The notes beneath the pieces are model-generated. The model made no database searches. It saw nothing but the letters and a program-made list of their open reading frames with translations, and was not told the origin of the DNA. DNA of 56,618 bases from the IMG/VR virus record IMGVR_UViG_3300023174_000199, positions 1-56,618 of that record. The stretch is one strand, 5' to 3'. Source of the stretch: a virus (lineage: Duplodnaviria; Caudoviricetes). Shown piece by piece: positions 1 to 56,618 of this stretch; position 1 is the first letter of the stretch, and each line of letters begins with the position of its first letter. A program made the position numbers and the translations under genes.

Positions 1-132
1 AATCCTCTCCCCTGGGTTGAAGAAATGATTAATGCACCTACACATACAAACTTCTTTGAGAATAGAGCAACTGATTATGCAAAAGGTGCAACTAAAGGAG
101 ATTGGAATGATGTATGGGGAAGAGCAGCCTGA
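1..132 (+). CDS. nrdB: Ribonucleotide reductase class I beta subunit, C-terminal fragment (partial)
   Basis: Frame 1 reads NPLPWVEEMINAPTHTNFFENRATDYAKG...WGRAA*, the typical R2 C-terminus. Not in the ORF track. Confidence 0.85.
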   Translation, partial: NPLPWVEEMINAPTHTNFFENRATDYAKGATKGDWNDVWGRAA

Positions 133-322
133 GTGGCTGGCTAAACAACGCCAAGCTAAAGAAGTAGAAGCACTCAACGACCCTATCTCTAAACAGAGAT
201 ATCAAATCTGTAAAGACTGTGATAGATTTATAACATCTGTAAAGGTGTGTAGGGAGTGCTACTGCTTCATGCCTGCTAAAACAATGATTGAAGGTGCTGA
301 TTGTCCAATCGGTAAATGGTAA
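107..322 (+). CDS. Small Cys-rich protein (CxxC...CxxCxC...CPxGKW), probably metal-binding
   Basis: AAAGGAG SD precedes ATG at 107. The upstream part of ORF 32..322 overlaps nrdB and is probably not translated. Confidence 0.7.
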   Translation: MMYGEEQPEWLAKQRQAKEVEALNDPISKQRYQICKDCDRFITSVKVCRECYCFMPAKTMIEGADCPIGKW

Positions 323-759
323 TGAAACAAAAGTATATTGATGCGCATATGAAAGTAGCAGAGACTTATGCTAATCTTTCTACAGCTACAAGATTAAAAG
401 TAGGGGCTATTGTTGTTAAAGACGATAGAATTATTTCTATTGGCTACAATGGTATGCCTTCAGGTTGGACTAATGAATGTGAAGATATTATTAGAACAGG
501 TAATGATACTGAAGCTAAATACACAACAAAATCTAAGCCAGAAGTATTGCATGCTGAAACAAATGCAATAGCTAAGTTAGCTAGGTCGAGTGAATCAGGA
601 TTAGATGCAACAATGTTTATTACACATGCACCGTGTCTTGATTGTGCGAAGTTAATATATCAATCGGGAATAAGTAAAGTATATTATCGTAGCTCGTACA
701 GGGAGACAACAGGGGTCGAGTTTTTATTAAAAGGTGGAATTGAAATTGAACAAATTTAA
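322..759 (+). CDS. cd: dCMP deaminase
   Basis: GYNG, HAETNAI and PCLDC zinc-deaminase motifs. Confidence 0.95.
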   Translation: MKQKYIDAHMKVAETYANLSTATRLKVGAIVVKDDRIISIGYNGMPSGWTNECEDIIRTGNDTEAKYTTKSKPEVLHAETNAIAKLARSSESGLDATMFITHAPCLDCAKLIYQSGISKVYYRSSYRETTGVEFLLKGGIEIEQI

Positions 760-1204
760 AATTGGATTTAATTGTAGCACGTTCGACCTCTTTCACGCCG
801 GTCATGTAACAATGCTAAAGGAAGAAAAACGTTTTTGTGATTACTTAATTGTTGCAATACAAACAGATCCAACAATTGATAGACCTGATACTAAAAATAA
901 ACCTGTTCAATCTATTTACGAAAGATTTTGTGCAGTGTCGTCATGTAAGTACGTTGATGAAGTTCTAGTTTACTCAACTGAAGACGATCTTTTAAGTATG
1001 CTTAAAACACAACATATTGATATTAGATTTTTAGGTGATGAATATAAGGCAAAAGATTTTACAGGGAAGCAATGGTGTTTAGATAACAACGTTGAATTAC
1101 ATTATCATTTAAGAGACCATCCATACAGTAGCTCAGCGCTTCGTAAACGAGTTTATGATGCTGAGACAGAAAGACTAAAAGGTAAAAATGCAAAGAGCGT
1201 ATAA
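734..1204 (+). CDS. Glycerol-3-phosphate cytidylyltransferase-like (TagD family) nucleotidyltransferase
   Basis: TFDLFHAGH (HxGH) motif and YSSSALR C-terminal motif. Start codon uncertain (GTG 734 or TTG 746). Confidence 0.85.
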   Translation: MELKLNKFKIGFNCSTFDLFHAGHVTMLKEEKRFCDYLIVAIQTDPTIDRPDTKNKPVQSIYERFCAVSSCKYVDEVLVYSTEDDLLSMLKTQHIDIRFLGDEYKAKDFTGKQWCLDNNVELHYHLRDHPYSSSALRKRVYDAETERLKGKNAKSV

Positions 1205-1334
1205 CTGCGATAGCTGTGATGCTGATTTTAAAATCAAACATTCACAAGACGAATCCTACTATGAAGTTAACTTCTGTCCCTTTTGCGGTGCAGCAATCGA
1301 GGCGGAGGATGAAGGGGATCCGGAAGACGAATAA
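1188..1334 (+). CDS. 48-aa zinc-ribbon protein with acidic tail
   Basis: MQRAYNCDSCDADFKIKHSQDESYYEVNFCPFCGAAIEAEDEGDPEDE*. Two CxxC pairs; fills the gap; its stop overlaps the next ATG. Below the ORF-track cutoff. Confidence 0.8.
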   Translation: MQRAYNCDSCDADFKIKHSQDESYYEVNFCPFCGAAIEAEDEGDPEDE

Positions 1335-1735
1335 TGTCTGATTGGATTTATAATGGTGAGGCGTTTCTTGAACCTGGAGATAATTATGGCTTTGTGTATA
1401 TTATTACAAACAAAATCGACAACCGACAATACATTGGTAAGAAATTCTTTTGGTCGGTTAGAAGAAAGCAAGTTAAAAAAGTACGGAGACGTGTTACGAC
1501 GGAATCCGACTGGAAGACCTATTGGTCGTCTTCTGATGAATTACAAAGTGACGTACAGCGTCTTGGGGTAGAGAACTTTACTCGTGAGATAATTCACCTA
1601 TGCCCAAATAAAGGTACAGCTAACTATTTGGAAGCCAAAGAGCAATTTACCAGAGCAGTGTTAGAAAATAAAGATCTATGGTATAATTCGTGGATATCAG
1701 TTAAAGTAATGAGATCACACGTGAGGTTATCATAA
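1334..1735 (+). CDS. denA: GIY-YIG endonuclease, T4 endonuclease II-like
   Basis: YGFVY...YIGKK motif, ~133 aa standalone GIY-YIG domain. Confidence 0.8.
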   Translation: MSDWIYNGEAFLEPGDNYGFVYIITNKIDNRQYIGKKFFWSVRRKQVKKVRRRVTTESDWKTYWSSSDELQSDVQRLGVENFTREIIHLCPNKGTANYLEAKEQFTRAVLENKDLWYNSWISVKVMRSHVRLS

Positions 1736-2727
1736 TGTTTACAATTGGTGTTACACTATTAACCGCAATACTCCTATCAGGTGTAGCGGCGTATTTCTCC
1801 GTAATAGGTTTAATGGCAATTTTTGCCTCGGCCGCAATCCCTATTGCTGTAATGGGAGGTACGCTGGAACTGGCCAAGGTTGTATCTGCATCCTGGGTCT
1901 ATCGTAATTGGAGGACTGCTCCTGCGCTTATACGATACTATCTAACAGGGGCTATTGTTGTATTATCTATTATTACTTCTTTAGGTATATTTGGTTACCT
2001 CTCCAAAGCCCATCTAGATCAAGCTATACCTTCAGGTGATATAGCAGCTAAGCTTGCTCTTGTTGATGAGAAGATAAAAGTTGAGAAAGATAATATTGAT
2101 GTTAATCGCAAAGCAATCAAACAGATGGATGAATCGGTGGACCAAGTTATGGCTCGGTCAACAGATGAAAAGGGTGCCGACAAAGCATCAAGTCTACGCA
2201 AAGCCCAACAGAAAGAGCGTGGTCGCTTACTTAACGAAATCGAAACATATAACAAGCGGGTTTCGACTCTTAATGAAGAACGAGCTCCTATCGCCACCGA
2301 AATTCGTAAAGTGGAGGCAGAGGTTGGTCCAATCAAATATATTGCAGCGTTAATTTACGATACGCAGAATACCGACACGCTTGAAAAAGCAGTTAGATGG
2401 GTAATTATTGCTCTGGTATTTGTATTTGACCCGTTAGCTATTTTACTGTTAATTGCAGCTAATATTTCTCTCAAAGAACGTAACGAGCCTGAAGAGCCTG
2501 GTATGAACGGTAGTCTTAATATACCGTTACCTGAAGATGATACTGCGCCTATCTTTACTGAAGCTCCTGTTGTGCATACTAAGAATTTTAAGAGAGAATG
2601 GAGTGGGAAGAATGCGGAGTGGAGCCCCAGTCTAGAAAACGTTACGAAAGATGATAATATCAGTATTGAACGTTCAAAAATCCACGAAATGCCTAGAGAA
2701 ATTCTCGATAAGTTCTTTAAAAAGTAA
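1735..2727 (+). CDS. Multi-pass membrane protein with coiled-coil loop
   Basis: Three N-terminal hydrophobic segments, a charged heptad region and a further TM segment (VIIALVFVFDPLAILLLIAA). Confidence 0.7.
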   Translation: MFTIGVTLLTAILLSGVAAYFSVIGLMAIFASAAIPIAVMGGTLELAKVVSASWVYRNWRTAPALIRYYLTGAIVVLSIITSLGIFGYLSKAHLDQAIPSGDIAAKLALVDEKIKVEKDNIDVNRKAIKQMDESVDQVMARSTDEKGADKASSLRKAQQKERGRLLNEIETYNKRVSTLNEERAPIATEIRKVEAEVGPIKYIAALIYDTQNTDTLEKAVRWVIIALVFVFDPLAILLLIAANISLKERNEPEEPGMNGSLNIPLPEDDTAPIFTEAPVVHTKNFKREWSGKNAEWSPSLENVTKDDNISIERSKIHEMPREILDKFFKK

Positions 2728-2735
2728 CGTAACGC

Positions 2736-2763
2736 TTGCTTAATCTCCTAAAGCCATTATAAT
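2736..2763 (+). promoter_or_regulatory. Sigma70-type early/middle promoter
   Basis: TTGCTT-N16-TATAAT upstream of AGGAG SD and ATG 2789. Confidence 0.65.
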
Positions 2764-2788
2764 ATACGGACTGATTAGGAGATTTGTT

Positions 2789-2983
2789 ATGAAAACTGTT
2801 GAAGAAATAAACCTGTTACTTTCGGAGATTGCCGATCAAGAAGCAGAGTTACTTGCGATTGCTTACATTGATCAACTAGAACTCGAGCAGTTCGAACGAT
2901 TGAGTGCAGAGCATGACATGCAGATGTACGCTTCACATTCCTACGACCAGGACGCTATTCATTATGGAGTTCAGTATGCTTGA
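2789..2983 (+). CDS. Hypothetical acidic protein
   Basis: Good SD, directly downstream of a promoter. Confidence 0.65.
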   Translation: MKTVEEINLLLSEIADQEAELLAIAYIDQLELEQFERLSAEHDMQMYASHSYDQDAIHYGVQYA

Positions 2984-3296
2984 CACTGATACATTTGATC
3001 AAAAATACCGCTACTTTGATACAGTAAAAAAAGACAATAGTCTTAAATCTGTTTGGTCTATTTACGAAGTAGAAAATATTCATGAGTTATCTGGCTTGAA
3101 TGGTGAGACACTTCGGTACGGTGATCACTGGGGTGAAGGTACAGTTGTGATTCCTCTACCCGGTGGAAATTTACAATGGTGGGATTTGTGGGCTGCAGCG
3201 GATAAAGCTATTGCACAATCTGGAGATTCCCATCATGTTTTTATTGAAGCCTTTTATAAAAAAGGTAATGATATTTACCTCTCTACAGGAAGTTAA
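2976..3296 (+). CDS. Hypothetical protein
   Basis: GGAG SD before ATG 2976 inside ORF 2904..3296. Confidence 0.65.
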   Translation: MLDTDTFDQKYRYFDTVKKDNSLKSVWSIYEVENIHELSGLNGETLRYGDHWGEGTVVIPLPGGNLQWWDLWAAADKAIAQSGDSHHVFIEAFYKKGNDIYLSTGS

Positions 3297-3298
3297 TT

Positions 3299-3604
3299 AT
3301 GTTTATTGATAAACCGATGGGTACGTGGTATGAGACGGCTGATGAAACCGAACGTCAAGAATTTCGAGACTGGCTTCGTAGTGTACTTCGTATGCATGAT
3401 ACTACTATTCATTTTAAGAAAAAAGACGGTACTATTCGTGAAATGAAATGTACACTACAAGAAGGGAAAACTGTCTTGTATGAAAAGAAAACCGAGCGAG
3501 TAAAAACTGTTAGTGAAGAAACCTGTCCTGTATTTGATTTAGATAAACAGGAATGGAGATCATTTCGCTTTGATTCTGTAACGCAAATTAATTTCGATCT
3601 ATAA
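3299..3604 (+). CDS. SH3 beta-barrel / WYL_2-like phage protein
   Basis: FKKKDGTIREMKCTL...VFDLDKQEWRSFRFDSV signature. Confidence 0.8.
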   Translation: MFIDKPMGTWYETADETERQEFRDWLRSVLRMHDTTIHFKKKDGTIREMKCTLQEGKTVLYEKKTERVKTVSEETCPVFDLDKQEWRSFRFDSVTQINFDL

Positions 3605-3605
3605 T

Positions 3606-4685
3606 ATGGCAAGAGCACCAGTAGTAAATAACGAACCACGTCAAATTAACTTTGAGTCGGCTGATTACGTTTCCCAGCTAGGCCATGCTTTTAATTGGTA
3701 TAATCAAGAAAAAGAAAAGAAAGATGCTGTTAGTTATCTACGGGAATATGTAAAGACAAACGTAGGTGTTGATGGTGTAAAGCGCTTTGATAAAATACCT
3801 GATAATGAAATTACAATGACCTATGGTTGGGTAGCTCGTATTATTCATAACGGTTGCAATGTAGGTACAAAAGAACTAGAAAAGCTAGACAACTATGTTA
3901 AGGAACTACTGGTCAGAAAAGTAGAAGAGAAAGTTATTAAGGTTAAAGATACAACACCTAAACCTTCGGTGCAAGATTACATGCTGGAAAAAGTAGCCGA
4001 GTATATCGGTGAACTTGAAGGTGTGCTTGATGACTATATTGTAGATAAAAAAGACTTTGACTTATATAAAGACTTACAAGCAAGATCTATTCCTAAACCT
4101 TATTGCACGCACGTTGAGGCATGGGTAAAGAGAAAAGCTCAAGAATTTATTTACGTATATGAGTCTACCGACCCTCTTATTAAAGAGGCGTATTCTAATT
4201 TTACTAGACCGCAACTAACCAGGCTAATTAAATTATTCAGTCAGTGGGTTGAGGATATTGATCGCTATACTGAGTTTAAAAAGGCTAATCGTAAACCTCG
4301 CGTAAAGAAACAAGTAGCTCCTGGGATACAGGTTGCAAAGCTTAAGTACATGCGAGAGTTTACAGAACTAAATCTTAAGTCAGTAATGGCATCGGAGATA
4401 GTTGGTGCCTCTCAGGTATGGGTATATAATACTAAGTATAAACGATTGGCAGCTTACCGCACGGAATCAACCACCGGTTTGCAGGTCAAGGGTACTACTC
4501 TACAAAATTATGATCCTGATATGTGTGAGCAAAAAGCTTTACGCAAACCGGCAGAGATACTAAAGAAGGTACTTACTGCTGGTAAGGTTCAATTGCGTAG
4601 AATACTACCTGAACTTACAACAAAAGAGACTCCAGTTAATGGTAGAATTAATGAAGAGTGTATTATACTTCGGGTTATTAAATGA
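3606..4685 (+). CDS. Conserved hypothetical T4-like phage protein
   Basis: 359-aa ORF coupled to rnh. Confidence 0.7.
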   Translation: MARAPVVNNEPRQINFESADYVSQLGHAFNWYNQEKEKKDAVSYLREYVKTNVGVDGVKRFDKIPDNEITMTYGWVARIIHNGCNVGTKELEKLDNYVKELLVRKVEEKVIKVKDTTPKPSVQDYMLEKVAEYIGELEGVLDDYIVDKKDFDLYKDLQARSIPKPYCTHVEAWVKRKAQEFIYVYESTDPLIKEAYSNFTRPQLTRLIKLFSQWVEDIDRYTEFKKANRKPRVKKQVAPGIQVAKLKYMREFTELNLKSVMASEIVGASQVWVYNTKYKRLAAYRTESTTGLQVKGTTLQNYDPDMCEQKALRKPAEILKKVLTAGKVQLRRILPELTTKETPVNGRINEECIILRVIK

Positions 4686-5566
4686 TTGTTATTGATTATT
4701 CTCAGACTATTATCTCCAACCTAATGGTGGAGATTGGTGGTAGGAAAGACATTGAACTTGATGTTAACTTGCTACGTCATATGGTGCTTAATGCTATTCG
4801 AGCGCATAAGCAAAAGTTTGGACGTGAGTATGGTGAGATCGTTATTGCATGTGATAGCCGTAAGTACTGGCGCAAGGCTCAGTTTCCTTACTACAAAGCT
4901 AACCGTAAGAAGTCAAGAGAAGATTCCGGCTTTAACTGGCCTCATATCTTTGATACGATTAACTTACTCAAAGAAGAGCTGCGTACGGTATTTCCGTATA
5001 AGGTAATCGAGGTGGAGGGGGCTGAGGCAGATGATATTATTGCCACGCTCGTCTTCTGGTCTAACAGTAATGATAAAGTAGTTACAGGTCTCTTAGAGGA
5101 ACCGAAACCTCTTTTGATTATTTCTGGTGATCATGACTTCATGCAGTTACAAAAGTATAAGCATGTTAAGCAGTACTCTCCTGTACAAAAGAAATTCGTT
5201 AAACCTGATATGCCTCCTCACCAGTATTTAATGGAGCATATTGTTAAGGGTGATAAGGGTGACGGAGTACCTAATATTCTTTCAGCTGATGACTCCATTG
5301 TTGCTGGTGAACGTCAACGACCTATTACATCTAAGAAACTATTAGAGTTTGCAGAGAATGGTTTCATTGCTTGTAAGACAGAAGAAGAACGTCGTAACTT
5401 TCATCGTAATAAATTGATGGTGGATCTCGACATGATACCTTCTGAGGTTCAAGAAGCTATTATAAATAACTTCGTGACACAACCAGTTAAAGATAAGAGC
5501 CAGCTACTTAATTATTTTATTGAACATAAGATGAAGCAGATGATGGAACATTTGGAGGAATTTTAA
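4682..5566 (+). CDS. rnh: T4-type RNase H (5'-3' exonuclease)
   Basis: YKANRK, EADDIIA, SGDHDFMQL and GDKGDGVPNILS motifs of the FEN-like family. Confidence 0.95.
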   Translation: MIVIDYSQTIISNLMVEIGGRKDIELDVNLLRHMVLNAIRAHKQKFGREYGEIVIACDSRKYWRKAQFPYYKANRKKSREDSGFNWPHIFDTINLLKEELRTVFPYKVIEVEGAEADDIIATLVFWSNSNDKVVTGLLEEPKPLLIISGDHDFMQLQKYKHVKQYSPVQKKFVKPDMPPHQYLMEHIVKGDKGDGVPNILSADDSIVAGERQRPITSKKLLEFAENGFIACKTEEERRNFHRNKLMVDLDMIPSEVQEAIINNFVTQPVKDKSQLLNYFIEHKMKQMMEHLEEF

Positions 5567-6030
5567 TGCAATTACTAATTTCAGAAGTACTTGATGAGTT
5601 TGAAAAAGCTAAATCAAAACAAGATAAAATCGCTGTACTTAAAAAATACGAAACGCCCGTTCTACGAGGCATCATGCGAATTAATTTCGACCCTAACGTA
5701 GCGTTCGATCTACCAGAGGGTGAGCCCCCGTATCGTAAAGATACTGATCGCCCGATCGATTATCAGCAAACAACGCTGACGCTTGAATATAGACGCTTCT
5801 ATATCTGGCATGACCCTAATGTTAAGATTCCTAAACTTAAAAAAGAAACTCTCTTTATTGAAATGTTAGAAGGCCTGCATGCATCAGAGGCCGAAGTAAT
5901 TATTCTTGCTAAGGATAAAAACTTATCTAAAAAGTATAAGTCTCTAAAAGAAGACATTGTACGTGAGGCATACCCTGTAACGTTACCACCTAAGGTAGAT
6001 AAGGTGAAAGCTGCATCCCCTTTAGTTTAA
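5566..6030 (+). CDS. Conserved T4-like phage protein (recalled as DUF6433-like), with a possible -1 frameshift extension to 6149
   Basis: LPEGEPPY and FIEMLEGLH...EAE motifs. Ends in C CCT TTA GTT TAA. Confidence 0.75.
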   Translation: MQLLISEVLDEFEKAKSKQDKIAVLKKYETPVLRGIMRINFDPNVAFDLPEGEPPYRKDTDRPIDYQQTTLTLEYRRFYIWHDPNVKIPKLKKETLFIEMLEGLHASEAEVIILAKDKNLSKKYKSLKEDIVREAYPVTLPPKVDKVKAASPLV

Positions 6031-6149
6031 AATCTCTTTGGCAGCTTTTCACGAGGAAAAAACCTGAGTGGGAAGTAACTGGTACGGCGCCTAGTCTGGA
6101 GCGCTTCTACAATGTTAAAGAGATTAAAATGGATAGACGTAACCTTTGA
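6018..6149 (+). other. Candidate -1 ribosomal frameshift signal and 41-codon extension
   Basis: In-phase C_CCT_TTA, 6-nt spacer, 13-bp stem 6031-6043/6113-6125, -1 frame open to TGA 6147-6149. Confidence 0.55.
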
Positions 6150-6174
6150 TTTTTTTATTGTTCTATATTATAAT
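6146..6174 (+). promoter_or_regulatory. Sigma70-type promoter
   Basis: TTGATT-N17-TATAAT. Confidence 0.7.
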
Positions 6175-6179
6175 TGATT

Positions 6180-6536
6180 ATGATTTATACTAATACTAAA
6201 CCTCTTGTTAAACCTAAGCAGAAGCCTAAAGCCGAGCGCGAGCAGTACGCTGCGTGGTGTGCGAAGCATGGTATTGATCCTACCGGTAAGAATAGGAAGA
6301 GAAAAGACTTTAAGGTAATTACTCTACCTGGTGTCGTGTCGAAACCGTATGTTCGTGAGACTAAGCAGTATCCTAGCTTAGACTCTGGTAACTACGGGGC
6401 GGTTACTACTGGAAAAGCTAAGCAGGTATATACGGGGGATAAAATGCTAGGTATTGCTGCTATGCATAAGTCTAACTTAGTACCTATTTTTACTGAAGAA
6501 AACGCGAAAGAAGTATCGCAAATGAGGCGCGGATGA
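6180..6536 (+). CDS. Conserved basic hypothetical protein
   Basis: C-terminal YTGDKMLGIAAMHKSNLVPIF motif common in T4-like phages. ATG 6180 lies just after the -10 box. Confidence 0.7.
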   Translation: MIYTNTKPLVKPKQKPKAEREQYAAWCAKHGIDPTGKNRKRKDFKVITLPGVVSKPYVRETKQYPSLDSGNYGAVTTGKAKQVYTGDKMLGIAAMHKSNLVPIFTEENAKEVSQMRRG

Positions 6537-7375
6537 AAATTGCTCTTGGTTCAGACCTGCATATCGAGTTTGGTCAGCTCGAAGTTACAAATGCACATGG
6601 TGCAGATGTATTAATTTTATCTGGTGATATTGTTACTGCTACTGATTTAAAAGGTTACTCTGAAGGCGACTCATACGGTAATGCAAAACGTTTTATGACG
6701 TTCTTCGAACAATGTTCAACCAGCTTTAAGCATGTACTTTACGTGATGGGTAATCATGAACATTATCACGGTGACTTTGCAACGTCAGCTAATATACTTC
6801 GCACTGTTCTAAAAGAGTTTCCTAATATCCGTTTAATGGATAAGGAGAGTATTACAATCGAAGACGTTATATTCATTGGTGGTACCCTCTGGACTGATAT
6901 GAATAAAGAAGACCCACATACCCTTTATTCCATTAAAGGTGCTATGAATGACTTTAGAATTATTCAGAACAGTTCAAGAAAAGTAACCTTTAAAGATGAC
7001 GGAGGTAAGTTCCACGAAAGAGAAGCTCGCTTCTGCCCGGAAGATACAGTTGAAGATCATAAAGCTATGCTTGCCTTTATTGACGAATCTACAAAAGATA
7101 AGACCGATAAGTTTGTTGTTATTGGTCATCACTCGCCCTGTAAGATGTCAACCCACCCTCGATATAAAGAGGAGGTAATGATGAACGGGGCATACAGTAG
7201 TGACTTGTCTGAGTTTATTCTCGACCGTCCTCAGATTAAACTTTGGACGCACGGTCATACCCATGACCCTTATGACTACATGATTGGTTCTACTCGTATT
7301 GTTTGTAACCCACGTGGCTACATTAACTACGAAGAGATAGCTGATAATTTTGATTTTAAACTACTAGAGGTATAA
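6533..7375 (+). CDS. Calcineurin-like metallophosphoesterase
   Basis: SDLH, SGDI, GNHE and HGHTH motifs. Confidence 0.92.
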   Translation: MKIALGSDLHIEFGQLEVTNAHGADVLILSGDIVTATDLKGYSEGDSYGNAKRFMTFFEQCSTSFKHVLYVMGNHEHYHGDFATSANILRTVLKEFPNIRLMDKESITIEDVIFIGGTLWTDMNKEDPHTLYSIKGAMNDFRIIQNSSRKVTFKDDGGKFHEREARFCPEDTVEDHKAMLAFIDESTKDKTDKFVVIGHHSPCKMSTHPRYKEEVMMNGAYSSDLSEFILDRPQIKLWTHGHTHDPYDYMIGSTRIVCNPRGYINYEEIADNFDFKLLEV

Positions 7376-7376
7376 T

Positions 7377-7652
7377 ATGAGTCTTCCTTCTGACCCCGCC
7401 GCACGTAAAGCTATTAAGAAGTGTATGGATGAGCTTTCAGCTTCCATGGCACGTACTGAAGGCGAGCGTGAATTCATTAAAGAGGCTATTAATAATATTT
7501 GCGAAGAATATGAAATGAGTAAGAAGACGTTTCGTAGACTTGCAAAGGTTTATCATAAGCAGAACTTCTCTCGCGAAGTTGCTGAACATGAAGAATTTGA
7601 AACCATGTACGAGCAACTAACTGGTGAAACAAGTCTAGGTAATATTACGTAA
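7377..7652 (+). CDS. dsbA: Double-stranded DNA-binding protein, T4 DsbA-like
   Basis: 91-aa helical protein with the FRRLAKVYHKQNF...FETMYE pattern, near rnh. Confidence 0.75.
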   Translation: MSLPSDPAARKAIKKCMDELSASMARTEGEREFIKEAINNICEEYEMSKKTFRRLAKVYHKQNFSREVAEHEEFETMYEQLTGETSLGNIT

Positions 7653-7846
7653 TGCATACAGTTTATAATCTAGAAATGCAGACGCGTGATAAAATGAACC
7701 GCCTCAAAAAGACATCTCATGTTGGGGTATTTAATACTTTAGAGGATGTTGAGATTGCAAAAATTAAAGTATTAGAAAGTAATCCAGGTACAACCTTTGA
7801 GGTATATTTTTGTGAACATATTTTATTTGAGCAACAACCCGGCTGA
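7652..7846 (+). CDS. Hypothetical protein
   Basis: Translationally coupled small ORF. Confidence 0.6.
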   Translation: MHTVYNLEMQTRDKMNRLKKTSHVGVFNTLEDVEIAKIKVLESNPGTTFEVYFCEHILFEQQPG

Positions 7847-7868
7847 ATGCGCTCAACAACTTGGTTTG

Positions 7869-7876
7869 TATAAATA
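7869..7876 (+). promoter_or_regulatory. T4-type late promoter
   Basis: TATAAATA in an intergenic position. Confidence 0.8.
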
Positions 7877-7881
7877 AAAAT

Positions 7882-8133
7882 ATGATCTATACTTTTTTAA
7901 ATACTGAAACACAGCAAGTCGAAGAACATTCAATGCGTATGTCTGAATACGATGTGTTCAAAGATAAAAATCCCCACCTAGAAAGATACCACGAACCCGG
8001 CAGAGGACCTGCAATGGGCGACTCAGTTCGTCTGGGTATACGTAGACCAGATACGGGTTTTCATGAGGTACTATCAAAAATAGCTAGCGCTAATTACAAG
8101 AGTAACCTTACTGATAAGTTGTCACGACGATGA
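7882..8133 (+). CDS. Conserved small T4-like late protein
   Basis: MIYTFLNTET...NPHLE...GFHEVLSKI; ATG at 7882. Confidence 0.7.
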   Translation: MIYTFLNTETQQVEEHSMRMSEYDVFKDKNPHLERYHEPGRGPAMGDSVRLGIRRPDTGFHEVLSKIASANYKSNLTDKLSRR

Positions 8134-8157
8134 TTACACACTAAGAGTTTTTTACCG

Positions 8158-8189
8158 GGACTGCAGGGAAACCTGTAGTCCTTTTTTTT
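8158..8189 (+). terminator. Rho-independent terminator
   Basis: GGACTGCAGG-GAAA-CCTGTAGTCC followed by T8. Confidence 0.85.
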
Positions 8190-8204
8190 GCAAGAGGAAA
8201 ACTA

Positions 8205-8984
8205 ATGGCTACTAATAAGAGAGCAGCGAAAGCTGTTACTATCCATACCGAAGAGTATAATCCACAGACCCAACCTAATGTAAAACCAATTAATAATACA
8301 CTAAGATTAAAATTAGATAATTTAAGAACATTTCAACCTCTAACCGACAATCAAAGATTATTTTACGAAGCATATAAGAGAGGTGATTACTTTGTTGCCT
8401 TACATGGGGTAGCAGGTACTGGTAAAACGTTCATTGCTGTATACAAAGCTCTCGAAGAAGTATTAGATAAAAATAACCCTTTTAATAAAATTATTATTGT
8501 TCGGTCAGCGGTACAGTCTAGGGAAATGGGTCATCTACCTGGCGACATCGATGAAAAGCTGGACATCTATCAACAACCTTATCGTCAAATTTGCCATACA
8601 TTATTTGATCGTAAAGACGCATACGATAGATTAGCCGAACAAGGACACATCGAATTTATTTCTACATCATTCATTAGGGGTATGTCTTTTGATGATGCAA
8701 TTATTATTGTAGATGAAATGCAGAATATGACGTTCGAAGAAATTGATACGGTTATGACTCGTGTTGGTTATAGATCAAAAATTATATGGTGTGGAGACTA
8801 TCGTCAAACAGATTTGAATAAAAGAAAGACAGATGTGTCAGGTATTTTAAAATTCTTTGATATTGCCCATCACATGGCTGCATTTACAAGAATCGAATTT
8901 GAAGTAGACGATATTGTACGTAGCTCTTTAGTAAAAGATTATATTCTTGCAAAATTAAAAGTAGAAGACTCAGCTGATAAATAA
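8205..8984 (+). CDS. phoH: PhoH-family ATPase
   Basis: GVAGTGKT Walker A, GHLPG, RGMSFD and DEMQN motifs. Confidence 0.95.
   Translation: MATNKRAAKAVTIHTEEYNPQTQPNVKPINNTLRLKLDNLRTFQPLTDNQRLFYEAYKRGDYFVALHGVAGTGKTFIAVYKALEEVLDKNNPFNKIIIVRSAVQSREMGHLPGDIDEKLDIYQQPYRQICHTLFDRKDAYDRLAEQGHIEFISTSFIRGMSFDDAIIIVDEMQNMTFEEIDTVMTRVGYRSKIIWCGDYRQTDLNKRKTDVSGILKFFDIAHHMAAFTRIEFEVDDIVRSSLVKDYILAKLKVEDSADK
8976..8983 (+). promoter_or_regulatory. Late promoter variant
   Basis: GATAAATA upstream of the cupin and lysin genes. Confidence 0.5.
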
Positions 8985-8987
8985 AGC

Positions 8988-9434
8988 ATGACACCAGATA
9001 TTAAGCTTATTGCTTGTAGCAATGTATATAGTAGATTAATGCATTTTAAGCATGCAGGGGATATTGAACATGGTCATCGCCATAGTTATAACCATGCAAC
9101 GCTTGTAAGTGCTGGTTCGGTGCAAGTAGATATTTTAGATGATATGGGTAATACAACTTCATCAAAAGCATTTCATGCGCCGACAATGATTTATATCAGT
9201 AAAGATGACTTTCATAAAATTACTGCATTAGAGGATAATACAGTTTGTGTTTGTATACATGCATTAAGAACAATCGATGAAGAGTTGATTGAGCCAGACT
9301 TTTTAGTTGACGCTATTACTAATGATAATAACAATATGAATATACCTGAGTTAGTCAAAACGAAAACAGATAAAACACTTCAAGGGTTTATTGTCGAAAG
9401 AAATAAACTTGTTGATGAAGGTTTAAAGCATTAA
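8988..9434 (+). CDS. Cupin-fold protein
   Basis: GHRHSYNH...L..GSV and H-x-I-T-A-L-E-D-N-T cupin motifs. Confidence 0.7.
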   Translation: MTPDIKLIACSNVYSRLMHFKHAGDIEHGHRHSYNHATLVSAGSVQVDILDDMGNTTSSKAFHAPTMIYISKDDFHKITALEDNTVCVCIHALRTIDEELIEPDFLVDAITNDNNNMNIPELVKTKTDKTLQGFIVERNKLVDEGLKH

Positions 9435-9444
9435 GGGGAAAAAA

Positions 9445-10080
9445 ATGGCAGATAGTTTTGAATTTGAATTTACTGTTGAACAAGTACGTGAACTTATACC
9501 AAAAGCAATCGGTGGTCCGGATGCTTGGTATGAAGCTCTTGCCGAAGCACTTCCGCAGTACGACATTAACACTGTAGAGAGAGTAGCAGCATTTATTGCT
9601 CAGTGTTCTCATGAATCAGGTGGCTTTTCAGTACTAGAAGAAAACCTTAACTACAAAGCTGCAACTTTAGGTAAATTATGGCCACAGAGGTTTCCTCCCG
9701 GTATTGCTGAACAGTATGCTGGTAAACCAGAAATGATTGCTAATAAGACCTATGGTGGTCGAATGGGTAATGGATCAGAAGAAACAGGTGAAGGTTATAA
9801 GTATCGCGGTAGAGGTCTTTTACAGTTAACCGGTAAAGATAATTATAAGGCTTGCTCGCAAACGTTATTCCAAGACAGTACGCTTTTAGAAGATCCAGAT
9901 CTATTACTGGATCCTTACTATGCTATTCACTCGGCGTGCTGGTTCTGGAACAAGAACAAATTGAATCAGTTTGCTGATGCCGGTGATTTAACAACACTAA
10001 CTAAGCGTATCAATGGTGGTACGATCGGCTTAGAAGACCGCATACACCATTACAATCACGCTGTTGAGGTTTTGGCGTAA
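9445..10080 (+). CDS. Glycoside hydrolase family 19 endolysin
   Basis: AQCSHESGG, YRGRGLLQLTGKDNY and TKRINGG motifs. Confidence 0.93.
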   Translation: MADSFEFEFTVEQVRELIPKAIGGPDAWYEALAEALPQYDINTVERVAAFIAQCSHESGGFSVLEENLNYKAATLGKLWPQRFPPGIAEQYAGKPEMIANKTYGGRMGNGSEETGEGYKYRGRGLLQLTGKDNYKACSQTLFQDSTLLEDPDLLLDPYYAIHSACWFWNKNKLNQFADAGDLTTLTKRINGGTIGLEDRIHHYNHAVEVLA

Positions 10081-10092
10081 AGACGCTATAAT
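10064..10092 (+). promoter_or_regulatory. Sigma70-type promoter
   Basis: TTGAGG-N17-TATAAT, 5 nt before ATG 10098. Confidence 0.5.
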
Positions 10093-10097
10093 ATATT

Positions 10098-10778
10098 ATG
10101 ACATTTAAACATATAAAACTTGACCGTGAAGTACCTAAACTAAAACAGTTAAACGAGAACGGGGTACGGCATTATGTTACCCCTGAAGGTAATAAGTACC
10201 CTTCTATTACAACTGTACTGTCTGAGTACAACCGGAAAGCTATTTTTGAATGGCGTACACGGGTCGGTAATGATGAAGCTAATCGGGTATCTGGTAAAGC
10301 TTCAACCCGGGGTACCAAGCTGCATAAAGCTTGTGAAGATTATATTAATAATTTAACACCAGATTTTAAGACACCGTTTGAGCGAGATCTATTTAAAAGA
10401 TTTCAACCTACATTACATCGCATTAATAATGTCTATGCTCAAGAGCTACGTATGTACTCTGATCATTTACGTATTGCTGGTACGGTAGATTGTGTTGGTG
10501 AATTTGATGGTAAGGTTTCTGTTATTGACTTTAAGACCTCAGCAAAGCAAAAAGATATTAGTTACATCGAAAATTATTTTATGCAATGCTCTGCCTACGC
10601 GATTATGTTCGAAGAGCAATTTGGTATTCCTGTTGCTCAAACTGTTGTTGCAATTGCAGTTGAAGATGACGAACCACAAGTGTTTATCGAGAAGAGAGAT
10701 ACCCACGTAAAGCGGTTACTTCACTTCCGGGATCTCTACGAAAGAAAGAGTGGCATTTCAGTGGCATTGACAGTATAA
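10098..10778 (+). CDS. PD-(D/E)XK exonuclease of T4-like phages
   Basis: YPSITTVL, RGTKLH, AGTVD...IDFKT and QxxAY motifs. Confidence 0.9.
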   Translation: MTFKHIKLDREVPKLKQLNENGVRHYVTPEGNKYPSITTVLSEYNRKAIFEWRTRVGNDEANRVSGKASTRGTKLHKACEDYINNLTPDFKTPFERDLFKRFQPTLHRINNVYAQELRMYSDHLRIAGTVDCVGEFDGKVSVIDFKTSAKQKDISYIENYFMQCSAYAIMFEEQFGIPVAQTVVAIAVEDDEPQVFIEKRDTHVKRLLHFRDLYERKSGISVALTV

Positions 10779-10800
10779 TCTTTATGTGAGGGGTTGAGAA

Positions 10801-11385
10801 ATGGGTTCGCTTTCTAACTTTAATGATGCGTGTGTATCAATTAATGAAATTAAAACTAAATACGATTTAAATGTATTTGTAGAGACAGGTTGCTTTCAAG
10901 GCAACACGTTGAGGTATACGACAGGTTATAACTTTGAACGAATGTACAGTTGCGATATAGACAAGGAAATGATCGATAGGTGTAGTGATATTTCACCTAA
11001 CATAGAATTGTTTCTAGGTACATCGGTAGAATTTTTAGAACAATTACTACCTCGACTAACAGCTGATCGCATTTTATTTTTTCTTGATGCGCATTTACCC
11101 GAGCATGATAAGAACAGCGGTACGGTATTATTAGATTCAGAGCATAACTTTCCATTAAGGGAAGAAATTGAAATTATAAATAAATACCGTAAAGATAAGA
11201 ACGACGTTATCATTTGCGATGATTTACGCATATACGAAGACGGTCCGTTTGAAGGTGGTAATTGGGATAAACGTAAAAATTATAAAGACCTTGATTTAAA
11301 TTTCTTAAGCTTATATAATTATAAGGTAGAGAAGTTTTACAGTCATGAAGGCTATATCTTCTTAACAAAAGATATTGCTGTATGA
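10801..11385 (+). CDS. Class I SAM-dependent methyltransferase-like protein
   Basis: FVETGCFQG, FFLDAH and IICDD motifs. Confidence 0.7.
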   Translation: MGSLSNFNDACVSINEIKTKYDLNVFVETGCFQGNTLRYTTGYNFERMYSCDIDKEMIDRCSDISPNIELFLGTSVEFLEQLLPRLTADRILFFLDAHLPEHDKNSGTVLLDSEHNFPLREEIEIINKYRKDKNDVIICDDLRIYEDGPFEGGNWDKRKNYKDLDLNFLSLYNYKVEKFYSHEGYIFLTKDIAV

Positions 11386-11658
11386 AGCAAAGAGAAAAGT
11401 GTTCTGGACGCGGGTGCGAATCCCGCCAGGTCCACCAGATGTACTGGGTTCATTACCCTCAGCGCGAAGCCTAGAGCGACTAGGGTACATCTGATGGGCC
11501 TGATATAGATTCGACAGGGCAAAGAGTAACAGAGTGGACAGCACATCAGAGCAGATGTTAAAACTAAACAAAAGTAAACGCAAACGACTCAAAGTTCGCA
11601 TTAGCAGCCTAAACACTGCTTAGGGTTTCGTAGGTTTCCTCGTAACAGAATAACCTAC
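11374..11658 (+). ncRNA. ssrA: Circularly permuted (two-piece) tmRNA
   Basis: The acceptor piece comes first: T-arm GCGGG-TGCGAAT-CCCGC, then CAGGTCC-A-CCA ending at 11437. A 58-nt intervening segment follows. The coding piece starts GGGCCTG at 11496 (G3.U70 Ala identity) with ATTCGAC; the tag frame 11580-11612 reads ANDSKFALAA*. Outer ends approximate. Confidence 0.93.
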
Positions 11659-11675
11659 ACTTATAATGGAAAAAA

Positions 11676-12305
11676 ATGCATAAAGAAGTTCTTTTTGACA
11701 AGCCAAGAATAGTTCTATACAATGATGTATTTTCGAAAGATGAATGCGCGGATTTGATTAAGAGTATTCCATCTGAACAATTTTTTGCGGCTGAGGGTTT
11801 TGACTTTGTAACAAAAAAAGGTATACCTACAGACTATAGATCTAACTCTTCATACATTGATAAGGGGTTTAAACTCAACCCCCTGCATCAGAAATTAACA
11901 GAGTTAATTGAGGGGGAGTTAATAGGTACCTACCCCTATATTGAATTACCTGTACAAGTACAGCGGTACGATGTGGGTCAGCAGTATAAGACTCATGTTG
12001 ATTTTTTTAATAGAGCAAATGAACCTAAAGTCTTTGATGTTGATAGAATTGCTTCTATTATTGTTTATTTAAATGATGATTTCGAAGGTGGGGAGACGCA
12101 TTTCACAACTCTAAATATTAAAGTAAAGCCTAAAGCAGGAATGGCATTGTTTTTTAAATACAACTATAATGATCCTATATATAATAGGAATACATTCCAT
12201 GCTGGTATACCAGTAATTAGTGGTACAAAATACATTGTAACAGCTTTCTTTCGAAGTGAACCATTAAGTTATAAATGGAATGCAATTGATATCCTTAGGG
12301 TATAG
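11676..12305 (+). CDS. 2OG-Fe(II) oxygenase, prolyl-4-hydroxylase-like
   Basis: HVD (HxD), YLNDDFEGGETHF, FHAG...GTKY motifs. Confidence 0.92.
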   Translation: MHKEVLFDKPRIVLYNDVFSKDECADLIKSIPSEQFFAAEGFDFVTKKGIPTDYRSNSSYIDKGFKLNPLHQKLTELIEGELIGTYPYIELPVQVQRYDVGQQYKTHVDFFNRANEPKVFDVDRIASIIVYLNDDFEGGETHFTTLNIKVKPKAGMALFFKYNYNDPIYNRNTFHAGIPVISGTKYIVTAFFRSEPLSYKWNAIDILRV

Positions 12306-12337
12306 AAGGTCAAGTGGCTAGACCTTAAATTAGCCAC
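12306..12337 (+). promoter_or_regulatory. H-type RNA pseudoknot in the leader of ORF 12367
   Basis: S1 AAGGTC/GACCTT and S2 GTGGCTA/TAGCCAC, interleaved, all Watson-Crick pairs. Confidence 0.6.
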
Positions 12338-12366
12338 ACAACACTCATACACACAAAGGAATTAAA

Positions 12367-12639
12367 ATGAGTAATATGACACCGTTCGAGATTCGCCTTG
12401 AACTTCTAAAAATGGCGAAAGAGATGCTTTCCGAGGAATATTATGGAAAGCGTGAAGTAGTTAGCAACGACTGGTCTACAAAAGTCGAAGTCGCTAAGCA
12501 TGCAGGACAGACAGCTCCTGATCATCCAGGCTTCCCAGCCTACCCGAGCGAAGCCGAGGTAATTGCGAAGGCAGCTATCCTCAACGGATTCGTATCCAAC
12601 ATCCATACAGAAGCAAAGTCTACTTCTACTAAGAAGTAA
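12367..12639 (+). CDS. Conserved T4-like hypothetical protein
   Basis: PFEIRLELLKMAKEML...YPSEAEVIAKA...FVS; AAAGGA SD. Confidence 0.8.
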   Translation: MSNMTPFEIRLELLKMAKEMLSEEYYGKREVVSNDWSTKVEVAKHAGQTAPDHPGFPAYPSEAEVIAKAAILNGFVSNIHTEAKSTSTKK

Positions 12640-12652
12640 TCTGATGGTGAGC

Positions 12653-12670
12653 GGGGGCTTCGGCCCCCTT
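12653..12670 (+). terminator. UUCG hairpin, probable terminator
   Basis: GGGGGC-TTCG-GCCCCC-TT, with a short U tract. Confidence 0.6.
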
Positions 12671-12685
12671 CAATAAGGAGAACTA

Positions 12686-13222
12686 ATGGTACGTTTTATG
12701 AACCTACTAATCAAGCTTACATTGGTGGTAGCTGTTGCTGCTATACTTGTTAGCTTCACGAAGAACAGAATTGAGTATTACAAAACTAAACCTTTTAATG
12801 ATATACCCATTACAATGGCAGAGCGGGAGAAGCAATTAAATTGTTTAGCGAAAAATATTTATTTTGAAGCAGCTCATGAACCTTTTGAAGGTAAAGTTGC
12901 AGTTGCGCAGGTAACAATCAACCGATCTAACTCAGGTAGGTACCCAAGCGATATTTGTGATGTAGTATATCAGAAGAATGTATTCTTTGGTAAGGTTGTA
13001 TGTCAGTTTTCTTGGTACTGTGAGCAAGGTCCGAAGATTACAGGTAATACTGCAAGCTATAAAGAATCCATGGAGGTAGCTAAGAAAGTACTTCTTGAGA
13101 ATTTTAGATTACCAAGTCTAAAAGATGCTTACTTCTATCATGCTGATTATGTGTCACCAAATTGGAATAAGCCAAAGATAACACAGATCGGTCGTCATAT
13201 ATTTTACGGAGAGAAATCATAA
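12686..13222 (+). CDS. Cell wall hydrolase, SleB/Hydrolase_2 family, N-terminally anchored
   Basis: CLAKNIYFEA, VAQVTINR, CQFSW and IGRHIFY motifs. Confidence 0.92.
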   Translation: MVRFMNLLIKLTLVVAVAAILVSFTKNRIEYYKTKPFNDIPITMAEREKQLNCLAKNIYFEAAHEPFEGKVAVAQVTINRSNSGRYPSDICDVVYQKNVFFGKVVCQFSWYCEQGPKITGNTASYKESMEVAKKVLLENFRLPSLKDAYFYHADYVSPNWNKPKITQIGRHIFYGEKS

Positions 13223-13530
13223 TGGAAACACTTAATACAATAAAAGAAAAACTAATAGGTTACTTTGAAGGATTCTCAAAGACTACCGCAGACACTTTTG
13301 CCTGGCTAAGTATGCTGGTATTCATATGTGCAACTGTTCCATCTTTTCTTGCTGTAATGTCAGGGGTTACAGATAAGCTACCCCCACTTGATATTACGTG
13401 TCTGTTGTGGCTAGGACTGTTGCTTTATTTCCTAAGATCAGCTATACTAAAGGACATGCTGATGGTAGTGACTATCGGTATTGGTTTCGCAATTCAATCC
13501 ATTATGTTAGGTCTAATATTTTTTATATGA
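13222..13530 (+). CDS. Small three-TM membrane protein
   Basis: Hydrophobic 102-aa ORF coupled to the hydrolase gene. Confidence 0.7.
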   Translation: METLNTIKEKLIGYFEGFSKTTADTFAWLSMLVFICATVPSFLAVMSGVTDKLPPLDITCLLWLGLLLYFLRSAILKDMLMVVTIGIGFAIQSIMLGLIFFI

Positions 13531-13790
13531 ACGAACAACCAGTGCAGTTAACCGATGCGCTTGTTATTACTAAGCGCTTTCGGTCACCAAATGAGTTCAG
13601 TATCTACATCGATGAAATTGTAACCCGTACAAAAGCTGGTTACATGGAGGCAGTAATTGCATATTGCGATGAAAAAGATATTGAAATTGATAGTATTGGT
13701 CCTTTGATTAATCAAAAGCTTCGTGAGAAGATTCAAATGGAAGCCGAGATTGCAAATATGATTAAACCGATTGGACATTTGCCTGTATGA
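13527..13790 (+). CDS. 33: Late-promoter transcription coactivator gp33
   Basis: FSIYIDEIV...YMEAVIAYC...LREKIQMEA; directly upstream of gp59. True start is ATG 13527. Confidence 0.88.
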   Translation: MNEQPVQLTDALVITKRFRSPNEFSIYIDEIVTRTKAGYMEAVIAYCDEKDIEIDSIGPLINQKLREKIQMEAEIANMIKPIGHLPV

Positions 13791-14395
13791 TTATGGAACC
13801 ATTTGAAGTCTATCGCTACTACCTCGCATTGAGATTACATTTTACTACCGATCAGTATGATGTAATTGCGCAAGGTGGGAGGGTAAGAGCCTCAAAGCAA
13901 TCTTTTGCTAAACGTAAGGACTTATTAGCAATTAGAAAAGTAGCCGAAAGTTACTCTGATAAAGAGGTGGTTGATTTTCTAGTTGCTAATTTTGTATCAG
14001 GTGATCGTTGGGGTGGGTTATTTGATGTTGATTCTAAAGAGCGATACGCAAGTTGGAAGAAGCGTATGGAGTCCATGTACTACACATTCGATAAAGAACT
14101 TAATAATGTAATTACGTTTTGTGAAAAGAATAATATTACATTCTGGGAAACATTCCATTGCCAGAAAAATGAGCATCCATATATAATTAAGCTATATTTA
14201 AGAAATAGCATTTCTATAGAAACGTTAGTTATTTTAGAGAAGTTAACCGGTTACGTAACAGACCTGGATCAGAAATTGTGTAACGATTTAATCTGGCCTG
14301 ACGTATCGAGAACTATAAAGAAATACGACCCATTCGTAAATATTAAAAAAGAAAAATACGATGAATTACTCCGATCACGAGTTGGATATAAGTAA
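13787..14395 (+). CDS. 59: Helicase loader gp59
   Basis: YLALRLHFT...YD, F-x-KRKD, ISIETLVIL; synteny 33-59-32. Confidence 0.9.
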   Translation: MIMEPFEVYRYYLALRLHFTTDQYDVIAQGGRVRASKQSFAKRKDLLAIRKVAESYSDKEVVDFLVANFVSGDRWGGLFDVDSKERYASWKKRMESMYYTFDKELNNVITFCEKNNITFWETFHCQKNEHPYIIKLYLRNSISIETLVILEKLTGYVTDLDQKLCNDLIWPDVSRTIKKYDPFVNIKKEKYDELLRSRVGYK

Positions 14396-14576
14396 AGCAA
14401 GAATCATAGAGCTGGAGAAAAGCATATGTATCCTTCAGGAAAATGTTACGGCGTTATCAGAGCATTTAAAAGAAACACAAAGATTTTTAATTCGGTTAGC
14501 GCATAGTCAAGGTGAGATTGCAAAACGAGTTTCAGCCTGGCCATTCGTTGCAGTTGATACAAAAGGAGAAAAGTAA
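14361..14576 (+). CDS. Hypothetical coiled-coil protein
   Basis: 71-aa ORF in the operon. Confidence 0.6.
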   Translation: MNYSDHELDISKARIIELEKSICILQENVTALSEHLKETQRFLIRLAHSQGEIAKRVSAWPFVAVDTKGEK

Positions 14577-14695
14577 TGTTAGAGACAATTTTTTGGATTT
14601 TAATAGGTGCATTTATTGGTTGGCACTTCCCACAACCCCAATGGGCAGTTACACTTAAAGAAAAAGCTTTGGGGCTATTTAACAAAAGTAAGTAA
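14576..14695 (+). CDS. 39-aa single-TM protein
   Basis: MLETIFWILIGAFIGWHFPQPQWAVTLKEKALGLFNKSK*; AAGGAG SD. Below the ORF-track cutoff. Confidence 0.75.
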   Translation: MLETIFWILIGAFIGWHFPQPQWAVTLKEKALGLFNKSK

Positions 14696-14706
14696 GTTTT
14701 GCAGCA

Positions 14707-14898
14707 ATGAAAAATATGTCATCGGAGTGGGATAGTTACAAGAAGATCCGACGAGTCGAAAAAGGTACCAATAAAGTTGACAAGTACCGCAAAAGCATAT
14801 ATAATATGTTATCAGAAGAAGATTTAGAATCTTTCGATGACGAGTTAGATTCTGATACAGAAGAAAGTAAAGTGAATCGTAATGATAAACAATACTAA
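14707..14898 (+). CDS. Hypothetical protein (basic N-terminus, acidic C-terminus)
   Basis: 63-aa ORF before gp32. Confidence 0.6.
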   Translation: MKNMSSEWDSYKKIRRVEKGTNKVDKYRKSIYNMLSEEDLESFDDELDSDTEESKVNRNDKQY

Positions 14899-14931
14899 TA
14901 CATCGCATACAACGTTTATACGGAGAAAATT

Positions 14932-15825
14932 ATGGCATTAGACTTTTCAGCAATGAAGAAAAATCGCGGTACGTTTGACAACCTGATGAAGGAAGTCGAA
15001 AAGATCGCCACCCCTCAAACTCAAGAGAGTAACTCTAAAGATGACCGCTTCTGGCAACCAGAGGTAGATAAAGCCGGTAACGGTTACGCAGTCATCAGAT
15101 TCCTACCACCACCAAAAGGCGAAGATCTTCCTTGGGTTCGCGTTTGGAATCACGGCTTCCAAGGCCCAACTGGTAAGTGGTATATTGAGAATTCTCTCAC
15201 TACCCTTGGTAAGCAAGACCCTGTAACTGAACTTAATAACGAGTTGTGGAATGCAGGTACTGAAGCCAATAAAGAAATTGCACGTAAGCAAAAGCGTCGT
15301 CTTACTTACATTGCTAATATTATTGTGGTTAAGGATGCTGCGCATCCTGAGAATGAAGGTAAAGTATTCCTTTATAAGTTCGGTAAGAAAATCTTTGATA
15401 AGATCAAAGATGTAATGCAACCTCAGTACGAGGATGAAGAAGCAATTAATCCTTTCGACTTCTGGAAAGGTGCTAACTTCAAATTGAAGATTCGTAATCT
15501 AGAAGGATATCGTAACTACGATAAGTCCGAGTTTGATGCAATTTCAGTATTGTCAAACGATGACGATGAACTTGAAACGACTTGGAAGAAGCAATACTCT
15601 CTCCAGGAGTTCTTAGATCCCAAGCACTTTAAGTCTTATGAAGAACTTAAGGCTAAGCTTGAAATGGTTCTGTCAGGTACAGGAACGACTGCTCCTAGAG
15701 CGGAAGAGACTGCACTTGCTGAAGATCGTCCGCGTCCTGTCTCAAAACCAGCTCCTAAGGCCAGTGTTGAAGATAGCGCAGATGATTCCCTGTCGTACTT
15801 TGCCAAGTTGGCGAATGACGACTAA
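14932..15825 (+). CDS. 32: Single-stranded DNA-binding protein gp32
   Basis: DDRFW...DKAGNGYAVIRFLP, FGKKIFDKI, NYDKSEF, acidic tail ending SYFAKLANDD. Confidence 0.96.
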   Translation: MALDFSAMKKNRGTFDNLMKEVEKIATPQTQESNSKDDRFWQPEVDKAGNGYAVIRFLPPPKGEDLPWVRVWNHGFQGPTGKWYIENSLTTLGKQDPVTELNNELWNAGTEANKEIARKQKRRLTYIANIIVVKDAAHPENEGKVFLYKFGKKIFDKIKDVMQPQYEDEEAINPFDFWKGANFKLKIRNLEGYRNYDKSEFDAISVLSNDDDELETTWKKQYSLQEFLDPKHFKSYEELKAKLEMVLSGTGTTAPRAEETALAEDRPRPVSKPAPKASVEDSADDSLSYFAKLANDD

Positions 15826-15916
15826 TTAGGTAGTCAGAACCTAATCCAGGACACTCGTTACCTTTAGTAACTTAGGTCCTGGAACGGTGACGAGCTAATT
15901 AGGTTTTGTTTTTTTT
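15822..15916 (+). ncRNA. Candidate structured RNA element (pseudoknot within a switchable outer helix)
   Basis: CCAGGAC/GTCCTGG interleaved with CTCGTTACC/GGTGACGAG, enclosed by AACCTAAT/ATTAGGTT and followed by a T-run. Confidence 0.5.
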
Positions 15917-15942
15917 AACTTAATTTAATTTTCGGAGTTTAT

Positions 15943-16128
15943 ATGAAAAATATTATCGCTATTATCGCTTCTGCTTTCGCTTTGACTGCCTTTGCTGCTG
16001 AACCTGCTAAGACAACACCCGCTCCTGCTGCTCAAGCTGCCGCCTCCGCTGCTGCTCCTGCCGCTAAGAAGGTAGAGGCTAAGCCGGCTGCTAAGAAAGA
16101 TGAAAAGAAGCCAGAAGCAAAAAAGTAA
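15943..16128 (+). CDS. Small exported Ala/Lys/Pro-rich protein, with a possible -1 frameshift extension to 16211
   Basis: Sec signal peptide ending AFA-A; GGAG SD; ends GCA AAA AAG TAA. Confidence 0.8.
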   Translation: MKNIIAIIASAFALTAFAAEPAKTTPAPAAQAAASAAAPAAKKVEAKPAAKKDEKKPEAKK

Positions 16129-16211
16129 AGCGGCCTTGTAAAGCTGGACAGACTACGGCCGATGGTTGTAGAGTTGTTAAAAAGGCCGTAAAGAAAACAG
16201 CTAAGAAGTAA
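16119..16211 (+). other. Candidate -1 ribosomal frameshift signal and 28-codon extension
   Basis: In-phase A_AAA_AAG, then a stem-loop 16130-16189; the -1 frame reads VKRPCKAGQTTADGCRVVKKAVKKTAKK*. Confidence 0.6.
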
Positions 16212-16240
16212 AAGAATGGGGACCTAGGTCCCCATTTTTA
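16211..16240. terminator. Bidirectional Rho-independent terminator
   Basis: Perfect palindrome AATGGGGACCTAGGTCCCCATT with A-rich and T-rich flanks, between convergent genes. Confidence 0.88.
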
Positions 16241-18802
16241 TTAGAAGGCCGATACCCTGTCTTGGTATCGATCAAGAGCTGAACCACCTCTTTCATTCCT
16301 AGGTGTTGGTTTAACAGGTACGTAACTAGTATTATTATTTGTACTGCTATTGTTAGATACTATTGGTGTAACATTAGTACTACCGCGCGATGCTTCTCTG
16401 TTAAGATCAGCATTCTCTGTCGAGGCTTTAACAACCTCAGGGCCTGCAGTATTACCCGTTGTCTTAGGTTCAACCGCAGCTACTTGCTTTTGTTTTGCGT
16501 ATTGAGCTTCTACATCTGGAGAATACGTATTACCTGAAGCTTTAGACATCCCAATAACAGCCATTTGTTTATCAGAAAGCGGTTGATTTGGAACAACTCT
16601 CTCACCAGCAATCGTTGTATAACTTTCTGTTTTTGATATAGAAGCACCTGCTGCACCTGCCACGGCGTCTGTACTTTGACTAGCTGTTTTTGAAGCAGTT
16701 ACATCACCAACGGGGTTCTTTGCACCTGGCCCGCCAGATACTTTTTCTTCTTTCTTTTTATTTTGCTTATCGCTTATCTCTTTCATCTTCGCTTTATATT
16801 CAGGCGAATTTATTTTATTTGCTAGCTGTATGAATTCATTCGCCGCAGCATCCATGCCTGCTTTATCATCATTACTTTCTGCTTTACCAAATTTTTTCCA
16901 GGCTGCTTCAGCAGCTTCTACATCTTCCTTCTTACCCTGTAGTTCGTACCCATCCTCATAACCTGCAATTGTACTACCACCGATTTTTTCTTGTAATACC
17001 TTACTCTTTTTAAACTCAACTTTATCTTGTTTCGCAACCGCGGGTGCCCCACCCATTGCCGCGGCCGCAGCTGCACCAGGGGCTGCTTCTTCTTTCTTGC
17101 TTCCAAAGAAGCCCGAAACTGCACTACCTATACCACCCGCTTTATCTTTAAGGTAGTTAATACCTTCACCAGCTTTTTCACCAACGTATTTACCGGCACT
17201 CGAGCCTGCAAAGGCTCCTAAGGCGCCACCCGCTAAACCGCCAATACCTGCACCCACCGCAGTACCAACCGGGCCGCCAATAAACGTACCAATAGTACCA
17301 CCGAGCTTAGCACCTGCAAGACCACCAGCGATTGCGCCGGCTGCCATACCGGTACCTTCCCCAATTGCTCCGCTCTTTTCAACTGTTGCTGTATTACCTA
17401 TTTCTTTTCTAGCAGCTGCAGCTTCTTCTGGTTTCATTTCCCCGGAGTCAACTTTAGCCTGGACCTCGTCCATCTTTGCTTGCTTATTATCTTCGGCCTC
17501 TGTATACCCTTTATACGCAGTGTAGGCGCCCGCACCAACAGCAAGTACAGCACCACCAATCTTAGCCGCTTTACCGAGACTTGCCATTCTACTTGCAAGT
17601 TTACCACCTGCAGCTGCCTTACCGCCTGATGGTATTAAATCAGTTAAACCTAATCCGCCTCCACCGCCACCACCGCCGCCGCCCTCTTTAACTGCTTCAA
17701 TAAGTTCATCTAATTTTTCTACTACTCGTTTATTAGGGTCTTTATTTGGCTCATCAGCTGTTGCAGGTGTTAACGCAAGTCGTATACCTTTTAGTTCTTC
17801 GAGCTGCAGTTTTACAATAGAAAGATTTTGACCTATAAGATCGTTGGTCTCTTTAATTTCTTTTGATATAAGTTCACCCGACGTTTCAATATTATCAGAC
17901 TCTGGATTCACAGAAGCTGCTGTTATCTTTTCGTTAGGCGATTTATCAATCTCTGGTGTAGTTAATGCATCAGCTTTAGCTTGTTTATCAGCAGTAGGTG
18001 ATGCAGCAGTAACTCTTGGATCAAGAGCGTCAAATTCTTTATTTAACTTATCAAGTTCTTTTTGATCTTTTTTAAGCGGGCTAAACCCTTGAGAAGCTGG
18101 CACATCCATCTTCTCTTTTACTTTATTAATCTCGTCTTCTTTTGCTTTTAAAGCATCGTACTTATCTTTACCAGCATCAAGCGCACTCTTACCGCCTTTT
18201 TGAAACTGTGTGCCTTTTGCAGATGCTGCGTAACCTTTTGCAAACCGCTCACGTTCAGGTGTATACCCTGCCTCTGCACTAACTATATCTTTAGCAGTTC
18301 CTAATGCACCTTTAACTGAGTCCTTTACACTACCAAAAGCATTAGATAGGGTCTTTTTAGGGTTAGATGCAAAACCAGCAATACCTTTACCTATACTCTT
18401 CGCCATACCAACAGTACTCTTTAAGCCTTCTGTTAGTGTGTAGTCTTTAGGTAAGTCAGGTAGCTTACCCGTACTCCCAGACTTATTTGACTCATTATCC
18501 GATTTGCCGCTTGCACTATTACTTTTTGCAAAACTATCTTGTATATTTTTTAAAGTCTTATCAATATTTTTTAAATATTCTTCTGATTTTTTTAAATACT
18601 CTTCTGACTTATCTTTAACACCGTGACCCTCAATACCTGCAGCAGCACCTTCAACCTCAGGGTCCATTTTTGGTTGAACTTGGATTGCAGGGGTAGTCAG
18701 CTTACCGCTAGGAGTCAGCTTCTGTTTAACAACACTCTCAGCTTCGTTAAGCTTTTTTAAGTGCTTAACAATAGACTCAAATTTTTCTGACTGCTGTGCC
18801 AT
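16241..18802 (-). CDS. Baseplate hub / tail-length determinant (gp29-like tape measure)
   Basis: 853 aa, Ala/Gly/Lys-rich with GxxxG zipper segments, downstream of gp26/gp51. Assigned mainly by synteny and composition. Confidence 0.6.
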   Translation of the reverse strand: MAQQSEKFESIVKHLKKLNEAESVVKQKLTPSGKLTTPAIQVQPKMDPEVEGAAAGIEGHGVKDKSEEYLKKSEEYLKNIDKTLKNIQDSFAKSNSASGKSDNESNKSGSTGKLPDLPKDYTLTEGLKSTVGMAKSIGKGIAGFASNPKKTLSNAFGSVKDSVKGALGTAKDIVSAEAGYTPERERFAKGYAASAKGTQFQKGGKSALDAGKDKYDALKAKEDEINKVKEKMDVPASQGFSPLKKDQKELDKLNKEFDALDPRVTAASPTADKQAKADALTTPEIDKSPNEKITAASVNPESDNIETSGELISKEIKETNDLIGQNLSIVKLQLEELKGIRLALTPATADEPNKDPNKRVVEKLDELIEAVKEGGGGGGGGGGLGLTDLIPSGGKAAAGGKLASRMASLGKAAKIGGAVLAVGAGAYTAYKGYTEAEDNKQAKMDEVQAKVDSGEMKPEEAAAARKEIGNTATVEKSGAIGEGTGMAAGAIAGGLAGAKLGGTIGTFIGGPVGTAVGAGIGGLAGGALGAFAGSSAGKYVGEKAGEGINYLKDKAGGIGSAVSGFFGSKKEEAAPGAAAAAAMGGAPAVAKQDKVEFKKSKVLQEKIGGSTIAGYEDGYELQGKKEDVEAAEAAWKKFGKAESNDDKAGMDAAANEFIQLANKINSPEYKAKMKEISDKQNKKKEEKVSGGPGAKNPVGDVTASKTASQSTDAVAGAAGASISKTESYTTIAGERVVPNQPLSDKQMAVIGMSKASGNTYSPDVEAQYAKQKQVAAVEPKTTGNTAGPEVVKASTENADLNREASRGSTNVTPIVSNNSSTNNNTSYVPVKPTPRNERGGSALDRYQDRVSAF

Positions 18803-18803
18803 A

Positions 18804-19214
18804 TTATTGATCTAGGTTAGGTTTAACAATTGGTCTTCTTACAACCGGTGTTGGTGCTGGGGTAGAGTAATCACTAGTATTTTCCACGACAGGCGCGAAT
18901 GACGCAGCTGGGGTTGCACTGTAACTTGTTGGTGTATAATTAGATGCAGTACCAGCTACCTTCTCTTGTGTTCTACCCCATGCGGCAATACCGAGTACAG
19001 CGCCCATGGCAAGGTGAAATAAACCAGCCCCTTGTAAGGTAAGCGGATTCCATTGCGTAATTGGTTGCTTAGTAAGTACCTGTAACAAACTCCACAGAAC
19101 AGGAAATATTGCCATATCTAGCATACAGACGATCATATACATCCAACCCATAGCTGGACGCCATTTTTTCTGCATCCAATCTTCTTCTTTTTTTACTACT
19201 ACTTCGTCTGCCAT
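18804..19214 (-). CDS. Holin-like membrane protein (GTA-release 3TM holin-like)
   Basis: WRPAMGWMYM...FHLAMGAVLGIAAWGRTQEK motif. Confidence 0.65.
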   Translation of the reverse strand: MADEVVVKKEEDWMQKKWRPAMGWMYMIVCMLDMAIFPVLWSLLQVLTKQPITQWNPLTLQGAGLFHLAMGAVLGIAAWGRTQEKVAGTASNYTPTSYSATPAASFAPVVENTSDYSTPAPTPVVRRPIVKPNLDQ

Positions 19215-19215
19215 T

Positions 19216-19359
19216 TTACATGTTCCTTGCGTTTTGTTTAATTATCTGTAGCTTATCATTCTCGTGCCTAATATAATCTATCAATAATGAAACGTAAATC
19301 TCCCTCTCCCAAGGCAACATATTTTCAATCTCCGTTAAGCTGTACTTATGATGCTGCAT
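19216..19359 (-). CDS. 51: Small gp51-like baseplate hub assembly protein; frame open upstream to 19422
   Basis: MQHHKYSLTEIENMLPWEREIYVSLL matches the short cyanophage-type gp51. Not in the ORF track. Confidence 0.85.
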   Translation of the reverse strand: MQHHKYSLTEIENMLPWEREIYVSLLIDYIRHENDKLQIIKQNARNM

Positions 19360-19409
19360 TAACGAAAAGTTTAATGTATAAAAGTTAGCTAACGAATCTT
19401 GCGAGAGGG

Positions 19410-20105
19410 TTATACGAAAAAATTCTGTAAACCTTCTAGCCTTGATACGTTATGTTTCTTGCAGTCGGGGCAATCTGATTCTATTACCTGTACGATTTTA
19501 GGTGCGGTAACAAAAAACTGTTCTAACTTATCAAATTGAGATTTAGTTAGGGAGTACAGAAAGGTTTCCATTTCTTGTTTAGTCTGATCTCTTGCTTCCC
19601 AATACTCATCACCTCTGTAGATACCTTTAACGTTGCTAATAATCATATCAATCACTTTATCGTTATCGTCAGATGCAAATATACCTAGAACTTCATCAAT
19701 AGTTGGATACTGCATTTCAATACCCAGATCATCAGTAATTAAAATCTTATTTGTATGACCATCGCCTTTTTCAATTTTAAGGTCATCGATATTAAACTTA
19801 GCATCAATCTTGGTACCGCACTCACAATTAATAATGACATCAACCATCTCACCAATTGATTTAGCTCGAAGATTCATAAAAATGTATTCAACATCGATAT
19901 ACGGAATCTTGGCAACGTTTAGTTTTTCAAACGTACACACATTAACAAGTTCTCTAATAATTCTTGCTACTTCATCGTTCTCCGCATCTGCCATTGTTAA
20001 AAGAATTTTATGCTCTTTAACAAGGAAGGGTCTAAATTTAATCTTACTACCGGTAGAGGGTAATGTCAATTCAAAGGTTGGGGTTTCAAGTACTGGTAAA
20101 GCCAT
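19410..20105 (-). CDS. 26: Baseplate hub subunit/chaperone gp26
   Basis: MALP...FRPFLVKE, LRAKSIGE, C-terminal CPDC...LEGLQNFF. Confidence 0.9.
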   Translation of the reverse strand: MALPVLETPTFELTLPSTGSKIKFRPFLVKEHKILLTMADAENDEVARIIRELVNVCTFEKLNVAKIPYIDVEYIFMNLRAKSIGEMVDVIINCECGTKIDAKFNIDDLKIEKGDGHTNKILITDDLGIEMQYPTIDEVLGIFASDDNDKVIDMIISNVKGIYRGDEYWEARDQTKQEMETFLYSLTKSQFDKLEQFFVTAPKIVQVIESDCPDCKKHNVSRLEGLQNFFV

Positions 20106-20124
20106 TATGTTCTCCTATTATAAA

Positions 20125-20817
20125 TTAGCCACTTAACTGACCTACACCAAAGGCCATGTCATTATTTGTAGTACCTGGACTATACTCACCAGTATACGTT
20201 ACATTTCTCAAACCATTATCTTCTTCATAATCACGAGGCACTTCAGGGTTAAATAATGTACGCTTAATAGATACTTCATTAACCTTTCTTGGATCGCGCC
20301 ATAACCTGTATGCAAATAACATATTCAGTCTATGTGTCTGGTTTGAAGAAGAGTTATTAAGTTCCATCATATTCATGTTACGAGGAAATGCCTCTAGTAA
20401 TTCAATCTCATGTGTAACATTATCTTGTTCATCTATTTGTTTAATATTAATTGTAGTAGCATACTTTTCTTGATAGCTAACAGCAAATGTATTTTTGTTA
20501 ACTATCATGTGCATCCAGTCTTCAAAGAACTTTTTTACTCTCATTTCTCGGTCGACGTGAAACGTCATTGATAGACCTTCTCCCCCATACTCGGAAGACA
20601 TCGGTCTTTGGTATGATGGGCCAAATATCTTAAATGCTTTAGTGTTGATATTCAACATAGGGAAGTTAGTCTGTTCGCAATACAGGTTAACTAAATCCCC
20701 ATCCCCCCAATTCATACCTAATGGTACCTTAATATTAACCTCAAAGCGATTAGTTCTCGCAAGGCCAGCGCCGCTGAGAACTTCTGCTCTGAATCTATCT
20801 AGACTATATGTAGCCAT
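20125..20817 (-). CDS. 54: Baseplate-tail tube initiator gp54-like
   Basis: GLARTNRFEV, FFEDW, EAFP, FAYR tail-tube-fold motifs. ATG 20817 overlaps the gp2 stop. Confidence 0.75.
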   Translation of the reverse strand: MATYSLDRFRAEVLSGAGLARTNRFEVNIKVPLGMNWGDGDLVNLYCEQTNFPMLNINTKAFKIFGPSYQRPMSSEYGGEGLSMTFHVDREMRVKKFFEDWMHMIVNKNTFAVSYQEKYATTINIKQIDEQDNVTHEIELLEAFPRNMNMMELNNSSSNQTHRLNMLFAYRLWRDPRKVNEVSIKRTLFNPEVPRDYEEDNGLRNVTYTGEYSPGTTNNDMAFGVGQLSG

Positions 20818-21386
20818 TAGTATTTTGTCCTTGACTCTCTCCAAACCGTGGCTTTATTTGCACCCACAAACCGTTCAACCGGTAACTGTGATGCAATAAC
20901 CCAATCTGGAAACTTTATGTGTAAAAATCTTGATTGTACATGTTCATATAGATAGTGCTTTACGCAGGCTTTTGCAGGTGCAAGTCTTGATGCACTCTCA
21001 ATAATATTCCACGTAATTCTAATCCTAGTATCTTCATTTAATTTATCATCCATTGCAAAATTATGCAGTGCACCAAGTAACTTAAACCTAGTTGCGTAAG
21101 GTAGATAATGAATGTTTAAACCTATAAACCCTTCATTAACTTTTCGAAAAGGTAATACCAAGGGAAACCGATCCCAATAAGGTAGCGTATCTTTTAATTT
21201 AGCATCATAGAAAAACATGTACATATTACCCGGTAGTATTCTCGTCACCGTATCAGGCACATTTTTCATTAATTTTTCTGGCTTGATAGTAGCCAACTCT
21301 TTTACCTGGGTTTGATACCAGTTAAGAGATTTTTCTGTATCACCAGCTTTTTGCCGGATACTTAAAAAAGGGTTGGTTGTAGCCAT
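20817..21386 (-). CDS. 2: DNA end protector protein gp2
   Basis: YDAKLKDTLPYWDRFPLV, GLNIHYLP and CVKHYL motifs. Confidence 0.9.
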   Translation of the reverse strand: MATTNPFLSIRQKAGDTEKSLNWYQTQVKELATIKPEKLMKNVPDTVTRILPGNMYMFFYDAKLKDTLPYWDRFPLVLPFRKVNEGFIGLNIHYLPYATRFKLLGALHNFAMDDKLNEDTRIRITWNIIESASRLAPAKACVKHYLYEHVQSRFLHIKFPDWVIASQLPVERFVGANKATVWRESRTKY

Positions 21387-21391
21387 ATCTA

Positions 21392-21399
21392 TATTTATA
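21392..21399 (-). promoter_or_regulatory. T4-type late promoter
   Basis: TATAAATA on the minus strand, 5 nt before the gp2 ATG. Confidence 0.8.
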
Positions 21400-21401
21400 G
21401 G

Positions 21402-21848
21402 TTAGTTTATACCTAAATCTTTTTCGGTAAGAACTAAAAATTTCATACCCTTATCAATGCAATACTCATCTGCTGACTTCCATTTAGCCTGGTTAACACC
21501 GTATTGAAAGACCTCTTCAATGAATCTTTTTGTTTGTCTTTTAGGAATTTCAGGTGGTTTTGTGAACTTCTCTGGTTTGATCTCCACTAAATATCTGATA
21601 GTTGTACCTTGTTTTGTAACCACCTTAATATAAAAGTCTACAAAATAGCGATGTAGTTTATTATCAACAGGTGACCGGTAAGGTATAACAGTCGTCTCAG
21701 ATCCCCATTCGACGACAGATGAATTAGTATCGCACCATCTCATGAACTTAAGCTCCCAAGAAGACCGGTAGATAACATCGTTAATGTTGCCCTTGTATTT
21801 TTTAGGGTTTAAAATGCGGTAACGACCTTTGTAAGTAGCTTTATACAT
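21402..21848 (-). CDS. 4: Head completion nuclease gp4
   Basis: YKGRY...NPKKYKG, YRSSWE, HRYFVDF and EIKP motifs. Confidence 0.93.
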   Translation of the reverse strand: MYKATYKGRYRILNPKKYKGNINDVIYRSSWELKFMRWCDTNSSVVEWGSETTVIPYRSPVDNKLHRYFVDFYIKVVTKQGTTIRYLVEIKPEKFTKPPEIPKRQTKRFIEEVFQYGVNQAKWKSADEYCIDKGMKFLVLTEKDLGIN

Positions 21849-21852
21849 AACA

Positions 21853-21882
21853 GATAAATATAACGATAATAACCTATTTATG
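21853..21882. promoter_or_regulatory. Pair of face-to-face late promoters for divergent genes
   Basis: GATAAATA (+, 21853-21860) and CATAAATA (-, 21875-21882). Confidence 0.65.
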
Positions 21883-21890
21883 GGATACCC

Positions 21891-22991
21891 ATGCCAGATA
21901 TACTCGATGATATAACTAATCGTAACCTAGACGAATACATGCGTAAAGCATCAGATTCTGATTCTGGTCCTAAGAATTCGTTCAGTATAAATGTCCATCA
22001 ATACCCTTCCGATCTCGGTTCTCCAGATGTCCTTCACTATATTGAATTTGCAATCAATATGAGGGGTAAGTCAGAGTTTTTACAGGATAAAGCTTTATAC
22101 GAGGTAAAAAGAGATCCTGATGCTGGTGGTATGTCACAAGAGCAGATATCAGAAGTCGCCGGGGTTGGTGCCGGTGCTGCACTGGGTGTTATTGGTGGTA
22201 GTCTTGCATCAAAATTTGTAAAGAAATTCTCTAAAACAGGTGCGGGTAAGTCTATTGCTGCAACAGGGATTGCAGCTGCAGGTGGAGCGGTAGTAGGTTA
22301 TGCAGCTGGTCGGGCCGCGGTAAGTGCTAATGAAATGCTCAAGCCGGATACCACGTTTAGAATTTCTGACGTTATTGCTTTATATGTTGACGGGCCTCCT
22401 ACCGTCAAGTACGGTATGAATTATGCTAATAAAGAGCTTGGTACACTTGCTGGTATTGTATCAGGAGGTCTTATGGAATCTTTAGGTGCTGTAAATCCTT
22501 TTAGTGAAAAAGGAGGGGCTGCAATTGCTGGCTTTGCAAAACTACCCGGAGCATTTGGTGCAGTTGACGTTCAATCAGCTTTGAGTGCATCATCAAAGAC
22601 ATCGTTAAACCCTTTTAAAGAGGTTATCTTTGAGTCAGTAGACTTCAGATCATTTGCATTTAAGTATAAATTCTTACCAAAAAGTAAACAAGAGTCACAA
22701 AAAGTAAAAGACATTATTAAACTTTTTAAATTTCACATGCACCCAGAGATGTCTAAGGATAAGTTATTCTTTATATACCCTTCTGAATTTCAGATTACAT
22801 ATTACTTTGAATCTAAACAAAACGAATACCTCCACAAAATGGCGCCTTGCGTGTTGGAGCATATGGATGTAACTTACGGTAGCGATCAATTCTCGGCATT
22901 TGAAGACGGAAATCCAACTGAAGTTAATATGTCACTTACCTTCCGTGAGACAGAGATTCTTACTAAGAAGATGATTCAGAAGGGGTATTAA
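21891..22991 (+). CDS. 48: Baseplate tail tube cap gp48
   Basis: NPFKEVIFESVDFRSFAFKYKFLPKS, YPSEFQI, LTFRETEILTK. Confidence 0.88.
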   Translation: MPDILDDITNRNLDEYMRKASDSDSGPKNSFSINVHQYPSDLGSPDVLHYIEFAINMRGKSEFLQDKALYEVKRDPDAGGMSQEQISEVAGVGAGAALGVIGGSLASKFVKKFSKTGAGKSIAATGIAAAGGAVVGYAAGRAAVSANEMLKPDTTFRISDVIALYVDGPPTVKYGMNYANKELGTLAGIVSGGLMESLGAVNPFSEKGGAAIAGFAKLPGAFGAVDVQSALSASSKTSLNPFKEVIFESVDFRSFAFKYKFLPKSKQESQKVKDIIKLFKFHMHPEMSKDKLFFIYPSEFQITYYFESKQNEYLHKMAPCVLEHMDVTYGSDQFSAFEDGNPTEVNMSLTFRETEILTKKMIQKGY

Positions 22992-22992
22992 A

Positions 22993-23685
22993 ATGTACTT
23001 TCAAAAGTTTCCTCAAACCCTGTACTCTCTTGATGATAGAAAATCTGTACAAATAGTTACAAACATCTTACAGAGAGTAATTATTAAAGAGACAATAAAG
23101 AATAATTTAAGTCTATTTGATGAGTATGATATTATTGATGGAGAGACACCTGAGATTGTAGCTCATAAGTTCTACAACAATGCAACCTACCATTGGTTAG
23201 TTCTTCATATGAATGATATTATTGACCCAAGGTTTGATTGGCCGCTATCAACTAGAATGCTTAATCAGTACATTCAATCTAAGTATACAAACGTACTTAA
23301 TATACATCATTATGAAGACACAAAAACAAATGTTATAAATGGTAAAGTTATAATAAGATCAACAAACGAGTTTACTAACTTCTATGCTGGTAACGTTGTA
23401 CAGAATATGAGCGGTACAGGGACAGGTATTATTATTGAAAAAACAAATAATGCCAACGTCACCGTTCAAGTTACAGCAGGTGGATTTGCGAGTACAAATA
23501 GAGTAAAAATTCTAGATAGTACATCAACAGGTAACATATCTTCACTTACAGTATTAACAGGTATACCTATTACTAATGATATGTATGAAAATACTATGAA
23601 TGAAACAAAGCGCAGAATTAAAATGCTTAAACCACAATACGTAGAGGCAGTGGTTAAAGAGTTTAATAATAAATTAGGAATGTAA
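22993..23685 (+). CDS. 53: Baseplate wedge protein gp53
   Basis: MYF..FP, DGETPEIVAHKFY...HWLVL, NETKRRIK. Confidence 0.9.
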   Translation: MYFQKFPQTLYSLDDRKSVQIVTNILQRVIIKETIKNNLSLFDEYDIIDGETPEIVAHKFYNNATYHWLVLHMNDIIDPRFDWPLSTRMLNQYIQSKYTNVLNIHHYEDTKTNVINGKVIIRSTNEFTNFYAGNVVQNMSGTGTGIIIEKTNNANVTVQVTAGGFASTNRVKILDSTSTGNISSLTVLTGIPITNDMYENTMNETKRRIKMLKPQYVEAVVKEFNNKLGM

Positions 23686-25046
23686 TGGCTGATAACCAAG
23701 GTGTACAAAAAGCCGGTGATGTGAAGATTGAGCAGCTTAAGCTAATAAGCTCTACAAATGTAATTTACGATCTCACAGAGTTTTTAATGGAGTTAAATCT
23801 GTATGAAGATTTATTCTCAAACTATCTAACGGGCTCTATTGTCTTATCTGATAGCCGTAACTTGTTTGATATGGTACCGATTATTGGTGAAGAGTACTTA
23901 GTACTAAAATTTGTAACACCATCATTTCCAACATCAGTACAAAAGACGTTTAGAATTTATAAGACATCAGACAGACAGGTAGTTCGAGATAAAAATACTC
24001 AAACTTATGCCTTACATTTTGCATCTATTGAATTATTCTATGATATTTTGTTACCATTGTTCACGCCGTTTGAAGGTGAGATAACTGATATTGTTGGTGA
24101 TTTGTTTGATAGCTATATTGCAGAAAATAGAGACTTTCAAATTAGTGAAGCTGCTGACGAAATTAAAGAAATTGAAAACGTCACACCGCTATACGTAAAA
24201 TCTGAAACAGCTAACAAAGTTAAATTTGTATCACCGGGCTGGACGCCGTTTAAATGTATAAATTGGCTTGCATCTAAATCTTTACCAAAAGACGGTAAAG
24301 CAAAGAACTTCATATTCTTTGAGAGTAATAAGAGTTTCTGCTTCACAAGTGTTGAAACATTGTTTAGAGAAGCATACGAGGATAATACTAGTATTGGTAA
24401 GTACTCAATTTCAGCTGCAGGTATCAGACAGAGCGATAACCGCCCCGATCTAGATAGAGAATATTTTCTTGCAAAAGATGTCGAGATGGTAGATACAACT
24501 GATCATATAAAAAACTATACTAATGGATACCTAGCAAGTAGACTACTCACATTGGATGTATACAATAAAGAATACGTAGTAACCGATTATGATTACGTAA
24601 ATGAATACAGTAAACAGTATCATACCTCTGGTGATGGTAAAAAATCAATGCCTGTATTTACCAGCGACTCATTAAGAAATCCTGCAACAAATATTAGCTT
24701 CTATCCCGTTAATCCTAAATTGTTTAATGATTTTTCTGATAACGTCAGTGAGAAGATGAAGGACATATATGGTAATAGAAAATCTAGTTTATTAGATCTT
24801 TCTAACTTAAGAATGAATATATCTGTACCCGGTAGAACGGATGTTGAGGTAGGTAGGGTTCTATATTTTTCTTATCCTGCTATAGCTCCGAGTGACAGCT
24901 CTGATGCAAATGAGACTCAAGAAGATTCAAACTACTCAGGTTACTATTTAATAACAGCTATACGACATAAAGTTAGTAAATTAAATCATACTATGGTAAT
25001 GGAGATTGTTAAAGACTCTCTCACAACAGAAAAAGCGGTGAAGTAA
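23685..25046 (+). CDS. Baseplate hub protein (gp27-like)
   Basis: Lies between gp53 and gp5; PIIGEEYL and SGYYLITAIRH hub motifs. Confidence 0.7.
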   Translation: MADNQGVQKAGDVKIEQLKLISSTNVIYDLTEFLMELNLYEDLFSNYLTGSIVLSDSRNLFDMVPIIGEEYLVLKFVTPSFPTSVQKTFRIYKTSDRQVVRDKNTQTYALHFASIELFYDILLPLFTPFEGEITDIVGDLFDSYIAENRDFQISEAADEIKEIENVTPLYVKSETANKVKFVSPGWTPFKCINWLASKSLPKDGKAKNFIFFESNKSFCFTSVETLFREAYEDNTSIGKYSISAAGIRQSDNRPDLDREYFLAKDVEMVDTTDHIKNYTNGYLASRLLTLDVYNKEYVVTDYDYVNEYSKQYHTSGDGKKSMPVFTSDSLRNPATNISFYPVNPKLFNDFSDNVSEKMKDIYGNRKSSLLDLSNLRMNISVPGRTDVEVGRVLYFSYPAIAPSDSSDANETQEDSNYSGYYLITAIRHKVSKLNHTMVMEIVKDSLTTEKAVK

Positions 25047-26131
25047 TGCAAAGAATATTTAACAAAGACGGCTTCAATTGGTGGATCGGTGTTGTTGAAG
25101 ATAGAATGGACCCTGAAAAGCTAGGACGATGTAGGGTTCGTATCTTTGGTTATCATACTGATAGTAGAGACTTATTACCTGTAAAAGATCTCCCTTGGGC
25201 AATCCCTATTCAGCCTATTACATCGGCTGCTACTTCCGGTGTAGGTTCTTCTCCACTTGGTCCTGTTACAGGTACCTGGGTCATGGGCTTCTTCTTAGAT
25301 GGAGAAGACATGCAACAACCAGCTATGCTTGGTACTATATCAACTAAAGCGGCTAAAGCAGCATTTGCAGCCACAGTGGAAAGAGATCCAACTAATAATC
25401 CTAATGATGGTGTACAAAAGAACGCTGCAGGTGAGCCGGTTAAAGATGCATCAGGTGAACCTGTTAAGGCTGGTACGCCTAGTATACCTGGTTGGGAATT
25501 AGGCAAGACATCAGAAAAGTTTGAATCGGGTGGCAAGGGTCCTGGTACAATTAACGATTACAAGGGCGGAGCTGCCGGCGACCTTGGTGGTGCATCTTAC
25601 GGTACGTATCAACTTGCATCATACCTACCTGCGACCATGAAGGATGGTAAGGCAAGGCCTTCACCAAAGAACTCACCTGTATTGCAATTTATTAATAACT
25701 CTAAATTTAAAAACGACTTTAAAGATCTTGAGCCTGCTACAGCTGCCTTCGATGCTAAGTGGGCAGAGGTTGCGGGAAAATCTTCAGCTGAATTTAAAGA
25801 TGATCAACACAACTATGTAAAGAGAAAATATTATGATGTAATGGTGGCAAACCTACAACGTACGGGGTTAGATTTAACTAAGTACGGACCTGCGGTACAA
25901 GATCTTATTTGGTCAACAGCGGTGCAATTTGGGCCAGCAAGAACGTCAATATTTACTGTACCGCTAAAAGGCAAAAGCGAGTTGACAGAAAAAGATATTG
26001 TTAATTTAGTTAGTGAGTATAAGACTAGCCAGGTACCTGAGTTGTTTAAATCTAGCTCTGAAAATATCCGTACTAGTGTTAAATCAAGATACGCAAGCGA
26101 AAAGTCAATACTATTAGGGATGGTTGCATGA
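25046..26131 (+). CDS. 5: gp5 N-terminal part: OB-fold plus lysozyme-like (VgrG3-type muramidase-like) domain
   Basis: WWIGVVEDRMDPEKLGRCRVRIFG OB-fold; LGKTSEKFESG...GGASYGTYQ...STAVQFG domain. Confidence 0.85.
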   Translation: MQRIFNKDGFNWWIGVVEDRMDPEKLGRCRVRIFGYHTDSRDLLPVKDLPWAIPIQPITSAATSGVGSSPLGPVTGTWVMGFFLDGEDMQQPAMLGTISTKAAKAAFAATVERDPTNNPNDGVQKNAAGEPVKDASGEPVKAGTPSIPGWELGKTSEKFESGGKGPGTINDYKGGAAGDLGGASYGTYQLASYLPATMKDGKARPSPKNSPVLQFINNSKFKNDFKDLEPATAAFDAKWAEVAGKSSAEFKDDQHNYVKRKYYDVMVANLQRTGLDLTKYGPAVQDLIWSTAVQFGPARTSIFTVPLKGKSELTEKDIVNLVSEYKTSQVPELFKSSSENIRTSVKSRYASEKSILLGMVA

Positions 26132-28476
26132 GTGATATTCTTTCCAAACAGATTAGCGGTGTTTTAGAGAACGCAATCTTTAATCAGATTAATAGTCTTA
26201 ACTTAAAAATACCTAATGCGACTGCTCGAGCAATCACATCAAGGATAGCTGAAGTGTATGCAGTAGAAATTGCATCGACGGTTTTTAAAACATCTAATCA
26301 ACAGCTGACAAGCATACCAGCTAATATGATTGGTATAAAGAACCCTGTTAATATATTAACTGGTAATTTAGGTAGTACCGGGGTAACAAACAACTTAAGT
26401 AATATTCTTGATGTACAGCTTACTGCTCAAATTACAGATAAATTAGTTACATCTCTTGAAGCTGAATTAAAACAAAAACTACCCGCTAATACTAGAAACC
26501 TTATTAACTTTGGAGGTCTAGCAGCAACACTTGTTCAATCTCTAACACCTACAGTTTCAGGTGTCGTTGGTACTGCTTTATCATCTTTTACCGATAGTTT
26601 GTTTGGTAGAGGTGGTACACCTAAGCAACTGATACCAAATGTAGATCAACTGTTTGCCAGCTTCTCAGGTGACCCTGCACAAGCATTAGACAAGATAGAT
26701 GAGAACTTTGCACAGTCATCTGCAAATAAGTACCTCAATCAAGCTAAAAACTTTGATATTAATAATAAAGATAATCAAGATAAATTAGTTGTACTTAAAA
26801 AAGGGTTTACTGACCCTGATGCTAATTACCCAACAAAAGAGTACGCTGGTAGATCTGATACTAATAAACTTGCAACAGGGGATGCCGCCGGTACTATTAT
26901 TCAAGAAAAAAATAATGGTCGAATGAGAGGTGCAAAATTACCAGGTGGTGAGGCTTGGGATGAACCTGAGTCAGCTTATAAAGGTGAATACCCGTACAAC
27001 AAAGTTACGCAAACAGAATCTGGTCATATTATTGAATTAGATGATACTCCGGGATGCGAACGTATTCATATCTACCACAAGTCAGGTACCTATGTAGAGA
27101 TTGATTCTAATGGATCTATTATAAAAAGAACAAAAGGCTCATCGTACGAAATTATTGATCGTAATGGGAAGATAGCAATTTCCGGTGAAGCAGATATTTC
27201 TGTAAACGGCGCATGTAACATATTTGTTGGCAATGACGCTAATATTGAGGTTGAAGGCGATACCAATATTACTTGTCATAATGACATAACAGCACAAGCA
27301 GGAGGTACATTGAACCTATCTGCATCTGAGACAATGAACCTTACTAGCCCAAATATTAACATACAGGCTTATCAGGTTATGAATTTAACCTCTAATGTTG
27401 AGTTAAATTTACATTCAACAGATACATTGAATATGCGATCTAATGCAAACGTACTTGTGTATACTGAGGATTACTTCTTTAAATCAAACACTGATTGTTT
27501 TATTCAGGTTGAAGGCAATCAACATAATAAAACAAAGGGTAATCATTTCAACGCTGTAGAGGGTAGCTTTAATAATAAAGTAACCGGTGATATTAAAAAT
27601 CAAGCCAGTGGTAAGATTAGCAACAAAGCCGGTGGTAATATTGATAACGATGGTTCTAACTTCCATATGAACTCCGGTACCTCCGTAGCAGCAGATAGCG
27701 CTGAACCAAGTAAAGAGGCTAATATTGCAGGTATCTCTAACATTGGTATTATGGCAAGCAGAAAAGATATTGTTTATTTTACCATGCATGATCCTGCACC
27801 ATTAACCCTAAGTGATTCTGGTACATTAGACCTTGAGGAACAAAGTGCCGGTAAAGCAGAAAAAAGAGCACATGAAGATAAGTTAAGAACATCAGGGGTT
27901 GCTTCGACCGCTGATTTAAATCAAAACCCTGTGACGCAAGATAGTGCAAGCATATCTTCAACACAAACTATTCAAGTTGCAGGTAATAAAGATTTGCTTA
28001 AAGCTACAAAACTACCCGGTAACTATAATCTATCGCCCAATTTTACACTTGAAATGCTGTCTTCAAAAGCAGCTCTAACAAGGGACCCTATTGAGAGTAC
28101 TGAATTAACATATGGTGAAATTGTATATAACTTACAACTTGTTGCACTTAATATTATGGAGCCAGTTTATAACTTATACCCAAACGCGTTTGTAACATCT
28201 GGGTTTAGGTTAAGAAGTAAATCAACTGGGACATCTCAACACCCGCTAGGCCATGCTGTTGACATTCAATTTAAAGGGGCGTCAAAATCTGATTACTTTG
28301 AAATAGCTAAGCGTTTAGCTAAGGTATTAAAGTATGATCAGCTGTTATTAGAGTTCTGTGCTTATACTAACAACCCTTGGATTCATATTTCGTACACAAG
28401 TAAAAATGATAGAAGTCAAGTATTGACTTTCTGGAATCATAAAACCCACTCACAAGGGCTGACTCAGTTAGCATAA
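26128..28476 (+). CDS. gp5 C-terminal part: beta-helix spike plus peptidase M15A domain
   Basis: YPYNKVTQTESGHIIELDDTPG.ERIHIYHKSG, beta-helix repeats, then SGFR...SQH..GHAVDI...WIHIS. Confidence 0.85.
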   Translation: MSDILSKQISGVLENAIFNQINSLNLKIPNATARAITSRIAEVYAVEIASTVFKTSNQQLTSIPANMIGIKNPVNILTGNLGSTGVTNNLSNILDVQLTAQITDKLVTSLEAELKQKLPANTRNLINFGGLAATLVQSLTPTVSGVVGTALSSFTDSLFGRGGTPKQLIPNVDQLFASFSGDPAQALDKIDENFAQSSANKYLNQAKNFDINNKDNQDKLVVLKKGFTDPDANYPTKEYAGRSDTNKLATGDAAGTIIQEKNNGRMRGAKLPGGEAWDEPESAYKGEYPYNKVTQTESGHIIELDDTPGCERIHIYHKSGTYVEIDSNGSIIKRTKGSSYEIIDRNGKIAISGEADISVNGACNIFVGNDANIEVEGDTNITCHNDITAQAGGTLNLSASETMNLTSPNINIQAYQVMNLTSNVELNLHSTDTLNMRSNANVLVYTEDYFFKSNTDCFIQVEGNQHNKTKGNHFNAVEGSFNNKVTGDIKNQASGKISNKAGGNIDNDGSNFHMNSGTSVAADSAEPSKEANIAGISNIGIMASRKDIVYFTMHDPAPLTLSDSGTLDLEEQSAGKAEKRAHEDKLRTSGVASTADLNQNPVTQDSASISSTQTIQVAGNKDLLKATKLPGNYNLSPNFTLEMLSSKAALTRDPIESTELTYGEIVYNLQLVALNIMEPVYNLYPNAFVTSGFRLRSKSTGTSQHPLGHAVDIQFKGASKSDYFEIAKRLAKVLKYDQLLLEFCAYTNNPWIHISYTSKNDRSQVLTFWNHKTHSQGLTQLA

Positions 28477-28477
28477 T

Positions 28478-29074
28478 ATGCCTAATAAAGTTGCAGTTGT
28501 ATTTACAAATCAAAGCGGATTTGAATCTGTATCACCAGATCCTCTTGCCGTTATAACTGACCCAGAAGGCGGCTCTCAACCTGAACCTGGTATGTTATAC
28601 CTACCTACAATATATGCAGGCTCAGCTTATTCTATTGATATTCAATTTACAGTTAAATATTACGACCCCATTGCTCCAGATATTCTTTTGGGTACATCTC
28701 TTGCAAGTAATGTTACAACGACCTTCAATTTTGCGCAATTTGGTATGACTGCGACAAAATTAAATGCAAGTACCTATAGGATCTCTGGTACTTACAGTAA
28801 TGCATTTCCAGATGAGTATTATCGTTTTAAAATGAAGAACAATAGCTTACAGGTTCTACCAGCTAATACTACAGAAGATTTTCTTGCATTAGTAGAATAC
28901 AACATGCCACAACCTGTAACAACAAATAAAGAGATGTTATTTAATGTATCTGCTCCTGCAGAATTTAATGGTTCACCAAACATTAACTGGCCATTTACGA
29001 TGTATCAATGGGTGGTTTGGAGATACCAATCTGCAGTCACCAGCGTTCAATCATTAGTTAGTCGAGGAATATAA
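28478..29074 (+). CDS. Hypothetical virion protein
   Basis: 198-aa ORF between gp5 and PAAR. Confidence 0.6.
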   Translation: MPNKVAVVFTNQSGFESVSPDPLAVITDPEGGSQPEPGMLYLPTIYAGSAYSIDIQFTVKYYDPIAPDILLGTSLASNVTTTFNFAQFGMTATKLNASTYRISGTYSNAFPDEYYRFKMKNNSLQVLPANTTEDFLALVEYNMPQPVTTNKEMLFNVSAPAEFNGSPNINWPFTMYQWVVWRYQSAVTSVQSLVSRGI

Positions 29075-29385
29075 TGCCAGCAGTAGGAAGACAAGGGGAT
29101 TCGGTCTTATCACCAGATGGTACAGGGTATAAATGCCGTATGCCTATAAAGACCAGTGTAGGACAAGTAAATTCCAACAGCGTTTTTGCAAATGGTATCT
29201 TAGTAGTTGTCCAAGGTAATCAAGTAACACCACACCCAAAATCGGGATGCACGCCAGACAACTCTACCTTAAGTTCCTACTCATCAACAGTATTTGTTGG
29301 TGGTAAGGGGGTGGGTAGAATCGGTGACCAATATTCAGATAACATAATAATTAAAGGCTCTGAGTCAGTCTTTGCCGGTGGATGA
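29074..29385 (+). CDS. PAAR spike-tip protein (gp5.4-like)
   Basis: MPAVGRQGD, SSTVFVGGKGVGRIGD, GSESVFAG. Confidence 0.88.
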   Translation: MPAVGRQGDSVLSPDGTGYKCRMPIKTSVGQVNSNSVFANGILVVVQGNQVTPHPKSGCTPDNSTLSSYSSTVFVGGKGVGRIGDQYSDNIIIKGSESVFAGG

Positions 29386-29398
29386 TCTGGTCCGCACC

Positions 29399-29423
29399 TA
29401 TAAATAAAAGAGGGGGATAAATA
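29399..29423 (+). promoter_or_regulatory. Tandem late promoters
   Basis: TATAAATA 29399-29406 and GATAAATA 29416-29423. Confidence 0.75.
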
Positions 29424-29427
29424 GTAA

Positions 29428-29823
29428 ATGGCTACTAGAAATACACGACAATACTCGGATTTAAATCTGCTGTTTACTACCAATCAAGATACATTGGATA
29501 TTACCAAGAAGTACGATGATGAGGCAGTTAAGACATCCCTCAAAAATTTAATTCAAACCAAAAATTACGAAAGACCTTTTCATCCCGAAATTGGATGCCA
29601 GATCTTTAGTCTCTTATTTGAAAACTTTACGCCGATAACAAAGCAGGTTATGAAAAGAACTATCTTTGATGTAATCGAAAAGTTTGAACCAAGAGTAACA
29701 GTGTTAGATGTTAGGGTGAGAGATAGAATTGATGCAAATGATATAAGCATTGAATTAGTATACAGATTAAACAATAGCGATAGACCTATCACGCTTAACA
29801 CCGCAATATCCAGAGTAAGGTAA
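29428..29823 (+). CDS. 25: Baseplate wedge protein gp25
   Basis: YSDLNL, ERPFHPEIG, FEPRV motifs. Confidence 0.93.
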   Translation: MATRNTRQYSDLNLLFTTNQDTLDITKKYDDEAVKTSLKNLIQTKNYERPFHPEIGCQIFSLLFENFTPITKQVMKRTIFDVIEKFEPRVTVLDVRVRDRIDANDISIELVYRLNNSDRPITLNTAISRVR

Positions 29824-29825
29824 TA

Positions 29826-31667
29826 ATGTCTAATTTAAGAATAGCCGAGCTTGATTTCGATCAAATCAAGACAAATTTAAAAACATTCCTACAAAGTCAA
29901 GATCAGTTTACAGACTACGACTTTGAGGGTTCTGGTCTTTCGGTCCTTATTGATTTGCTTGCCTACAACACCCATTATAACGCATACCTTGCTAATATGG
30001 TTGTTAATGAGATGTTCTTAGATTCAGCTGTAAAGAGATCTTCAGCGGTATCTATTGCTAAGCATTTGGGTTATACACCAAGATCAGTTAAAGGTGCTCA
30101 GGCTACTGTTAACCTGACAGTTAATGCCCCAACGGGGTTTCCAAACAATTTGACGCTTGAGAGATATACCCCTTTTGCAACAAAGATTAATAACTTAAGT
30201 TATACTTTTTATAATCTTGAACCAATCACAATTCAACCCTCGGCAGGGGTATATCGCTTTCCTGGCGTAAACCTTAAGGAGGGTGTGCTTGCGGAGTACA
30301 GCTTTGGCGTTGTAGCACCCGGTCCAGAAGAAAAATATATTATACAAAGTACCAATATTGATGTTACCTCTATGTTGGTAACTGTGCAGGTATCTGCTAC
30401 TGATACCTCAACCACAACGTATACACTTTCAACTGATATTTCAGGGTTAACCGACACTTCAACAAATTATTTTATTGAAGAAAATACACAGGGGTTGTAT
30501 CAAATATTTTTTGGTGATGGTGTAATTGGAAAGAAGCTGTCACCAGGTAATATAATTAGAGTTCGTTATTTAAACTCTTCCGGTGCTGCTTGTAATATTT
30601 CAAGCACAATTGCGCAAGACTTTACACCTGATGCTACAATTGGGGGATCAACGAGCATTGTTGTTCAAGTTATAAGTAATTCTACAAACGGTGCAGATAA
30701 AGAGACAATTTCCTCTATTAAATTTAATGCCCCTCTTGCAAACTTAGCTCGCAATAGAGCAGTTACAAAGAGAGATTACGAGACACTTATTAAGGCAAAT
30801 TATACTCAAATTGAAGCTGTTGCTGTCTGGGGTGGTGAAGAAAACGAAACACCTGCGTATGGTCGTGTCTTTATTTCCTTAAAGCCGTACATGGGTTACA
30901 CTGTAGATAATATTGTTAAAGATTCAATTAAAAATACTATTCTTAAAGACAGACAAGTAATTACTGTTACACCAGAATTTGTTGATCCTGATTATATTTA
31001 CATTAACTTAAGTGTACAGGTTAAATACAATAAAAACATAACTACCCAATCAGCATCTATTATTGGTACACAAGTAGATACAGCGTTAAGAAATTATTTT
31101 GCTTCAGATTTGCAACAGTTTAATAAAACGTTTTATTACTCAAAGGTTATAGAAACTGTTGTAGCCTCTAACCCAGCCATTGTTGGCGCACTTGTAAGTT
31201 TGTCTTTACAAAAACGTATTGTACCAATCCTTAATGTTAATAATTCTTTTGTTAATACTAACAGTATTAAATTTGGAAACAAATTACATCCTGGTGAGAT
31301 TACCTCGACTAAATTCTATATCGTTTATGATAATGAAATTACTCAGGTAACAATGAAAGACACGCCAGATGTAATGCCGCCTGATTATAACGGAACTGGT
31401 ACTATTAAGTTATACAGGGTTGATGATAATACATTCGTATCTACTGTCGGTGCTGTTAATTATGCAACAGGCGTAATTACAATTAGTAGCCTAACAGTAG
31501 TTGGCTTTCCACCCGATCAGTTTGATATTCGCATAACTGGTGCTGTACAAGAGGAAAGTTATGATGTTGAGCCTTTGAGAAATCAAATCGTAGTTGTTGA
31601 TGATAGTGATACAAACAGTATCGCAGGTAGAACTGCTGGTTTAACTGTAACCGTGGCAGCCATATAA
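29826..31667 (+). CDS. 6: Baseplate wedge protein gp6
   Basis: LDFDQIK...DYDFEGS...LAYNTHY; RAVT..DY; WGGEEN. Confidence 0.95.
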   Translation: MSNLRIAELDFDQIKTNLKTFLQSQDQFTDYDFEGSGLSVLIDLLAYNTHYNAYLANMVVNEMFLDSAVKRSSAVSIAKHLGYTPRSVKGAQATVNLTVNAPTGFPNNLTLERYTPFATKINNLSYTFYNLEPITIQPSAGVYRFPGVNLKEGVLAEYSFGVVAPGPEEKYIIQSTNIDVTSMLVTVQVSATDTSTTTYTLSTDISGLTDTSTNYFIEENTQGLYQIFFGDGVIGKKLSPGNIIRVRYLNSSGAACNISSTIAQDFTPDATIGGSTSIVVQVISNSTNGADKETISSIKFNAPLANLARNRAVTKRDYETLIKANYTQIEAVAVWGGEENETPAYGRVFISLKPYMGYTVDNIVKDSIKNTILKDRQVITVTPEFVDPDYIYINLSVQVKYNKNITTQSASIIGTQVDTALRNYFASDLQQFNKTFYYSKVIETVVASNPAIVGALVSLSLQKRIVPILNVNNSFVNTNSIKFGNKLHPGEITSTKFYIVYDNEITQVTMKDTPDVMPPDYNGTGTIKLYRVDDNTFVSTVGAVNYATGVITISSLTVVGFPPDQFDIRITGAVQEESYDVEPLRNQIVVVDDSDTNSIAGRTAGLTVTVAAI

Positions 31668-33373
31668 TGTCAGCATTAAGATTAAAAGAAAAACTGTCTA
31701 CGCTGGTTCCTGACCAGCTACCGGAGTTTATCAAGACAGATTATACAACATTTGTAGCTTTTCTCGAAGCATACTATCAATTCTTAGAACAAGACCAAAA
31801 TGCCCAAGAGTTACTCCAAAACGCTCGATCGTACAGAGACGTAGATACAACAGTAGATTCTTTTGTTGAATATTTTTTAAAACAGTATTGTGCAGATCTT
31901 CCAAGAAGCGCACCTGTTAATAAGAGACAGATAGTTAAACAAATTAAAGATCTTTATAACTACAAGGGTAGTGAAAAGTCATATAAGCTTTTATTCCAAT
32001 TATTGTTTAAGAAGACTCCAGAGTTCTTTTATCCAAATACGCAGGTTTTAAAAACCTCTGATGGTAAATGGATTCAGCAAGTTTCAATTTATGTGAAAAC
32101 AATTGTAGGCAATCCTGATAGTATTGCAGGTAAAGTTGCAACGGTTATTTCAAATAATAATAAATCCCTTGTAAATGTTCTACAAAAAAGATACGCAGTT
32201 GGTATTGACCCTGAAAGCGCATCTCCAGATATCACGACTAGAACAAACTTATTTGAATTTATTATAGATAATTCTAAAAACACTCCAATTGAGATTGGCG
32301 ATGTTATTGAGTACGCTGGCTATCGTGGTATTGTCCAGGGCGTACCTTCTGAGGTTAAAGTATTAAATTCAGGTACCGGGTTTAGAGCTGGTGATGTATT
32401 CAAACTTACAACAAGATACGGCCGTAATACTGCTATTAAAGCAAAAAAAGTTTCAAGCGATGGAAGATTATTAATTGCAGAGTTTATTAGATTTGGTATT
32501 AATTATAATGAAGATTTTTACGCTTATATTTCTGCGACAGATAAAGTACTACCGCAACCATCGTTTGCCTTTGGTGCTGGGTCTGTAGCTCTAACTGATA
32601 GCACGACAGGTTTTAGTGAAGTCGGTGACATTATTGTACCTACATATTCGATTACAGCTGTTGAAGGATCATACGCTGGTGATGTAATAAGAAGCTTTGT
32701 AAGTGATTCGCAAACGTTTACAGGTGGTACATTAGGTGAAGGTGCTGATGCGTTCTTATTAATTAAAATTGGAGCAAAAGCCCGGTACCCCGGTTATTAT
32801 AAGAACAATGACGGCTTTATTAGTGATGATATATATCTAGAAAATGCAGATTACTATCAACCGTTCTCTTATGTATTAAAAATTGATGAGCAACTAACTA
32901 ATTATAAGAAAGCTGTTCTTGATATTCTTCATCCTGCTGGGTTAAAATTATTCAGCGATTATTCTATTAATAATAGTTTTGATCTATATGCGCAAGTTAC
33001 AACAACCCTGAGGTTCTTAACAAGCCAATTTGAAGATAGGTATACGGTTACAGATAGCAATGCAAAGGTAGTCACAAAGAATTCTATCGACAGCGTTGGA
33101 ACATTATTGCATAGCCGGGTAAAAATTGTTACACGCGGACTTGAAAAAGAACTTGTCGTACCTTCAGACGTAATTGCAAATACAACTTCAAAACCAATTG
33201 CAAATAATATAAGCCGGGTAGGTGTTATTTTTGGTAGTCTCTATAAACAAGAAGCCAAATTTATTAGAGATTATTATTCAATTGATGCATTTGAACCTGA
33301 ATATAGTGCAGAGTATGATAAGATCATATCTAGTGATCGAATAAATATAACAATGAATAGCATTCCTGTCTAA
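31667..33373 (+). CDS. 7: Baseplate wedge protein gp7-like
   Basis: QLPEFI...FLEAYY, KGSEKSYKLLF, YYQPFSYV, LHPAGLKLF; follows gp6. Confidence 0.75.
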   Translation: MSALRLKEKLSTLVPDQLPEFIKTDYTTFVAFLEAYYQFLEQDQNAQELLQNARSYRDVDTTVDSFVEYFLKQYCADLPRSAPVNKRQIVKQIKDLYNYKGSEKSYKLLFQLLFKKTPEFFYPNTQVLKTSDGKWIQQVSIYVKTIVGNPDSIAGKVATVISNNNKSLVNVLQKRYAVGIDPESASPDITTRTNLFEFIIDNSKNTPIEIGDVIEYAGYRGIVQGVPSEVKVLNSGTGFRAGDVFKLTTRYGRNTAIKAKKVSSDGRLLIAEFIRFGINYNEDFYAYISATDKVLPQPSFAFGAGSVALTDSTTGFSEVGDIIVPTYSITAVEGSYAGDVIRSFVSDSQTFTGGTLGEGADAFLLIKIGAKARYPGYYKNNDGFISDDIYLENADYYQPFSYVLKIDEQLTNYKKAVLDILHPAGLKLFSDYSINNSFDLYAQVTTTLRFLTSQFEDRYTVTDSNAKVVTKNSIDSVGTLLHSRVKIVTRGLEKELVVPSDVIANTTSKPIANNISRVGVIFGSLYKQEAKFIRDYYSIDAFEPEYSAEYDKIISSDRINITMNSIPV

Positions 33374-33393
33374 AATTTAATACAAACACGTAC

Positions 33394-33401
33394 CATAAAT
33401 A
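33394..33401 (+). promoter_or_regulatory. Late promoter variant
   Basis: CATAAATA in an intergenic position. Confidence 0.65.
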
Positions 33402-33420
33402 AGGTAACAAAGGAGATAAC

Positions 33421-33870
33421 ATGAGTAATCTAAATGATGCAATCAAGATGAGGGGCGATCTGGTTATTACAAAGACCGCTGAGAACGGTTCAGTAGAAAC
33501 TGTTAAGGTACCTAATCTGGTTGTAACTGTTGGTAAAGGGTTTATTGCAAACCGCATGGCTGCCAACGTCACTAATATTATGTCGCATATGGCTATTGGT
33601 TCAGGTAACACTGCACCAACAACAAGCGATACTATTATGGAAGCTGAACTTGCAAGAGTCACTTTGTCTGTTGCAGGTGGTACACCAAGTCAAAATACGG
33701 TGACCTATTCTGCTACATTCCCAGCTGGAACAGGTACAGGTGCATTAACTGAGGCAGGCGTATTAAATGCTGCTAACACCGGTACACTACTATGCAGAAC
33801 AGTATTTCCAGTTATTAACAAACAAGCTGCTGACGTTATTGCAATTTCATGGGTTGTGTCAATCACATAA
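33421..33870 (+). CDS. Virion structural protein (tail-collar-like)
   Basis: NLVVTVG...MAIGSG...TEAGV...LCRTVF pattern. Confidence 0.65.
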   Translation: MSNLNDAIKMRGDLVITKTAENGSVETVKVPNLVVTVGKGFIANRMAANVTNIMSHMAIGSGNTAPTTSDTIMEAELARVTLSVAGGTPSQNTVTYSATFPAGTGTGALTEAGVLNAANTGTLLCRTVFPVINKQAADVIAISWVVSIT

Positions 33871-33878
33871 AGTAAAAT

Positions 33879-36440
33879 ATGGCTTCAGCACTCGGTAAAT
33901 CGCTACTTCATACCAGTGTAGCGGACGCTGTTTATAAGGAAATTTCTTCTAAGCAGGGCCGCTATTACTATTTTCTAGGAACCACCGTTGCATGGGGTGA
34001 TGAGACTGACCCCCCTCTTCCTGTTGATAGTGAAGAATATGAGCGTACAACGCGTAATAATATTATCATTGTAAAAGAAGTACAACCTAATGATGTAGCA
34101 TTTGTTATTACGAGAAAAAATTGGGCGTCAAATGTTGTATACGATATGTACGACGACAGATATTCAACAGAGGTAGTTGGTATCGATTTACAGGCTGGTG
34201 GTATTGGTTACAGTAGTAACGTTGCTGTTTCAATTTCAGGTGGTGGGGGCACTGGTGCTGCAGCATCTGCATACCAGGCAAACGGTATTGTTACATCGAT
34301 TGTTTTAACATCTGGTGGTACTGGTTATACTTCAACCCCTATCGTTACTATTACTGATCCGTTTGGTGCAAATGCAAAAGCAAATGCTGTAATTAACTAC
34401 GCAGCAAGCGGGGCAAGTTCTTTACAAGATTCTAATTTCTACGTTGTTACCGATGACTTTAACCTATACAAGTGTATAGATAATAACAATAATAGTCTTT
34501 CAACAGTTAAGCCAACTGATACGAGTATTGATCCTTTCCAATTAACAGATGGTTACATTTGGAAGTTCTTATGTAGTGTACCCGTTGCACTAAGAAATAA
34601 ATTTCTTACAGAAACGCAGGTACCTGTTTCAACATCTATTAGAAATCAATTTTATTCTGGTGGTGAAATTAAAGTTGTTAACGTTACTAATACAGGAAAC
34701 AATTATACAACGGCGCGCTTAACCGTACAGGGTGATGGTTATTTAGAATCCGATCCATATTATATTGTGCGTGGTGCTATAACTGTACCAGGTAAAAATT
34801 ACACATATGCAACTCTTGCAGTTGCTGATCCTATTTCTGGTGTTGCAACATGGACATCCAATACTGCAGTTAATATTGGTCAGAAGTTTAAGTATGATTT
34901 TAATGTATATGATGTTGTTCGACCTGGTAGACTAGGTACTACAGGTCCTGTACATACGACAGGTATTATTGCTAATGGAACAGCTGGTTTAAAGTATGTT
35001 GGGCACAGTATAACCGGTAATGTTGGTATTTCGTCAGGCAACATTACAAGCATAACACTTGACGGTAGTGTTAAATCTGTTGATATTACAAACGTAGGTT
35101 CGGGATACTTAACAGCTCCTTCTGTTTCCTTTGTAGGTGGTAATGGGTCAAATGCTAATGCATATTCAATAATTACAGATGGCTCGGTAAGTTCAATACA
35201 GATATCTGACATTGGTAGAAACTATACTTCTATACCAGCAGTAAGAATTGGTACTCCATGGACTGCTAATACCGTTGTTACTTTAAATCAACAAATTTTT
35301 AACGGAACGTATCTTTATACTGTTGTAGGGGCAGGTACAACAAATACCCTTGCACCAACGCATACTGTAGGTACGAGGACACTTGGTACAGCAAATGTCG
35401 CATTTACAGGCAACGTTGCTACAGGTACAGCTGTATTAAAATACGGTGCAGGTTATATTGGCGCACCATTAGCAAACGTTATTGGTGATGGCTCCAATGC
35501 AAGGATAACTTTAGAAGTTGAAAAATCTGAAGCTACAGTATCACCAGTTATTGAATATGGTAAAATTGTTCGTACAAGAATTGATAATGGCGGTGTAGGT
35601 TATACGTATGCAACAATTACTCCTATTGGTAACGGTACAGGTGCGGAGTTTGCCGTTGATCTTTCAACAGGGGATCTTTCAACTCTACAGTCTAACGTTG
35701 AAAATTTAGCCGTACCAGGTGCTATTCATGCAATACGTATTGTATCAGGTGGTTATGGTTATACAGGTGCAACCGTTACTATTACAGGTGATGGTACAGG
35801 AGCAACAGCAACCGCTGTAATTTTAAATGGTAGGGTAGCAAAGATTATTGTACAGAGTCCGGGGTCAGGTTACACCAGAGCAATGGTATCAATTACTGGT
35901 ACCGGTTTTGGAGCAGTTGGTAGAGCAGTTTTACCACCGGTTGGTGGGCATGGAAGAGATGTAGTTTCAGAATTGTTTTCAACATCATTAGCTTTCTATA
36001 CAACAATTGCAAGAGATAAAAATCAAGGGTTTGATGTCGATAATGATTATAGACAGTTTGGTATTGTAAAAGATTTACAAAATTACCCTGATACAAGATA
36101 CTTTAACGGGGACGTTGGCTCAGCATGCTGGGTAATCTCTGGCACGGTTGATACGGCTTATTTTACAAATGATAAGATCATCCGTAGAGTTTCAGATAAT
36201 ACGCGATATGTAATCGTTAAATCAACATCAACAGGTGTACTTGTGCAATCAATTGATGGTGGTGTACCAGTCTTTAGTGATACTTTTAAGACAGCGACTA
36301 ATCAATCATTTATTGCTACCGGAGTCAATGCGCCAGATATAGATAAATATTCAGGCAAACTTCTTTACATAGACAACAGACTCGCCTTTACGTCAACAGC
36401 TGACCAGGCCGTTTCAATTAAAACAGTATTTAAGTACTAA
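33879..36440 (+). CDS. 8: Baseplate wedge protein gp8 with inserted beta-repeat domains
   Basis: YDMYDD, FYVVTDDFNLYKCIDN, DGYIWKF, DYRQFGIV, SGKLLYIDNR; internal GxGY repeats. Confidence 0.85.
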   Translation: MASALGKSLLHTSVADAVYKEISSKQGRYYYFLGTTVAWGDETDPPLPVDSEEYERTTRNNIIIVKEVQPNDVAFVITRKNWASNVVYDMYDDRYSTEVVGIDLQAGGIGYSSNVAVSISGGGGTGAAASAYQANGIVTSIVLTSGGTGYTSTPIVTITDPFGANAKANAVINYAASGASSLQDSNFYVVTDDFNLYKCIDNNNNSLSTVKPTDTSIDPFQLTDGYIWKFLCSVPVALRNKFLTETQVPVSTSIRNQFYSGGEIKVVNVTNTGNNYTTARLTVQGDGYLESDPYYIVRGAITVPGKNYTYATLAVADPISGVATWTSNTAVNIGQKFKYDFNVYDVVRPGRLGTTGPVHTTGIIANGTAGLKYVGHSITGNVGISSGNITSITLDGSVKSVDITNVGSGYLTAPSVSFVGGNGSNANAYSIITDGSVSSIQISDIGRNYTSIPAVRIGTPWTANTVVTLNQQIFNGTYLYTVVGAGTTNTLAPTHTVGTRTLGTANVAFTGNVATGTAVLKYGAGYIGAPLANVIGDGSNARITLEVEKSEATVSPVIEYGKIVRTRIDNGGVGYTYATITPIGNGTGAEFAVDLSTGDLSTLQSNVENLAVPGAIHAIRIVSGGYGYTGATVTITGDGTGATATAVILNGRVAKIIVQSPGSGYTRAMVSITGTGFGAVGRAVLPPVGGHGRDVVSELFSTSLAFYTTIARDKNQGFDVDNDYRQFGIVKDLQNYPDTRYFNGDVGSACWVISGTVDTAYFTNDKIIRRVSDNTRYVIVKSTSTGVLVQSIDGGVPVFSDTFKTATNQSFIATGVNAPDIDKYSGKLLYIDNRLAFTSTADQAVSIKTVFKY

Positions 36441-36448
36441 GGTAAAAC

Positions 36449-39400
36449 ATGGCGATTGATTTTAATACAGATCCATATTATGACGACTTTTCTGAAAGTA
36501 GCAATTACTACCGTATACTTTTTAAACCCGGTCGTGCAGTTCAAGCTCGTGAGTTAACCCAGCTTCAAACTATTATTCAAAACCAAATTACTAAATTTGG
36601 TAAAAATATTTACAAAGACGGTTCACCTATCGTAGGTGGTAAGACGTTTGTAAGTAACGGGTCGTACATTAAAATTAAAGAGACAACTACAATTGCTGCA
36701 TTTGAAGGTGCAACGGTAATTGGCGGCACATCTGGTGCTAAAGCTATTGTAAGAAAAATTACAACTCACAATACTACTAACAATGTTTATTATCCTGCTG
36801 CACTTCATTTAGTTTACGTAAGCGGTCAGTTTTTAGAAAATGAAACTATTACTATCGAAGGTACAACAACCGCTGTTACTGCAATTGCTGATGTAGCTGC
36901 GTACACAGGTTCGACAACGTTCTTTAGCGTAGATGAGAGTGTCTTTTTTATTAAAGGTCATTTTGTCTATGCAGCACCACAAACCGTTGTTCTATCTCCG
37001 AGATTCGTTAACTTACCGTCAGCAAGGTTAGGGTATACCGTTACCGAAGGTATTACAACATCGGATGATAAAGCAGATCTTCTTGACCCGGCTATTGGCT
37101 CAACAAATTATTTTGCGCCTGGTGCAGATAGATATTTTATTGATCTCACATTAACTTCAATTGAGTATGATCCAACAATTGAAGACTCTGACGTAACTAC
37201 TGTCAATGATTTTATTCAAATATGTACGGTAAAGAACGGTGGTGTAATTAATTTGAGTATGGATACGCAGTTTAATTCTATTGAAACTGCTATGGCAAGA
37301 AGAACATATGATGAGTCTGGTGACTATACAGTAAGACCTTTTATCGCAAAAATCAAAGATCACCTATACGGTAACACCAGTAAATTATCTGTTGAGGTTT
37401 CTCCAGGTAAGGCTTATGTAAGGGGTTATGAGTTTGAGACAACATCACCCTCATACATCACTTTAGATAGAGCAAGAGATACAAATATTGTTAACAATTA
37501 TTCTATTGCTCTTGACTACGGTCAATACACCCCTGTGTGGAATATTAATAACTTTGTAGCGTTCACAGAAGCCCAGCTACTTAACATTCACGATATTAAA
37601 TCCGGTTCAATTTCTGTTTCTAGCAACGCAGCTTATTCTGCAAACATTATTGGTACAGCTCGTGCTCGCTACATGAGCTATCAAGGCACTGCAGGTACTG
37701 GTAACGTATATAACTTGTATTTGTTTGATGTGCGTATGCTAGGAAGCAATACATTTAGTAAAGCAAATGCTTTCTCTGCCGCAACGTATACATCAGTACC
37801 AGCATTAACTGTTAAAGGTGATACATTCGCCTGGGGTAATGCAGCGTTTACATATGGTACGGACGACACTCTACTATTTAAAGTTCCACAACGAAACATT
37901 AAGACATTCTCTAATGTATCTGGTGCCGGTACCTCCGTAACAGATACAACATATCAATCAGTTCGTAATCTTGCTTCAACAGCGTTTGCGCCTGGTACAG
38001 GCGGCTATTCAGGCAATTCAGTTGCCACACTCTCGTTAGCTGGTAGTGAACAATTTCTTGGCTCGGGTCTTTTATCTGACACAGATATTAGAGATAGATT
38101 TATTGTAACTGTTACAGTTTCAGGATCAGGTACACCGCCAGTAGGTACCATTCTTGATTTTACCGGTGCTAATGGCGATATTGAGATTATCGGTCAAAAT
38201 GCATACTTAAGATATAAAGGCAGTACAAGCAGCTTTACAGCCAATGTAATGGCGTTGGTCGTTGCTCAACAAGCGACATCAAAAGTTAAGACTCTAACAA
38301 CCGGTACAGTAATTGTACCATATGGTACCAGTGTAACAAATATTTCGTTAAACGTACCTGATGTATACAGTATTACGAGTATTACAGATGCTACTGGTAA
38401 TAGTTACTTTTCTTCTTACCAATTAGATACCGGTCAAAGAGACGATTATTACGATCACGGAAGTGTCACATTAAAGTCAGATGGTAGAGCTCCTGTATTA
38501 CACGCCACTAATAACCCTAACGTTGTTGTTACATTCCAATATTTTGGACATACCGGCACAGGGTTCTTTAATGTTGACTCATACACAAACGGAGGATTAG
38601 ATTACGGGTCTATTCCTCAGTATAAAAAAGCCTCTGGTGCTATAACAAACTTGGCTGATGTTATTGATTTTAGACCAGTAAGAGAAGCAAATAAAACAAC
38701 ATATCTTTCTGATAGATCACCAAAGCCTGGGTCTGCTATGACAGCAGATTATGAGTACTATTTACCTAGAAAAGATAAACTTGTACTTACAAAAGAACGT
38801 AAGCTGACAATTGCAAAAGGTCTTGCAAGCGACTCTCCTTCTTACCCCAGCGATTTAACTGATGCGCTTGCATTGTATAATATCGATGTACCGGCTTACA
38901 CCGGGCGCGCAGAAGATGTACAATTTACCTATATTGATAATAAGCGCTTTACAATGCGCGATATTGGTAAAATTGAGAAGCGTGTTGGTAGATTAGAATA
39001 TTATTCTGCTTTAAGCTTACTTGAAAAGCTTGCTGCTGATGAAAGAATACCAAGTCAAATAGCTGGTATTGACAGATTCAAAAACGGTATTCTGGTTGAT
39101 TCATTTGCAGGGCATTCTGTAAGCGATGTAAATAATGGTGATTTAAGATGCTCTATTGATTACGAAAATAGATTAATGAGACCACGATTTGTTTCTGAGT
39201 CTTATATGTACGCGGTGAGCGGTGGTGAATCAACATCATATAAAAAATCTTTTGATTTAGTCACAATGGACTATACAACAGAGCCATTTGTATCTCAAAT
39301 CAAAGCTACTAATACAACGTACCTAACACCATTTGAAGTATTTACATGGACAGGTACGATGACTTTAACTCCATCCACAGATGTGTGGGCGGATACTGTC

Positions 39401-42400
39401 ACTAACCCAACGGTTACTGTTAACCTTAACGGTGAAAACGACGCGTTTACTCAAATTACGTTAGACAATACAGGTCTATCTCCATGGGGTACTAAATGGA
39501 ATGATTGGCAATCAGTCTTTCGTGGCTTAACTGATGTGTCTGTGGATGTATCTGCAGTTACAAATGTAAGTAATGATGTTCAGATTGATAAGACAGGTAA
39601 GATATCTGTAACACCGACTGCAAGAACAGATGTAACAACTTCTGTAACAAAGACATCACAAGAATCATTTGCGAGAACAGGCCTACAATTTAACACCGCT
39701 GCTAAGACCATTACAGCAAAGCTAGGTGAAAAGGTAATTGATTCAAGTATTATACCTTTCATTAGGTCAAAGCCAATTTCATTTGCTGCGTATAATTTAA
39801 AACCTGATACTCAGATGTATGCTACATTTGATGGCATCGATGTTACAAAATACTGCACACCTTCAGTGGCTGTAAAGTTTTTAAATACATTACCTAATAA
39901 CATTACACAAATAAGAGTGTTGTCAGGTGGTTCAACAGTATCGGTAGGTAATGTTATATCGCAAAGAGGCAATGTGTTATACATGATGCCTGATATTACT
40001 ACAAAGCTACCTGTAACCGGTAACACAGCAACGCTTGTTGCTGAAACAACTACAACTGCATCTATCTTAGGTGTTACTATAACCAATCAGACATTAAGAA
40101 CTGATGCTACAGGTGGTATTGCCGGCAGATTTACTATTCCTAATAATGGTGATCTTAAGTTTAACTTAGGTGAAAGAGCATTCCGATTAGCAGATACCTT
40201 AGATAAACGATTTATTACAACGGTTGCTGAAACAAAATATCTTGCTTACGGTTTATCTCAAACTAAAGAAGATACAATTCTTGCAACTAGAATGAATCTG
40301 GTTTCAATAGATCCGCTATTAGAAGTTAAAAAGAGTGCTGCAGAAACTTCGGTATCAAGAAATACTAATATAGGTAAGGCTACGGTTGGTACATCTAATC
40401 AAGCCCAGCTACCTCCACCTATACCCGCATATACACAGACTTTATTCTGTGGTGAAGCAATACAAACAACAGGGTTACAAGGGGTACATAACTTTAATAT
40501 TAATCTTGGTATTGGTGTAGGTGCAGCTAATGTAACGTGTTTTAGCGATGTAATACCTGATAGATTTACATTAATTTATAAAGGTCAAGAAATTACTTCT
40601 GGCTTTATGACGAGAAGTACTGATGCAGGTGTTAACCTTGGTTACTCTATACGATTAAAAGATTTGGGTTATCCAGAAATTACAAGAACTGGATGTACCT
40701 CACATGTAATAGAATTTACAAAGCAAGAAGAAGGTATTGAGTTTGCTACAGTTAGAGTTGATGCTCCTTTAAAGGGTACTGGATGGAATTTTAATATTAA
40801 ATGTCCTTCTGGTACGACAACACCTGCTCCGGGTTCTGCACGTATTGATATTACCGACCCTGTTGTAACATTGTTATCAAAAGATTTTGGTGATGTAGGA
40901 AGAACTGCAGGTGCTCAGACTGCTGTAACCGATATTGGTGTTCGATGCACAATAACAAATACAGCTACAGATAAGAGATGGTCAAAACAAGGAACAGATA
41001 AGACAATTTATCTCGAAGCATTAACTTGGTCAACTGTATCCGGAGTTAATGAAGGCACGGCCACAATTATAACAACGGGTACTGGTCAAGGCGTATACAA
41101 CGGGACTGTTTATCCAAACAAAACAACAGAGACATGGCAAAATACGCTTGGAACGCTACCTGTATTACTACAACCAGGTGAGTCAAGAACATTTACTGTT
41201 CGATTAGCTAAAACTGCTACTCAACGTGCTAACGGTAGATGCCAGATCCTACCATCTCTATCTGGACCAGGTGTTCAAAGTCAGTTATACAATGTATCAA
41301 CTAACATACCAACAATTGACTTTCAAACTCGAGATGCTAATCCCCCACCTGCACCAATAGATCCACTTGCACAGACGTTCTTTGTTGAATCAAGAGATTT
41401 TCCAAACGGTTTATTCCTAGCTTCAATCGACTTATGGTTCAATCAAAAAGATGAATTGCTACCTTGTTCAGTAGAAATAAGACCTGTTGTTAATGGTTAT
41501 CCAAGCTCAACAGATATAATTCCTTTTGCTACTGCTGTGAAAGATTCTTTTAACATAATTGCATCTCCAACGTTTAGTATTTCTAATAATACTAACTTTA
41601 AGTTTAATGCACCTGTATACCTACCGCCTGGTCAGTATGCTTTAGTAATCAAAGGCAATTCTAAGAAGTATATTATTTACTCTGCATCGCTGGGTGAGTT
41701 TAAGCTTGATGAGCCAGATGTTAGAGTAACAGATCAACCATATATTGGTTCGATGTTTAAGTCACAAAATGCTTCTACCTGGACAGCAGACCAGGGTATG
41801 GATATTACCTTTAGACTCAATAAATGTAAATTCAGCACAACGACGCCTACAACGGTTATTCTTAACTCTGTAGCTCCTGCAAATAACGTCGAGTATGATG
41901 TATTTTATACAACTGGTGAAAATCTACAGTTTGCTGATACTTCTACCCTATACTCATTCAAGTCAACAAGCAATGCAACCGGTGCACTAGACTCTGCATA
42001 CAGAGGTTATTTGCTAGGTTCAAATTATGGAATGGATGAGCGTAAGGCAATTAAATCTAGTACTCCTAGCTCGTTAAAATTTAATGTTGTATTGTCTACA
42101 ACAGATACGACTATTTCACCTGTAATTGACTTAGAGAGATTGAGTAGCGTTCTAATCCGTAATATTATTAATAACGATGCTACAGGCGAAGATAGTTACA
42201 GCGGTGGTAATGCTGCAGCAAGATATATTACAAGACGTGTAACGCTAAATCCAGGCTTTGAAGCTAAGGACATGAGAGTGTATCTAAATGCTTATTGCCC
42301 TGGACCTTCATCAATTAAAGTTTACTACAAAGTAAATGCACCTGGAACAACGCAGTTTGACTCCGATAATAAATATGTGTTAATGAATAATTTATTTACG

Positions 42401-42574
42401 AGTGGTGATACAAAGTCTGGCTTTGCAGAATATACATTCACAACCTTCCTAGGTCAATGCTTACCAGATGGTGCTGATTACAGCACGTTTGTTGTTAAAA
42501 TCGTTATGTTATCATCTGATACAACTCAGGTGCCAATTATAAGAGACTTAAGGGTGCTAGCGCTAGATGCATAA
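36449..42574 (+). CDS. Large virion structural protein (VrlC/DUF4815-like)
   Basis: PYYDDF...LFKPGRAVQARELTQLQ, RRTYDESGDY, DRFKNGILVD, DPLAQTF. Confidence 0.85.
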   Translation: MAIDFNTDPYYDDFSESSNYYRILFKPGRAVQARELTQLQTIIQNQITKFGKNIYKDGSPIVGGKTFVSNGSYIKIKETTTIAAFEGATVIGGTSGAKAIVRKITTHNTTNNVYYPAALHLVYVSGQFLENETITIEGTTTAVTAIADVAAYTGSTTFFSVDESVFFIKGHFVYAAPQTVVLSPRFVNLPSARLGYTVTEGITTSDDKADLLDPAIGSTNYFAPGADRYFIDLTLTSIEYDPTIEDSDVTTVNDFIQICTVKNGGVINLSMDTQFNSIETAMARRTYDESGDYTVRPFIAKIKDHLYGNTSKLSVEVSPGKAYVRGYEFETTSPSYITLDRARDTNIVNNYSIALDYGQYTPVWNINNFVAFTEAQLLNIHDIKSGSISVSSNAAYSANIIGTARARYMSYQGTAGTGNVYNLYLFDVRMLGSNTFSKANAFSAATYTSVPALTVKGDTFAWGNAAFTYGTDDTLLFKVPQRNIKTFSNVSGAGTSVTDTTYQSVRNLASTAFAPGTGGYSGNSVATLSLAGSEQFLGSGLLSDTDIRDRFIVTVTVSGSGTPPVGTILDFTGANGDIEIIGQNAYLRYKGSTSSFTANVMALVVAQQATSKVKTLTTGTVIVPYGTSVTNISLNVPDVYSITSITDATGNSYFSSYQLDTGQRDDYYDHGSVTLKSDGRAPVLHATNNPNVVVTFQYFGHTGTGFFNVDSYTNGGLDYGSIPQYKKASGAITNLADVIDFRPVREANKTTYLSDRSPKPGSAMTADYEYYLPRKDKLVLTKERKLTIAKGLASDSPSYPSDLTDALALYNIDVPAYTGRAEDVQFTYIDNKRFTMRDIGKIEKRVGRLEYYSALSLLEKLAADERIPSQIAGIDRFKNGILVDSFAGHSVSDVNNGDLRCSIDYENRLMRPRFVSESYMYAVSGGESTSYKKSFDLVTMDYTTEPFVSQIKATNTTYLTPFEVFTWTGTMTLTPSTDVWADTVTNPTVTVNLNGENDAFTQITLDNTGLSPWGTKWNDWQSVFRGLTDVSVDVSAVTNVSNDVQIDKTGKISVTPTARTDVTTSVTKTSQESFARTGLQFNTAAKTITAKLGEKVIDSSIIPFIRSKPISFAAYNLKPDTQMYATFDGIDVTKYCTPSVAVKFLNTLPNNITQIRVLSGGSTVSVGNVISQRGNVLYMMPDITTKLPVTGNTATLVAETTTTASILGVTITNQTLRTDATGGIAGRFTIPNNGDLKFNLGERAFRLADTLDKRFITTVAETKYLAYGLSQTKEDTILATRMNLVSIDPLLEVKKSAAETSVSRNTNIGKATVGTSNQAQLPPPIPAYTQTLFCGEAIQTTGLQGVHNFNINLGIGVGAANVTCFSDVIPDRFTLIYKGQEITSGFMTRSTDAGVNLGYSIRLKDLGYPEITRTGCTSHVIEFTKQEEGIEFATVRVDAPLKGTGWNFNIKCPSGTTTPAPGSARIDITDPVVTLLSKDFGDVGRTAGAQTAVTDIGVRCTITNTATDKRWSKQGTDKTIYLEALTWSTVSGVNEGTATIITTGTGQGVYNGTVYPNKTTETWQNTLGTLPVLLQPGESRTFTVRLAKTATQRANGRCQILPSLSGPGVQSQLYNVSTNIPTIDFQTRDANPPPAPIDPLAQTFFVESRDFPNGLFLASIDLWFNQKDELLPCSVEIRPVVNGYPSSTDIIPFATAVKDSFNIIASPTFSISNNTNFKFNAPVYLPPGQYALVIKGNSKKYIIYSASLGEFKLDEPDVRVTDQPYIGSMFKSQNASTWTADQGMDITFRLNKCKFSTTTPTTVILNSVAPANNVEYDVFYTTGENLQFADTSTLYSFKSTSNATGALDSAYRGYLLGSNYGMDERKAIKSSTPSSLKFNVVLSTTDTTISPVIDLERLSSVLIRNIINNDATGEDSYSGGNAAARYITRRVTLNPGFEAKDMRVYLNAYCPGPSSIKVYYKVNAPGTTQFDSDNKYVLMNNLFTSGDTKSGFAEYTFTTFLGQCLPDGADYSTFVVKIVMLSSDTTQVPIIRDLRVLALDA

Positions 42575-42788
42575 ACCAAGATTAGTTCCGATTATTGATC
42601 ATAAAGAATTGGTCAGGGATACGTATTCAAAAGCAATACTCCCTACCAATTTGAGTGCTTTGCAGGAACATAGATTAAAGAAAAAAGCATTCGAAGATTT
42701 GATGAGACAGACATCGGAAATTAAAGAACTTAAAGAAGAGATGAGCGAGATTAAATCCATGCTACATCAACTTCTTAAAGATAAATAA
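42567..42788 (+). CDS. Small coiled-coil protein
   Basis: LVRD..SKAI...EIKSML; typically follows the large structural gene. Confidence 0.7.
   Translation: MHKPRLVPIIDHKELVRDTYSKAILPTNLSALQEHRLKKKAFEDLMRQTSEIKELKEEMSEIKSMLHQLLKDK
42780..42787 (+). promoter_or_regulatory. Late promoter variant
   Basis: GATAAATA at the gene end, before the fibre cluster. Confidence 0.6.
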
Positions 42789-42815
42789 CTAATAACATTC
42801 ATTTAGAAAATAAAC

Positions 42816-43028
42816 ATGGCAACTCTAGTCTTAAGAACAGTAAAAGGTTCACCACTTACCAATCAGGAAGTAGATGGAAATTTTTCCAATATACTGGCTG
42901 ATGTCGGTGTAACTAATAACCTAACGACTACAACAAAAGCAAATGTTGTATCTGCAATTAACGAAATTATTGCAAAAGCCCCCACAAAAGACTCAGTTAT
43001 TGCTTTAACCATAGCGCTAGGATCATAA
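42816..43028 (+). CDS. Short fibre-anchor-like virion protein
   Basis: LRTVKGSPLT..EVDGNF N-terminus; VIALTIALG C-terminus. Confidence 0.65.
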   Translation: MATLVLRTVKGSPLTNQEVDGNFSNILADVGVTNNLTTTTKANVVSAINEIIAKAPTKDSVIALTIALGS

Positions 43029-43032
43029 AAAA

Positions 43033-43362
43033 ATGGCAAATATATTTAAAAACGCAATTCTTTCCGGAGTTGGTCTTACAGCTGCCAACGTATACATTGC
43101 ACCAACAGGTAATACTTCTATTTGTATTGAGCTAGATGTTGCTAATACAACATCAAGTACCGTGAGTGCTAACGTTATTATTAGAAAAGGTACTGGTGGT
43201 GGTAGCGCATTTATTATTAAATCTGCACCTATTCCAACCGGTTCATCACTTCAAGTTATTGCTGGTCAAAAGATTGTTTTAGAATCTGGTGATTACTTAC
43301 AAGTACAGAGTGATACAGCAGCCTCTATTGACGCTGTTGCAAGTATCTTACAAGACGTTTAA
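43033..43362 (+). CDS. Small beta-rich virion protein
   Basis: MANIFKN...KIVLESGD. Confidence 0.65.
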   Translation: MANIFKNAILSGVGLTAANVYIAPTGNTSICIELDVANTTSSTVSANVIIRKGTGGGSAFIIKSAPIPTGSSLQVIAGQKIVLESGDYLQVQSDTAASIDAVASILQDV

Positions 43363-43372
43363 GGATTAAATA

Positions 43373-44422
43373 ATGGCATACATTGGTACACCACCGGCCA
43401 ATCGGCCGTTAACTTCATTCGATATTGGTGAAAACAATATCACCTCGTTCAATATTTCTGAAGCTGTTATTGAAACACTTGATCTTGTTGCTAACTCTGT
43501 AACATCGGCTAAAATTGCCGACGGCGCGGTTGACACTGCTGAATTAGCAGATAACTCTATTACAACTGCAAAGCTTAATACTAACTTTGCGTGGAGTCAT
43601 GGTCACGCTCTAGCAGCCCTTTCAGGTAATGTATCTGTCGCACAATTACCAAACGTAGGTATTACTGCTGGCACGTACGGTAATGCAACAAGCATTCCTG
43701 CTGTTACAATTAATAGTAAAGGTCAAGTAACTGCTGTCTCAAATGTAGCTATTATTGCTGGTGGTTTTTCTAACATGACAGTATATACCGCTAATGCGAC
43801 ATTTACAATTCCTGCAGGTATTACAAAGATTAAAGTAACACTAGTAGGAGGTGGTGGTGCTGGGGGAAGTGCTACATATGTTACTGACGGTTACGGTGGC
43901 TCAGGTGTTGGTACGTCTTTAACATCAGGCACTGAAACAATTTCTCAGGTATACGCAGGACCTGGTGTCGGTGGAGCGCCAGGTGGTGTAACACCTGCAG
44001 GCACCGGTGGAAATGCTACTGGTGGTACTTTAAATATAAAAGGTACACCTGGTCTTTCTTCACAAGTTACAGGAGTACCAACAGCCATTAGCGGTGGGTA
44101 TGCAGTTACCTTCAACAGCGGGGAGGGTGGTTCTTCTACTCTCGGTGGCGGAATGCCTCCTGTGTTTGCAACCAACAACGGTATTAGCGCAACTGGTATA
44201 AATTTAAGTTATGGTGGGGGTGGTTCAGGAGGATCACAATCAGGTAGCAGCGGTGGCGCTGGCCAGGGTGGTGGTGGTGGTTCAACTGCTATTAAATATT
44301 TAACCGGTCTTACGCCTGGTAATACATTAACAGTTACAGTTGGTACGGGTGGTTTAGCTTCAACTACTGAAACTCGAAATGGTGGTAATGGTGGTCCGGG
44401 TATTGCCCTTATTGAATATTAA
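43373..44422 (+). CDS. Fibre protein with C-terminal glycine-rich adhesin-like domain
   Basis: MAYIG start, ITSAKIAD-type repeats, one Gly-rich module. Confidence 0.7.
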   Translation: MAYIGTPPANRPLTSFDIGENNITSFNISEAVIETLDLVANSVTSAKIADGAVDTAELADNSITTAKLNTNFAWSHGHALAALSGNVSVAQLPNVGITAGTYGNATSIPAVTINSKGQVTAVSNVAIIAGGFSNMTVYTANATFTIPAGITKIKVTLVGGGGAGGSATYVTDGYGGSGVGTSLTSGTETISQVYAGPGVGGAPGGVTPAGTGGNATGGTLNIKGTPGLSSQVTGVPTAISGGYAVTFNSGEGGSSTLGGGMPPVFATNNGISATGINLSYGGGGSGGSQSGSSGGAGQGGGGGSTAIKYLTGLTPGNTLTVTVGTGGLASTTETRNGGNGGPGIALIEY

Positions 44423-44439
44423 AATAACAGGAAAAACAA

Positions 44440-45024
44440 ATGGCTTTAACAAGAGTTTCAGGCAATGCGCTAAATGCTAATGCAATTACTGCAGCTAAGA
44501 TTGCTGACGGTACAATATTAGGAGTAGATATTGCTGACGGTGCTATTTTCCTAGGAAATGCAACGCACTCTGGTGCTAAGGTATCAGGTAACGTTAACGT
44601 TCAATTAGTGACTACGGGTCAAGCAAACGTTGTTAGTATTGTTAATACCGGCTCTTTTACTGAACGTGCAAATGTTATTAATTCTGGTCCTGCAAGTATT
44701 CAGATCTACACGGTTGCTGAAAACACGTATACTGTTCATACCGCTAATGCTACAACTGCATTTCAAATGAACTTTACAGGATTGGCAAACGTTGATATTA
44801 ATAATTCAGTTACGTTTGCTGTTGCTGTACAAAATGGGTCTACTGCTTATTACCCAACATCTATTCAAATTGATAATGTAGTACAAAGCACTCAGTACCT
44901 TAAGTGGCAAGGATCAATACCATCCAGCGGTAGTCCAAACGCCATAGATGTTTATACCTTTGCTATATTAAAATTAGCAGCAGGAACCTACAGAACATTT
45001 GCATCTCAAAGTAAGTTTGTCTAA
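44440..45024 (+). CDS. Fibre-associated virion protein
   Basis: ITAAKIADG repeat and beta-rich C-domain. Confidence 0.6.
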   Translation: MALTRVSGNALNANAITAAKIADGTILGVDIADGAIFLGNATHSGAKVSGNVNVQLVTTGQANVVSIVNTGSFTERANVINSGPASIQIYTVAENTYTVHTANATTAFQMNFTGLANVDINNSVTFAVAVQNGSTAYYPTSIQIDNVVQSTQYLKWQGSIPSSGSPNAIDVYTFAILKLAAGTYRTFASQSKFV

Positions 45025-45026
45025 TT

Positions 45027-48000
45027 ATGCCAATTATAAGAACGTTTGCTAGAAATTCAGCAAGAGCAAAAGGCTTGGGCACTAATTCTAGTGTCTATAG
45101 AATTGTACCTTCCGTTACATCAGTTAATGAAGGTTCCGCGGTAACGTTCACAATTACCACACAGAATTTCGGTACTTTAGCATCTGACCCAAGTGTTGTT
45201 GGTTCATACACAACGCCAGGTTCTTATTCTTATACAGTCCCATCTGGTGTAACAAGTATGCAAGCTATTGCCATTGGCGGTGGCGGGGGAGGTAGTGCTG
45301 CTGGTTTAGATTCAGGGAATCCCGGTCAAGGTGGCGGCGGTGGTGGCGGTGCGTATAAAAATAATATACCTGTTACACAAGGTGACGTTTTTTCCATTAT
45401 TGTGGGCGCAGGAGGTGCTGGCGCAGCATCCAGTGGTGGTGCAGGTACATCAGGTGGTACAAGTTCTGTAACTCTGAATGGTTCAACAGTATTAGTACAA
45501 GCTAATGGTGGTCAAGCCGGTGGCTCATCAAATTATGTGCCTGCAGGTCAAGCTGTATTTACAACACCAGGTAATCAAACTTGGATAGCGCCTGCTGGTG
45601 TTACATCGGTATCAGTTGTTGCTGTGGGTGGTGGTGGTGCAGGTACTTCTTATATATTTAACGGGGGACCTGGTGGGGCGGGAGGTGCGCTTGTATATAA
45701 AAATAATATTACGGTTGTACCAGGACAAACATATCAGGTAGTTGTTGGTGCCCGTGGTACCATATCTGCTGATAATAATAGTACTACATTATCCGGTAAA
45801 GCTTCAAGCTTTACCGCTGCATTTGGAACAATGACTGCAGGCGGTGGCCTCGGTGGTGTTGGTGGTGGCGGTGCAGGGCAGCCAAGCGGTACATACGACG
45901 CAGGTTTTGCTGGTGGTACCGCAGGCGGTGGTGGTTACGGAGGGTGGCCAGGAGGAGGCGGTGGTGCAGCTGGCTATGCAGGTATTGGCGGCGCGGGCGG
46001 TGTAGGTAATGGTGCTATGGCAATGAATGGTCAGGGCGGCGGTGGAGGCGGTGGTGGTTGGGTTTCAGGTGGCGGAGGAGGCGGTGGTGTTGGTTTACTA
46101 GGTCAAGGCACAAGCGGTACCGGTCAAAACGGTGGTGGCAGTGGTGGTAGCGGCGGAGCCTCGGGTGGGACAATTGGAGGTGGTGGTGGTGAGGCTACCG
46201 GTGGTGCATACGGTGGTGGTGGCGCTGGTAACTTCAACGGCGGTGATGGTGGTACGTCAACAGGTAGTAATGGGGCCAACGGCGCAGTACGCATCATTTG
46301 GGCTGGTTCATCTGGTGTTACAAGAACATTCCCATCTACAAATACAACTGATATTATTGATAGCGTTGTAGCCTATGTACCTGCTGGTCAAGTAGCATAC
46401 ACAACGCCTGGTATAGTTAATTGGACATGCCCAACTGGTGTTACATCTGTTTCAGTTGTTGCCGTTGGCGGAGGCGGTACCGGTGGTACAGGAACAGGGG
46501 CTGGACCGTACCCTAACGGCGGTGGTGGCGGAGGCTTAGGTTGGAAGAATAATATTACCGTTGTACCCGGACAAACTTATCAAGTAGTTGTAGGTGCTGG
46601 TGGTGGCGGATCTCATTTTATTAATTCAAGTATTGTTGCAGGCTTAGGTGGTGGGCGCCCTACGGGTGGTGGATTTGTTGGTGATGGTGGTGGTAATGGT
46701 GGTAATAGTCACCCAGAAGATAATGGTAATGCAACATACGGTGTTTCCGGTGGTGGTGGAGGCGCTGGAGGATATACCGGCAACGGTGGTAACGCTGGTG
46801 CTTATAGCGATGCCGGTACATATAATACGAATGCTGAATTTACAGTGCTGCTTGCACCAACTGCAGGCTCAGGTGGAGGAGGGGGCGGTGGTGCAGTACT
46901 TGGTACTGGCTATACAAACGGTACAACAGGCGGTGGTGGTGTTGGTATATTAGGGCAGGGAGCCAATGGTGCTGCGGGTAGTTATACTCGTGGTGGTTTA
47001 GGTGGCTATCCTACAGGAACAGGTATCGCAGGCCGCGGAGGCTCAGGTGGTGCGGACGGTGCTGTGACAAATGGCTTCCCGGGGGCGAACGGAGGAAATT
47101 ACGGCGGTGGTGCTTCTTCTGGCTTTGGTGGTAATAATACTCAACCTGGAGCTCCTGGTACCGGTGCTGTCCGTATTATCTGGGCTGGTACATCAGGTGT
47201 AACTAGAGCATTCCCATCAACAAATACTCAAGACATTATTGATACGACCTCAGGCAGTTCAGCCGCAGGTGGTGCTGGTGTTATTGGTGATGTACTTGGC
47301 ATTGGTGGTAGAGGTGGCGCTGGAGATGGCAGTACTATTTTATCACGCGCAGGGTCGGGTTATTATTCCGGTGGTGGAGGTGGATACTATTCTGCAGGTA
47401 GTCCTCATTGGGGCGGATCTGGCGGTGGGGGATCTGGTTTAAATTACCCTCCCTCAGTATTTTCTACCGGTCAAAACGCACGTGGAGTGTATGATTTAAG
47501 TTCTGGGGTACAGACTGTTCCAGGTACTGGTATTAACGGTGGTTCAAGTGGCTCACAAGGCAGCCAGTCTTCTGGTGGCCCGTACAGCGGTACAAATAAT
47601 GGTGCTAACGGCGGCGCTGGTGGTGGTTACGGTGGCGGTGGCGGTGGGGGTAGCTATAACTCTGCCGGTGGCGCGGGATCAAACGGTGCCGTTCGGTTAA
47701 GCTCATTAGCGACCGTACCAACAGGTACCTTGTACTGGTCAACTATTTCTCAATCAGGTACAGTTAACGGAGCAGACTTTAGTGATTCAGCTATGTCCGG
47801 CTCAGTAACTATTAATAATAATCAAGGTACAATAACAAGAACTCTAGCAAATGATTTGACAACTGAGGGTGTTGAAACATTTGCTCTTCAACTTAGAACA
47901 GATTCTACAAGTGGAGCAATTGTAGCACAGAGTCCAGATATTTCTATTGGTGATACTTCAGGTACGATTACATATGCAATTGCACCTAGATCAGGTACAG

Positions 48001-49223
48001 TGAGTGAGGGAAGTTCTGTTATATTCGATGTTACAACAACCAATTTTGGTACAGGAACATTATACTGGTCAACAAATATAGTTTCAGGTACTGTTAATAC
48101 TTCAGACTTTACCGATAGTGTTTTAACTGGTACTGTAAGTATTTCAAATAACACCGGCACAATAACGAGAACATTAGTAAATGATACTTCAACAGAAGGT
48201 ACCGAGCAGTTTACACTTACATTAAGAACAGGGTCTACAAGTGGTGATCCACAGGCAACAAGTAGTACAGTAAGTATATCAGATACATCGGTTACACCTC
48301 CTCCGTACTATCCTCCATATTATGCGCCATACTATCCTCCATATTATGCGCCATATTATCCACCTGCACCATATTATCCTCCCGTCTATACACCCGGTAC
48401 TCAATCATACAGCCCGGGTTCGTATGGTTTTAGTGTCCCTTACGGTGTAACTTTCTTATATGTAGAAGTTATAGGTGGCGGTGGTGTTGGATCTCAAAAT
48501 GGCGGTGGAGGAGGCGGAGGCGGTGCACATGCGGTACAGCAATTCGTTGTATCGCAAGGTCAGTATGTATCTATTTCTGTCGGCGATGGCGCTCAAACAT
48601 ATGGTGTTTCAGCTGGGGCTACTTCTGTTACTGTATATGGGAATAATGGCGGTACTATAACAGCTGGTGCTGGCCAAAACGGTAGCTGGGTTGGCGGAGC
48701 AGGTGGTGCAGGTGGCGTCCCAAGTGGTAGTATGGCCCGCGGGTATTCAGGCGGTGCTGGGGGTACTGGAAACTACACTTACGCGGGCGGTGGCGGCGGT
48801 GGTGCTGCTGGTGGTAATGGTGCTGGTGGAGCAGGTGGTAGCGCAAATGGCGGTGCTGGCTCTAACGGTGAGGCTAGTGCAGGCGGTGGAGGTGGCGGTG
48901 GTTACTTCTCTTTCAGTCAAGGTTCAGCCGCAGCTAATCAGTCCGGCATGGGCGGTGGTGGAGGTGGTTCAGGGGCACTCTTGTTAGGTGGGGGAAACGC
49001 TGCAGGTACCGGTGGCAGCGGTGGTGGTTTTGGCGGTAACGCACCTCAAGGTGGCAGTGGTGGTGGCGGTGGCGCATCCGGTGGTGCAGGGTTTCATAAT
49101 GGGCAGACTTATACAACTTCTGGATCAGGTGGTAATTATGGTGGTGGTGGCGGATCAGCCGGTGGTAATGGCGGTGGTTATAGCTCAACTGCAGGCTCTG
49201 GTCTTGCTGTACTTAATTGGTAA
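45027..49223 (+). CDS. 1398-aa glycine-rich fibre/adhesin with two Calx-beta/Ig-like and four polyglycine modules
   Basis: Repeated TTPG..W..P.GVTSVSVVAVGGGG...GAVRIIW modules and EG...D..TEG.E.F Ig-like repeats. Confidence 0.75.
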   Translation: MPIIRTFARNSARAKGLGTNSSVYRIVPSVTSVNEGSAVTFTITTQNFGTLASDPSVVGSYTTPGSYSYTVPSGVTSMQAIAIGGGGGGSAAGLDSGNPGQGGGGGGGAYKNNIPVTQGDVFSIIVGAGGAGAASSGGAGTSGGTSSVTLNGSTVLVQANGGQAGGSSNYVPAGQAVFTTPGNQTWIAPAGVTSVSVVAVGGGGAGTSYIFNGGPGGAGGALVYKNNITVVPGQTYQVVVGARGTISADNNSTTLSGKASSFTAAFGTMTAGGGLGGVGGGGAGQPSGTYDAGFAGGTAGGGGYGGWPGGGGGAAGYAGIGGAGGVGNGAMAMNGQGGGGGGGGWVSGGGGGGGVGLLGQGTSGTGQNGGGSGGSGGASGGTIGGGGGEATGGAYGGGGAGNFNGGDGGTSTGSNGANGAVRIIWAGSSGVTRTFPSTNTTDIIDSVVAYVPAGQVAYTTPGIVNWTCPTGVTSVSVVAVGGGGTGGTGTGAGPYPNGGGGGGLGWKNNITVVPGQTYQVVVGAGGGGSHFINSSIVAGLGGGRPTGGGFVGDGGGNGGNSHPEDNGNATYGVSGGGGGAGGYTGNGGNAGAYSDAGTYNTNAEFTVLLAPTAGSGGGGGGGAVLGTGYTNGTTGGGGVGILGQGANGAAGSYTRGGLGGYPTGTGIAGRGGSGGADGAVTNGFPGANGGNYGGGASSGFGGNNTQPGAPGTGAVRIIWAGTSGVTRAFPSTNTQDIIDTTSGSSAAGGAGVIGDVLGIGGRGGAGDGSTILSRAGSGYYSGGGGGYYSAGSPHWGGSGGGGSGLNYPPSVFSTGQNARGVYDLSSGVQTVPGTGINGGSSGSQGSQSSGGPYSGTNNGANGGAGGGYGGGGGGGSYNSAGGAGSNGAVRLSSLATVPTGTLYWSTISQSGTVNGADFSDSAMSGSVTINNNQGTITRTLANDLTTEGVETFALQLRTDSTSGAIVAQSPDISIGDTSGTITYAIAPRSGTVSEGSSVIFDVTTTNFGTGTLYWSTNIVSGTVNTSDFTDSVLTGTVSISNNTGTITRTLVNDTSTEGTEQFTLTLRTGSTSGDPQATSSTVSISDTSVTPPPYYPPYYAPYYPPYYAPYYPPAPYYPPVYTPGTQSYSPGSYGFSVPYGVTFLYVEVIGGGGVGSQNGGGGGGGGAHAVQQFVVSQGQYVSISVGDGAQTYGVSAGATSVTVYGNNGGTITAGAGQNGSWVGGAGGAGGVPSGSMARGYSGGAGGTGNYTYAGGGGGGAAGGNGAGGAGGSANGGAGSNGEASAGGGGGGGYFSFSQGSAAANQSGMGGGGGGSGALLLGGGNAAGTGGSGGGFGGNAPQGGSGGGGGASGGAGFHNGQTYTTSGSGGNYGGGGGSAGGNGGGYSSTAGSGLAVLNW
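48296..48389 (+). repeat. Pro/Tyr tandem repeat linker
   Basis: PPPYYPPYYAPYYPPYYAPYYPPAPYYPPVY; exact 24-bp duplication TACTATCCTCCATATTATGCGCCA. Confidence 0.85.
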
Positions 49224-49236
49224 TAAGTATCTCAGG

Positions 49237-49244
49237 TATAAATA
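49237..49244 (+). promoter_or_regulatory. T4-type late promoter
   Basis: TATAAATA in an intergenic position. Confidence 0.8.
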
Positions 49245-49267
49245 TTGTAAATAGACTAGGAACATAA

Positions 49268-49804
49268 ATGGCTTATATCGGTAGATCCCCTGCTTTCGGG
49301 GCATTTCAAACACAAACTCTGACACCTAACGGTTCGGCGGTTACCTTTACTTTACAATACCCAGCACCCTCGCCATCTTCAATATTGGTTTCGGTTAACG
49401 GGGTATTGCAGCAACCCGTTTCGGCATATACGCTGCAAGGTGGTGGATCTCAAATTGTCTTCACGGAGGCAATTGAAGTCGGCGCTCAGGTTTTTATTAT
49501 TTTCCTTGGAGAAAAATATACTGTTGCAACGCTAGGTAATAGTAGTGTTACGGAGGCCATGATTGTCGATCGTACTATTACATCTACTAAATTATCAAAC
49601 ACCGGGGTCGTGCTAGGTACGTACGGTTTAACAGCAAATTCAAAAATAACTATCAGCGTAGATAGCGCCGGTCGTGTCTTAAACGCTGCAACGGTTGGTA
49701 TTGATAACGTACCACAAGCAAACGTCACGAATTTAACAACAACTTTAGCTACAAAAGCATCGACCGGTAAAGCTATTGCCATGTCGCTGGTATTCGGAGG
49801 ATAA
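49268..49804 (+). CDS. Fibre adaptor-like virion protein
   Basis: MAYIG start, VSVNGVLQQP..AY domain, KAIAMSLVFGG end. Confidence 0.65.
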   Translation: MAYIGRSPAFGAFQTQTLTPNGSAVTFTLQYPAPSPSSILVSVNGVLQQPVSAYTLQGGGSQIVFTEAIEVGAQVFIIFLGEKYTVATLGNSSVTEAMIVDRTITSTKLSNTGVVLGTYGLTANSKITISVDSAGRVLNAATVGIDNVPQANVTNLTTTLATKASTGKAIAMSLVFGG

Positions 49805-49807
49805 AAA

Positions 49808-50182
49808 ATGGCTGCACCAAATATTGTCAACACAGGTAACATTTTCGGTAGAACATACGGTAACGTATTAACTACCAGTAACTATGTACAGGTATCAAAT
49901 CCTGCTGCTAGTGGAAATGTAATTAAAATTAACTCAATTATGATCTCTAACGTTTACGCCGGTGGCGCTGCAAACGCAAGTATCGAATTGAATGCTTCTG
50001 CAACAGGCGCCGGGCAAGCAACAAGACTTGCATCTGCGGTCTCTATTCCTGCCCAGGCTGCTCTTATCTTAATCGATAAGTCCACCTCGTTCTATCTCGA
50101 AGAAAATACTTCCATCAAAGGATTCGCAAGTTCTAACTCTAATTGTGAGATTATGATTTCGTACGAAGTTATTAGCCTGTAA
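49808..50182 (+). CDS. Small beta-rich virion protein
   Basis: MAAPNIVN...YLEEN...SYEVI. Confidence 0.65.
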   Translation: MAAPNIVNTGNIFGRTYGNVLTTSNYVQVSNPAASGNVIKINSIMISNVYAGGAANASIELNASATGAGQATRLASAVSIPAQAALILIDKSTSFYLEENTSIKGFASSNSNCEIMISYEVISL

Positions 50183-50194
50183 GGTTGGAATCTA

Positions 50195-52810
50195 ATGAGT
50201 AAGAGATACAAAGGCGGTATACTATCCGCTACAGGAGCCGTATCACCGGGCGGTGCAAGAAACCCTGGTGTATGGACACTTGATCAACAGCTAGAAGAAA
50301 TTTACAACAGTGCTTGGCCAGGTTCAGGTGCTGTCGGTGAGATTTCGTTTGTTACCCCAGGTACGTATACTTGGGTTGCACCCGTAGGTGTGTACTCGGT
50401 ATCTGCTGTTGCAGTTGGGGGAGCAAGCACAAGCTCGTGGGATTCTGGATACGGGTATGCAAGTGGAGGTGGAGGGTTAGGGTGGAAAAATAATATTCCT
50501 GTTATACCTGGTAATTCTTATACTGTCGTTGTTGGACCAGGTACAAATAATAGAATGCTTGCACCAAGTTCAAGAGATTCGTATTTTATAAGTACCTCTG
50601 TCGTTGCTGGGCTCGGTGGGGCGAGTGGAGAATCACCCCAAAACGGAATTGGTGGTAATTTTGTAGGTGATGGCGGCGGTCGCGGGGGTAATGGAGGACA
50701 ACATTCACCTAACTCGTGGTCAGCTGCTGGCGGCGCCGGGGGTTATTCCGGTAATGGCGGAAACGGAGCAAATGCAGGTGCAGGCGCAGGTCAGAGTGGA
50801 TCAGGTGGCGGTGGTGGTGGTGGGGGAACGTTTGGATCGTTTCCCAATGCGCTAGGTTTTGGTGGAGGTGGTGTTGGTATATTAGGCCAGGGTGCTAATG
50901 GTTTAGGCGGCTCTTCTGGGTCCGAACCTGTAGGGGGTGGTGGTTCAGGTGGGGCAAATGGTAGCAGTACTTCTGGGGGACTGTATGGTGGCGGTGGTTC
51001 AATAAGCGGTTCTGGTGGTAGTGGTGCTGTTCGTCTTATTTGGTCAACTAATCAAACAGTTACGCGAACATTCCCCTCTACAAATACTGGTGTTCTTTCC
51101 AATGCATCCACAGCAACTGGCTTAGGTCAAGTCGATTTTACAACTCCAGGTTCACATACATGGATAGCGCCTACAGGTATAACGAATATTTCTGTTGTTG
51201 CAATTGGCGGTGGCGGAGGTGGTTCTGTTGGTTTAGGTAACGGGTCTGATGGTTTGAAACAGACCGGTGGTGGTGGTGGTGGGTTACGGTATGTAAATAA
51301 TATTACTGTGGTACCAGGACAATCATACCCAGTTATCGTCGGTGCGGGTGGTGCTGGTGGTACAAACAGTACACCTAACGGTAGTAATGGAGGGAATAGT
51401 TCATTTAATACCAGTGTTCTTATTGCCACAGGCGGAGGCGGTGGTACGCTTGGTACCTCTGGTGCAAGTCCAGGGGTAGGTGGTGCTGGTGGTTCAGGCT
51501 CAGGTACAAACTCTGCTGGTGGTACCGGTGGTGCCGGTGGTACAGGTGGATCGGTTGACTTTGCAGGCTGTGGCGGTGGTGCTGGTGGTTATTCCGGTAA
51601 TGGTGGGGCTGGTGGTTATAGCCCTGTGGGTGCACCGGACCCTGCTTTTAATAATGGCGCAGCTGGGACCGGTGGTGGAGGCGGCGGGGGATATGGGTAC
51701 GGTAACAGTAGCGGTGGCGCTGGCGGCGGTGGGGTTGGCTTACTCGGCCAGGGTGCTAATGGTGCAGGTGGCTACGGGCCTAGTATTTCATTCCAATATA
51801 ATGCCGGTCAAGGTGGATCAGGTGGTAGTTCTGGGTTGCCTACAAGCGGTAGCTATGGAATGAACGGTGGTAACGGTGGTAACTATGGTGGTGGTGGTGG
51901 TAGTGCAAGGTATGGTGGTCTATACTATGGTACTGCTGGTACGGGTGGTGGTGGCGCAGTTCGCATTATTTACGCATCAGATAACACGGTCACAAGAACG
52001 TATCCTTCTACTAACACCGATAATTTAAATAACGCAATTCCAGCCGGTCAAAGAGAATATACAACTCCTGGTACGTATTCCTGGGAAGCTCCTACCGGGG
52101 TAACATCAGTTGCTGTTGTTGCTATAGGTGGTGGAGGTTCAGGTGGTAGTGATAATAGCGGTGGTGGTGGTGGTGGTTTAGGTTGGAAAAATAACATTGC
52201 GGTTACACCAGGTTCTACCTATACAGTCGTTGTGGGTGCCGCTGGTCAAGCTAGTGCCGGTGGAGACTCATATTTTATATCGACAACTACAGTTAAAGGT
52301 GGTGGAGGTGCTGGCACGAGTGGATCCTATTTCGGAGGTTCCTATACAGGTGACGGCGGCGGTAGTGGAGGAAGCGGAGGATCTGTAGCGAGCGGTAGGG
52401 CATCTGGTGGCGGCGGCGCAGGTGGCTATTCAAGTAACGGGGGTGTTGGTGGTGCAGGTGGCTCGCGCTGGGGTGTAGGTGCTAATGGTTCAGGTGGCGG
52501 TGGTGGAGGTGGTGCTGGTGCTGACTGGGAAGGTGGTGCTGGTGGGGGTACCGGTCTATTAGGACAGGGTGCTGATGGGTTAGGTGCAACATCAGGGCAA
52601 GCTCCATTCTCACTCGGCTATGGCTTTACAGGTCAAGGAGGATCTGGAGGGCTTCCTGCTACTAATACAGCAGTACCCAATAATGGTTATGGTGGAGGTG
52701 ATGGAGGGGGTAACGGTGTTGGTGCTGGTACGGGTGCTGTTCGAATTATCTGGGCTGGTGGTACGGGTTTAATTAGATCATATCCTGCAACTAATACCGG
52801 TGATCTATAA
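50195..52810 (+). CDS. Glycine-rich adhesin-like protein, three tandem modules
   Basis: Three TTPG...GAVR(L/I)I..TR..P.TNT modules. Confidence 0.75.
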   Translation: MSKRYKGGILSATGAVSPGGARNPGVWTLDQQLEEIYNSAWPGSGAVGEISFVTPGTYTWVAPVGVYSVSAVAVGGASTSSWDSGYGYASGGGGLGWKNNIPVIPGNSYTVVVGPGTNNRMLAPSSRDSYFISTSVVAGLGGASGESPQNGIGGNFVGDGGGRGGNGGQHSPNSWSAAGGAGGYSGNGGNGANAGAGAGQSGSGGGGGGGGTFGSFPNALGFGGGGVGILGQGANGLGGSSGSEPVGGGGSGGANGSSTSGGLYGGGGSISGSGGSGAVRLIWSTNQTVTRTFPSTNTGVLSNASTATGLGQVDFTTPGSHTWIAPTGITNISVVAIGGGGGGSVGLGNGSDGLKQTGGGGGGLRYVNNITVVPGQSYPVIVGAGGAGGTNSTPNGSNGGNSSFNTSVLIATGGGGGTLGTSGASPGVGGAGGSGSGTNSAGGTGGAGGTGGSVDFAGCGGGAGGYSGNGGAGGYSPVGAPDPAFNNGAAGTGGGGGGGYGYGNSSGGAGGGGVGLLGQGANGAGGYGPSISFQYNAGQGGSGGSSGLPTSGSYGMNGGNGGNYGGGGGSARYGGLYYGTAGTGGGGAVRIIYASDNTVTRTYPSTNTDNLNNAIPAGQREYTTPGTYSWEAPTGVTSVAVVAIGGGGSGGSDNSGGGGGGLGWKNNIAVTPGSTYTVVVGAAGQASAGGDSYFISTTTVKGGGGAGTSGSYFGGSYTGDGGGSGGSGGSVASGRASGGGGAGGYSSNGGVGGAGGSRWGVGANGSGGGGGGGAGADWEGGAGGGTGLLGQGADGLGATSGQAPFSLGYGFTGQGGSGGLPATNTAVPNNGYGGGDGGGNGVGAGTGAVRIIWAGGTGLIRSYPATNTGDL

Positions 52811-52813
52811 ATA
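52806..52813 (+). promoter_or_regulatory. T4-type late promoter
   Basis: TATAAATA overlapping the stop codon. Confidence 0.75.
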
Positions 52814-52830
52814 TTTTATTAGGAGAAAAC

Positions 52831-53283
52831 ATGAGAGAATTTTTTATACAAATTAAAGACGGACAGCCATTTGAGCACCCGCTTGGTAGAACTAACATGC
52901 AGCATTTATTTCCGCAGCATGACTTAGATGTTACTGTACCAGATAACTTTGCGGTATTTCATAGAATACAAAGACCGCTACACACTAACCCCTATCAAAA
53001 GTCGATAGGACCGGTATATACATTTAATGATGCCGGTGAAGTGTATGATAAATGGGAACTCCTCGAGATGACTCCCGATGAAAAAGATGAAAAACAGAAC
53101 GCTGTTAAGGGTAACTGGGGTGGGCCTGCGTCGTGGATATTTGACGAAGAGATATGTCAAATGAAGCCACCAAAACCTTATCCAGGTAATATCGATGGTA
53201 CTCCTCCATACTATAAATGGAATGAAGAGACCCAGGATTGGGAAATGATAGAGTCTCTGCTACCCCCTATAAATAATACCTAA
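52831..53283 (+). CDS. Putative fibre assembly/chaperone-like protein
   Basis: W.FDEE.C...PP.PYP...Y.WNEE...W C-terminus; sits between fibre genes. Confidence 0.5.
   Translation: MREFFIQIKDGQPFEHPLGRTNMQHLFPQHDLDVTVPDNFAVFHRIQRPLHTNPYQKSIGPVYTFNDAGEVYDKWELLEMTPDEKDEKQNAVKGNWGGPASWIFDEEICQMKPPKPYPGNIDGTPPYYKWNEETQDWEMIESLLPPINNT
53268..53275 (+). promoter_or_regulatory. T4-type late promoter
   Basis: TATAAATA 23 nt before ATG 53299. Confidence 0.75.
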
Positions 53284-53298
53284 TAGTACAGGAATAAC

Positions 53299-55146
53299 AT
53301 GCGTTACGCTGGCGGGTTTGTTACAAAATACGGGGTTGATCCTACGAGCAAATCCTCGTCTGCCCGCGCCAGTGGGATATGGCATTTGTCCGATATAACT
53401 AAGTATCAAGCTACAAACTCGTGGCCAACAGCCGGGTTTTACCCAGCTGGTGAGACGATTTATACTACAGCTGGTTCTTATACCTTTGTAGTACCAGAAG
53501 GCGTTACTCAGGTATCTGTAGTATGTGTTGGACCTGGTCACTCTAGTACAAGCGGGACAGACACTGGCAATTCTTCTTTTGGTTCTTATGTAATTGCAGA
53601 GGGTGGCGGCAAAATTGCTAACGGTGGGAAGAGTGCAGCTGGTTTATTCTATACTACCGGTACAAGAAGCGGTACAGCGTTTTCAGGCGGTGGTTCAGGT
53701 GGTCATGGTGGTGTTGGTGGTGCTAATTATGGCGCCGGGGGCGGGGGCGCTGGGGGCTATTCTGGTGCCGGTGGTAACGCTGATGATCCGGGGCTAGGCG
53801 GAGGCGGAGGCGGAGGTGCAGGCGCAGGCGCTGACTCAGGTTGGTACGGGTCTGGGGGAGGTGGAGTTGGTTTATTTGGTCAAGGTACCAGCGGTCCAAG
53901 ACCAACGTTAAATTCTGGTTATGCAACCCACGGTGGTCCAGGTAGACCTGGTTCAGGTGGCGGTGAGGGTACGAGTTCTCAAACTTCTGGCGCTGGTGGT
54001 GACTATGGTGGTGGTGCTGGTGCTTATACAGGGGGCGGTGGTGCCGGTGGCGCATTAGTTTATGGTAATAATATTGCTGTAACCCCCGGTCAAACAATAA
54101 CGGTAGTTGTAGGCGCATCCGATCAGCCAAAAACATCATTCCCTGCCACCGGGGGTGGTAATGGCGCTGTTCGCGTTGTTTGGGCAAGAGCATCGGCAGG
54201 AATTACAAGATCGTTTCCTTATACAAACGTAGGTGAACTGTCTGGCGATAGTCCAACGTTTTCACCTACGATTAGTGTCCCGGCAGGTCAAATAGAATTT
54301 ACAACACCCGGTACATTTTCCTGGGTAGCTCCAACCGGTGTAACAACAGTATCCGTTGTTGCTGTTGGTGGTGGAGCGGGTGGGTACGGTAGTTCTGGTG
54401 GTGCGGGCGGTGAACTTCGTTACATTAATAACGTCTCTGTAACACCTGGTCAATCTTATGAGGTTAAAGTTGGTGGTGGAGGTCGTCACTTTGTAACGGA
54501 TGATCAGGATAAAGGTAATGCTTCTTCCTTTAGTTCTGTTATACAGGCTAATGGTGGAGGGATACCTTATGACTATCCAAATAATCCTGATTTTACTAAC
54601 AATTCTAAAAGAACGGCTGGGTTCGGTGGCACAGGCTTCCTGGGTGGTTTAGGAGGCGCTGGGTCAGGCGCTTTTGGCGGTGGTGGAGGCGGGGCCGGTG
54701 GTTACTCCGGTGTAGGTGGTAACGGCACTAACGGTAGTGCGGGTAATGCAACCGCCGGTCAAGGTGGTGCGGGTGGTGGAGGTGGTTATACAGGTACTAG
54801 TTATCAATCTGGAATAAACAGCGGATCAATACAAGGTTCGGGCGGTGGTGTAGGGCTGCTAGGTGAAGGAGCAAGCGGAGCAGCTGGTAGTAATTTTATA
54901 AATGGTCAAAACCTTACATCAGCGCTTAACGGTGGTGGTGGATCCGGAGGAGCAAGATCAACAAGGTATCCACCTACACAAATTGATAATACAACACAAG
55001 CGGATATGACATACGGTGGCGGAGGCGGTGCAGGCGGTAATGGTAATGTTTCGAACTCTGGTGCTAGTGGTGCAGTTCGTATAATTTGGGCAGGCACTTC
55101 CGGTATTACACGAGCGTATCCTTCGACTAATACCGGTAATCTATAA
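53299..55146 (+). CDS. Glycine-rich adhesin-like protein, two tandem modules
   Basis: Paralogous to 50195..52810, including the N-terminal RY.GG...G.W.L....WP motif. Confidence 0.75.
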   Translation: MRYAGGFVTKYGVDPTSKSSSARASGIWHLSDITKYQATNSWPTAGFYPAGETIYTTAGSYTFVVPEGVTQVSVVCVGPGHSSTSGTDTGNSSFGSYVIAEGGGKIANGGKSAAGLFYTTGTRSGTAFSGGGSGGHGGVGGANYGAGGGGAGGYSGAGGNADDPGLGGGGGGGAGAGADSGWYGSGGGGVGLFGQGTSGPRPTLNSGYATHGGPGRPGSGGGEGTSSQTSGAGGDYGGGAGAYTGGGGAGGALVYGNNIAVTPGQTITVVVGASDQPKTSFPATGGGNGAVRVVWARASAGITRSFPYTNVGELSGDSPTFSPTISVPAGQIEFTTPGTFSWVAPTGVTTVSVVAVGGGAGGYGSSGGAGGELRYINNVSVTPGQSYEVKVGGGGRHFVTDDQDKGNASSFSSVIQANGGGIPYDYPNNPDFTNNSKRTAGFGGTGFLGGLGGAGSGAFGGGGGGAGGYSGVGGNGTNGSAGNATAGQGGAGGGGGYTGTSYQSGINSGSIQGSGGGVGLLGEGASGAAGSNFINGQNLTSALNGGGGSGGARSTRYPPTQIDNTTQADMTYGGGGGAGGNGNVSNSGASGAVRIIWAGTSGITRAYPSTNTGNL

Positions 55147-55158
55147 CATTACCCTACG

Positions 55159-55188
55159 AAAAAGAAAGGGCCGATAGGCCCTTTTTTT
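55159..55188 (+). terminator. Rho-independent terminator
   Basis: AAAGGGCC-GATA-GGCCCTTT followed by a T-run. Confidence 0.88.
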
Positions 55189-55220
55189 ATATAAGACTGA
55201 AAGCTTGTGGTTACTACAAC

Positions 55221-55228
55221 CATAAATA
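55221..55228 (+). promoter_or_regulatory. Late promoter variant
   Basis: CATAAATA just after the terminator. Confidence 0.65.
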
Positions 55229-55261
55229 ATTCAATTAAACGAATATCTTTTAGGGAAACCC

Positions 55262-55591
55262 ATGGCAGTTACATCTAACTTAGTGATTGATCAAGGTGCT
55301 AACTTCACCGTAACTATTAACTATAGCGATGATAGCGGTGTACCCAATAACCTGACTGGTTATACAGCACGCGCACAGATGCGCAAATCATACTATTCAG
55401 CAAATTCTATCAGCTTTACCTCTACAATTACAGATGCCGCAAACGGTGAAATTAGTCTTTCTATGACTGCTGCAAATACCAGTAATGTTAAGCCCGGCCG
55501 TTATGTGTACGATGTGACTGTTGGTCTTGGTATTAATGTGCTTAGAATTGTAGAGGGTATTGTTACGGTTCTACCCGGAGTTACCAGATAA
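55262..55591 (+). CDS. Conserved T4-like virion protein (Ig-like)
   Basis: NLVIDQGA.F...AQMRK...GRYVYDV...RIVEGIVTV.PGVTR. Confidence 0.75.
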   Translation: MAVTSNLVIDQGANFTVTINYSDDSGVPNNLTGYTARAQMRKSYYSANSISFTSTITDAANGEISLSMTAANTSNVKPGRYVYDVTVGLGINVLRIVEGIVTVLPGVTR

Positions 55592-56618
55592 ATGGCAATT
55601 AATATAAAGGGGCCTAAGACCCCTAAAATATCTGTTACACAGGGTGATCAAGGTGTAGCGGCTATTATCGTTCGAAGCGGTGGGGGCGGTATTGGAGGTG
55701 GTGCAGATAGTCTATCTGGGTTAAAAGATGTTAACGTTTCTGGGGTACAGAGCAACCAAACAATCTTTTATAATGCTACCTCAGGGACATACGACGCAAG
55801 GTTTGTAAACCTTCGTTATGATTCTACTAGCGATTATGTAGACAGGTTATTTGCTGGTACTGGTATTACAATTACTAACGCTGTTGGTCATGGCGTACAA
55901 CCAATTTTATCTCTTACACCGTCTGGGGTTGCAGCAGGTACATACGGTAGTAATGTATCAATACCTGTTATTGTTGTTGATACCTACGGCAGAATTAATA
56001 CTATTTCTAATCTTACGATTACAAGTAATATTCTTCCGCTATCTTCTAACACTGGTATCTACTTTAATAAAGAGACTGGGGTTTTCTATCTCGGGCAAAA
56101 CGTTGATACAACCTCTAATGTTACTTTCAATAAGGTAACAGTTGGTAATGTATCAGTTATAGGTGGTGTTACTGCGCAATCGGTTGCAGCTAATGTATGG
56201 TCAGGAATCTATACCGCCAACGTTGTTGAAACATCTGGTAATCTATACCTTACAAATGCAAGAGTAAGAACTGCATTATCTGTTAACGATCAAGGTGGTG
56301 ATGGTTCACTTACTTACAATAACGCCAACGGTCAGTTTACATACATTGGACCGTCACCAACTGAAGCCCGCGCCCATTTAGCCGGTAGCAACGGCATCTA
56401 TTATAACAATGCTAATGGTATATTTAACATTGGCCAAAATGTTGATACAACATCCAATGTTACTTTTAATGATGTAACTGTCTCGGGTAAGTTATACTCA
56501 AACGACATTACATTTAACGATATTACAGTTGCAGGTAACTTAACTGTTACCGGTACAACAACGTCTATTAATACTGACGAACTGAATATTGCTGACAATA
56601 AGATTGTCTTAAACAGTG
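55592..56618 (+). CDS. Tail fibre-like protein (partial, runs off the window)
   Basis: ATG 55592: MAINIKGPKTPK...LSGLKDV...GVAAGTYGS; repeated GQNVDTTSNVTFN. Absent from the ORF track because it has no stop. Confidence 0.75.
   Translation, partial: MAINIKGPKTPKISVTQGDQGVAAIIVRSGGGGIGGGADSLSGLKDVNVSGVQSNQTIFYNATSGTYDARFVNLRYDSTSDYVDRLFAGTGITITNAVGHGVQPILSLTPSGVAAGTYGSNVSIPVIVVDTYGRINTISNLTITSNILPLSSNTGIYFNKETGVFYLGQNVDTTSNVTFNKVTVGNVSVIGGVTAQSVAANVWSGIYTANVVETSGNLYLTNARVRTALSVNDQGGDGSLTYNNANGQFTYIGPSPTEARAHLAGSNGIYYNNANGIFNIGQNVDTTSNVTFNDVTVSGKLYSNDITFNDITVAGNLTVTGTTTSINTDELNIADNKIVLNS

Follow-up and report, generated by a model that had tools for sequence, protein, structure and literature searches.

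One described system is the tail-assembly-chaperone frameshift of T4-like phages, which links gp26 to a gp26-gp51 form. We analysed a window of 56,618 nucleotides, which is about one third of the genome of a freshwater (lake-water) T4-like myovirus with the standard genetic code. A sequence-only reading of the window had pointed to slippery heptamers at the ends of three genes, and all three are present in the sequence, at 6018 (S1), 16119 (S2) and, on the minus strand, 19422 (S3), each in the correct X_XXY_YYZ phase and 0-1 codons before a stop. S3 is of the known gp26/gp26-gp51 kind. The frameshifts at S1 and S2 appear not to have been described previously, judging from the searches made here. 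We consider it likely that the three sites are independent of one another and that each is a conserved cassette for programmed -1 ribosomal frameshifting.

Results

Chance frequencies, whose computation had been suggested with that reading, were estimated from 66 ORFs called by a greedy rule made for this analysis. These ORFs contain 82 in-phase heptamers across 18,046 codon positions, and four lie 0-1 codons from a stop against about 0.60 expected (Poisson P = 0.0034 for at least four and P = 0.023 for at least three); the two remaining phases gave 1 and 0 gene-end heptamers. The fourth in-phase site, at 9422-9428, is a look-alike that is not conserved in a 90%-identical relative, and the comparative test is therefore capable of failing. 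An open -1 frame past a stop is common in the window, as the following gene frequently lies in that frame; weight was therefore placed on the comparative tests and not on openness. As first read, the -1 frames stay open for 41 (S1), 28 (S2) and 66 (S3) codons past the two slip codons (43, 30 and 68 with them), ending at 6146 before the upstream region of the next gene, at 16208 before a terminator-like hairpin, and at 19219 at the ATG of the next gene.

S3 lies in a minus-strand series running from a tail tube protein gene (20125..20844; phrog_3629, 5.8e-32; phrog_45, 1.4e-31) through gp26, the extension and a 3-TM gene to an 853-aa tape-measure-like gene. The zero-frame gene (19410..20105) encodes a gp26-like T4_baseplate protein of 231 aa (PF12322, 3.8e-58; phrog_150, 9.6e-60) and stops with TAA at 19412-19410. 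One codon before this stop, the in-phase T_TTT_TTC (19416..19422) leads into a gp51-like -1-frame extension of 68 codons (19219..19422; stop 19218-19216), which matches phrog_634 'baseplate hub assembly catalyst' (gp51; 1.8e-26) from residue 2 and the tail of phrog_150 (positions 231-276 of 282). The extension holds a 47-aa ORF from an internal ATG (19359-19216), the part that public records call gp51. Between the extension and the tape-measure-like gene sits the 3-TM gene, which is holin-like and encodes 136 aa (18804..19214; phrog_3427, 2.9e-8; PF11351, 4.8e-5, at 24.3 bits just below the 24.8 cut-off). The 853-aa gene (16241..18802) has a weak phrog_167 match (0.0029); its position and size suggest that it encodes the tape measure protein. 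The placement of S3 outside the known class by the sequence-only reading is thus contradicted: the site occupies the place of the gp26/gp51 tail assembly chaperone, with the tail tube gene on one side and the tape-measure gene on the other.

The S3 survey covered 80 viral contigs, of which 3 ran off the contig end and 77 were assessed. All 77 (gp26 identity 32-88%) have T_TTT_TTY in the correct phase and separated from the stop by one codon, and the -1 frame was open for 59-70 codons in 71 and reached the contig end in 6. The four isolates examined, Melnitz-1, S-CAM4, P-HM1 and Mosig, all show the same in-phase T_TTT_TTY arrangement and conserve the peptide that leads from the heptamer to the annotated start of gp51. 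The internal ATG is present in most relatives, and separate gp51 entries of 44-53 aa are listed in public records. A candidate stimulator, the Shine-Dalgarno (SD)-like AGAAGG (19432..19437), ends 9 nt before the heptamer; of 56 unique relatives, 53 have an element of this type at a distance of 9-10 nt. The SD-like elements share their positions with conserved codons, Glu-Gly codons in the case of S3, and their recurrence there may therefore reflect the protein sequence. RNAalifold gave no consensus structure for S3.

On the plus strand, the S1 gene directly follows an RNase H / 5'-3' exonuclease gene (4682..5566; Pfam 5_3_exonuc_N, 1.2e-15, and RNaseH_C, 4.9e-13; phrog_107, 1.1e-52), whose stop overlaps the S1 ATG. 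It encodes a DUF6433 protein of 154 aa (5566..6030; PF20025, 6.8e-33; phrog_461) and ends with TAA at 6028-6030. The AF2 model of this protein is all-helical (pLDDT 86.5) and aligns over 130 residues with the T4 ligase DBD (5wfy/6dt1; VIA Z 14.6; Foldseek E 1.9e-3), so that the protein models as a stand-alone fold like the DNA-binding domain of DNA ligase. The heptamer C_CCT_TTA (6018..6024) has the correct phase and is separated from the stop by one codon, and the -1-frame extension comprises 43 codons from the slip codons (6018..6146; stop 6147-6149). An SD-like AAGGTG (6001..6006), a putative upstream stimulator, ends 11 nt before the heptamer, with 10 nt between its GGTG core and the heptamer.

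Relatives L198, L219 and L199 carry C_CCT_TTA in the same phase as the window. In L199 (DUF6433 59% identical) it is followed by a 44-codon extension that shares 47% amino acid identity with that of the window, with many third-position changes. We surveyed 80 metagenome loci, one of which ran off the contig end. A locus was scored as positive if its heptamer was in phase and the -1 extension continued for 20 or more codons past the stop. This was the case, with a homologous extension, in 68 of 79 (CCCTTTA in 26, AAAAAAG in 21, AAAAAAA in 16, CCCTTTG in 3, others in 2); 6 of the remainder had an extension without a heptamer and 5 had no extension. The slip sites form two classes, class A with C_CCT_TTR (29/79) and class B with A_AAA_AAR, whose extensions are homologous. 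Class A extensions (32 unique sequences) had a mean pairwise pN of 0.33 and pS of 0.57; for class B (31 unique, among them L270, a class A locus included by mistake) the values were 0.33 and 0.585. Most of 31 unique class A sequences have an AAGG-type element that ends 9-10 nt before the heptamer. Of 34 class B sequences, 10 have an SD-like element ending about 10 nt before it, and the spacing differs in the others. A further class B feature is a 9-bp hairpin stem 6-9 nt downstream, paired in 88.8% of 249 cells and with compensatory, both-sided changes at four pairs; the observed values were reached by 0-3 of 500 shuffles, and slid controls were paired at 25-62%. RNAalifold gave no consensus structure for S1 class B. 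A search among longer proteins found no in-frame fusion of DUF6433 and extension, which is weak evidence. Among the E. coli results of Sharma et al. (2014), slippage on the U_UUA tetramer was only 1.8- to 3.6-fold over background, and slippage on C_CCU_UUA may accordingly be weak.

S2 has as its upstream neighbour the gp32 single-stranded-DNA-binding protein gene (14932..15825, plus strand; PF08804, 6.1e-47; phrog_224, 9.3e-117). The zero-frame ORF (15943..16128, plus strand; 61 aa) gave no Pfam or PHROG family match; judging from its residues, the N-terminal segment is probably a signal peptide, and an Ala/Pro/Lys-rich linker follows. TAA (16126-16128) stands immediately next to the heptamer A_AAA_AAG (16119..16125). 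The 30-codon extension (16119..16208; stop 16209-16211) consists of a Cys-loop module (PCKxGQTxADGC), which is common to relatives, and a basic tail. A stem-loop (16130..16189), a candidate stimulator, starts 4 nt after the heptamer, and the 86-nt downstream fold has an energy of -24.2 kcal/mol (z -3.1) that was matched by 0 of 200 shuffles. Two long downstream stems had been claimed among the three sites; the one at S2 held up, and the downstream folds in the window at S1 (z -0.6) and S3 (z -0.4) were no better than shuffles.

Of 36 unique relatives with the Cys-loop module, 30 encode it in frame with a preceding signal peptide and 6 encode it in the -1 frame. These 6 shifted alleles share the identical 12-mer GCA_AAA_AAG_TAA, keep the outer stem and fall into three diverged sub-lineages with first ORFs only 42-44% identical. 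Mean MFE was -25.0 in shifted (n=6) versus -18.3 in in-frame alleles (n=29; MWU p=0.0016, kinship ignored). The shifted alleles, which are the minority type, lie dispersed over a gp32 tree and imply at least 3 changes.

As a cross-check for assembly indels, we used assembled Logan contigs whose runs belong to other studies; at this level of data, the A6/T6 runs may still vary in length at low frequency. Among the matches listed, contig X2 covers 5400-6159 and 19138-20200 with 0 gaps, and contig X7 covers 19073-19889 with 0 gaps and 15447-16436 with gaps at 15909 and 16234 only; contigs from independent runs thereby cross the sites without an indel.

Discussion

Alignment of orthologous loci, also suggested with the sequence-only reading, supports S1, S2 and S3. 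Heptamer, phase and -1-frame coding signal are kept in diverged relatives, which bears out the proposal that all three genes undergo C-terminal -1 frameshifting. "Phage-wide" or "routine" recoding was too strong a description: 3 of about 66 ORFs are affected, the site at 9422 is unconserved, and recoding is not genome-wide. The suggested pairing with the phage's own tmRNA is supported by none of the results.

We regard it as unlikely that the -1 frames are separate small genes, with their own starts or translated by termination-reinitiation, the heptamers being incidental and no fusions being made. Such genes would agree with the public gp51 records and the window ATG at 19359, and with marine cyanophages, in which the gene after DUF6433 is a different -1-frame protein with its own ATG. 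They would also agree with 5 of 79 S1 relatives ending GTA_AAG_TAATG, where the extension is an ORF whose own ATG overlaps the stop; the S1 module can therefore work unfused. However, the conserved peptide begins at the heptamer, before any start codon, the phrog_634 match begins at residue 2 of the S3 extension, and the Met used elsewhere as the gp51 start is missing in L075-L078. ATG, GTG and TTG are all absent from the L199 S1 extension and from the S2 extension of the window. The S2 module is in frame with a signal peptide in the 30 relatives, and its export needs that peptide; moreover, the invariance of heptamer and phase at S3 (77 of 77) and their presence in 68 of 79 relatives at S1 are unexpected of incidental sequence. 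It is similarly improbable that the fusions are real but stem from RNA polymerase slippage on A/T runs (transcriptional realignment), which is among the mechanisms described as established in gene expression by Atkins et al. (2016). Homopolymers do occur at S2 (A6), S3 (T6-T7) and S1 class B (A6-A7), but the longest run in S1 class A (CCCTTTR, 29 loci and the window) is 3-4 bases. Productive transcriptional slippage typically takes place on runs of about 9 or more, and the runs here are shorter. The strict ribosomal phase of the heptamers also argues against the polymerase, as do the ribosome-acting SD-like element (-9 to -10 nt) or hairpin (+4 to +9 nt) of some cassettes and one RNA contig that crosses the S2 run without an indel, ending 10 nt past the heptamer.

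For S2 alone, the shifted alleles could be a damaged in-frame gene that lost a base in the run, with slippage compensatory and not programmed. The 30 of 36 relatives in frame and the scatter of shifted alleles on the gp32 tree would fit, and compensatory frameshifting of indels is among the classes recognised by Atkins et al. (2016). We nevertheless hold this to be rather improbable: the 12-mer, adjacent stop and outer stem are kept across the three sub-lineages, the in-frame relatives inspected have no A7 run at the equivalent place, and purifying selection acts on the extension (window versus L127, 6 synonymous and 2 non-synonymous changes, counted by eye). Because they carry a distinct long linker, the shifted alleles are a separate allele type, not point mutants of neighbouring in-frame alleles. 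That the sites are sequencing or assembly indels in genes that are really single in-frame ORFs is an explanation close to refuted. The window is a metagenome assembly with short homopolymers at all three sites, but the frame arrangement recurs in 77 (S3), 68 (S1) and 5 further (S2) independently assembled contigs of 32-88% identity from many samples and, for S3, in the 4 isolate genomes, and contigs from other studies cross each site without an indel.

Programmed -1 frameshifting, with slippage probably occurring on the ribosome at S1, S2 and S3, would yield two products per gene at some fixed ratio, a short one read in the zero frame and a longer one with a C-terminal extension. At S2, a slip on A_AAA_AAG, aided by the adjacent stop and the stem-loop 4 nt downstream, would extend a small, exported protein rich in Ala, Pro and Lys by a disulfide-loop module and a basic tail. 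At S1, a slip on C_CCU_UUA would place a tail of about 40 residues on the DUF6433 protein. This tail, which begins with a conserved amphipathic stretch and contains conserved Trp / Pro-rich motifs, may be a partner-binding module. Tail-less and tailed isoforms of a replication or repair DNA-binding protein would result, reminiscent of dnaX frameshifting, in which the DnaX forms differ in their C-terminal part. At S3, a slip on U_UUU_UUC at the gp26 end would carry ribosomes into the gp51-like frame, and the tail assembly chaperone would be made in its long form. Lambda gpG and gpGT offer an analogy for the short and long forms: the part they share would bind the tape-measure protein, and the extension would bring in subunits of the tail tube.

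Slippery heptamers at gene ends in the window

The window is a 56.6-kb linear record with an estimated completeness of 35%, a GC content of 40% and about 97% coding sequence under the standard code. Its gene set is of the T4-like/Kyanoviridae type and includes genes for RNase H, PhoH, endolysin and gp32, for a tail tube, gp26 and a tape-measure-like protein, and for a tmRNA of betaproteobacterial type. DNA near-identical to the window is present in lake and freshwater metagenome runs.

Three genes end in a heptamer in the X_XXY_YYZ phase, 0-1 codons ahead of the stop. These are C_CCT_TTA at 6018-6024 on the plus strand (site S1), at the end of the DUF6433 gene 5566-6030; A_AAA_AAG at 16119-16125 on the plus strand (S2), at the end of the small secreted-protein ORF 15943-16128; and T_TTT_TTC at 19422-19416 on the minus strand (S3), at the end of the gp26-like gene 20105-19410. 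Past the slip codons, the -1 frames stay open for 41, 28 and 66 codons (to 6146, 16208 and 19219), respectively. The positions, phases and frame lengths put forward in the sequence-only reading were thereby confirmed.

The chance frequency of such sites was computed from 66 ORFs called in the window with a greedy rule. In-phase heptamers occurred 82 times in 18,046 codon positions (0.0045 per codon), and four lay 0-1 codons from a stop where about 0.6 were expected (P = 0.0034); the two other phases gave one and none at gene ends. The open -1 frame itself was dropped as evidence because downstream genes often use that frame. The sequence-only reading also placed a long stem downstream of two of the three heptamers; on folding, S2 (z = -3.1) was the only site to beat shuffled sequence, with z = -0.6 at S1 and -0.4 at S3.

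The fourth gene-end heptamer, T_TTA_AAG at 9422-9428 on the plus strand, lies one codon ahead of the stop of ORF 8988-9434; its -1 frame is open for 51 codons and overlaps endolysin coding sequence. This candidate was rejected. The sole close relative carrying the ORF 8988-9434 gene (L348, 90% identical) has T_CTA_AAG at the site, another (L347) lacks the gene altogether, and the matches of the -1 'extension' merely track conserved endolysin DNA. By this comparison of relatives it is a chance site, a caution that one of four equally good-looking gene-end sites in the window proved accidental.

It is very unlikely that the three remaining sites are assembly indels in simple in-frame genes. None of the contigs from other studies that span S1, S2 and S3 has an indel at the heptamers, a check made on Logan contigs rather than reads, from which rare variants may escape. 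Two gaps near S2 in those contigs both fall outside the heptamer and the extension.

A conserved, probable tail-chaperone frameshift at S3

The zero-frame gene at S3 belongs to the gp26 family (PF12322, 3.8e-58), and its extension matches the gp51 family (phrog_634, 1.8e-26) from the second residue on, as well as the C-terminal 46 positions of a longer 'baseplate hub' profile. On the minus strand, the tail tube gene (20844-20125) is followed by gp26, the extension, a 3-TM gene and an 853-aa gene whose tape-measure assignment is weak (phrog_167 at 0.0029). Eighty viral contigs with gp26 were collected as relatives, three of which run off the contig end. T_TTT_TTC or T_TTT_TTT stands in phase, one codon ahead of the stop, in all of the remaining 77, with protein identities of 32-88%. 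Of these, 71 have a -1 frame of 59-70 open codons, and in the other six it reaches the contig end. The same arrangement was found in four of four isolates, Melnitz-1, S-CAM4, P-HM1 and Mosig, where the stretch from the heptamer to the annotated gp51 start is conserved as protein. Comparison with 86 phage records by blastn gave the heptamer-to-extension stretch as the sole alignable part of the gene.

Most relatives have an internal ATG in the -1 frame, and the methionine used elsewhere as the gp51 start is absent from four loci. A Shine-Dalgarno (SD)-like element ends 9-10 nt upstream of the heptamer in 53 of 56 unique sequences and overlaps conserved Glu-Gly codons; no consensus RNA fold was found for these relatives. 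None of the five public records opened annotates a slip at this position, and the extension is either unannotated there or entered as a separate short ORF. In S-CAM4 (L003/L431), a stretch of about 180 nt that follows the gp26 stop encodes the conserved gp51-like extension and is featureless in both GenBank and RefSeq.

Leiman et al. (2010) count T4 gp26 and gp51 among the chaperones of hub assembly, gp51 not being in the particle. According to PMC10885494, which cites Vladimirov et al. (2022), some T4-like phages have a short gene and a fused long gene in place of frameshifting, and a second paper citing the same work mentions poly-T slippery sequences in the chaperone genes of these phages. 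Because of the gp26/gp51 family matches and these citing-paper accounts, S3 is, by sequence, a tail-chaperone frameshift of an already known kind.

Two stretches near this locus stood out for other reasons. A 136-aa protein encoded at 18804-19214 on the minus strand, between the chaperone extension and the tape-measure-like gene, weakly matches 3-TM holins of gene transfer agents, an unusual location for a holin-like gene. In two unrelated metagenome runs, contigs covering 17256-17749 (minus strand), within the tape-measure-like gene, add up to a depth of about 1,300-1,900, where the neighbouring bins had depths of 1-10. Part of this stretch is either repetitive or common to something very abundant.

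The DUF6433 gene carries a conserved -1 extension

The start of the DUF6433 gene overlaps the stop codon of the RNase H gene. C_CCT_TTA is kept in phase by close relatives (97-99% identical) and by the more distant locus L199 (59% identical). The extension of L199, 44 codons long and 47% identical to that of the window with many third-position changes, has no possible start codon.

A metagenome scan with the DUF6433 alignment yielded 80 loci at 51-68% identity, 79 of which were counted, one running off its contig. In 68 of the 79, an in-phase heptamer is followed by a -1 extension reaching 20 or more codons beyond the stop; six had the extension without a canonical heptamer and five had no extension. 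The slip sites fall into two classes, C_CCT_TTR one codon ahead of the stop (class A, 29 loci) and A_AAA_AAR 7-11 codons ahead of it (class B, 37 loci). Extensions of both classes are clearly related: each begins with an amphipathic segment, keeps a Trp and has a Pro-rich motif ahead of an aromatic-acidic one. Over the extension, pN averaged 0.33 and pS 0.57-0.585, the class B set used for these values having wrongly taken in one class A locus (L270).

Candidate upstream elements were found in both classes. In class A an AAGG-type element ends 9-10 nt upstream although the encoded residues vary, and among 34 class B sequences, 10 have an SD-like element that ends 10 nt upstream. Past the class B heptamer, at a distance of 6-9 nt, lies a 9-bp stem; 88.8% of its cells are paired, and four pairs carry compensatory changes on both sides. 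Of 500 shuffles, 0-3 matched these values, which were also clearly above slid controls, in a test that leans towards itself since the stem was proposed from the very sequences tested. The class B and S2 stems support a stimulatory role for downstream structure; in the window, S1 and S3 have as their only candidates SD-like elements that overlap conserved codons. RNAalifold gave no consensus fold for class B.

Five of the six heptamer-less loci (L237, L243, L252, L254 and L282) end in GTA_AAG_TAATG, a stop-start overlap in which an ATG belonging to the extension shares bases with the stop, directly behind an in-phase A_AAG tetramer. These loci may produce the module as a free protein of 45-50 aa, in fused form, or both ways. 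In-frame DUF6433-extension fusions were sought among longer proteins and none was found, which is weak evidence. The extension is absent from marine cyanophage isolates and also from Melnitz and Mosig. No cultured phage was matched by tblastn with either extension class, and blastn with the S1 and S2 DNA against cultured phages found nothing. Taken together, the comparative sequence data support a conserved -1 frameshift in the DUF6433 gene, of the known -1 PRF kind.

The DUF6433 gene of P-HM1 (L302/L430) has G_GGA_AAC in phase two codons ahead of its stop; the annotated gene that follows runs on in the -1 frame, with its ATG just upstream of that heptamer. This heptamer is probably incidental, as S-CAM4 and ACG-2014d have none at the same place.

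The DUF6433 protein is predicted to resemble a ligase DNA-binding domain

The DUF6433 gene occurs in 475 phage records and is labelled hypothetical in all 40 records listed; no paper with the term was found in the literature. An AlphaFold model built from 46 sequences is all-helical with a pLDDT of 86.5. Foldseek returned as best matches the DNA-binding domain (DBD) of T4 DNA ligase (E = 1.9e-3; TM 0.61/0.70) and other ligase DBDs. A structural aligner superposed 130 of 132 residues on the T4 ligase DBD (5wfy/6dt1; Z 14.6, rmsd 3.0-3.5) and gave Z of 13.9 for the Prochlorococcus marinus ligase (6ras) and 11.0 for a Rhizobium phage ligase; all 48 rows listed were DNA ligase entries. The query is a predicted model, and for helical domains a Z of about 13 can come from common arrangements. 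At the sequence level, the profile of the 46 sequences gave no match to PDB sequences at E up to 10, and Pfam reported DUF6433 alone for the S1 protein, with no ligase-DBD sequence homology.

An ATP-dependent DNA ligase was rejected as the identity of this protein, which at 154 aa comprises the DBD-like domain only, without nucleotidyltransferase or OB domains. The ligase-DBD-like fold of the model and the position of the gene behind RNase H suggest that it may be a nick- or flap-associated DNA-binding protein. We infer that the extension would serve as a partner-binding tail; a complex prediction of the DUF6433 domain with the S1 extension scored 0.01, which speaks neither for nor against this. 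A sliding clamp was not found in the window by a search that gave no signal in control genomes either. If the model is right, a fold can now be assigned to a core gene of cyanophage-like myoviruses.

At S2 relatives carry the same module in frame

The S2 ORF encodes 61 aa with a signal-peptide-like start and an Ala/Pro/Lys-rich linker; read on in the -1 frame, it continues into a Cys-loop motif and a basic tail, a stretch without any start codon. A search across all fetched loci found 36 unique occurrences of the Cys-loop motif. In 30 the motif lies in frame behind the signal peptide, and in six it lies in the -1 frame behind an identical GCA_AAA_AAG_TAA. The six shifted alleles fall in three sub-lineages, with first ORFs only 42-44% identical to that of the window, and slippage at the junction would restore the basic stretch found ahead of the Cys loop in the in-frame relatives. 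Alleles differ mostly by synonymous changes (six versus two non-synonymous, counted by eye).

An outer stem begins 4-7 nt past the heptamer in all six shifted alleles, whereas the in-frame alleles have a short local hairpin only. Mean MFE was -25.0 for the shifted and -18.3 for the in-frame alleles (p = 0.0016, uncorrected for phylogeny). On a gp32 tree, the two kinds of allele are interspersed and supported branches force at least three changes. Conservation supports a frameshift at S2, again a -1 PRF of known type, that reaches a module encoded in frame by most relatives.

Loci with near-identical gp32 can have very different alleles at 15943-16211 (L118-L134), with either a short linker and a long tail or a long linker and a frameshift, which points to the gene being an exchangeable cassette. 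No protein family was found for the S2 product, the atlas model of which is disordered, and tblastn with an in-frame homologue gave no cultured-phage match.

Extent and meaning of the recoding

A C-terminal frameshift is supported by conservation for all three genes, as judged from their sequences. The heptamer and its phase recur in the relatives compared (77/77 contigs and 4/4 isolates at S3, 68/79 loci at S1, 6/6 shifted alleles at S2). The -1 frames carry a coding signal, seen in pN/pS at S1, in the module found in frame elsewhere at S2 and in family matches that begin at the heptamer at S3. The indels that an assembly artefact would predict were not found at any of the three sites in contigs of other studies. 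The broader claim of phage-wide recoding was not supported, the fourth gene-end heptamer being a chance site.

A link between the frameshift sites and the phage tmRNA is likewise not supported. The tmRNA gene itself, at 11331-11703 on the plus strand, scores 110.7 bits with the betaproteobacterial and 119.9 bits with the permuted tmRNA model, is the sole match in an Rfam search of the window, and is predicted by ARAGORN to encode a tag peptide. In three other metagenome runs this stretch lies far above the adjoining sequence in contig depth, as if abundant other organisms shared a similar sequence.

To our knowledge, outside tail chaperones, capsid extensions and insertion sequences, there are few established cases of programmed frameshifting in phages or bacteria. 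No description of the S1 or S2 frameshifts was found in print, in literature that misses most subscription journals. The DUF6433 gene and the small exported Cys-loop protein have comparative signatures as strong as those of the textbook chaperone case. The extension is reached in varying ways, through two heptamer classes, a stop-start overlap and in-frame alleles, and these offer recoding research a natural series on what sets frameshift efficiency. Current phage annotation misses such products, as with the S3 extension in five of five public records opened.

A wider and rather doubtful proposal is that a lineage of uncultured freshwater T4-like phages sets the ratio of tail-less to tailed forms of a ligase-DBD-like protein beside RNase H by dnaX-style frameshifting, and that, with at least three programmed frameshifts in the third of the genome seen here, there is lineage-level selection for C-terminal isoforms. 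If true, lagging-strand processing in phages would have a new step under recoding control, such as nick binding in which a partner (host ligase or clamp, for instance) is recruited or not. The selection in the lineage might then be tied to host translation features or to the phage tmRNA.

Comparison with known systems

The dnaX gene combines an A_AAA_AAG-type slip site with a downstream stem-loop and an upstream SD-like element. Class B of the DUF6433 gene resembles E. coli dnaX (tau/gamma) in having A_AAA_AAR with a stem-loop 6-9 nt downstream and, in 10 of 34 sequences, the SD-like element 10 nt upstream; S2 likewise has A_AAA_AAG, with a stem 4 nt downstream. By analogy, the outcome at S1 would also be two isoforms of a DNA-replication-associated protein that differ C-terminally. 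In dnaX, however, the -1 frame stops almost at once and frameshifting removes C-terminal domains; the present sites have the stop in the zero frame, and some 40-55 residues would be added by the -1 frame. DUF6433 is also unrelated to DnaX, and at S1 in the window the heptamer is C_CCT_TTA with no significant hairpin after it. Over the full length of the DBD, the DUF6433 model can be superposed on ATP-dependent ligases (T4, Prochlorococcus marinus), from which the protein differs in having no nucleotidyltransferase or OB domain.

In T7 gene 10A/10B and in orfA-orfB of the IS3 family, a -1 slip near the ORF end likewise gives a C-terminally extended or fused product, at a U-rich or A_AAA_AAG heptamer with a zero-frame stop nearby. 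The tetramers on which E. coli ribosomes shift most readily are A_AA.G and U_UU.C (Sharma et al. 2014). The gene families differ, those here being ligase-DBD-like and a small exported protein, and the database searches made gave no capsid or transposase relation of the S1 and S2 proteins.

For S3, the closest described system is the lambda gpG/gpGT-type, T4-like gp26/gp51 pair (Vladimirov, Gautam & Davidson 2022, Virology 566:9, as described in papers citing it). S3 likewise lies between tail tube and tape-measure genes, its short part belonging to the T4 gp26 family and its extension to the gp51 family. It differs in the 3-TM gene that stands between the extension and the tape-measure-like gene in the window. 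Unlike the T4-like phages that PMC10885494, in its available text, describes with a short and a fused long gene, the window and its Kyanoviridae-like relatives keep the -1 arrangement.

What the first reader, a model, noticed from the sequence alone, without database searches (positions are those of the whole stretch)
6018..6149. Candidate -1 frameshift extending the conserved protein downstream of rnh
Seen: TCC CCT TTA GTT TAA gives the slippery C_CCT_TTA and a 6-nt spacer. AATCTCTTTGGCA (6031-6043) then pairs with TGTTAAAGAGATT (6113-6125; 13 bp, 2 G-U), closing a multibranch structure. The -1 frame reads SLKSLWQLFTRKKPEWEVTGTAPSLERFYNVKEIKMDRRNL* and ends at the next -35 box. Predicted products are 154 and ~194 aa. 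Inference: the extension begins with an amphipathic-looking segment (LKSLWQLF) that could relocalise the long form.
Basis: partly seen in the sequence, partly recalled or inferred. Interest (0 to 1): 0.72.

Follow-up and report, generated by a model that had tools for sequence, protein, structure and literature searches.

The report
Conserved -1 frameshift in phage gene
An uncultured T4-like freshwater phage and dozens of relatives appear to make two versions of a small DNA-ligase-like DNA-binding protein, because some ribosomes slip back one base just before the stop codon and add a conserved 40-residue tail; this is a known trick in a gene family where it has not been described.

Summary
C_CCT_TTA (6018-6024) lies 3 nt before the TAA of a DUF6433 gene (5566-6030) just downstream of rnh. 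The -1 frame stays open to 6146. The 13-bp stem 6031-6043/6113-6125 is the predicted fold.

Of 82 homologous gene ends, 68 have an in-frame slippery heptamer plus a -1 ORF of at least 100 nt: 39 C_CCT_TTR and 29 A-run sites (two by re-reading). Six encode the same peptide as a separate TAATG-coupled ORF.

The heptamer is fixed at nucleotide level: the preceding codon encodes seven different amino acids but always ends in C (37 of 37). The tail is conserved as protein (pN/pS 0.21-0.57). An SD-like element lies upstream. A stem with compensatory changes begins 0-6 nt downstream of the heptamer.

The fold of the protein matches the DNA-binding domain of T4 DNA ligase (Z 13.3). Near-complete relatives carry no ligase catalytic domain. 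The tail starts with a helix resembling the T4 clamp-binding motif; this role is inferred, not tested.

Verdict: a real programmed -1 frameshift with dnaX-like signals, and a new member of a known kind. My literature searches found no report. This scan found it before on other DNA (e1-5685382).

The parts
4682..5566 (+). rnh (T4-type RNase H / 5'-3' exonuclease), 294 aa. Its stop overlaps the start of the next gene (TAATG).
   Evidence: Pfam PF02739 E 1.2e-15 and PF09293 E 4.9e-13. rnh lies upstream in 57 of 57 tail-bearing relatives that have at least 600 nt of upstream sequence.
5566..6030 (+). Zero-frame ORF, 154 aa, DUF6433 / phrog_461. Its fold is that of the DNA-binding domain of ATP-dependent DNA ligases. 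This is the short isoform.
   Evidence: PF20025 E 6.8e-33; phrog_461 E 9e-44. AF2 model pLDDT 81. VIA-align Z 13.3 to the T4 ligase DBD 5wfy, 129 of 132 residues aligned; the top 12 hits are all ligases, then Z drops to 3.3. Foldseek's top hits are the same ligases, but with E no better than 5.8e-3.
6000..6007 (+). Shine-Dalgarno-like stretch (TAAGGTGA), 10 nt upstream of the heptamer; candidate 5' stimulator.
   Evidence: Duplex with the anti-SD is -4.6 kcal/mol. In relatives such a site (-4 kcal/mol or stronger, 3-12 nt upstream) is present in 83% (n=35) and 67% (n=21) of sequences, against 15-16% of background blocks.
6018..6024 (+). Slippery heptamer C_CCT_TTA, the proposed -1 shift site.
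   Evidence: Direct reading. It lies at the same place (-9 from the stop) in 38 of 39 C_CCT_TTR relatives. The preceding codon is NNC in 37 of 37, the Pro codon is CCT in 37 of 37 and the Leu codon is TTR in 37 of 37. C_CC.U_UU.A and .G are listed among shifty, under-represented heptamers in E. coli (PMC4066793, passages).
6028..6030 (+). Zero-frame stop TAA.
6024..6149 (+). -1 frame extension: 41 codons (6024-6146) plus TGA (6147-6149). It encodes the conserved tail of the long isoform.
   Evidence: The -1 frame is open at least 100 nt past the stop in 74 of 80 relatives, against 2 of 80 for the +1 frame. Amino-acid conservation is shown. pN/pS is 0.46 in this clade.
6031..6125 (+). Downstream RNA structure: outer stem 6031-6043 / 6113-6125 closing a three-way junction; candidate 3' stimulator.
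   Evidence: fold. L002 has A6043G with T6113C, and T6116C turns a G-U into G-C; an equivalent stem has z below -2 in 30 of 36 distinct relatives; 95.4% of cells paired, 7 pairs with changes on both sides, 0 of 500 shuffles as good.
6146..6174 (+). Sigma-70-like promoter of the next gene (ATG 6180); marks the end of the unit.
   Evidence: 10 of 12 matches, 17-nt spacer.

Best explanation
A programmed -1 ribosomal frameshift operates at the 3' end of the DUF6433 gene. Most ribosomes read TCC CCT TTA GTT and stop at TAA 6028, giving a 154-aa protein with the fold of a DNA-ligase DNA-binding domain. A fraction slips back one base on C_CCT_TTA (6018-6024): the P-site Pro-tRNA moves from CCU to CCC and the A-site Leu-tRNA from UUA to UUU. 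Two elements would favour the slip: an SD-like stretch about 10 nt upstream and a stem that starts 6 nt downstream. These ribosomes continue in the -1 frame to TGA 6147 and make a 193-aa isoform with a conserved 41-residue tail. Shown here: conservation of the site, the frame, the peptide and the flanking elements. Inferred: that the slip actually happens, and its rate. Further inference (about 0.35): the tail's first helix (S-L-W-x-L-F in the window) is a docking motif for the phage gp45-type sliding clamp. On this reading the frameshift sets the ratio of free to clamp-tethered nick-binding protein during lagging-strand maturation beside RNase H.
For: (1) Of 82 gene ends (the window plus loci of at least 50% identity with a stop in the locus), one search found 39 with C_CCT_TTR, 27 with A_AAA_AAR and 2 labelled 'other'. 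From, those 2 are better read as A7 sites. All 68 have a -1 ORF of at least 100 nt.
(2) The -1 frame often opens only just before the heptamer: 10 nt before the zero-frame stop in L081/L084, where a -1-frame TGA directly precedes CCC TTT, and 31 nt before it for several A-run sites. This bounds the shift to the heptamer.
(3) Nucleotide-level selection on the heptamer: the preceding codon encodes S, A, D, G, I, V or P but ends in C in 37 of 37 (background 12%). Pro is CCT in 37 of 37 (background 43%). Leu is TTR in 37 of 37 (background 44%). In-frame CCCTTTR occurs 41 times in gene tails and once in gene bodies.
(4) The tail is conserved as protein across different slip sites, with an invariant Trp. 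pN/pS is 0.46, 0.57 and 0.21 in the three classes.
(5) No canonical start lies in the -1 frame of the window, and the tally I made's listing finds none in 21 of 39 C_CCT_TTR and 22 of 27 A-run relatives.
(6) No in-frame fused form exists: the 120 best of 500 homologues are 143-169 aa. A profile of the tail hits only 13 small ORFs (29-93 aa) among 1.84 billion representatives.
(7) Stimulators: SD-like enrichment and a stem with compensatory changes whose 3' arm sits at different places in different subclades.
(8) More distant IMG/VR relatives (45-53% identity) have a single A_AAA_AAG 48-102 nt before the stop, exactly where the conserved tail begins.
(9) The site carries no indel in contigs of three DNA runs.
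(10) For the clamp idea: T4 gp43 ends in ...SLDFLFG and the T4 ligase loop holds LDFLF, an amphipathic helix that binds gp45 (PMC6212786, passages). The window tail holds S-L-W-Q-L-F in a predicted helix. The h-x-x-[LWFIM]-[WFY] pattern is in 58 of 62 tails. Relatives encode a gp45-like clamp.
Against: No protein, ribosome-profiling or reporter evidence exists, so efficiency is unknown. In the E. coli survey C_CC.U_UU.A/G are listed only as above 0.10% without stimulators and are not among the 'most efficient' motifs named in the passage I read. The host and its tRNAs are unknown. pN/pS of 0.46-0.57 is only moderately low. The window's fold has z of only -2.1. The hairpin of the A-run class is almost invariant, so covariation there is weak: 2 pairs, with fold z below -2 in 6 of 20. 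Eight of 82 relatives lack a long -1 ORF (one is cut by the locus end), and so do some IMG/VR relatives (L117, L123/L124, L155; L118 is the same contig as L033), so the tail is dispensable in some lineages. The sequences are related, so the counts are not independent events. The motif pattern was written after seeing the sequences. The one RNA contig laid stops at 5995, before the site.
Confidence: 0.82

Rival explanations
1. The -1 ORF is translated on its own, by termination-reinitiation or a non-canonical start near the zero-frame stop, and gives a separate peptide of about 40 aa rather than a fusion.
For: One subclade does exactly this: 6 loci (plus L108, cut by the locus end) have TAATG stop/start overlap and an ATG-initiated 44-48 aa ORF encoding the same peptide. 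L043 has ATGA at the equivalent place. Gene callers have predicted small ORFs here.
Against: The window has no ATG, GTG or TTG in the -1 frame from 6003 to 6128. The GTG seen in some relatives alternates with synonymous GTA. This reading does not explain why the heptamer is fixed at synonymous positions, nor why the -1 frame opens right at it. The TAATG clade is nested inside the A-run clade, so it is derived (quick tree).
Confidence: 0.06
2. The stem is an independent RNA element (stability, processing or regulation of the downstream gene) and the open -1 frame is a by-product that is not translated.
For: The structure is conserved with compensatory changes. Its 5' arm covers the zero-frame stop in many relatives. 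No Rfam family matches, so it would be an undescribed element.
Against: The -1 frame is open at least 100 nt past the stop in 74 of 80 against 2 of 80 for +1. The peptide is conserved where the nucleotides differ, and across clades with different slip sites and different stems. The 3' arm moves while the peptide stays.
Confidence: 0.03
3. A frameshift mutation or an assembly error split a once in-frame C-terminal domain, so this is a pseudogene or artefact.
For: The site holds short homopolymers (CCCC, TTT, AAAA), which are error-prone on some platforms.
Against: The arrangement is identical in L001 and L002, in contigs of three runs from three studies and in dozens of divergent contigs. No in-frame version turned up anywhere.
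Confidence: 0.02
4. The long form arises by transcriptional slippage (RNA polymerase adding a base) rather than ribosomal slippage.
For: Relatives of the A-run class carry runs of 6-8 A, where slippage by RNA polymerase is conceivable.
Against: The window and 38 relatives have only CCCC and TTT, too short for known transcriptional slippage (established knowledge). X_XXY_YYZ phasing, an SD-like element and a stem at 0-6 nt are ribosomal signals. The RNA contigs available did not reach the site.
Confidence: 0.04

Closest known systems
E. coli dnaX tau/gamma -1 programmed frameshift
   Same: Three-part signal: an SD-like element about 10 nt upstream, an X_XXY_YYZ heptamer (A_AAA_AAG itself in 29 relatives) and a stem a few nt downstream. 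The gene is replication-associated and gives two isoforms that differ at the C-terminus.
   Different: In dnaX the shifted ribosome stops almost at once and makes the shorter protein. Here the shift adds a conserved tail of 40-50 aa. The window uses C_CCU_UUA. The gene family is unrelated (ligase-DBD fold). The description of dnaX rests on established knowledge and on the review PMC5009743, of which I saw only passages on other topics.
Phage tail assembly chaperone G/GT frameshift (lambda and many tailed phages)
   Same: A -1 shift near the end of a short ORF gives a C-terminally extended minor isoform. It is conserved across phages while the slip sequence varies. In some lineages separate genes replace it (Vladimirov et al. 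2022, as cited in PMC10885494, passage).
   Different: That is a morphogenesis gene, not a replication-module gene. Its extension is a whole domain of about 140 aa rather than a short, mostly disordered tail.
T7 gene 10A/10B capsid frameshift
   Same: The -1 shift lies a few codons before the stop and adds a tail of about 50 aa to a minority of molecules (recalled; no call).
   Different: It is a structural protein, and the tail is not known as a docking motif.
T4 DNA ligase DNA-binding domain and its gp45-binding LDFLF motif (PMC6212786)
   Same: The fold of the 154-aa protein matches the T4 ligase DBD (Z 13.3). The tail begins with an amphipathic helix, S-L-W-x-L-F, like gp43's S-L-D-F-L-F.
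   Different: There are no NTase or OB domains, so it is not a ligase. No sequence-level similarity was found (profile against the PDB: 0 hits at E up to 10). In T4 the clamp motif sits in an NTase loop, not after the DBD. Clamp binding here is untested.

Membership tests
-1 programmed ribosomal frameshift site | In-frame slippery heptamer X_XXY_YYZ that allows both tRNAs to re-pair in the -1 frame | tested here: met
   C_CCT_TTA at 6018-6024 in register. Both the A- and G-ending forms are listed as shifty in E. coli (PMC4066793, passage).
-1 programmed ribosomal frameshift site | Heptamer conserved among homologues beyond what the encoded amino acids require | tested here: met
   The preceding codon's third base is C in 37 of 37 across seven amino acids. 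CCT is used in 37 of 37 and TTR in 37 of 37. There are 41 occurrences in gene tails and 1 in gene bodies.
-1 programmed ribosomal frameshift site | A -1 ORF that is conserved, under purifying selection and lacks its own start | tested here: met
   74 of 80 are open at least 100 nt past the stop. pN/pS is 0.21-0.57. The window and 43 of 66 heptamer-bearing relatives have no canonical start (my tally's listing).
-1 programmed ribosomal frameshift site | Stimulatory RNA structure a few nucleotides downstream, supported by covariation | tested here: met
   The stem starts 6 nt after the heptamer in the window. 30 of 36 relatives have z below -2. 7 pairs change on both sides and 0 of 500 shuffles do as well. 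Support is weak for the A-run class.
-1 programmed ribosomal frameshift site | Upstream SD-like stimulator (bacterial type, as in dnaX) | tested here: met
   -4.6 kcal/mol at 6000-6007. Enriched in 83% and 67% of relatives against 15-16% background. This is in silico only, and the Lys/Glu-rich linker composition may contribute.
-1 programmed ribosomal frameshift site | A trans-frame protein is actually made | not testable with these tools
   This needs a reporter assay, mass spectrometry or ribosome profiling.
ATP-dependent DNA ligase | DNA-binding domain fold | tested here: met
   Z 13.3, rmsd 3.5 A, 129 of 132 residues of 5wfy aligned; the top 12 hits are all ligases.
ATP-dependent DNA ligase | Nucleotidyltransferase and OB domains with the catalytic lysine | tested here: not met
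   The protein is 154 aa (193 with the tail) and holds only the DBD-like fold. PF01068 and PF01653 are absent from three relatives that are 94-100% complete.
gp45 / PCNA clamp-binding peptides | Short amphipathic hydrophobic motif (T4 type L-D-F-L-F) | tested here: inconclusive
   The pattern is present in 58 of 62 tails and a helix is predicted.

The most novel reading that the evidence does not exclude
The frameshift is a stoichiometry switch for lagging-strand repair in T4-like phages that have lost their own ligase. The short form would be a free nick-binding 'orphan' ligase DNA-binding domain. The long form would carry a clamp-docking helix plus a second conserved motif (W-x5-[LI]P-x-[DE]P-x-[FY][DN]-x-[RK]) that recruits a catalytic partner, such as the host NAD-dependent ligase, to gp45-loaded nicks next to RNase H. 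That would be a ligase assembled in trans from phage and host parts.
Probability: 0.15. Interest if true: 0.8.

Novelty: new member of a known kind. Interest (0 to 1): 0.64.

Why it matters
This would be a recoding event in the replication module of T4-like phages. In that group the one recoding case I could find is gene 60 bypassing (passages of the review PMC5009743).

The family offers a natural experiment in slip-site turnover. C_CCU_UUR, A_AAA_AAR and TAATG stop-start coupling all serve one conserved peptide, and the 3' stem arm moves between subclades.

It gives DUF6433 / phrog_461, present in hundreds of cyanophage and freshwater phage genomes, a structural assignment as an orphan ligase DNA-binding domain, and a testable link to the sliding clamp.

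Gene callers miss the long isoform throughout: all 120 listed homologues are annotated at 143-169 aa.

Tried and rejected
- Rfam scan of 5800-6400 at E up to 10: only chance-level hits, the best 15.9 bits against a gathering score of 47.
- blastn of 5400-6600 against deposited phages: no match.
- tblastn of two tail peptides against 50,697 phage records at E up to 1: no match. I found no cultured phage with the tail.
- ESM Atlas look-up of a tail peptide: best score 0.79, below the useful range.
- Profile of DUF6433 against PDB sequences: 0 hits at E up to 10.
- AF2 model of the tail alone: pLDDT 69, pTM 0.21, one helix and then coil; not used for fold search.
- The search for related loci with the tail alignment failed for lack of a conserved stretch.
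- Marine cyanophage homologues (34-43% identity): no tail; the next -1 ORFs are unrelated genes.
- RNA runs: one metatranscriptome contig covers 5792-5995 only, which says nothing about the site.
- Complex prediction: the first job (DBD plus tail) was queued and then lost on the remote machine. The second job (three copies of the gp45-like clamp of G001 plus that genome's tail) never entered the queue, and the tool was then declared unavailable. No result of either kind exists.
- Considered and dropped: the tail as a remnant of ligase motif I (K-x-D-G). The K-W-S-D-x-G spacing does not fit.
- Literature: 'DUF6433' gave 0 papers. Searches on frameshifting with T4-like or uncultivated phages, and passages of PMC10885494, PMC5009743 and bioRxiv 10.1101/2025.10.02.679949, gave no mention of this case.

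Full report
**What is in the window.** The window is a 56.6-kb fragment of an uncultured T4-like phage; CheckV estimates it as 35% complete, and GC is 40%. It holds gp32-, gp59- and gp33-like genes and baseplate genes. rnh (4682-5566; PF02739 and PF09293) is followed, with a TAATG overlap, by a 154-aa ORF (5566-6030). That ORF belongs to DUF6433 (PF20025, E 6.8e-33) and phrog_461. Its last codons read TCC CCT TTA GTT TAA. C_CCT_TTA (6018-6024) is therefore an in-register X_XXY_YYZ heptamer 3 nt before the stop. The -1 frame is open from 6003 to 6146, with TGA at 6147-6149, and has no ATG, GTG or TTG before 6129. A sigma-70-like promoter (6146-6174) and the next gene (ATG 6180) follow. It closes a three-way junction at -35.5 kcal/mol with z -2.1. 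The long product would be 193 aa rather than about 194.

**Is it more than chance?** A heptamer alone is not, since about one in 256 codons qualifies. The test is conservation. I collected 32 loci from IMG/VR and 80 from JGI and ENA metagenomes. I extended each DUF6433 match to its stop and read the other frames. I dropped the 30 loci below 50% identity, which are marine cyanophage types, and L037, whose stop lies outside the locus. That leaves 82 gene ends including the window, with 74 distinct -1 sequences.

The 82 gene ends sort as follows:
- 39 have C_CCT_TTA or C_CCT_TTG, 38 of them exactly 9 nt before the stop.
- 27 have A_AAA_AAG or A_AAA_AAA, 27-36 nt before the stop.
- Two were labelled 'other' by the script (L056, L105). 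They are better read as A7 sites at -30 and -60, because only then does the product contain the conserved start of the tail.
- 6 have no heptamer but a TAATG stop/start overlap and an ATG-initiated ORF for the same peptide.
- 8 lack a long -1 ORF. Of these, L108 is cut by the locus end, and L034 and L036 keep the heptamer with a 25-codon ORF.

Among the 80 ends with at least 200 nt downstream, the -1 frame is open at least 100 nt past the stop in 74. The figure is 2 for the +1 frame and 13 for the read-through frame.

**The shift is pinned to the heptamer.** In L081 and L084 a -1-frame TGA directly precedes CCC TTT. In L097, L098 and L002 the -1 frame opens one codon earlier. In several A-run relatives it opens one codon before the run. 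In the 37 distinct C_CCT_TTR sequences, the codon before the heptamer encodes S, A, D, G, I, V or P but always ends in C, against 12% C at third positions elsewhere in these genes. Pro is always CCT (43% elsewhere) and Leu is always TTR (44% elsewhere). In-frame CCCTTTR occurs 41 times in gene tails and once in gene bodies. Sharma et al. 2014 (PMC4066793; I read passages only) list C_CC.U_UU.A and .G among 18 heptamers that are under-represented in E. coli genes and shift at more than 0.10% without stimulators. They are not in the 'most efficient' set named in the passage I read.

**The -1 frame encodes a protein.** Tails from all classes align with an invariant Trp and a shared core W-x5-[LI]P-x-[DE]P-x-[FY][DN]-x-[RK]. 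pN/pS in the singly coding part is 0.46 (36 distinct sequences), 0.57 (23) and 0.21 (5). Third codon positions vary most. The best 120 of 500 database homologues are 143-169 aa, with no fused form of about 195 aa. A profile of the tail searched against 1.84 billion representative proteins finds 13 proteins of 29-93 aa, all small ORF calls at this locus type and none a fusion to another domain. A second IMG/VR scan adds relatives with C_CCT_TTR at 72% (L116, in a complete 163-kb genome with terminal repeats), 65%, 55%, 54% and 47% identity. It also adds more distant ones (45-53%) in which a single A_AAA_AAG lies 48-102 nt before the stop, exactly where the conserved tail (K-K, then a Trp/Phe-rich helix) begins. 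On a quick ML tree the C_CCT_TTR and A-run groups form two supported clades (SH-aLRT 96 and 100). The TAATG group is nested in the A-run clade. The careful tree search did not finish.

**Stimulators.** Upstream, an SD-like site (-4 kcal/mol or stronger with the anti-SD, ending 3-12 nt before the heptamer) is present in 83% (n=35) and 67% (n=21) of distinct sequences, against 15-16% of background blocks in the same genes. The window has TAAGGTGA at 6000-6007 (-4.6 kcal/mol). Downstream, the 24 nt after the heptamer find a partner further on at a mean of -20.4 kcal/mol, with z below -2 against shuffled partners in 30 of 36 distinct sequences. On 22 sequences RNAalifold recovers the stem. In it 95.4% of cells pair, 7 pairs change on both sides, 0 of 500 shuffles do as well, and slid controls pair in 31-58% of cells. 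In L002 the changes A6043G with T6113C, and T6116C, keep or strengthen the window's own stem. The 3' arm lies on different codons in different subclades. That argues for selection on 'a stem right after the site' rather than on one fixed RNA element. In the A-run class a hairpin starts 3-9 nt after the heptamer in 16 of 20, but it is nearly invariant, so covariation is weak. The whole layout is that of dnaX.

**Sequence errors are excluded.** Contigs from three DNA runs of three studies cross 6015-6035 with no indel.

**What the protein is.** The AF2 model (pLDDT 81) matches the DNA-binding domain of T4 DNA ligase: VIA-align Z 13.3, rmsd 3.5 A, 129 of 132 residues aligned. The twelve best hits are all ATP-dependent ligases, and the next hit has Z 3.3. 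Foldseek ranks the same entries first, but with E no better than 5.8e-3. There is no sequence-level hit to the PDB. The protein has no catalytic domains. Three relatives that are 94-100% complete carry neither PF01068 nor PF01653, but they do carry a gp45-like clamp. rnh lies upstream in 57 of 57 tail-bearing loci with enough upstream sequence.

**What the tail may do (inference).** Folded alone, the tail is one helix (residues 2-12) followed by coil (pLDDT 69), as expected of a docking tail. Its helix reads S-L-W-Q-L-F in the window. An h-x-x-[LWFIM]-[WFY] pattern is found in 58 of 62 distinct tails, against 8.3 of 62 after shuffling; I wrote the pattern after seeing the sequences. Shi et al. 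2018 (PMC6212786, passages) show that T4 gp43 (...SLDFLFG) and a loop of T4 ligase (LDFLF) bind gp45 through such an amphipathic helix. I therefore propose, at about 0.35, that the frameshift appends a clamp tether to an orphan ligase DNA-binding domain acting beside RNase H. The complex prediction that would have tested this was not available.

**Novelty.** 'DUF6433' occurs in no paper of the library. Searches on frameshifting in T4-like or uncultivated phages, and passages of three recoding papers, do not mention this case. No deposited phage carries the tail. An earlier report of this scan (e1-5685382) reached the same reading on another genome. My analysis was done before I saw it and agrees with it. 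The mechanism is a known kind, a bacterial-type -1 PRF. The gene family, the slip-site turnover and the link to an orphan ligase domain are new.

Noticed in passing
window 11331-11666 (+): A phage-borne tmRNA. Rfam beta_tmRNA (RF01850) scores 110.7 bits against a gathering score of 84, E 7e-33, and the permuted-tmRNA model also matches. ARAGORN calls a permuted tmRNA with tag ANDSKFALAA. It hints at a betaproteobacterial host.
   Followed up: partly
window 5555-5570: The rnh stop and the DUF6433 start overlap as TAATG, with GGAGG just upstream. rnh, the DBD-like gene and (by frameshift or coupling) the tail would then form one translationally linked unit. Similar ATG-overlapping junctions, mostly TAATG, appear in most of the 12 gene ends printed.
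   Followed up: partly
L090 (metagenome locus), whole locus: Its DUF6433 body groups inside the A-run clade, but its 3' end, heptamer and tail are of the C_CCT_TTA type. This is either recombination at the slip region or a chimeric assembly.
   Followed up: no
L011-L024 and L003-L010 (marine cyanophage loci), gene ends: Marine homologues have no -1 tail but end in frame with aromatic motifs such as FGW[DN]E[HY]F.. or ..EWG.R.. These may be a constitutive counterpart of the frameshift-delivered hydrophobic helix.
   Followed up: no
G001-G003 (relatives' near-complete genomes) and L194 in G005: Three tail-bearing relatives, 94-100% complete, have no recognisable ATP- or NAD-dependent ligase adenylation domain. 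A more distant DUF6433-bearing phage (G005) has a 465-aa ATP-dependent ligase ORF.
   Followed up: partly
window 6033-6143, run X1: A minor strain contig carries 6063 C>T, 6067 A>G, 6098 G>A and 6113 T>C without the compensating change at 6043, so the terminal pair of the stem is broken in that variant.
   Followed up: no
window 3299-3601 (+): A small ORF with a WYL_2 (Sm-like SH3 barrel) domain, E 3.9e-15, two genes upstream of rnh.
   Followed up: no
window 6180-6536 (+): The 118-aa gene after the frameshift unit (phrog_27048, unknown function) is syntenic in 64 of 65 heptamer- or TAATG-bearing relatives that have at least 500 nt downstream. It may be functionally linked.
   Followed up: no
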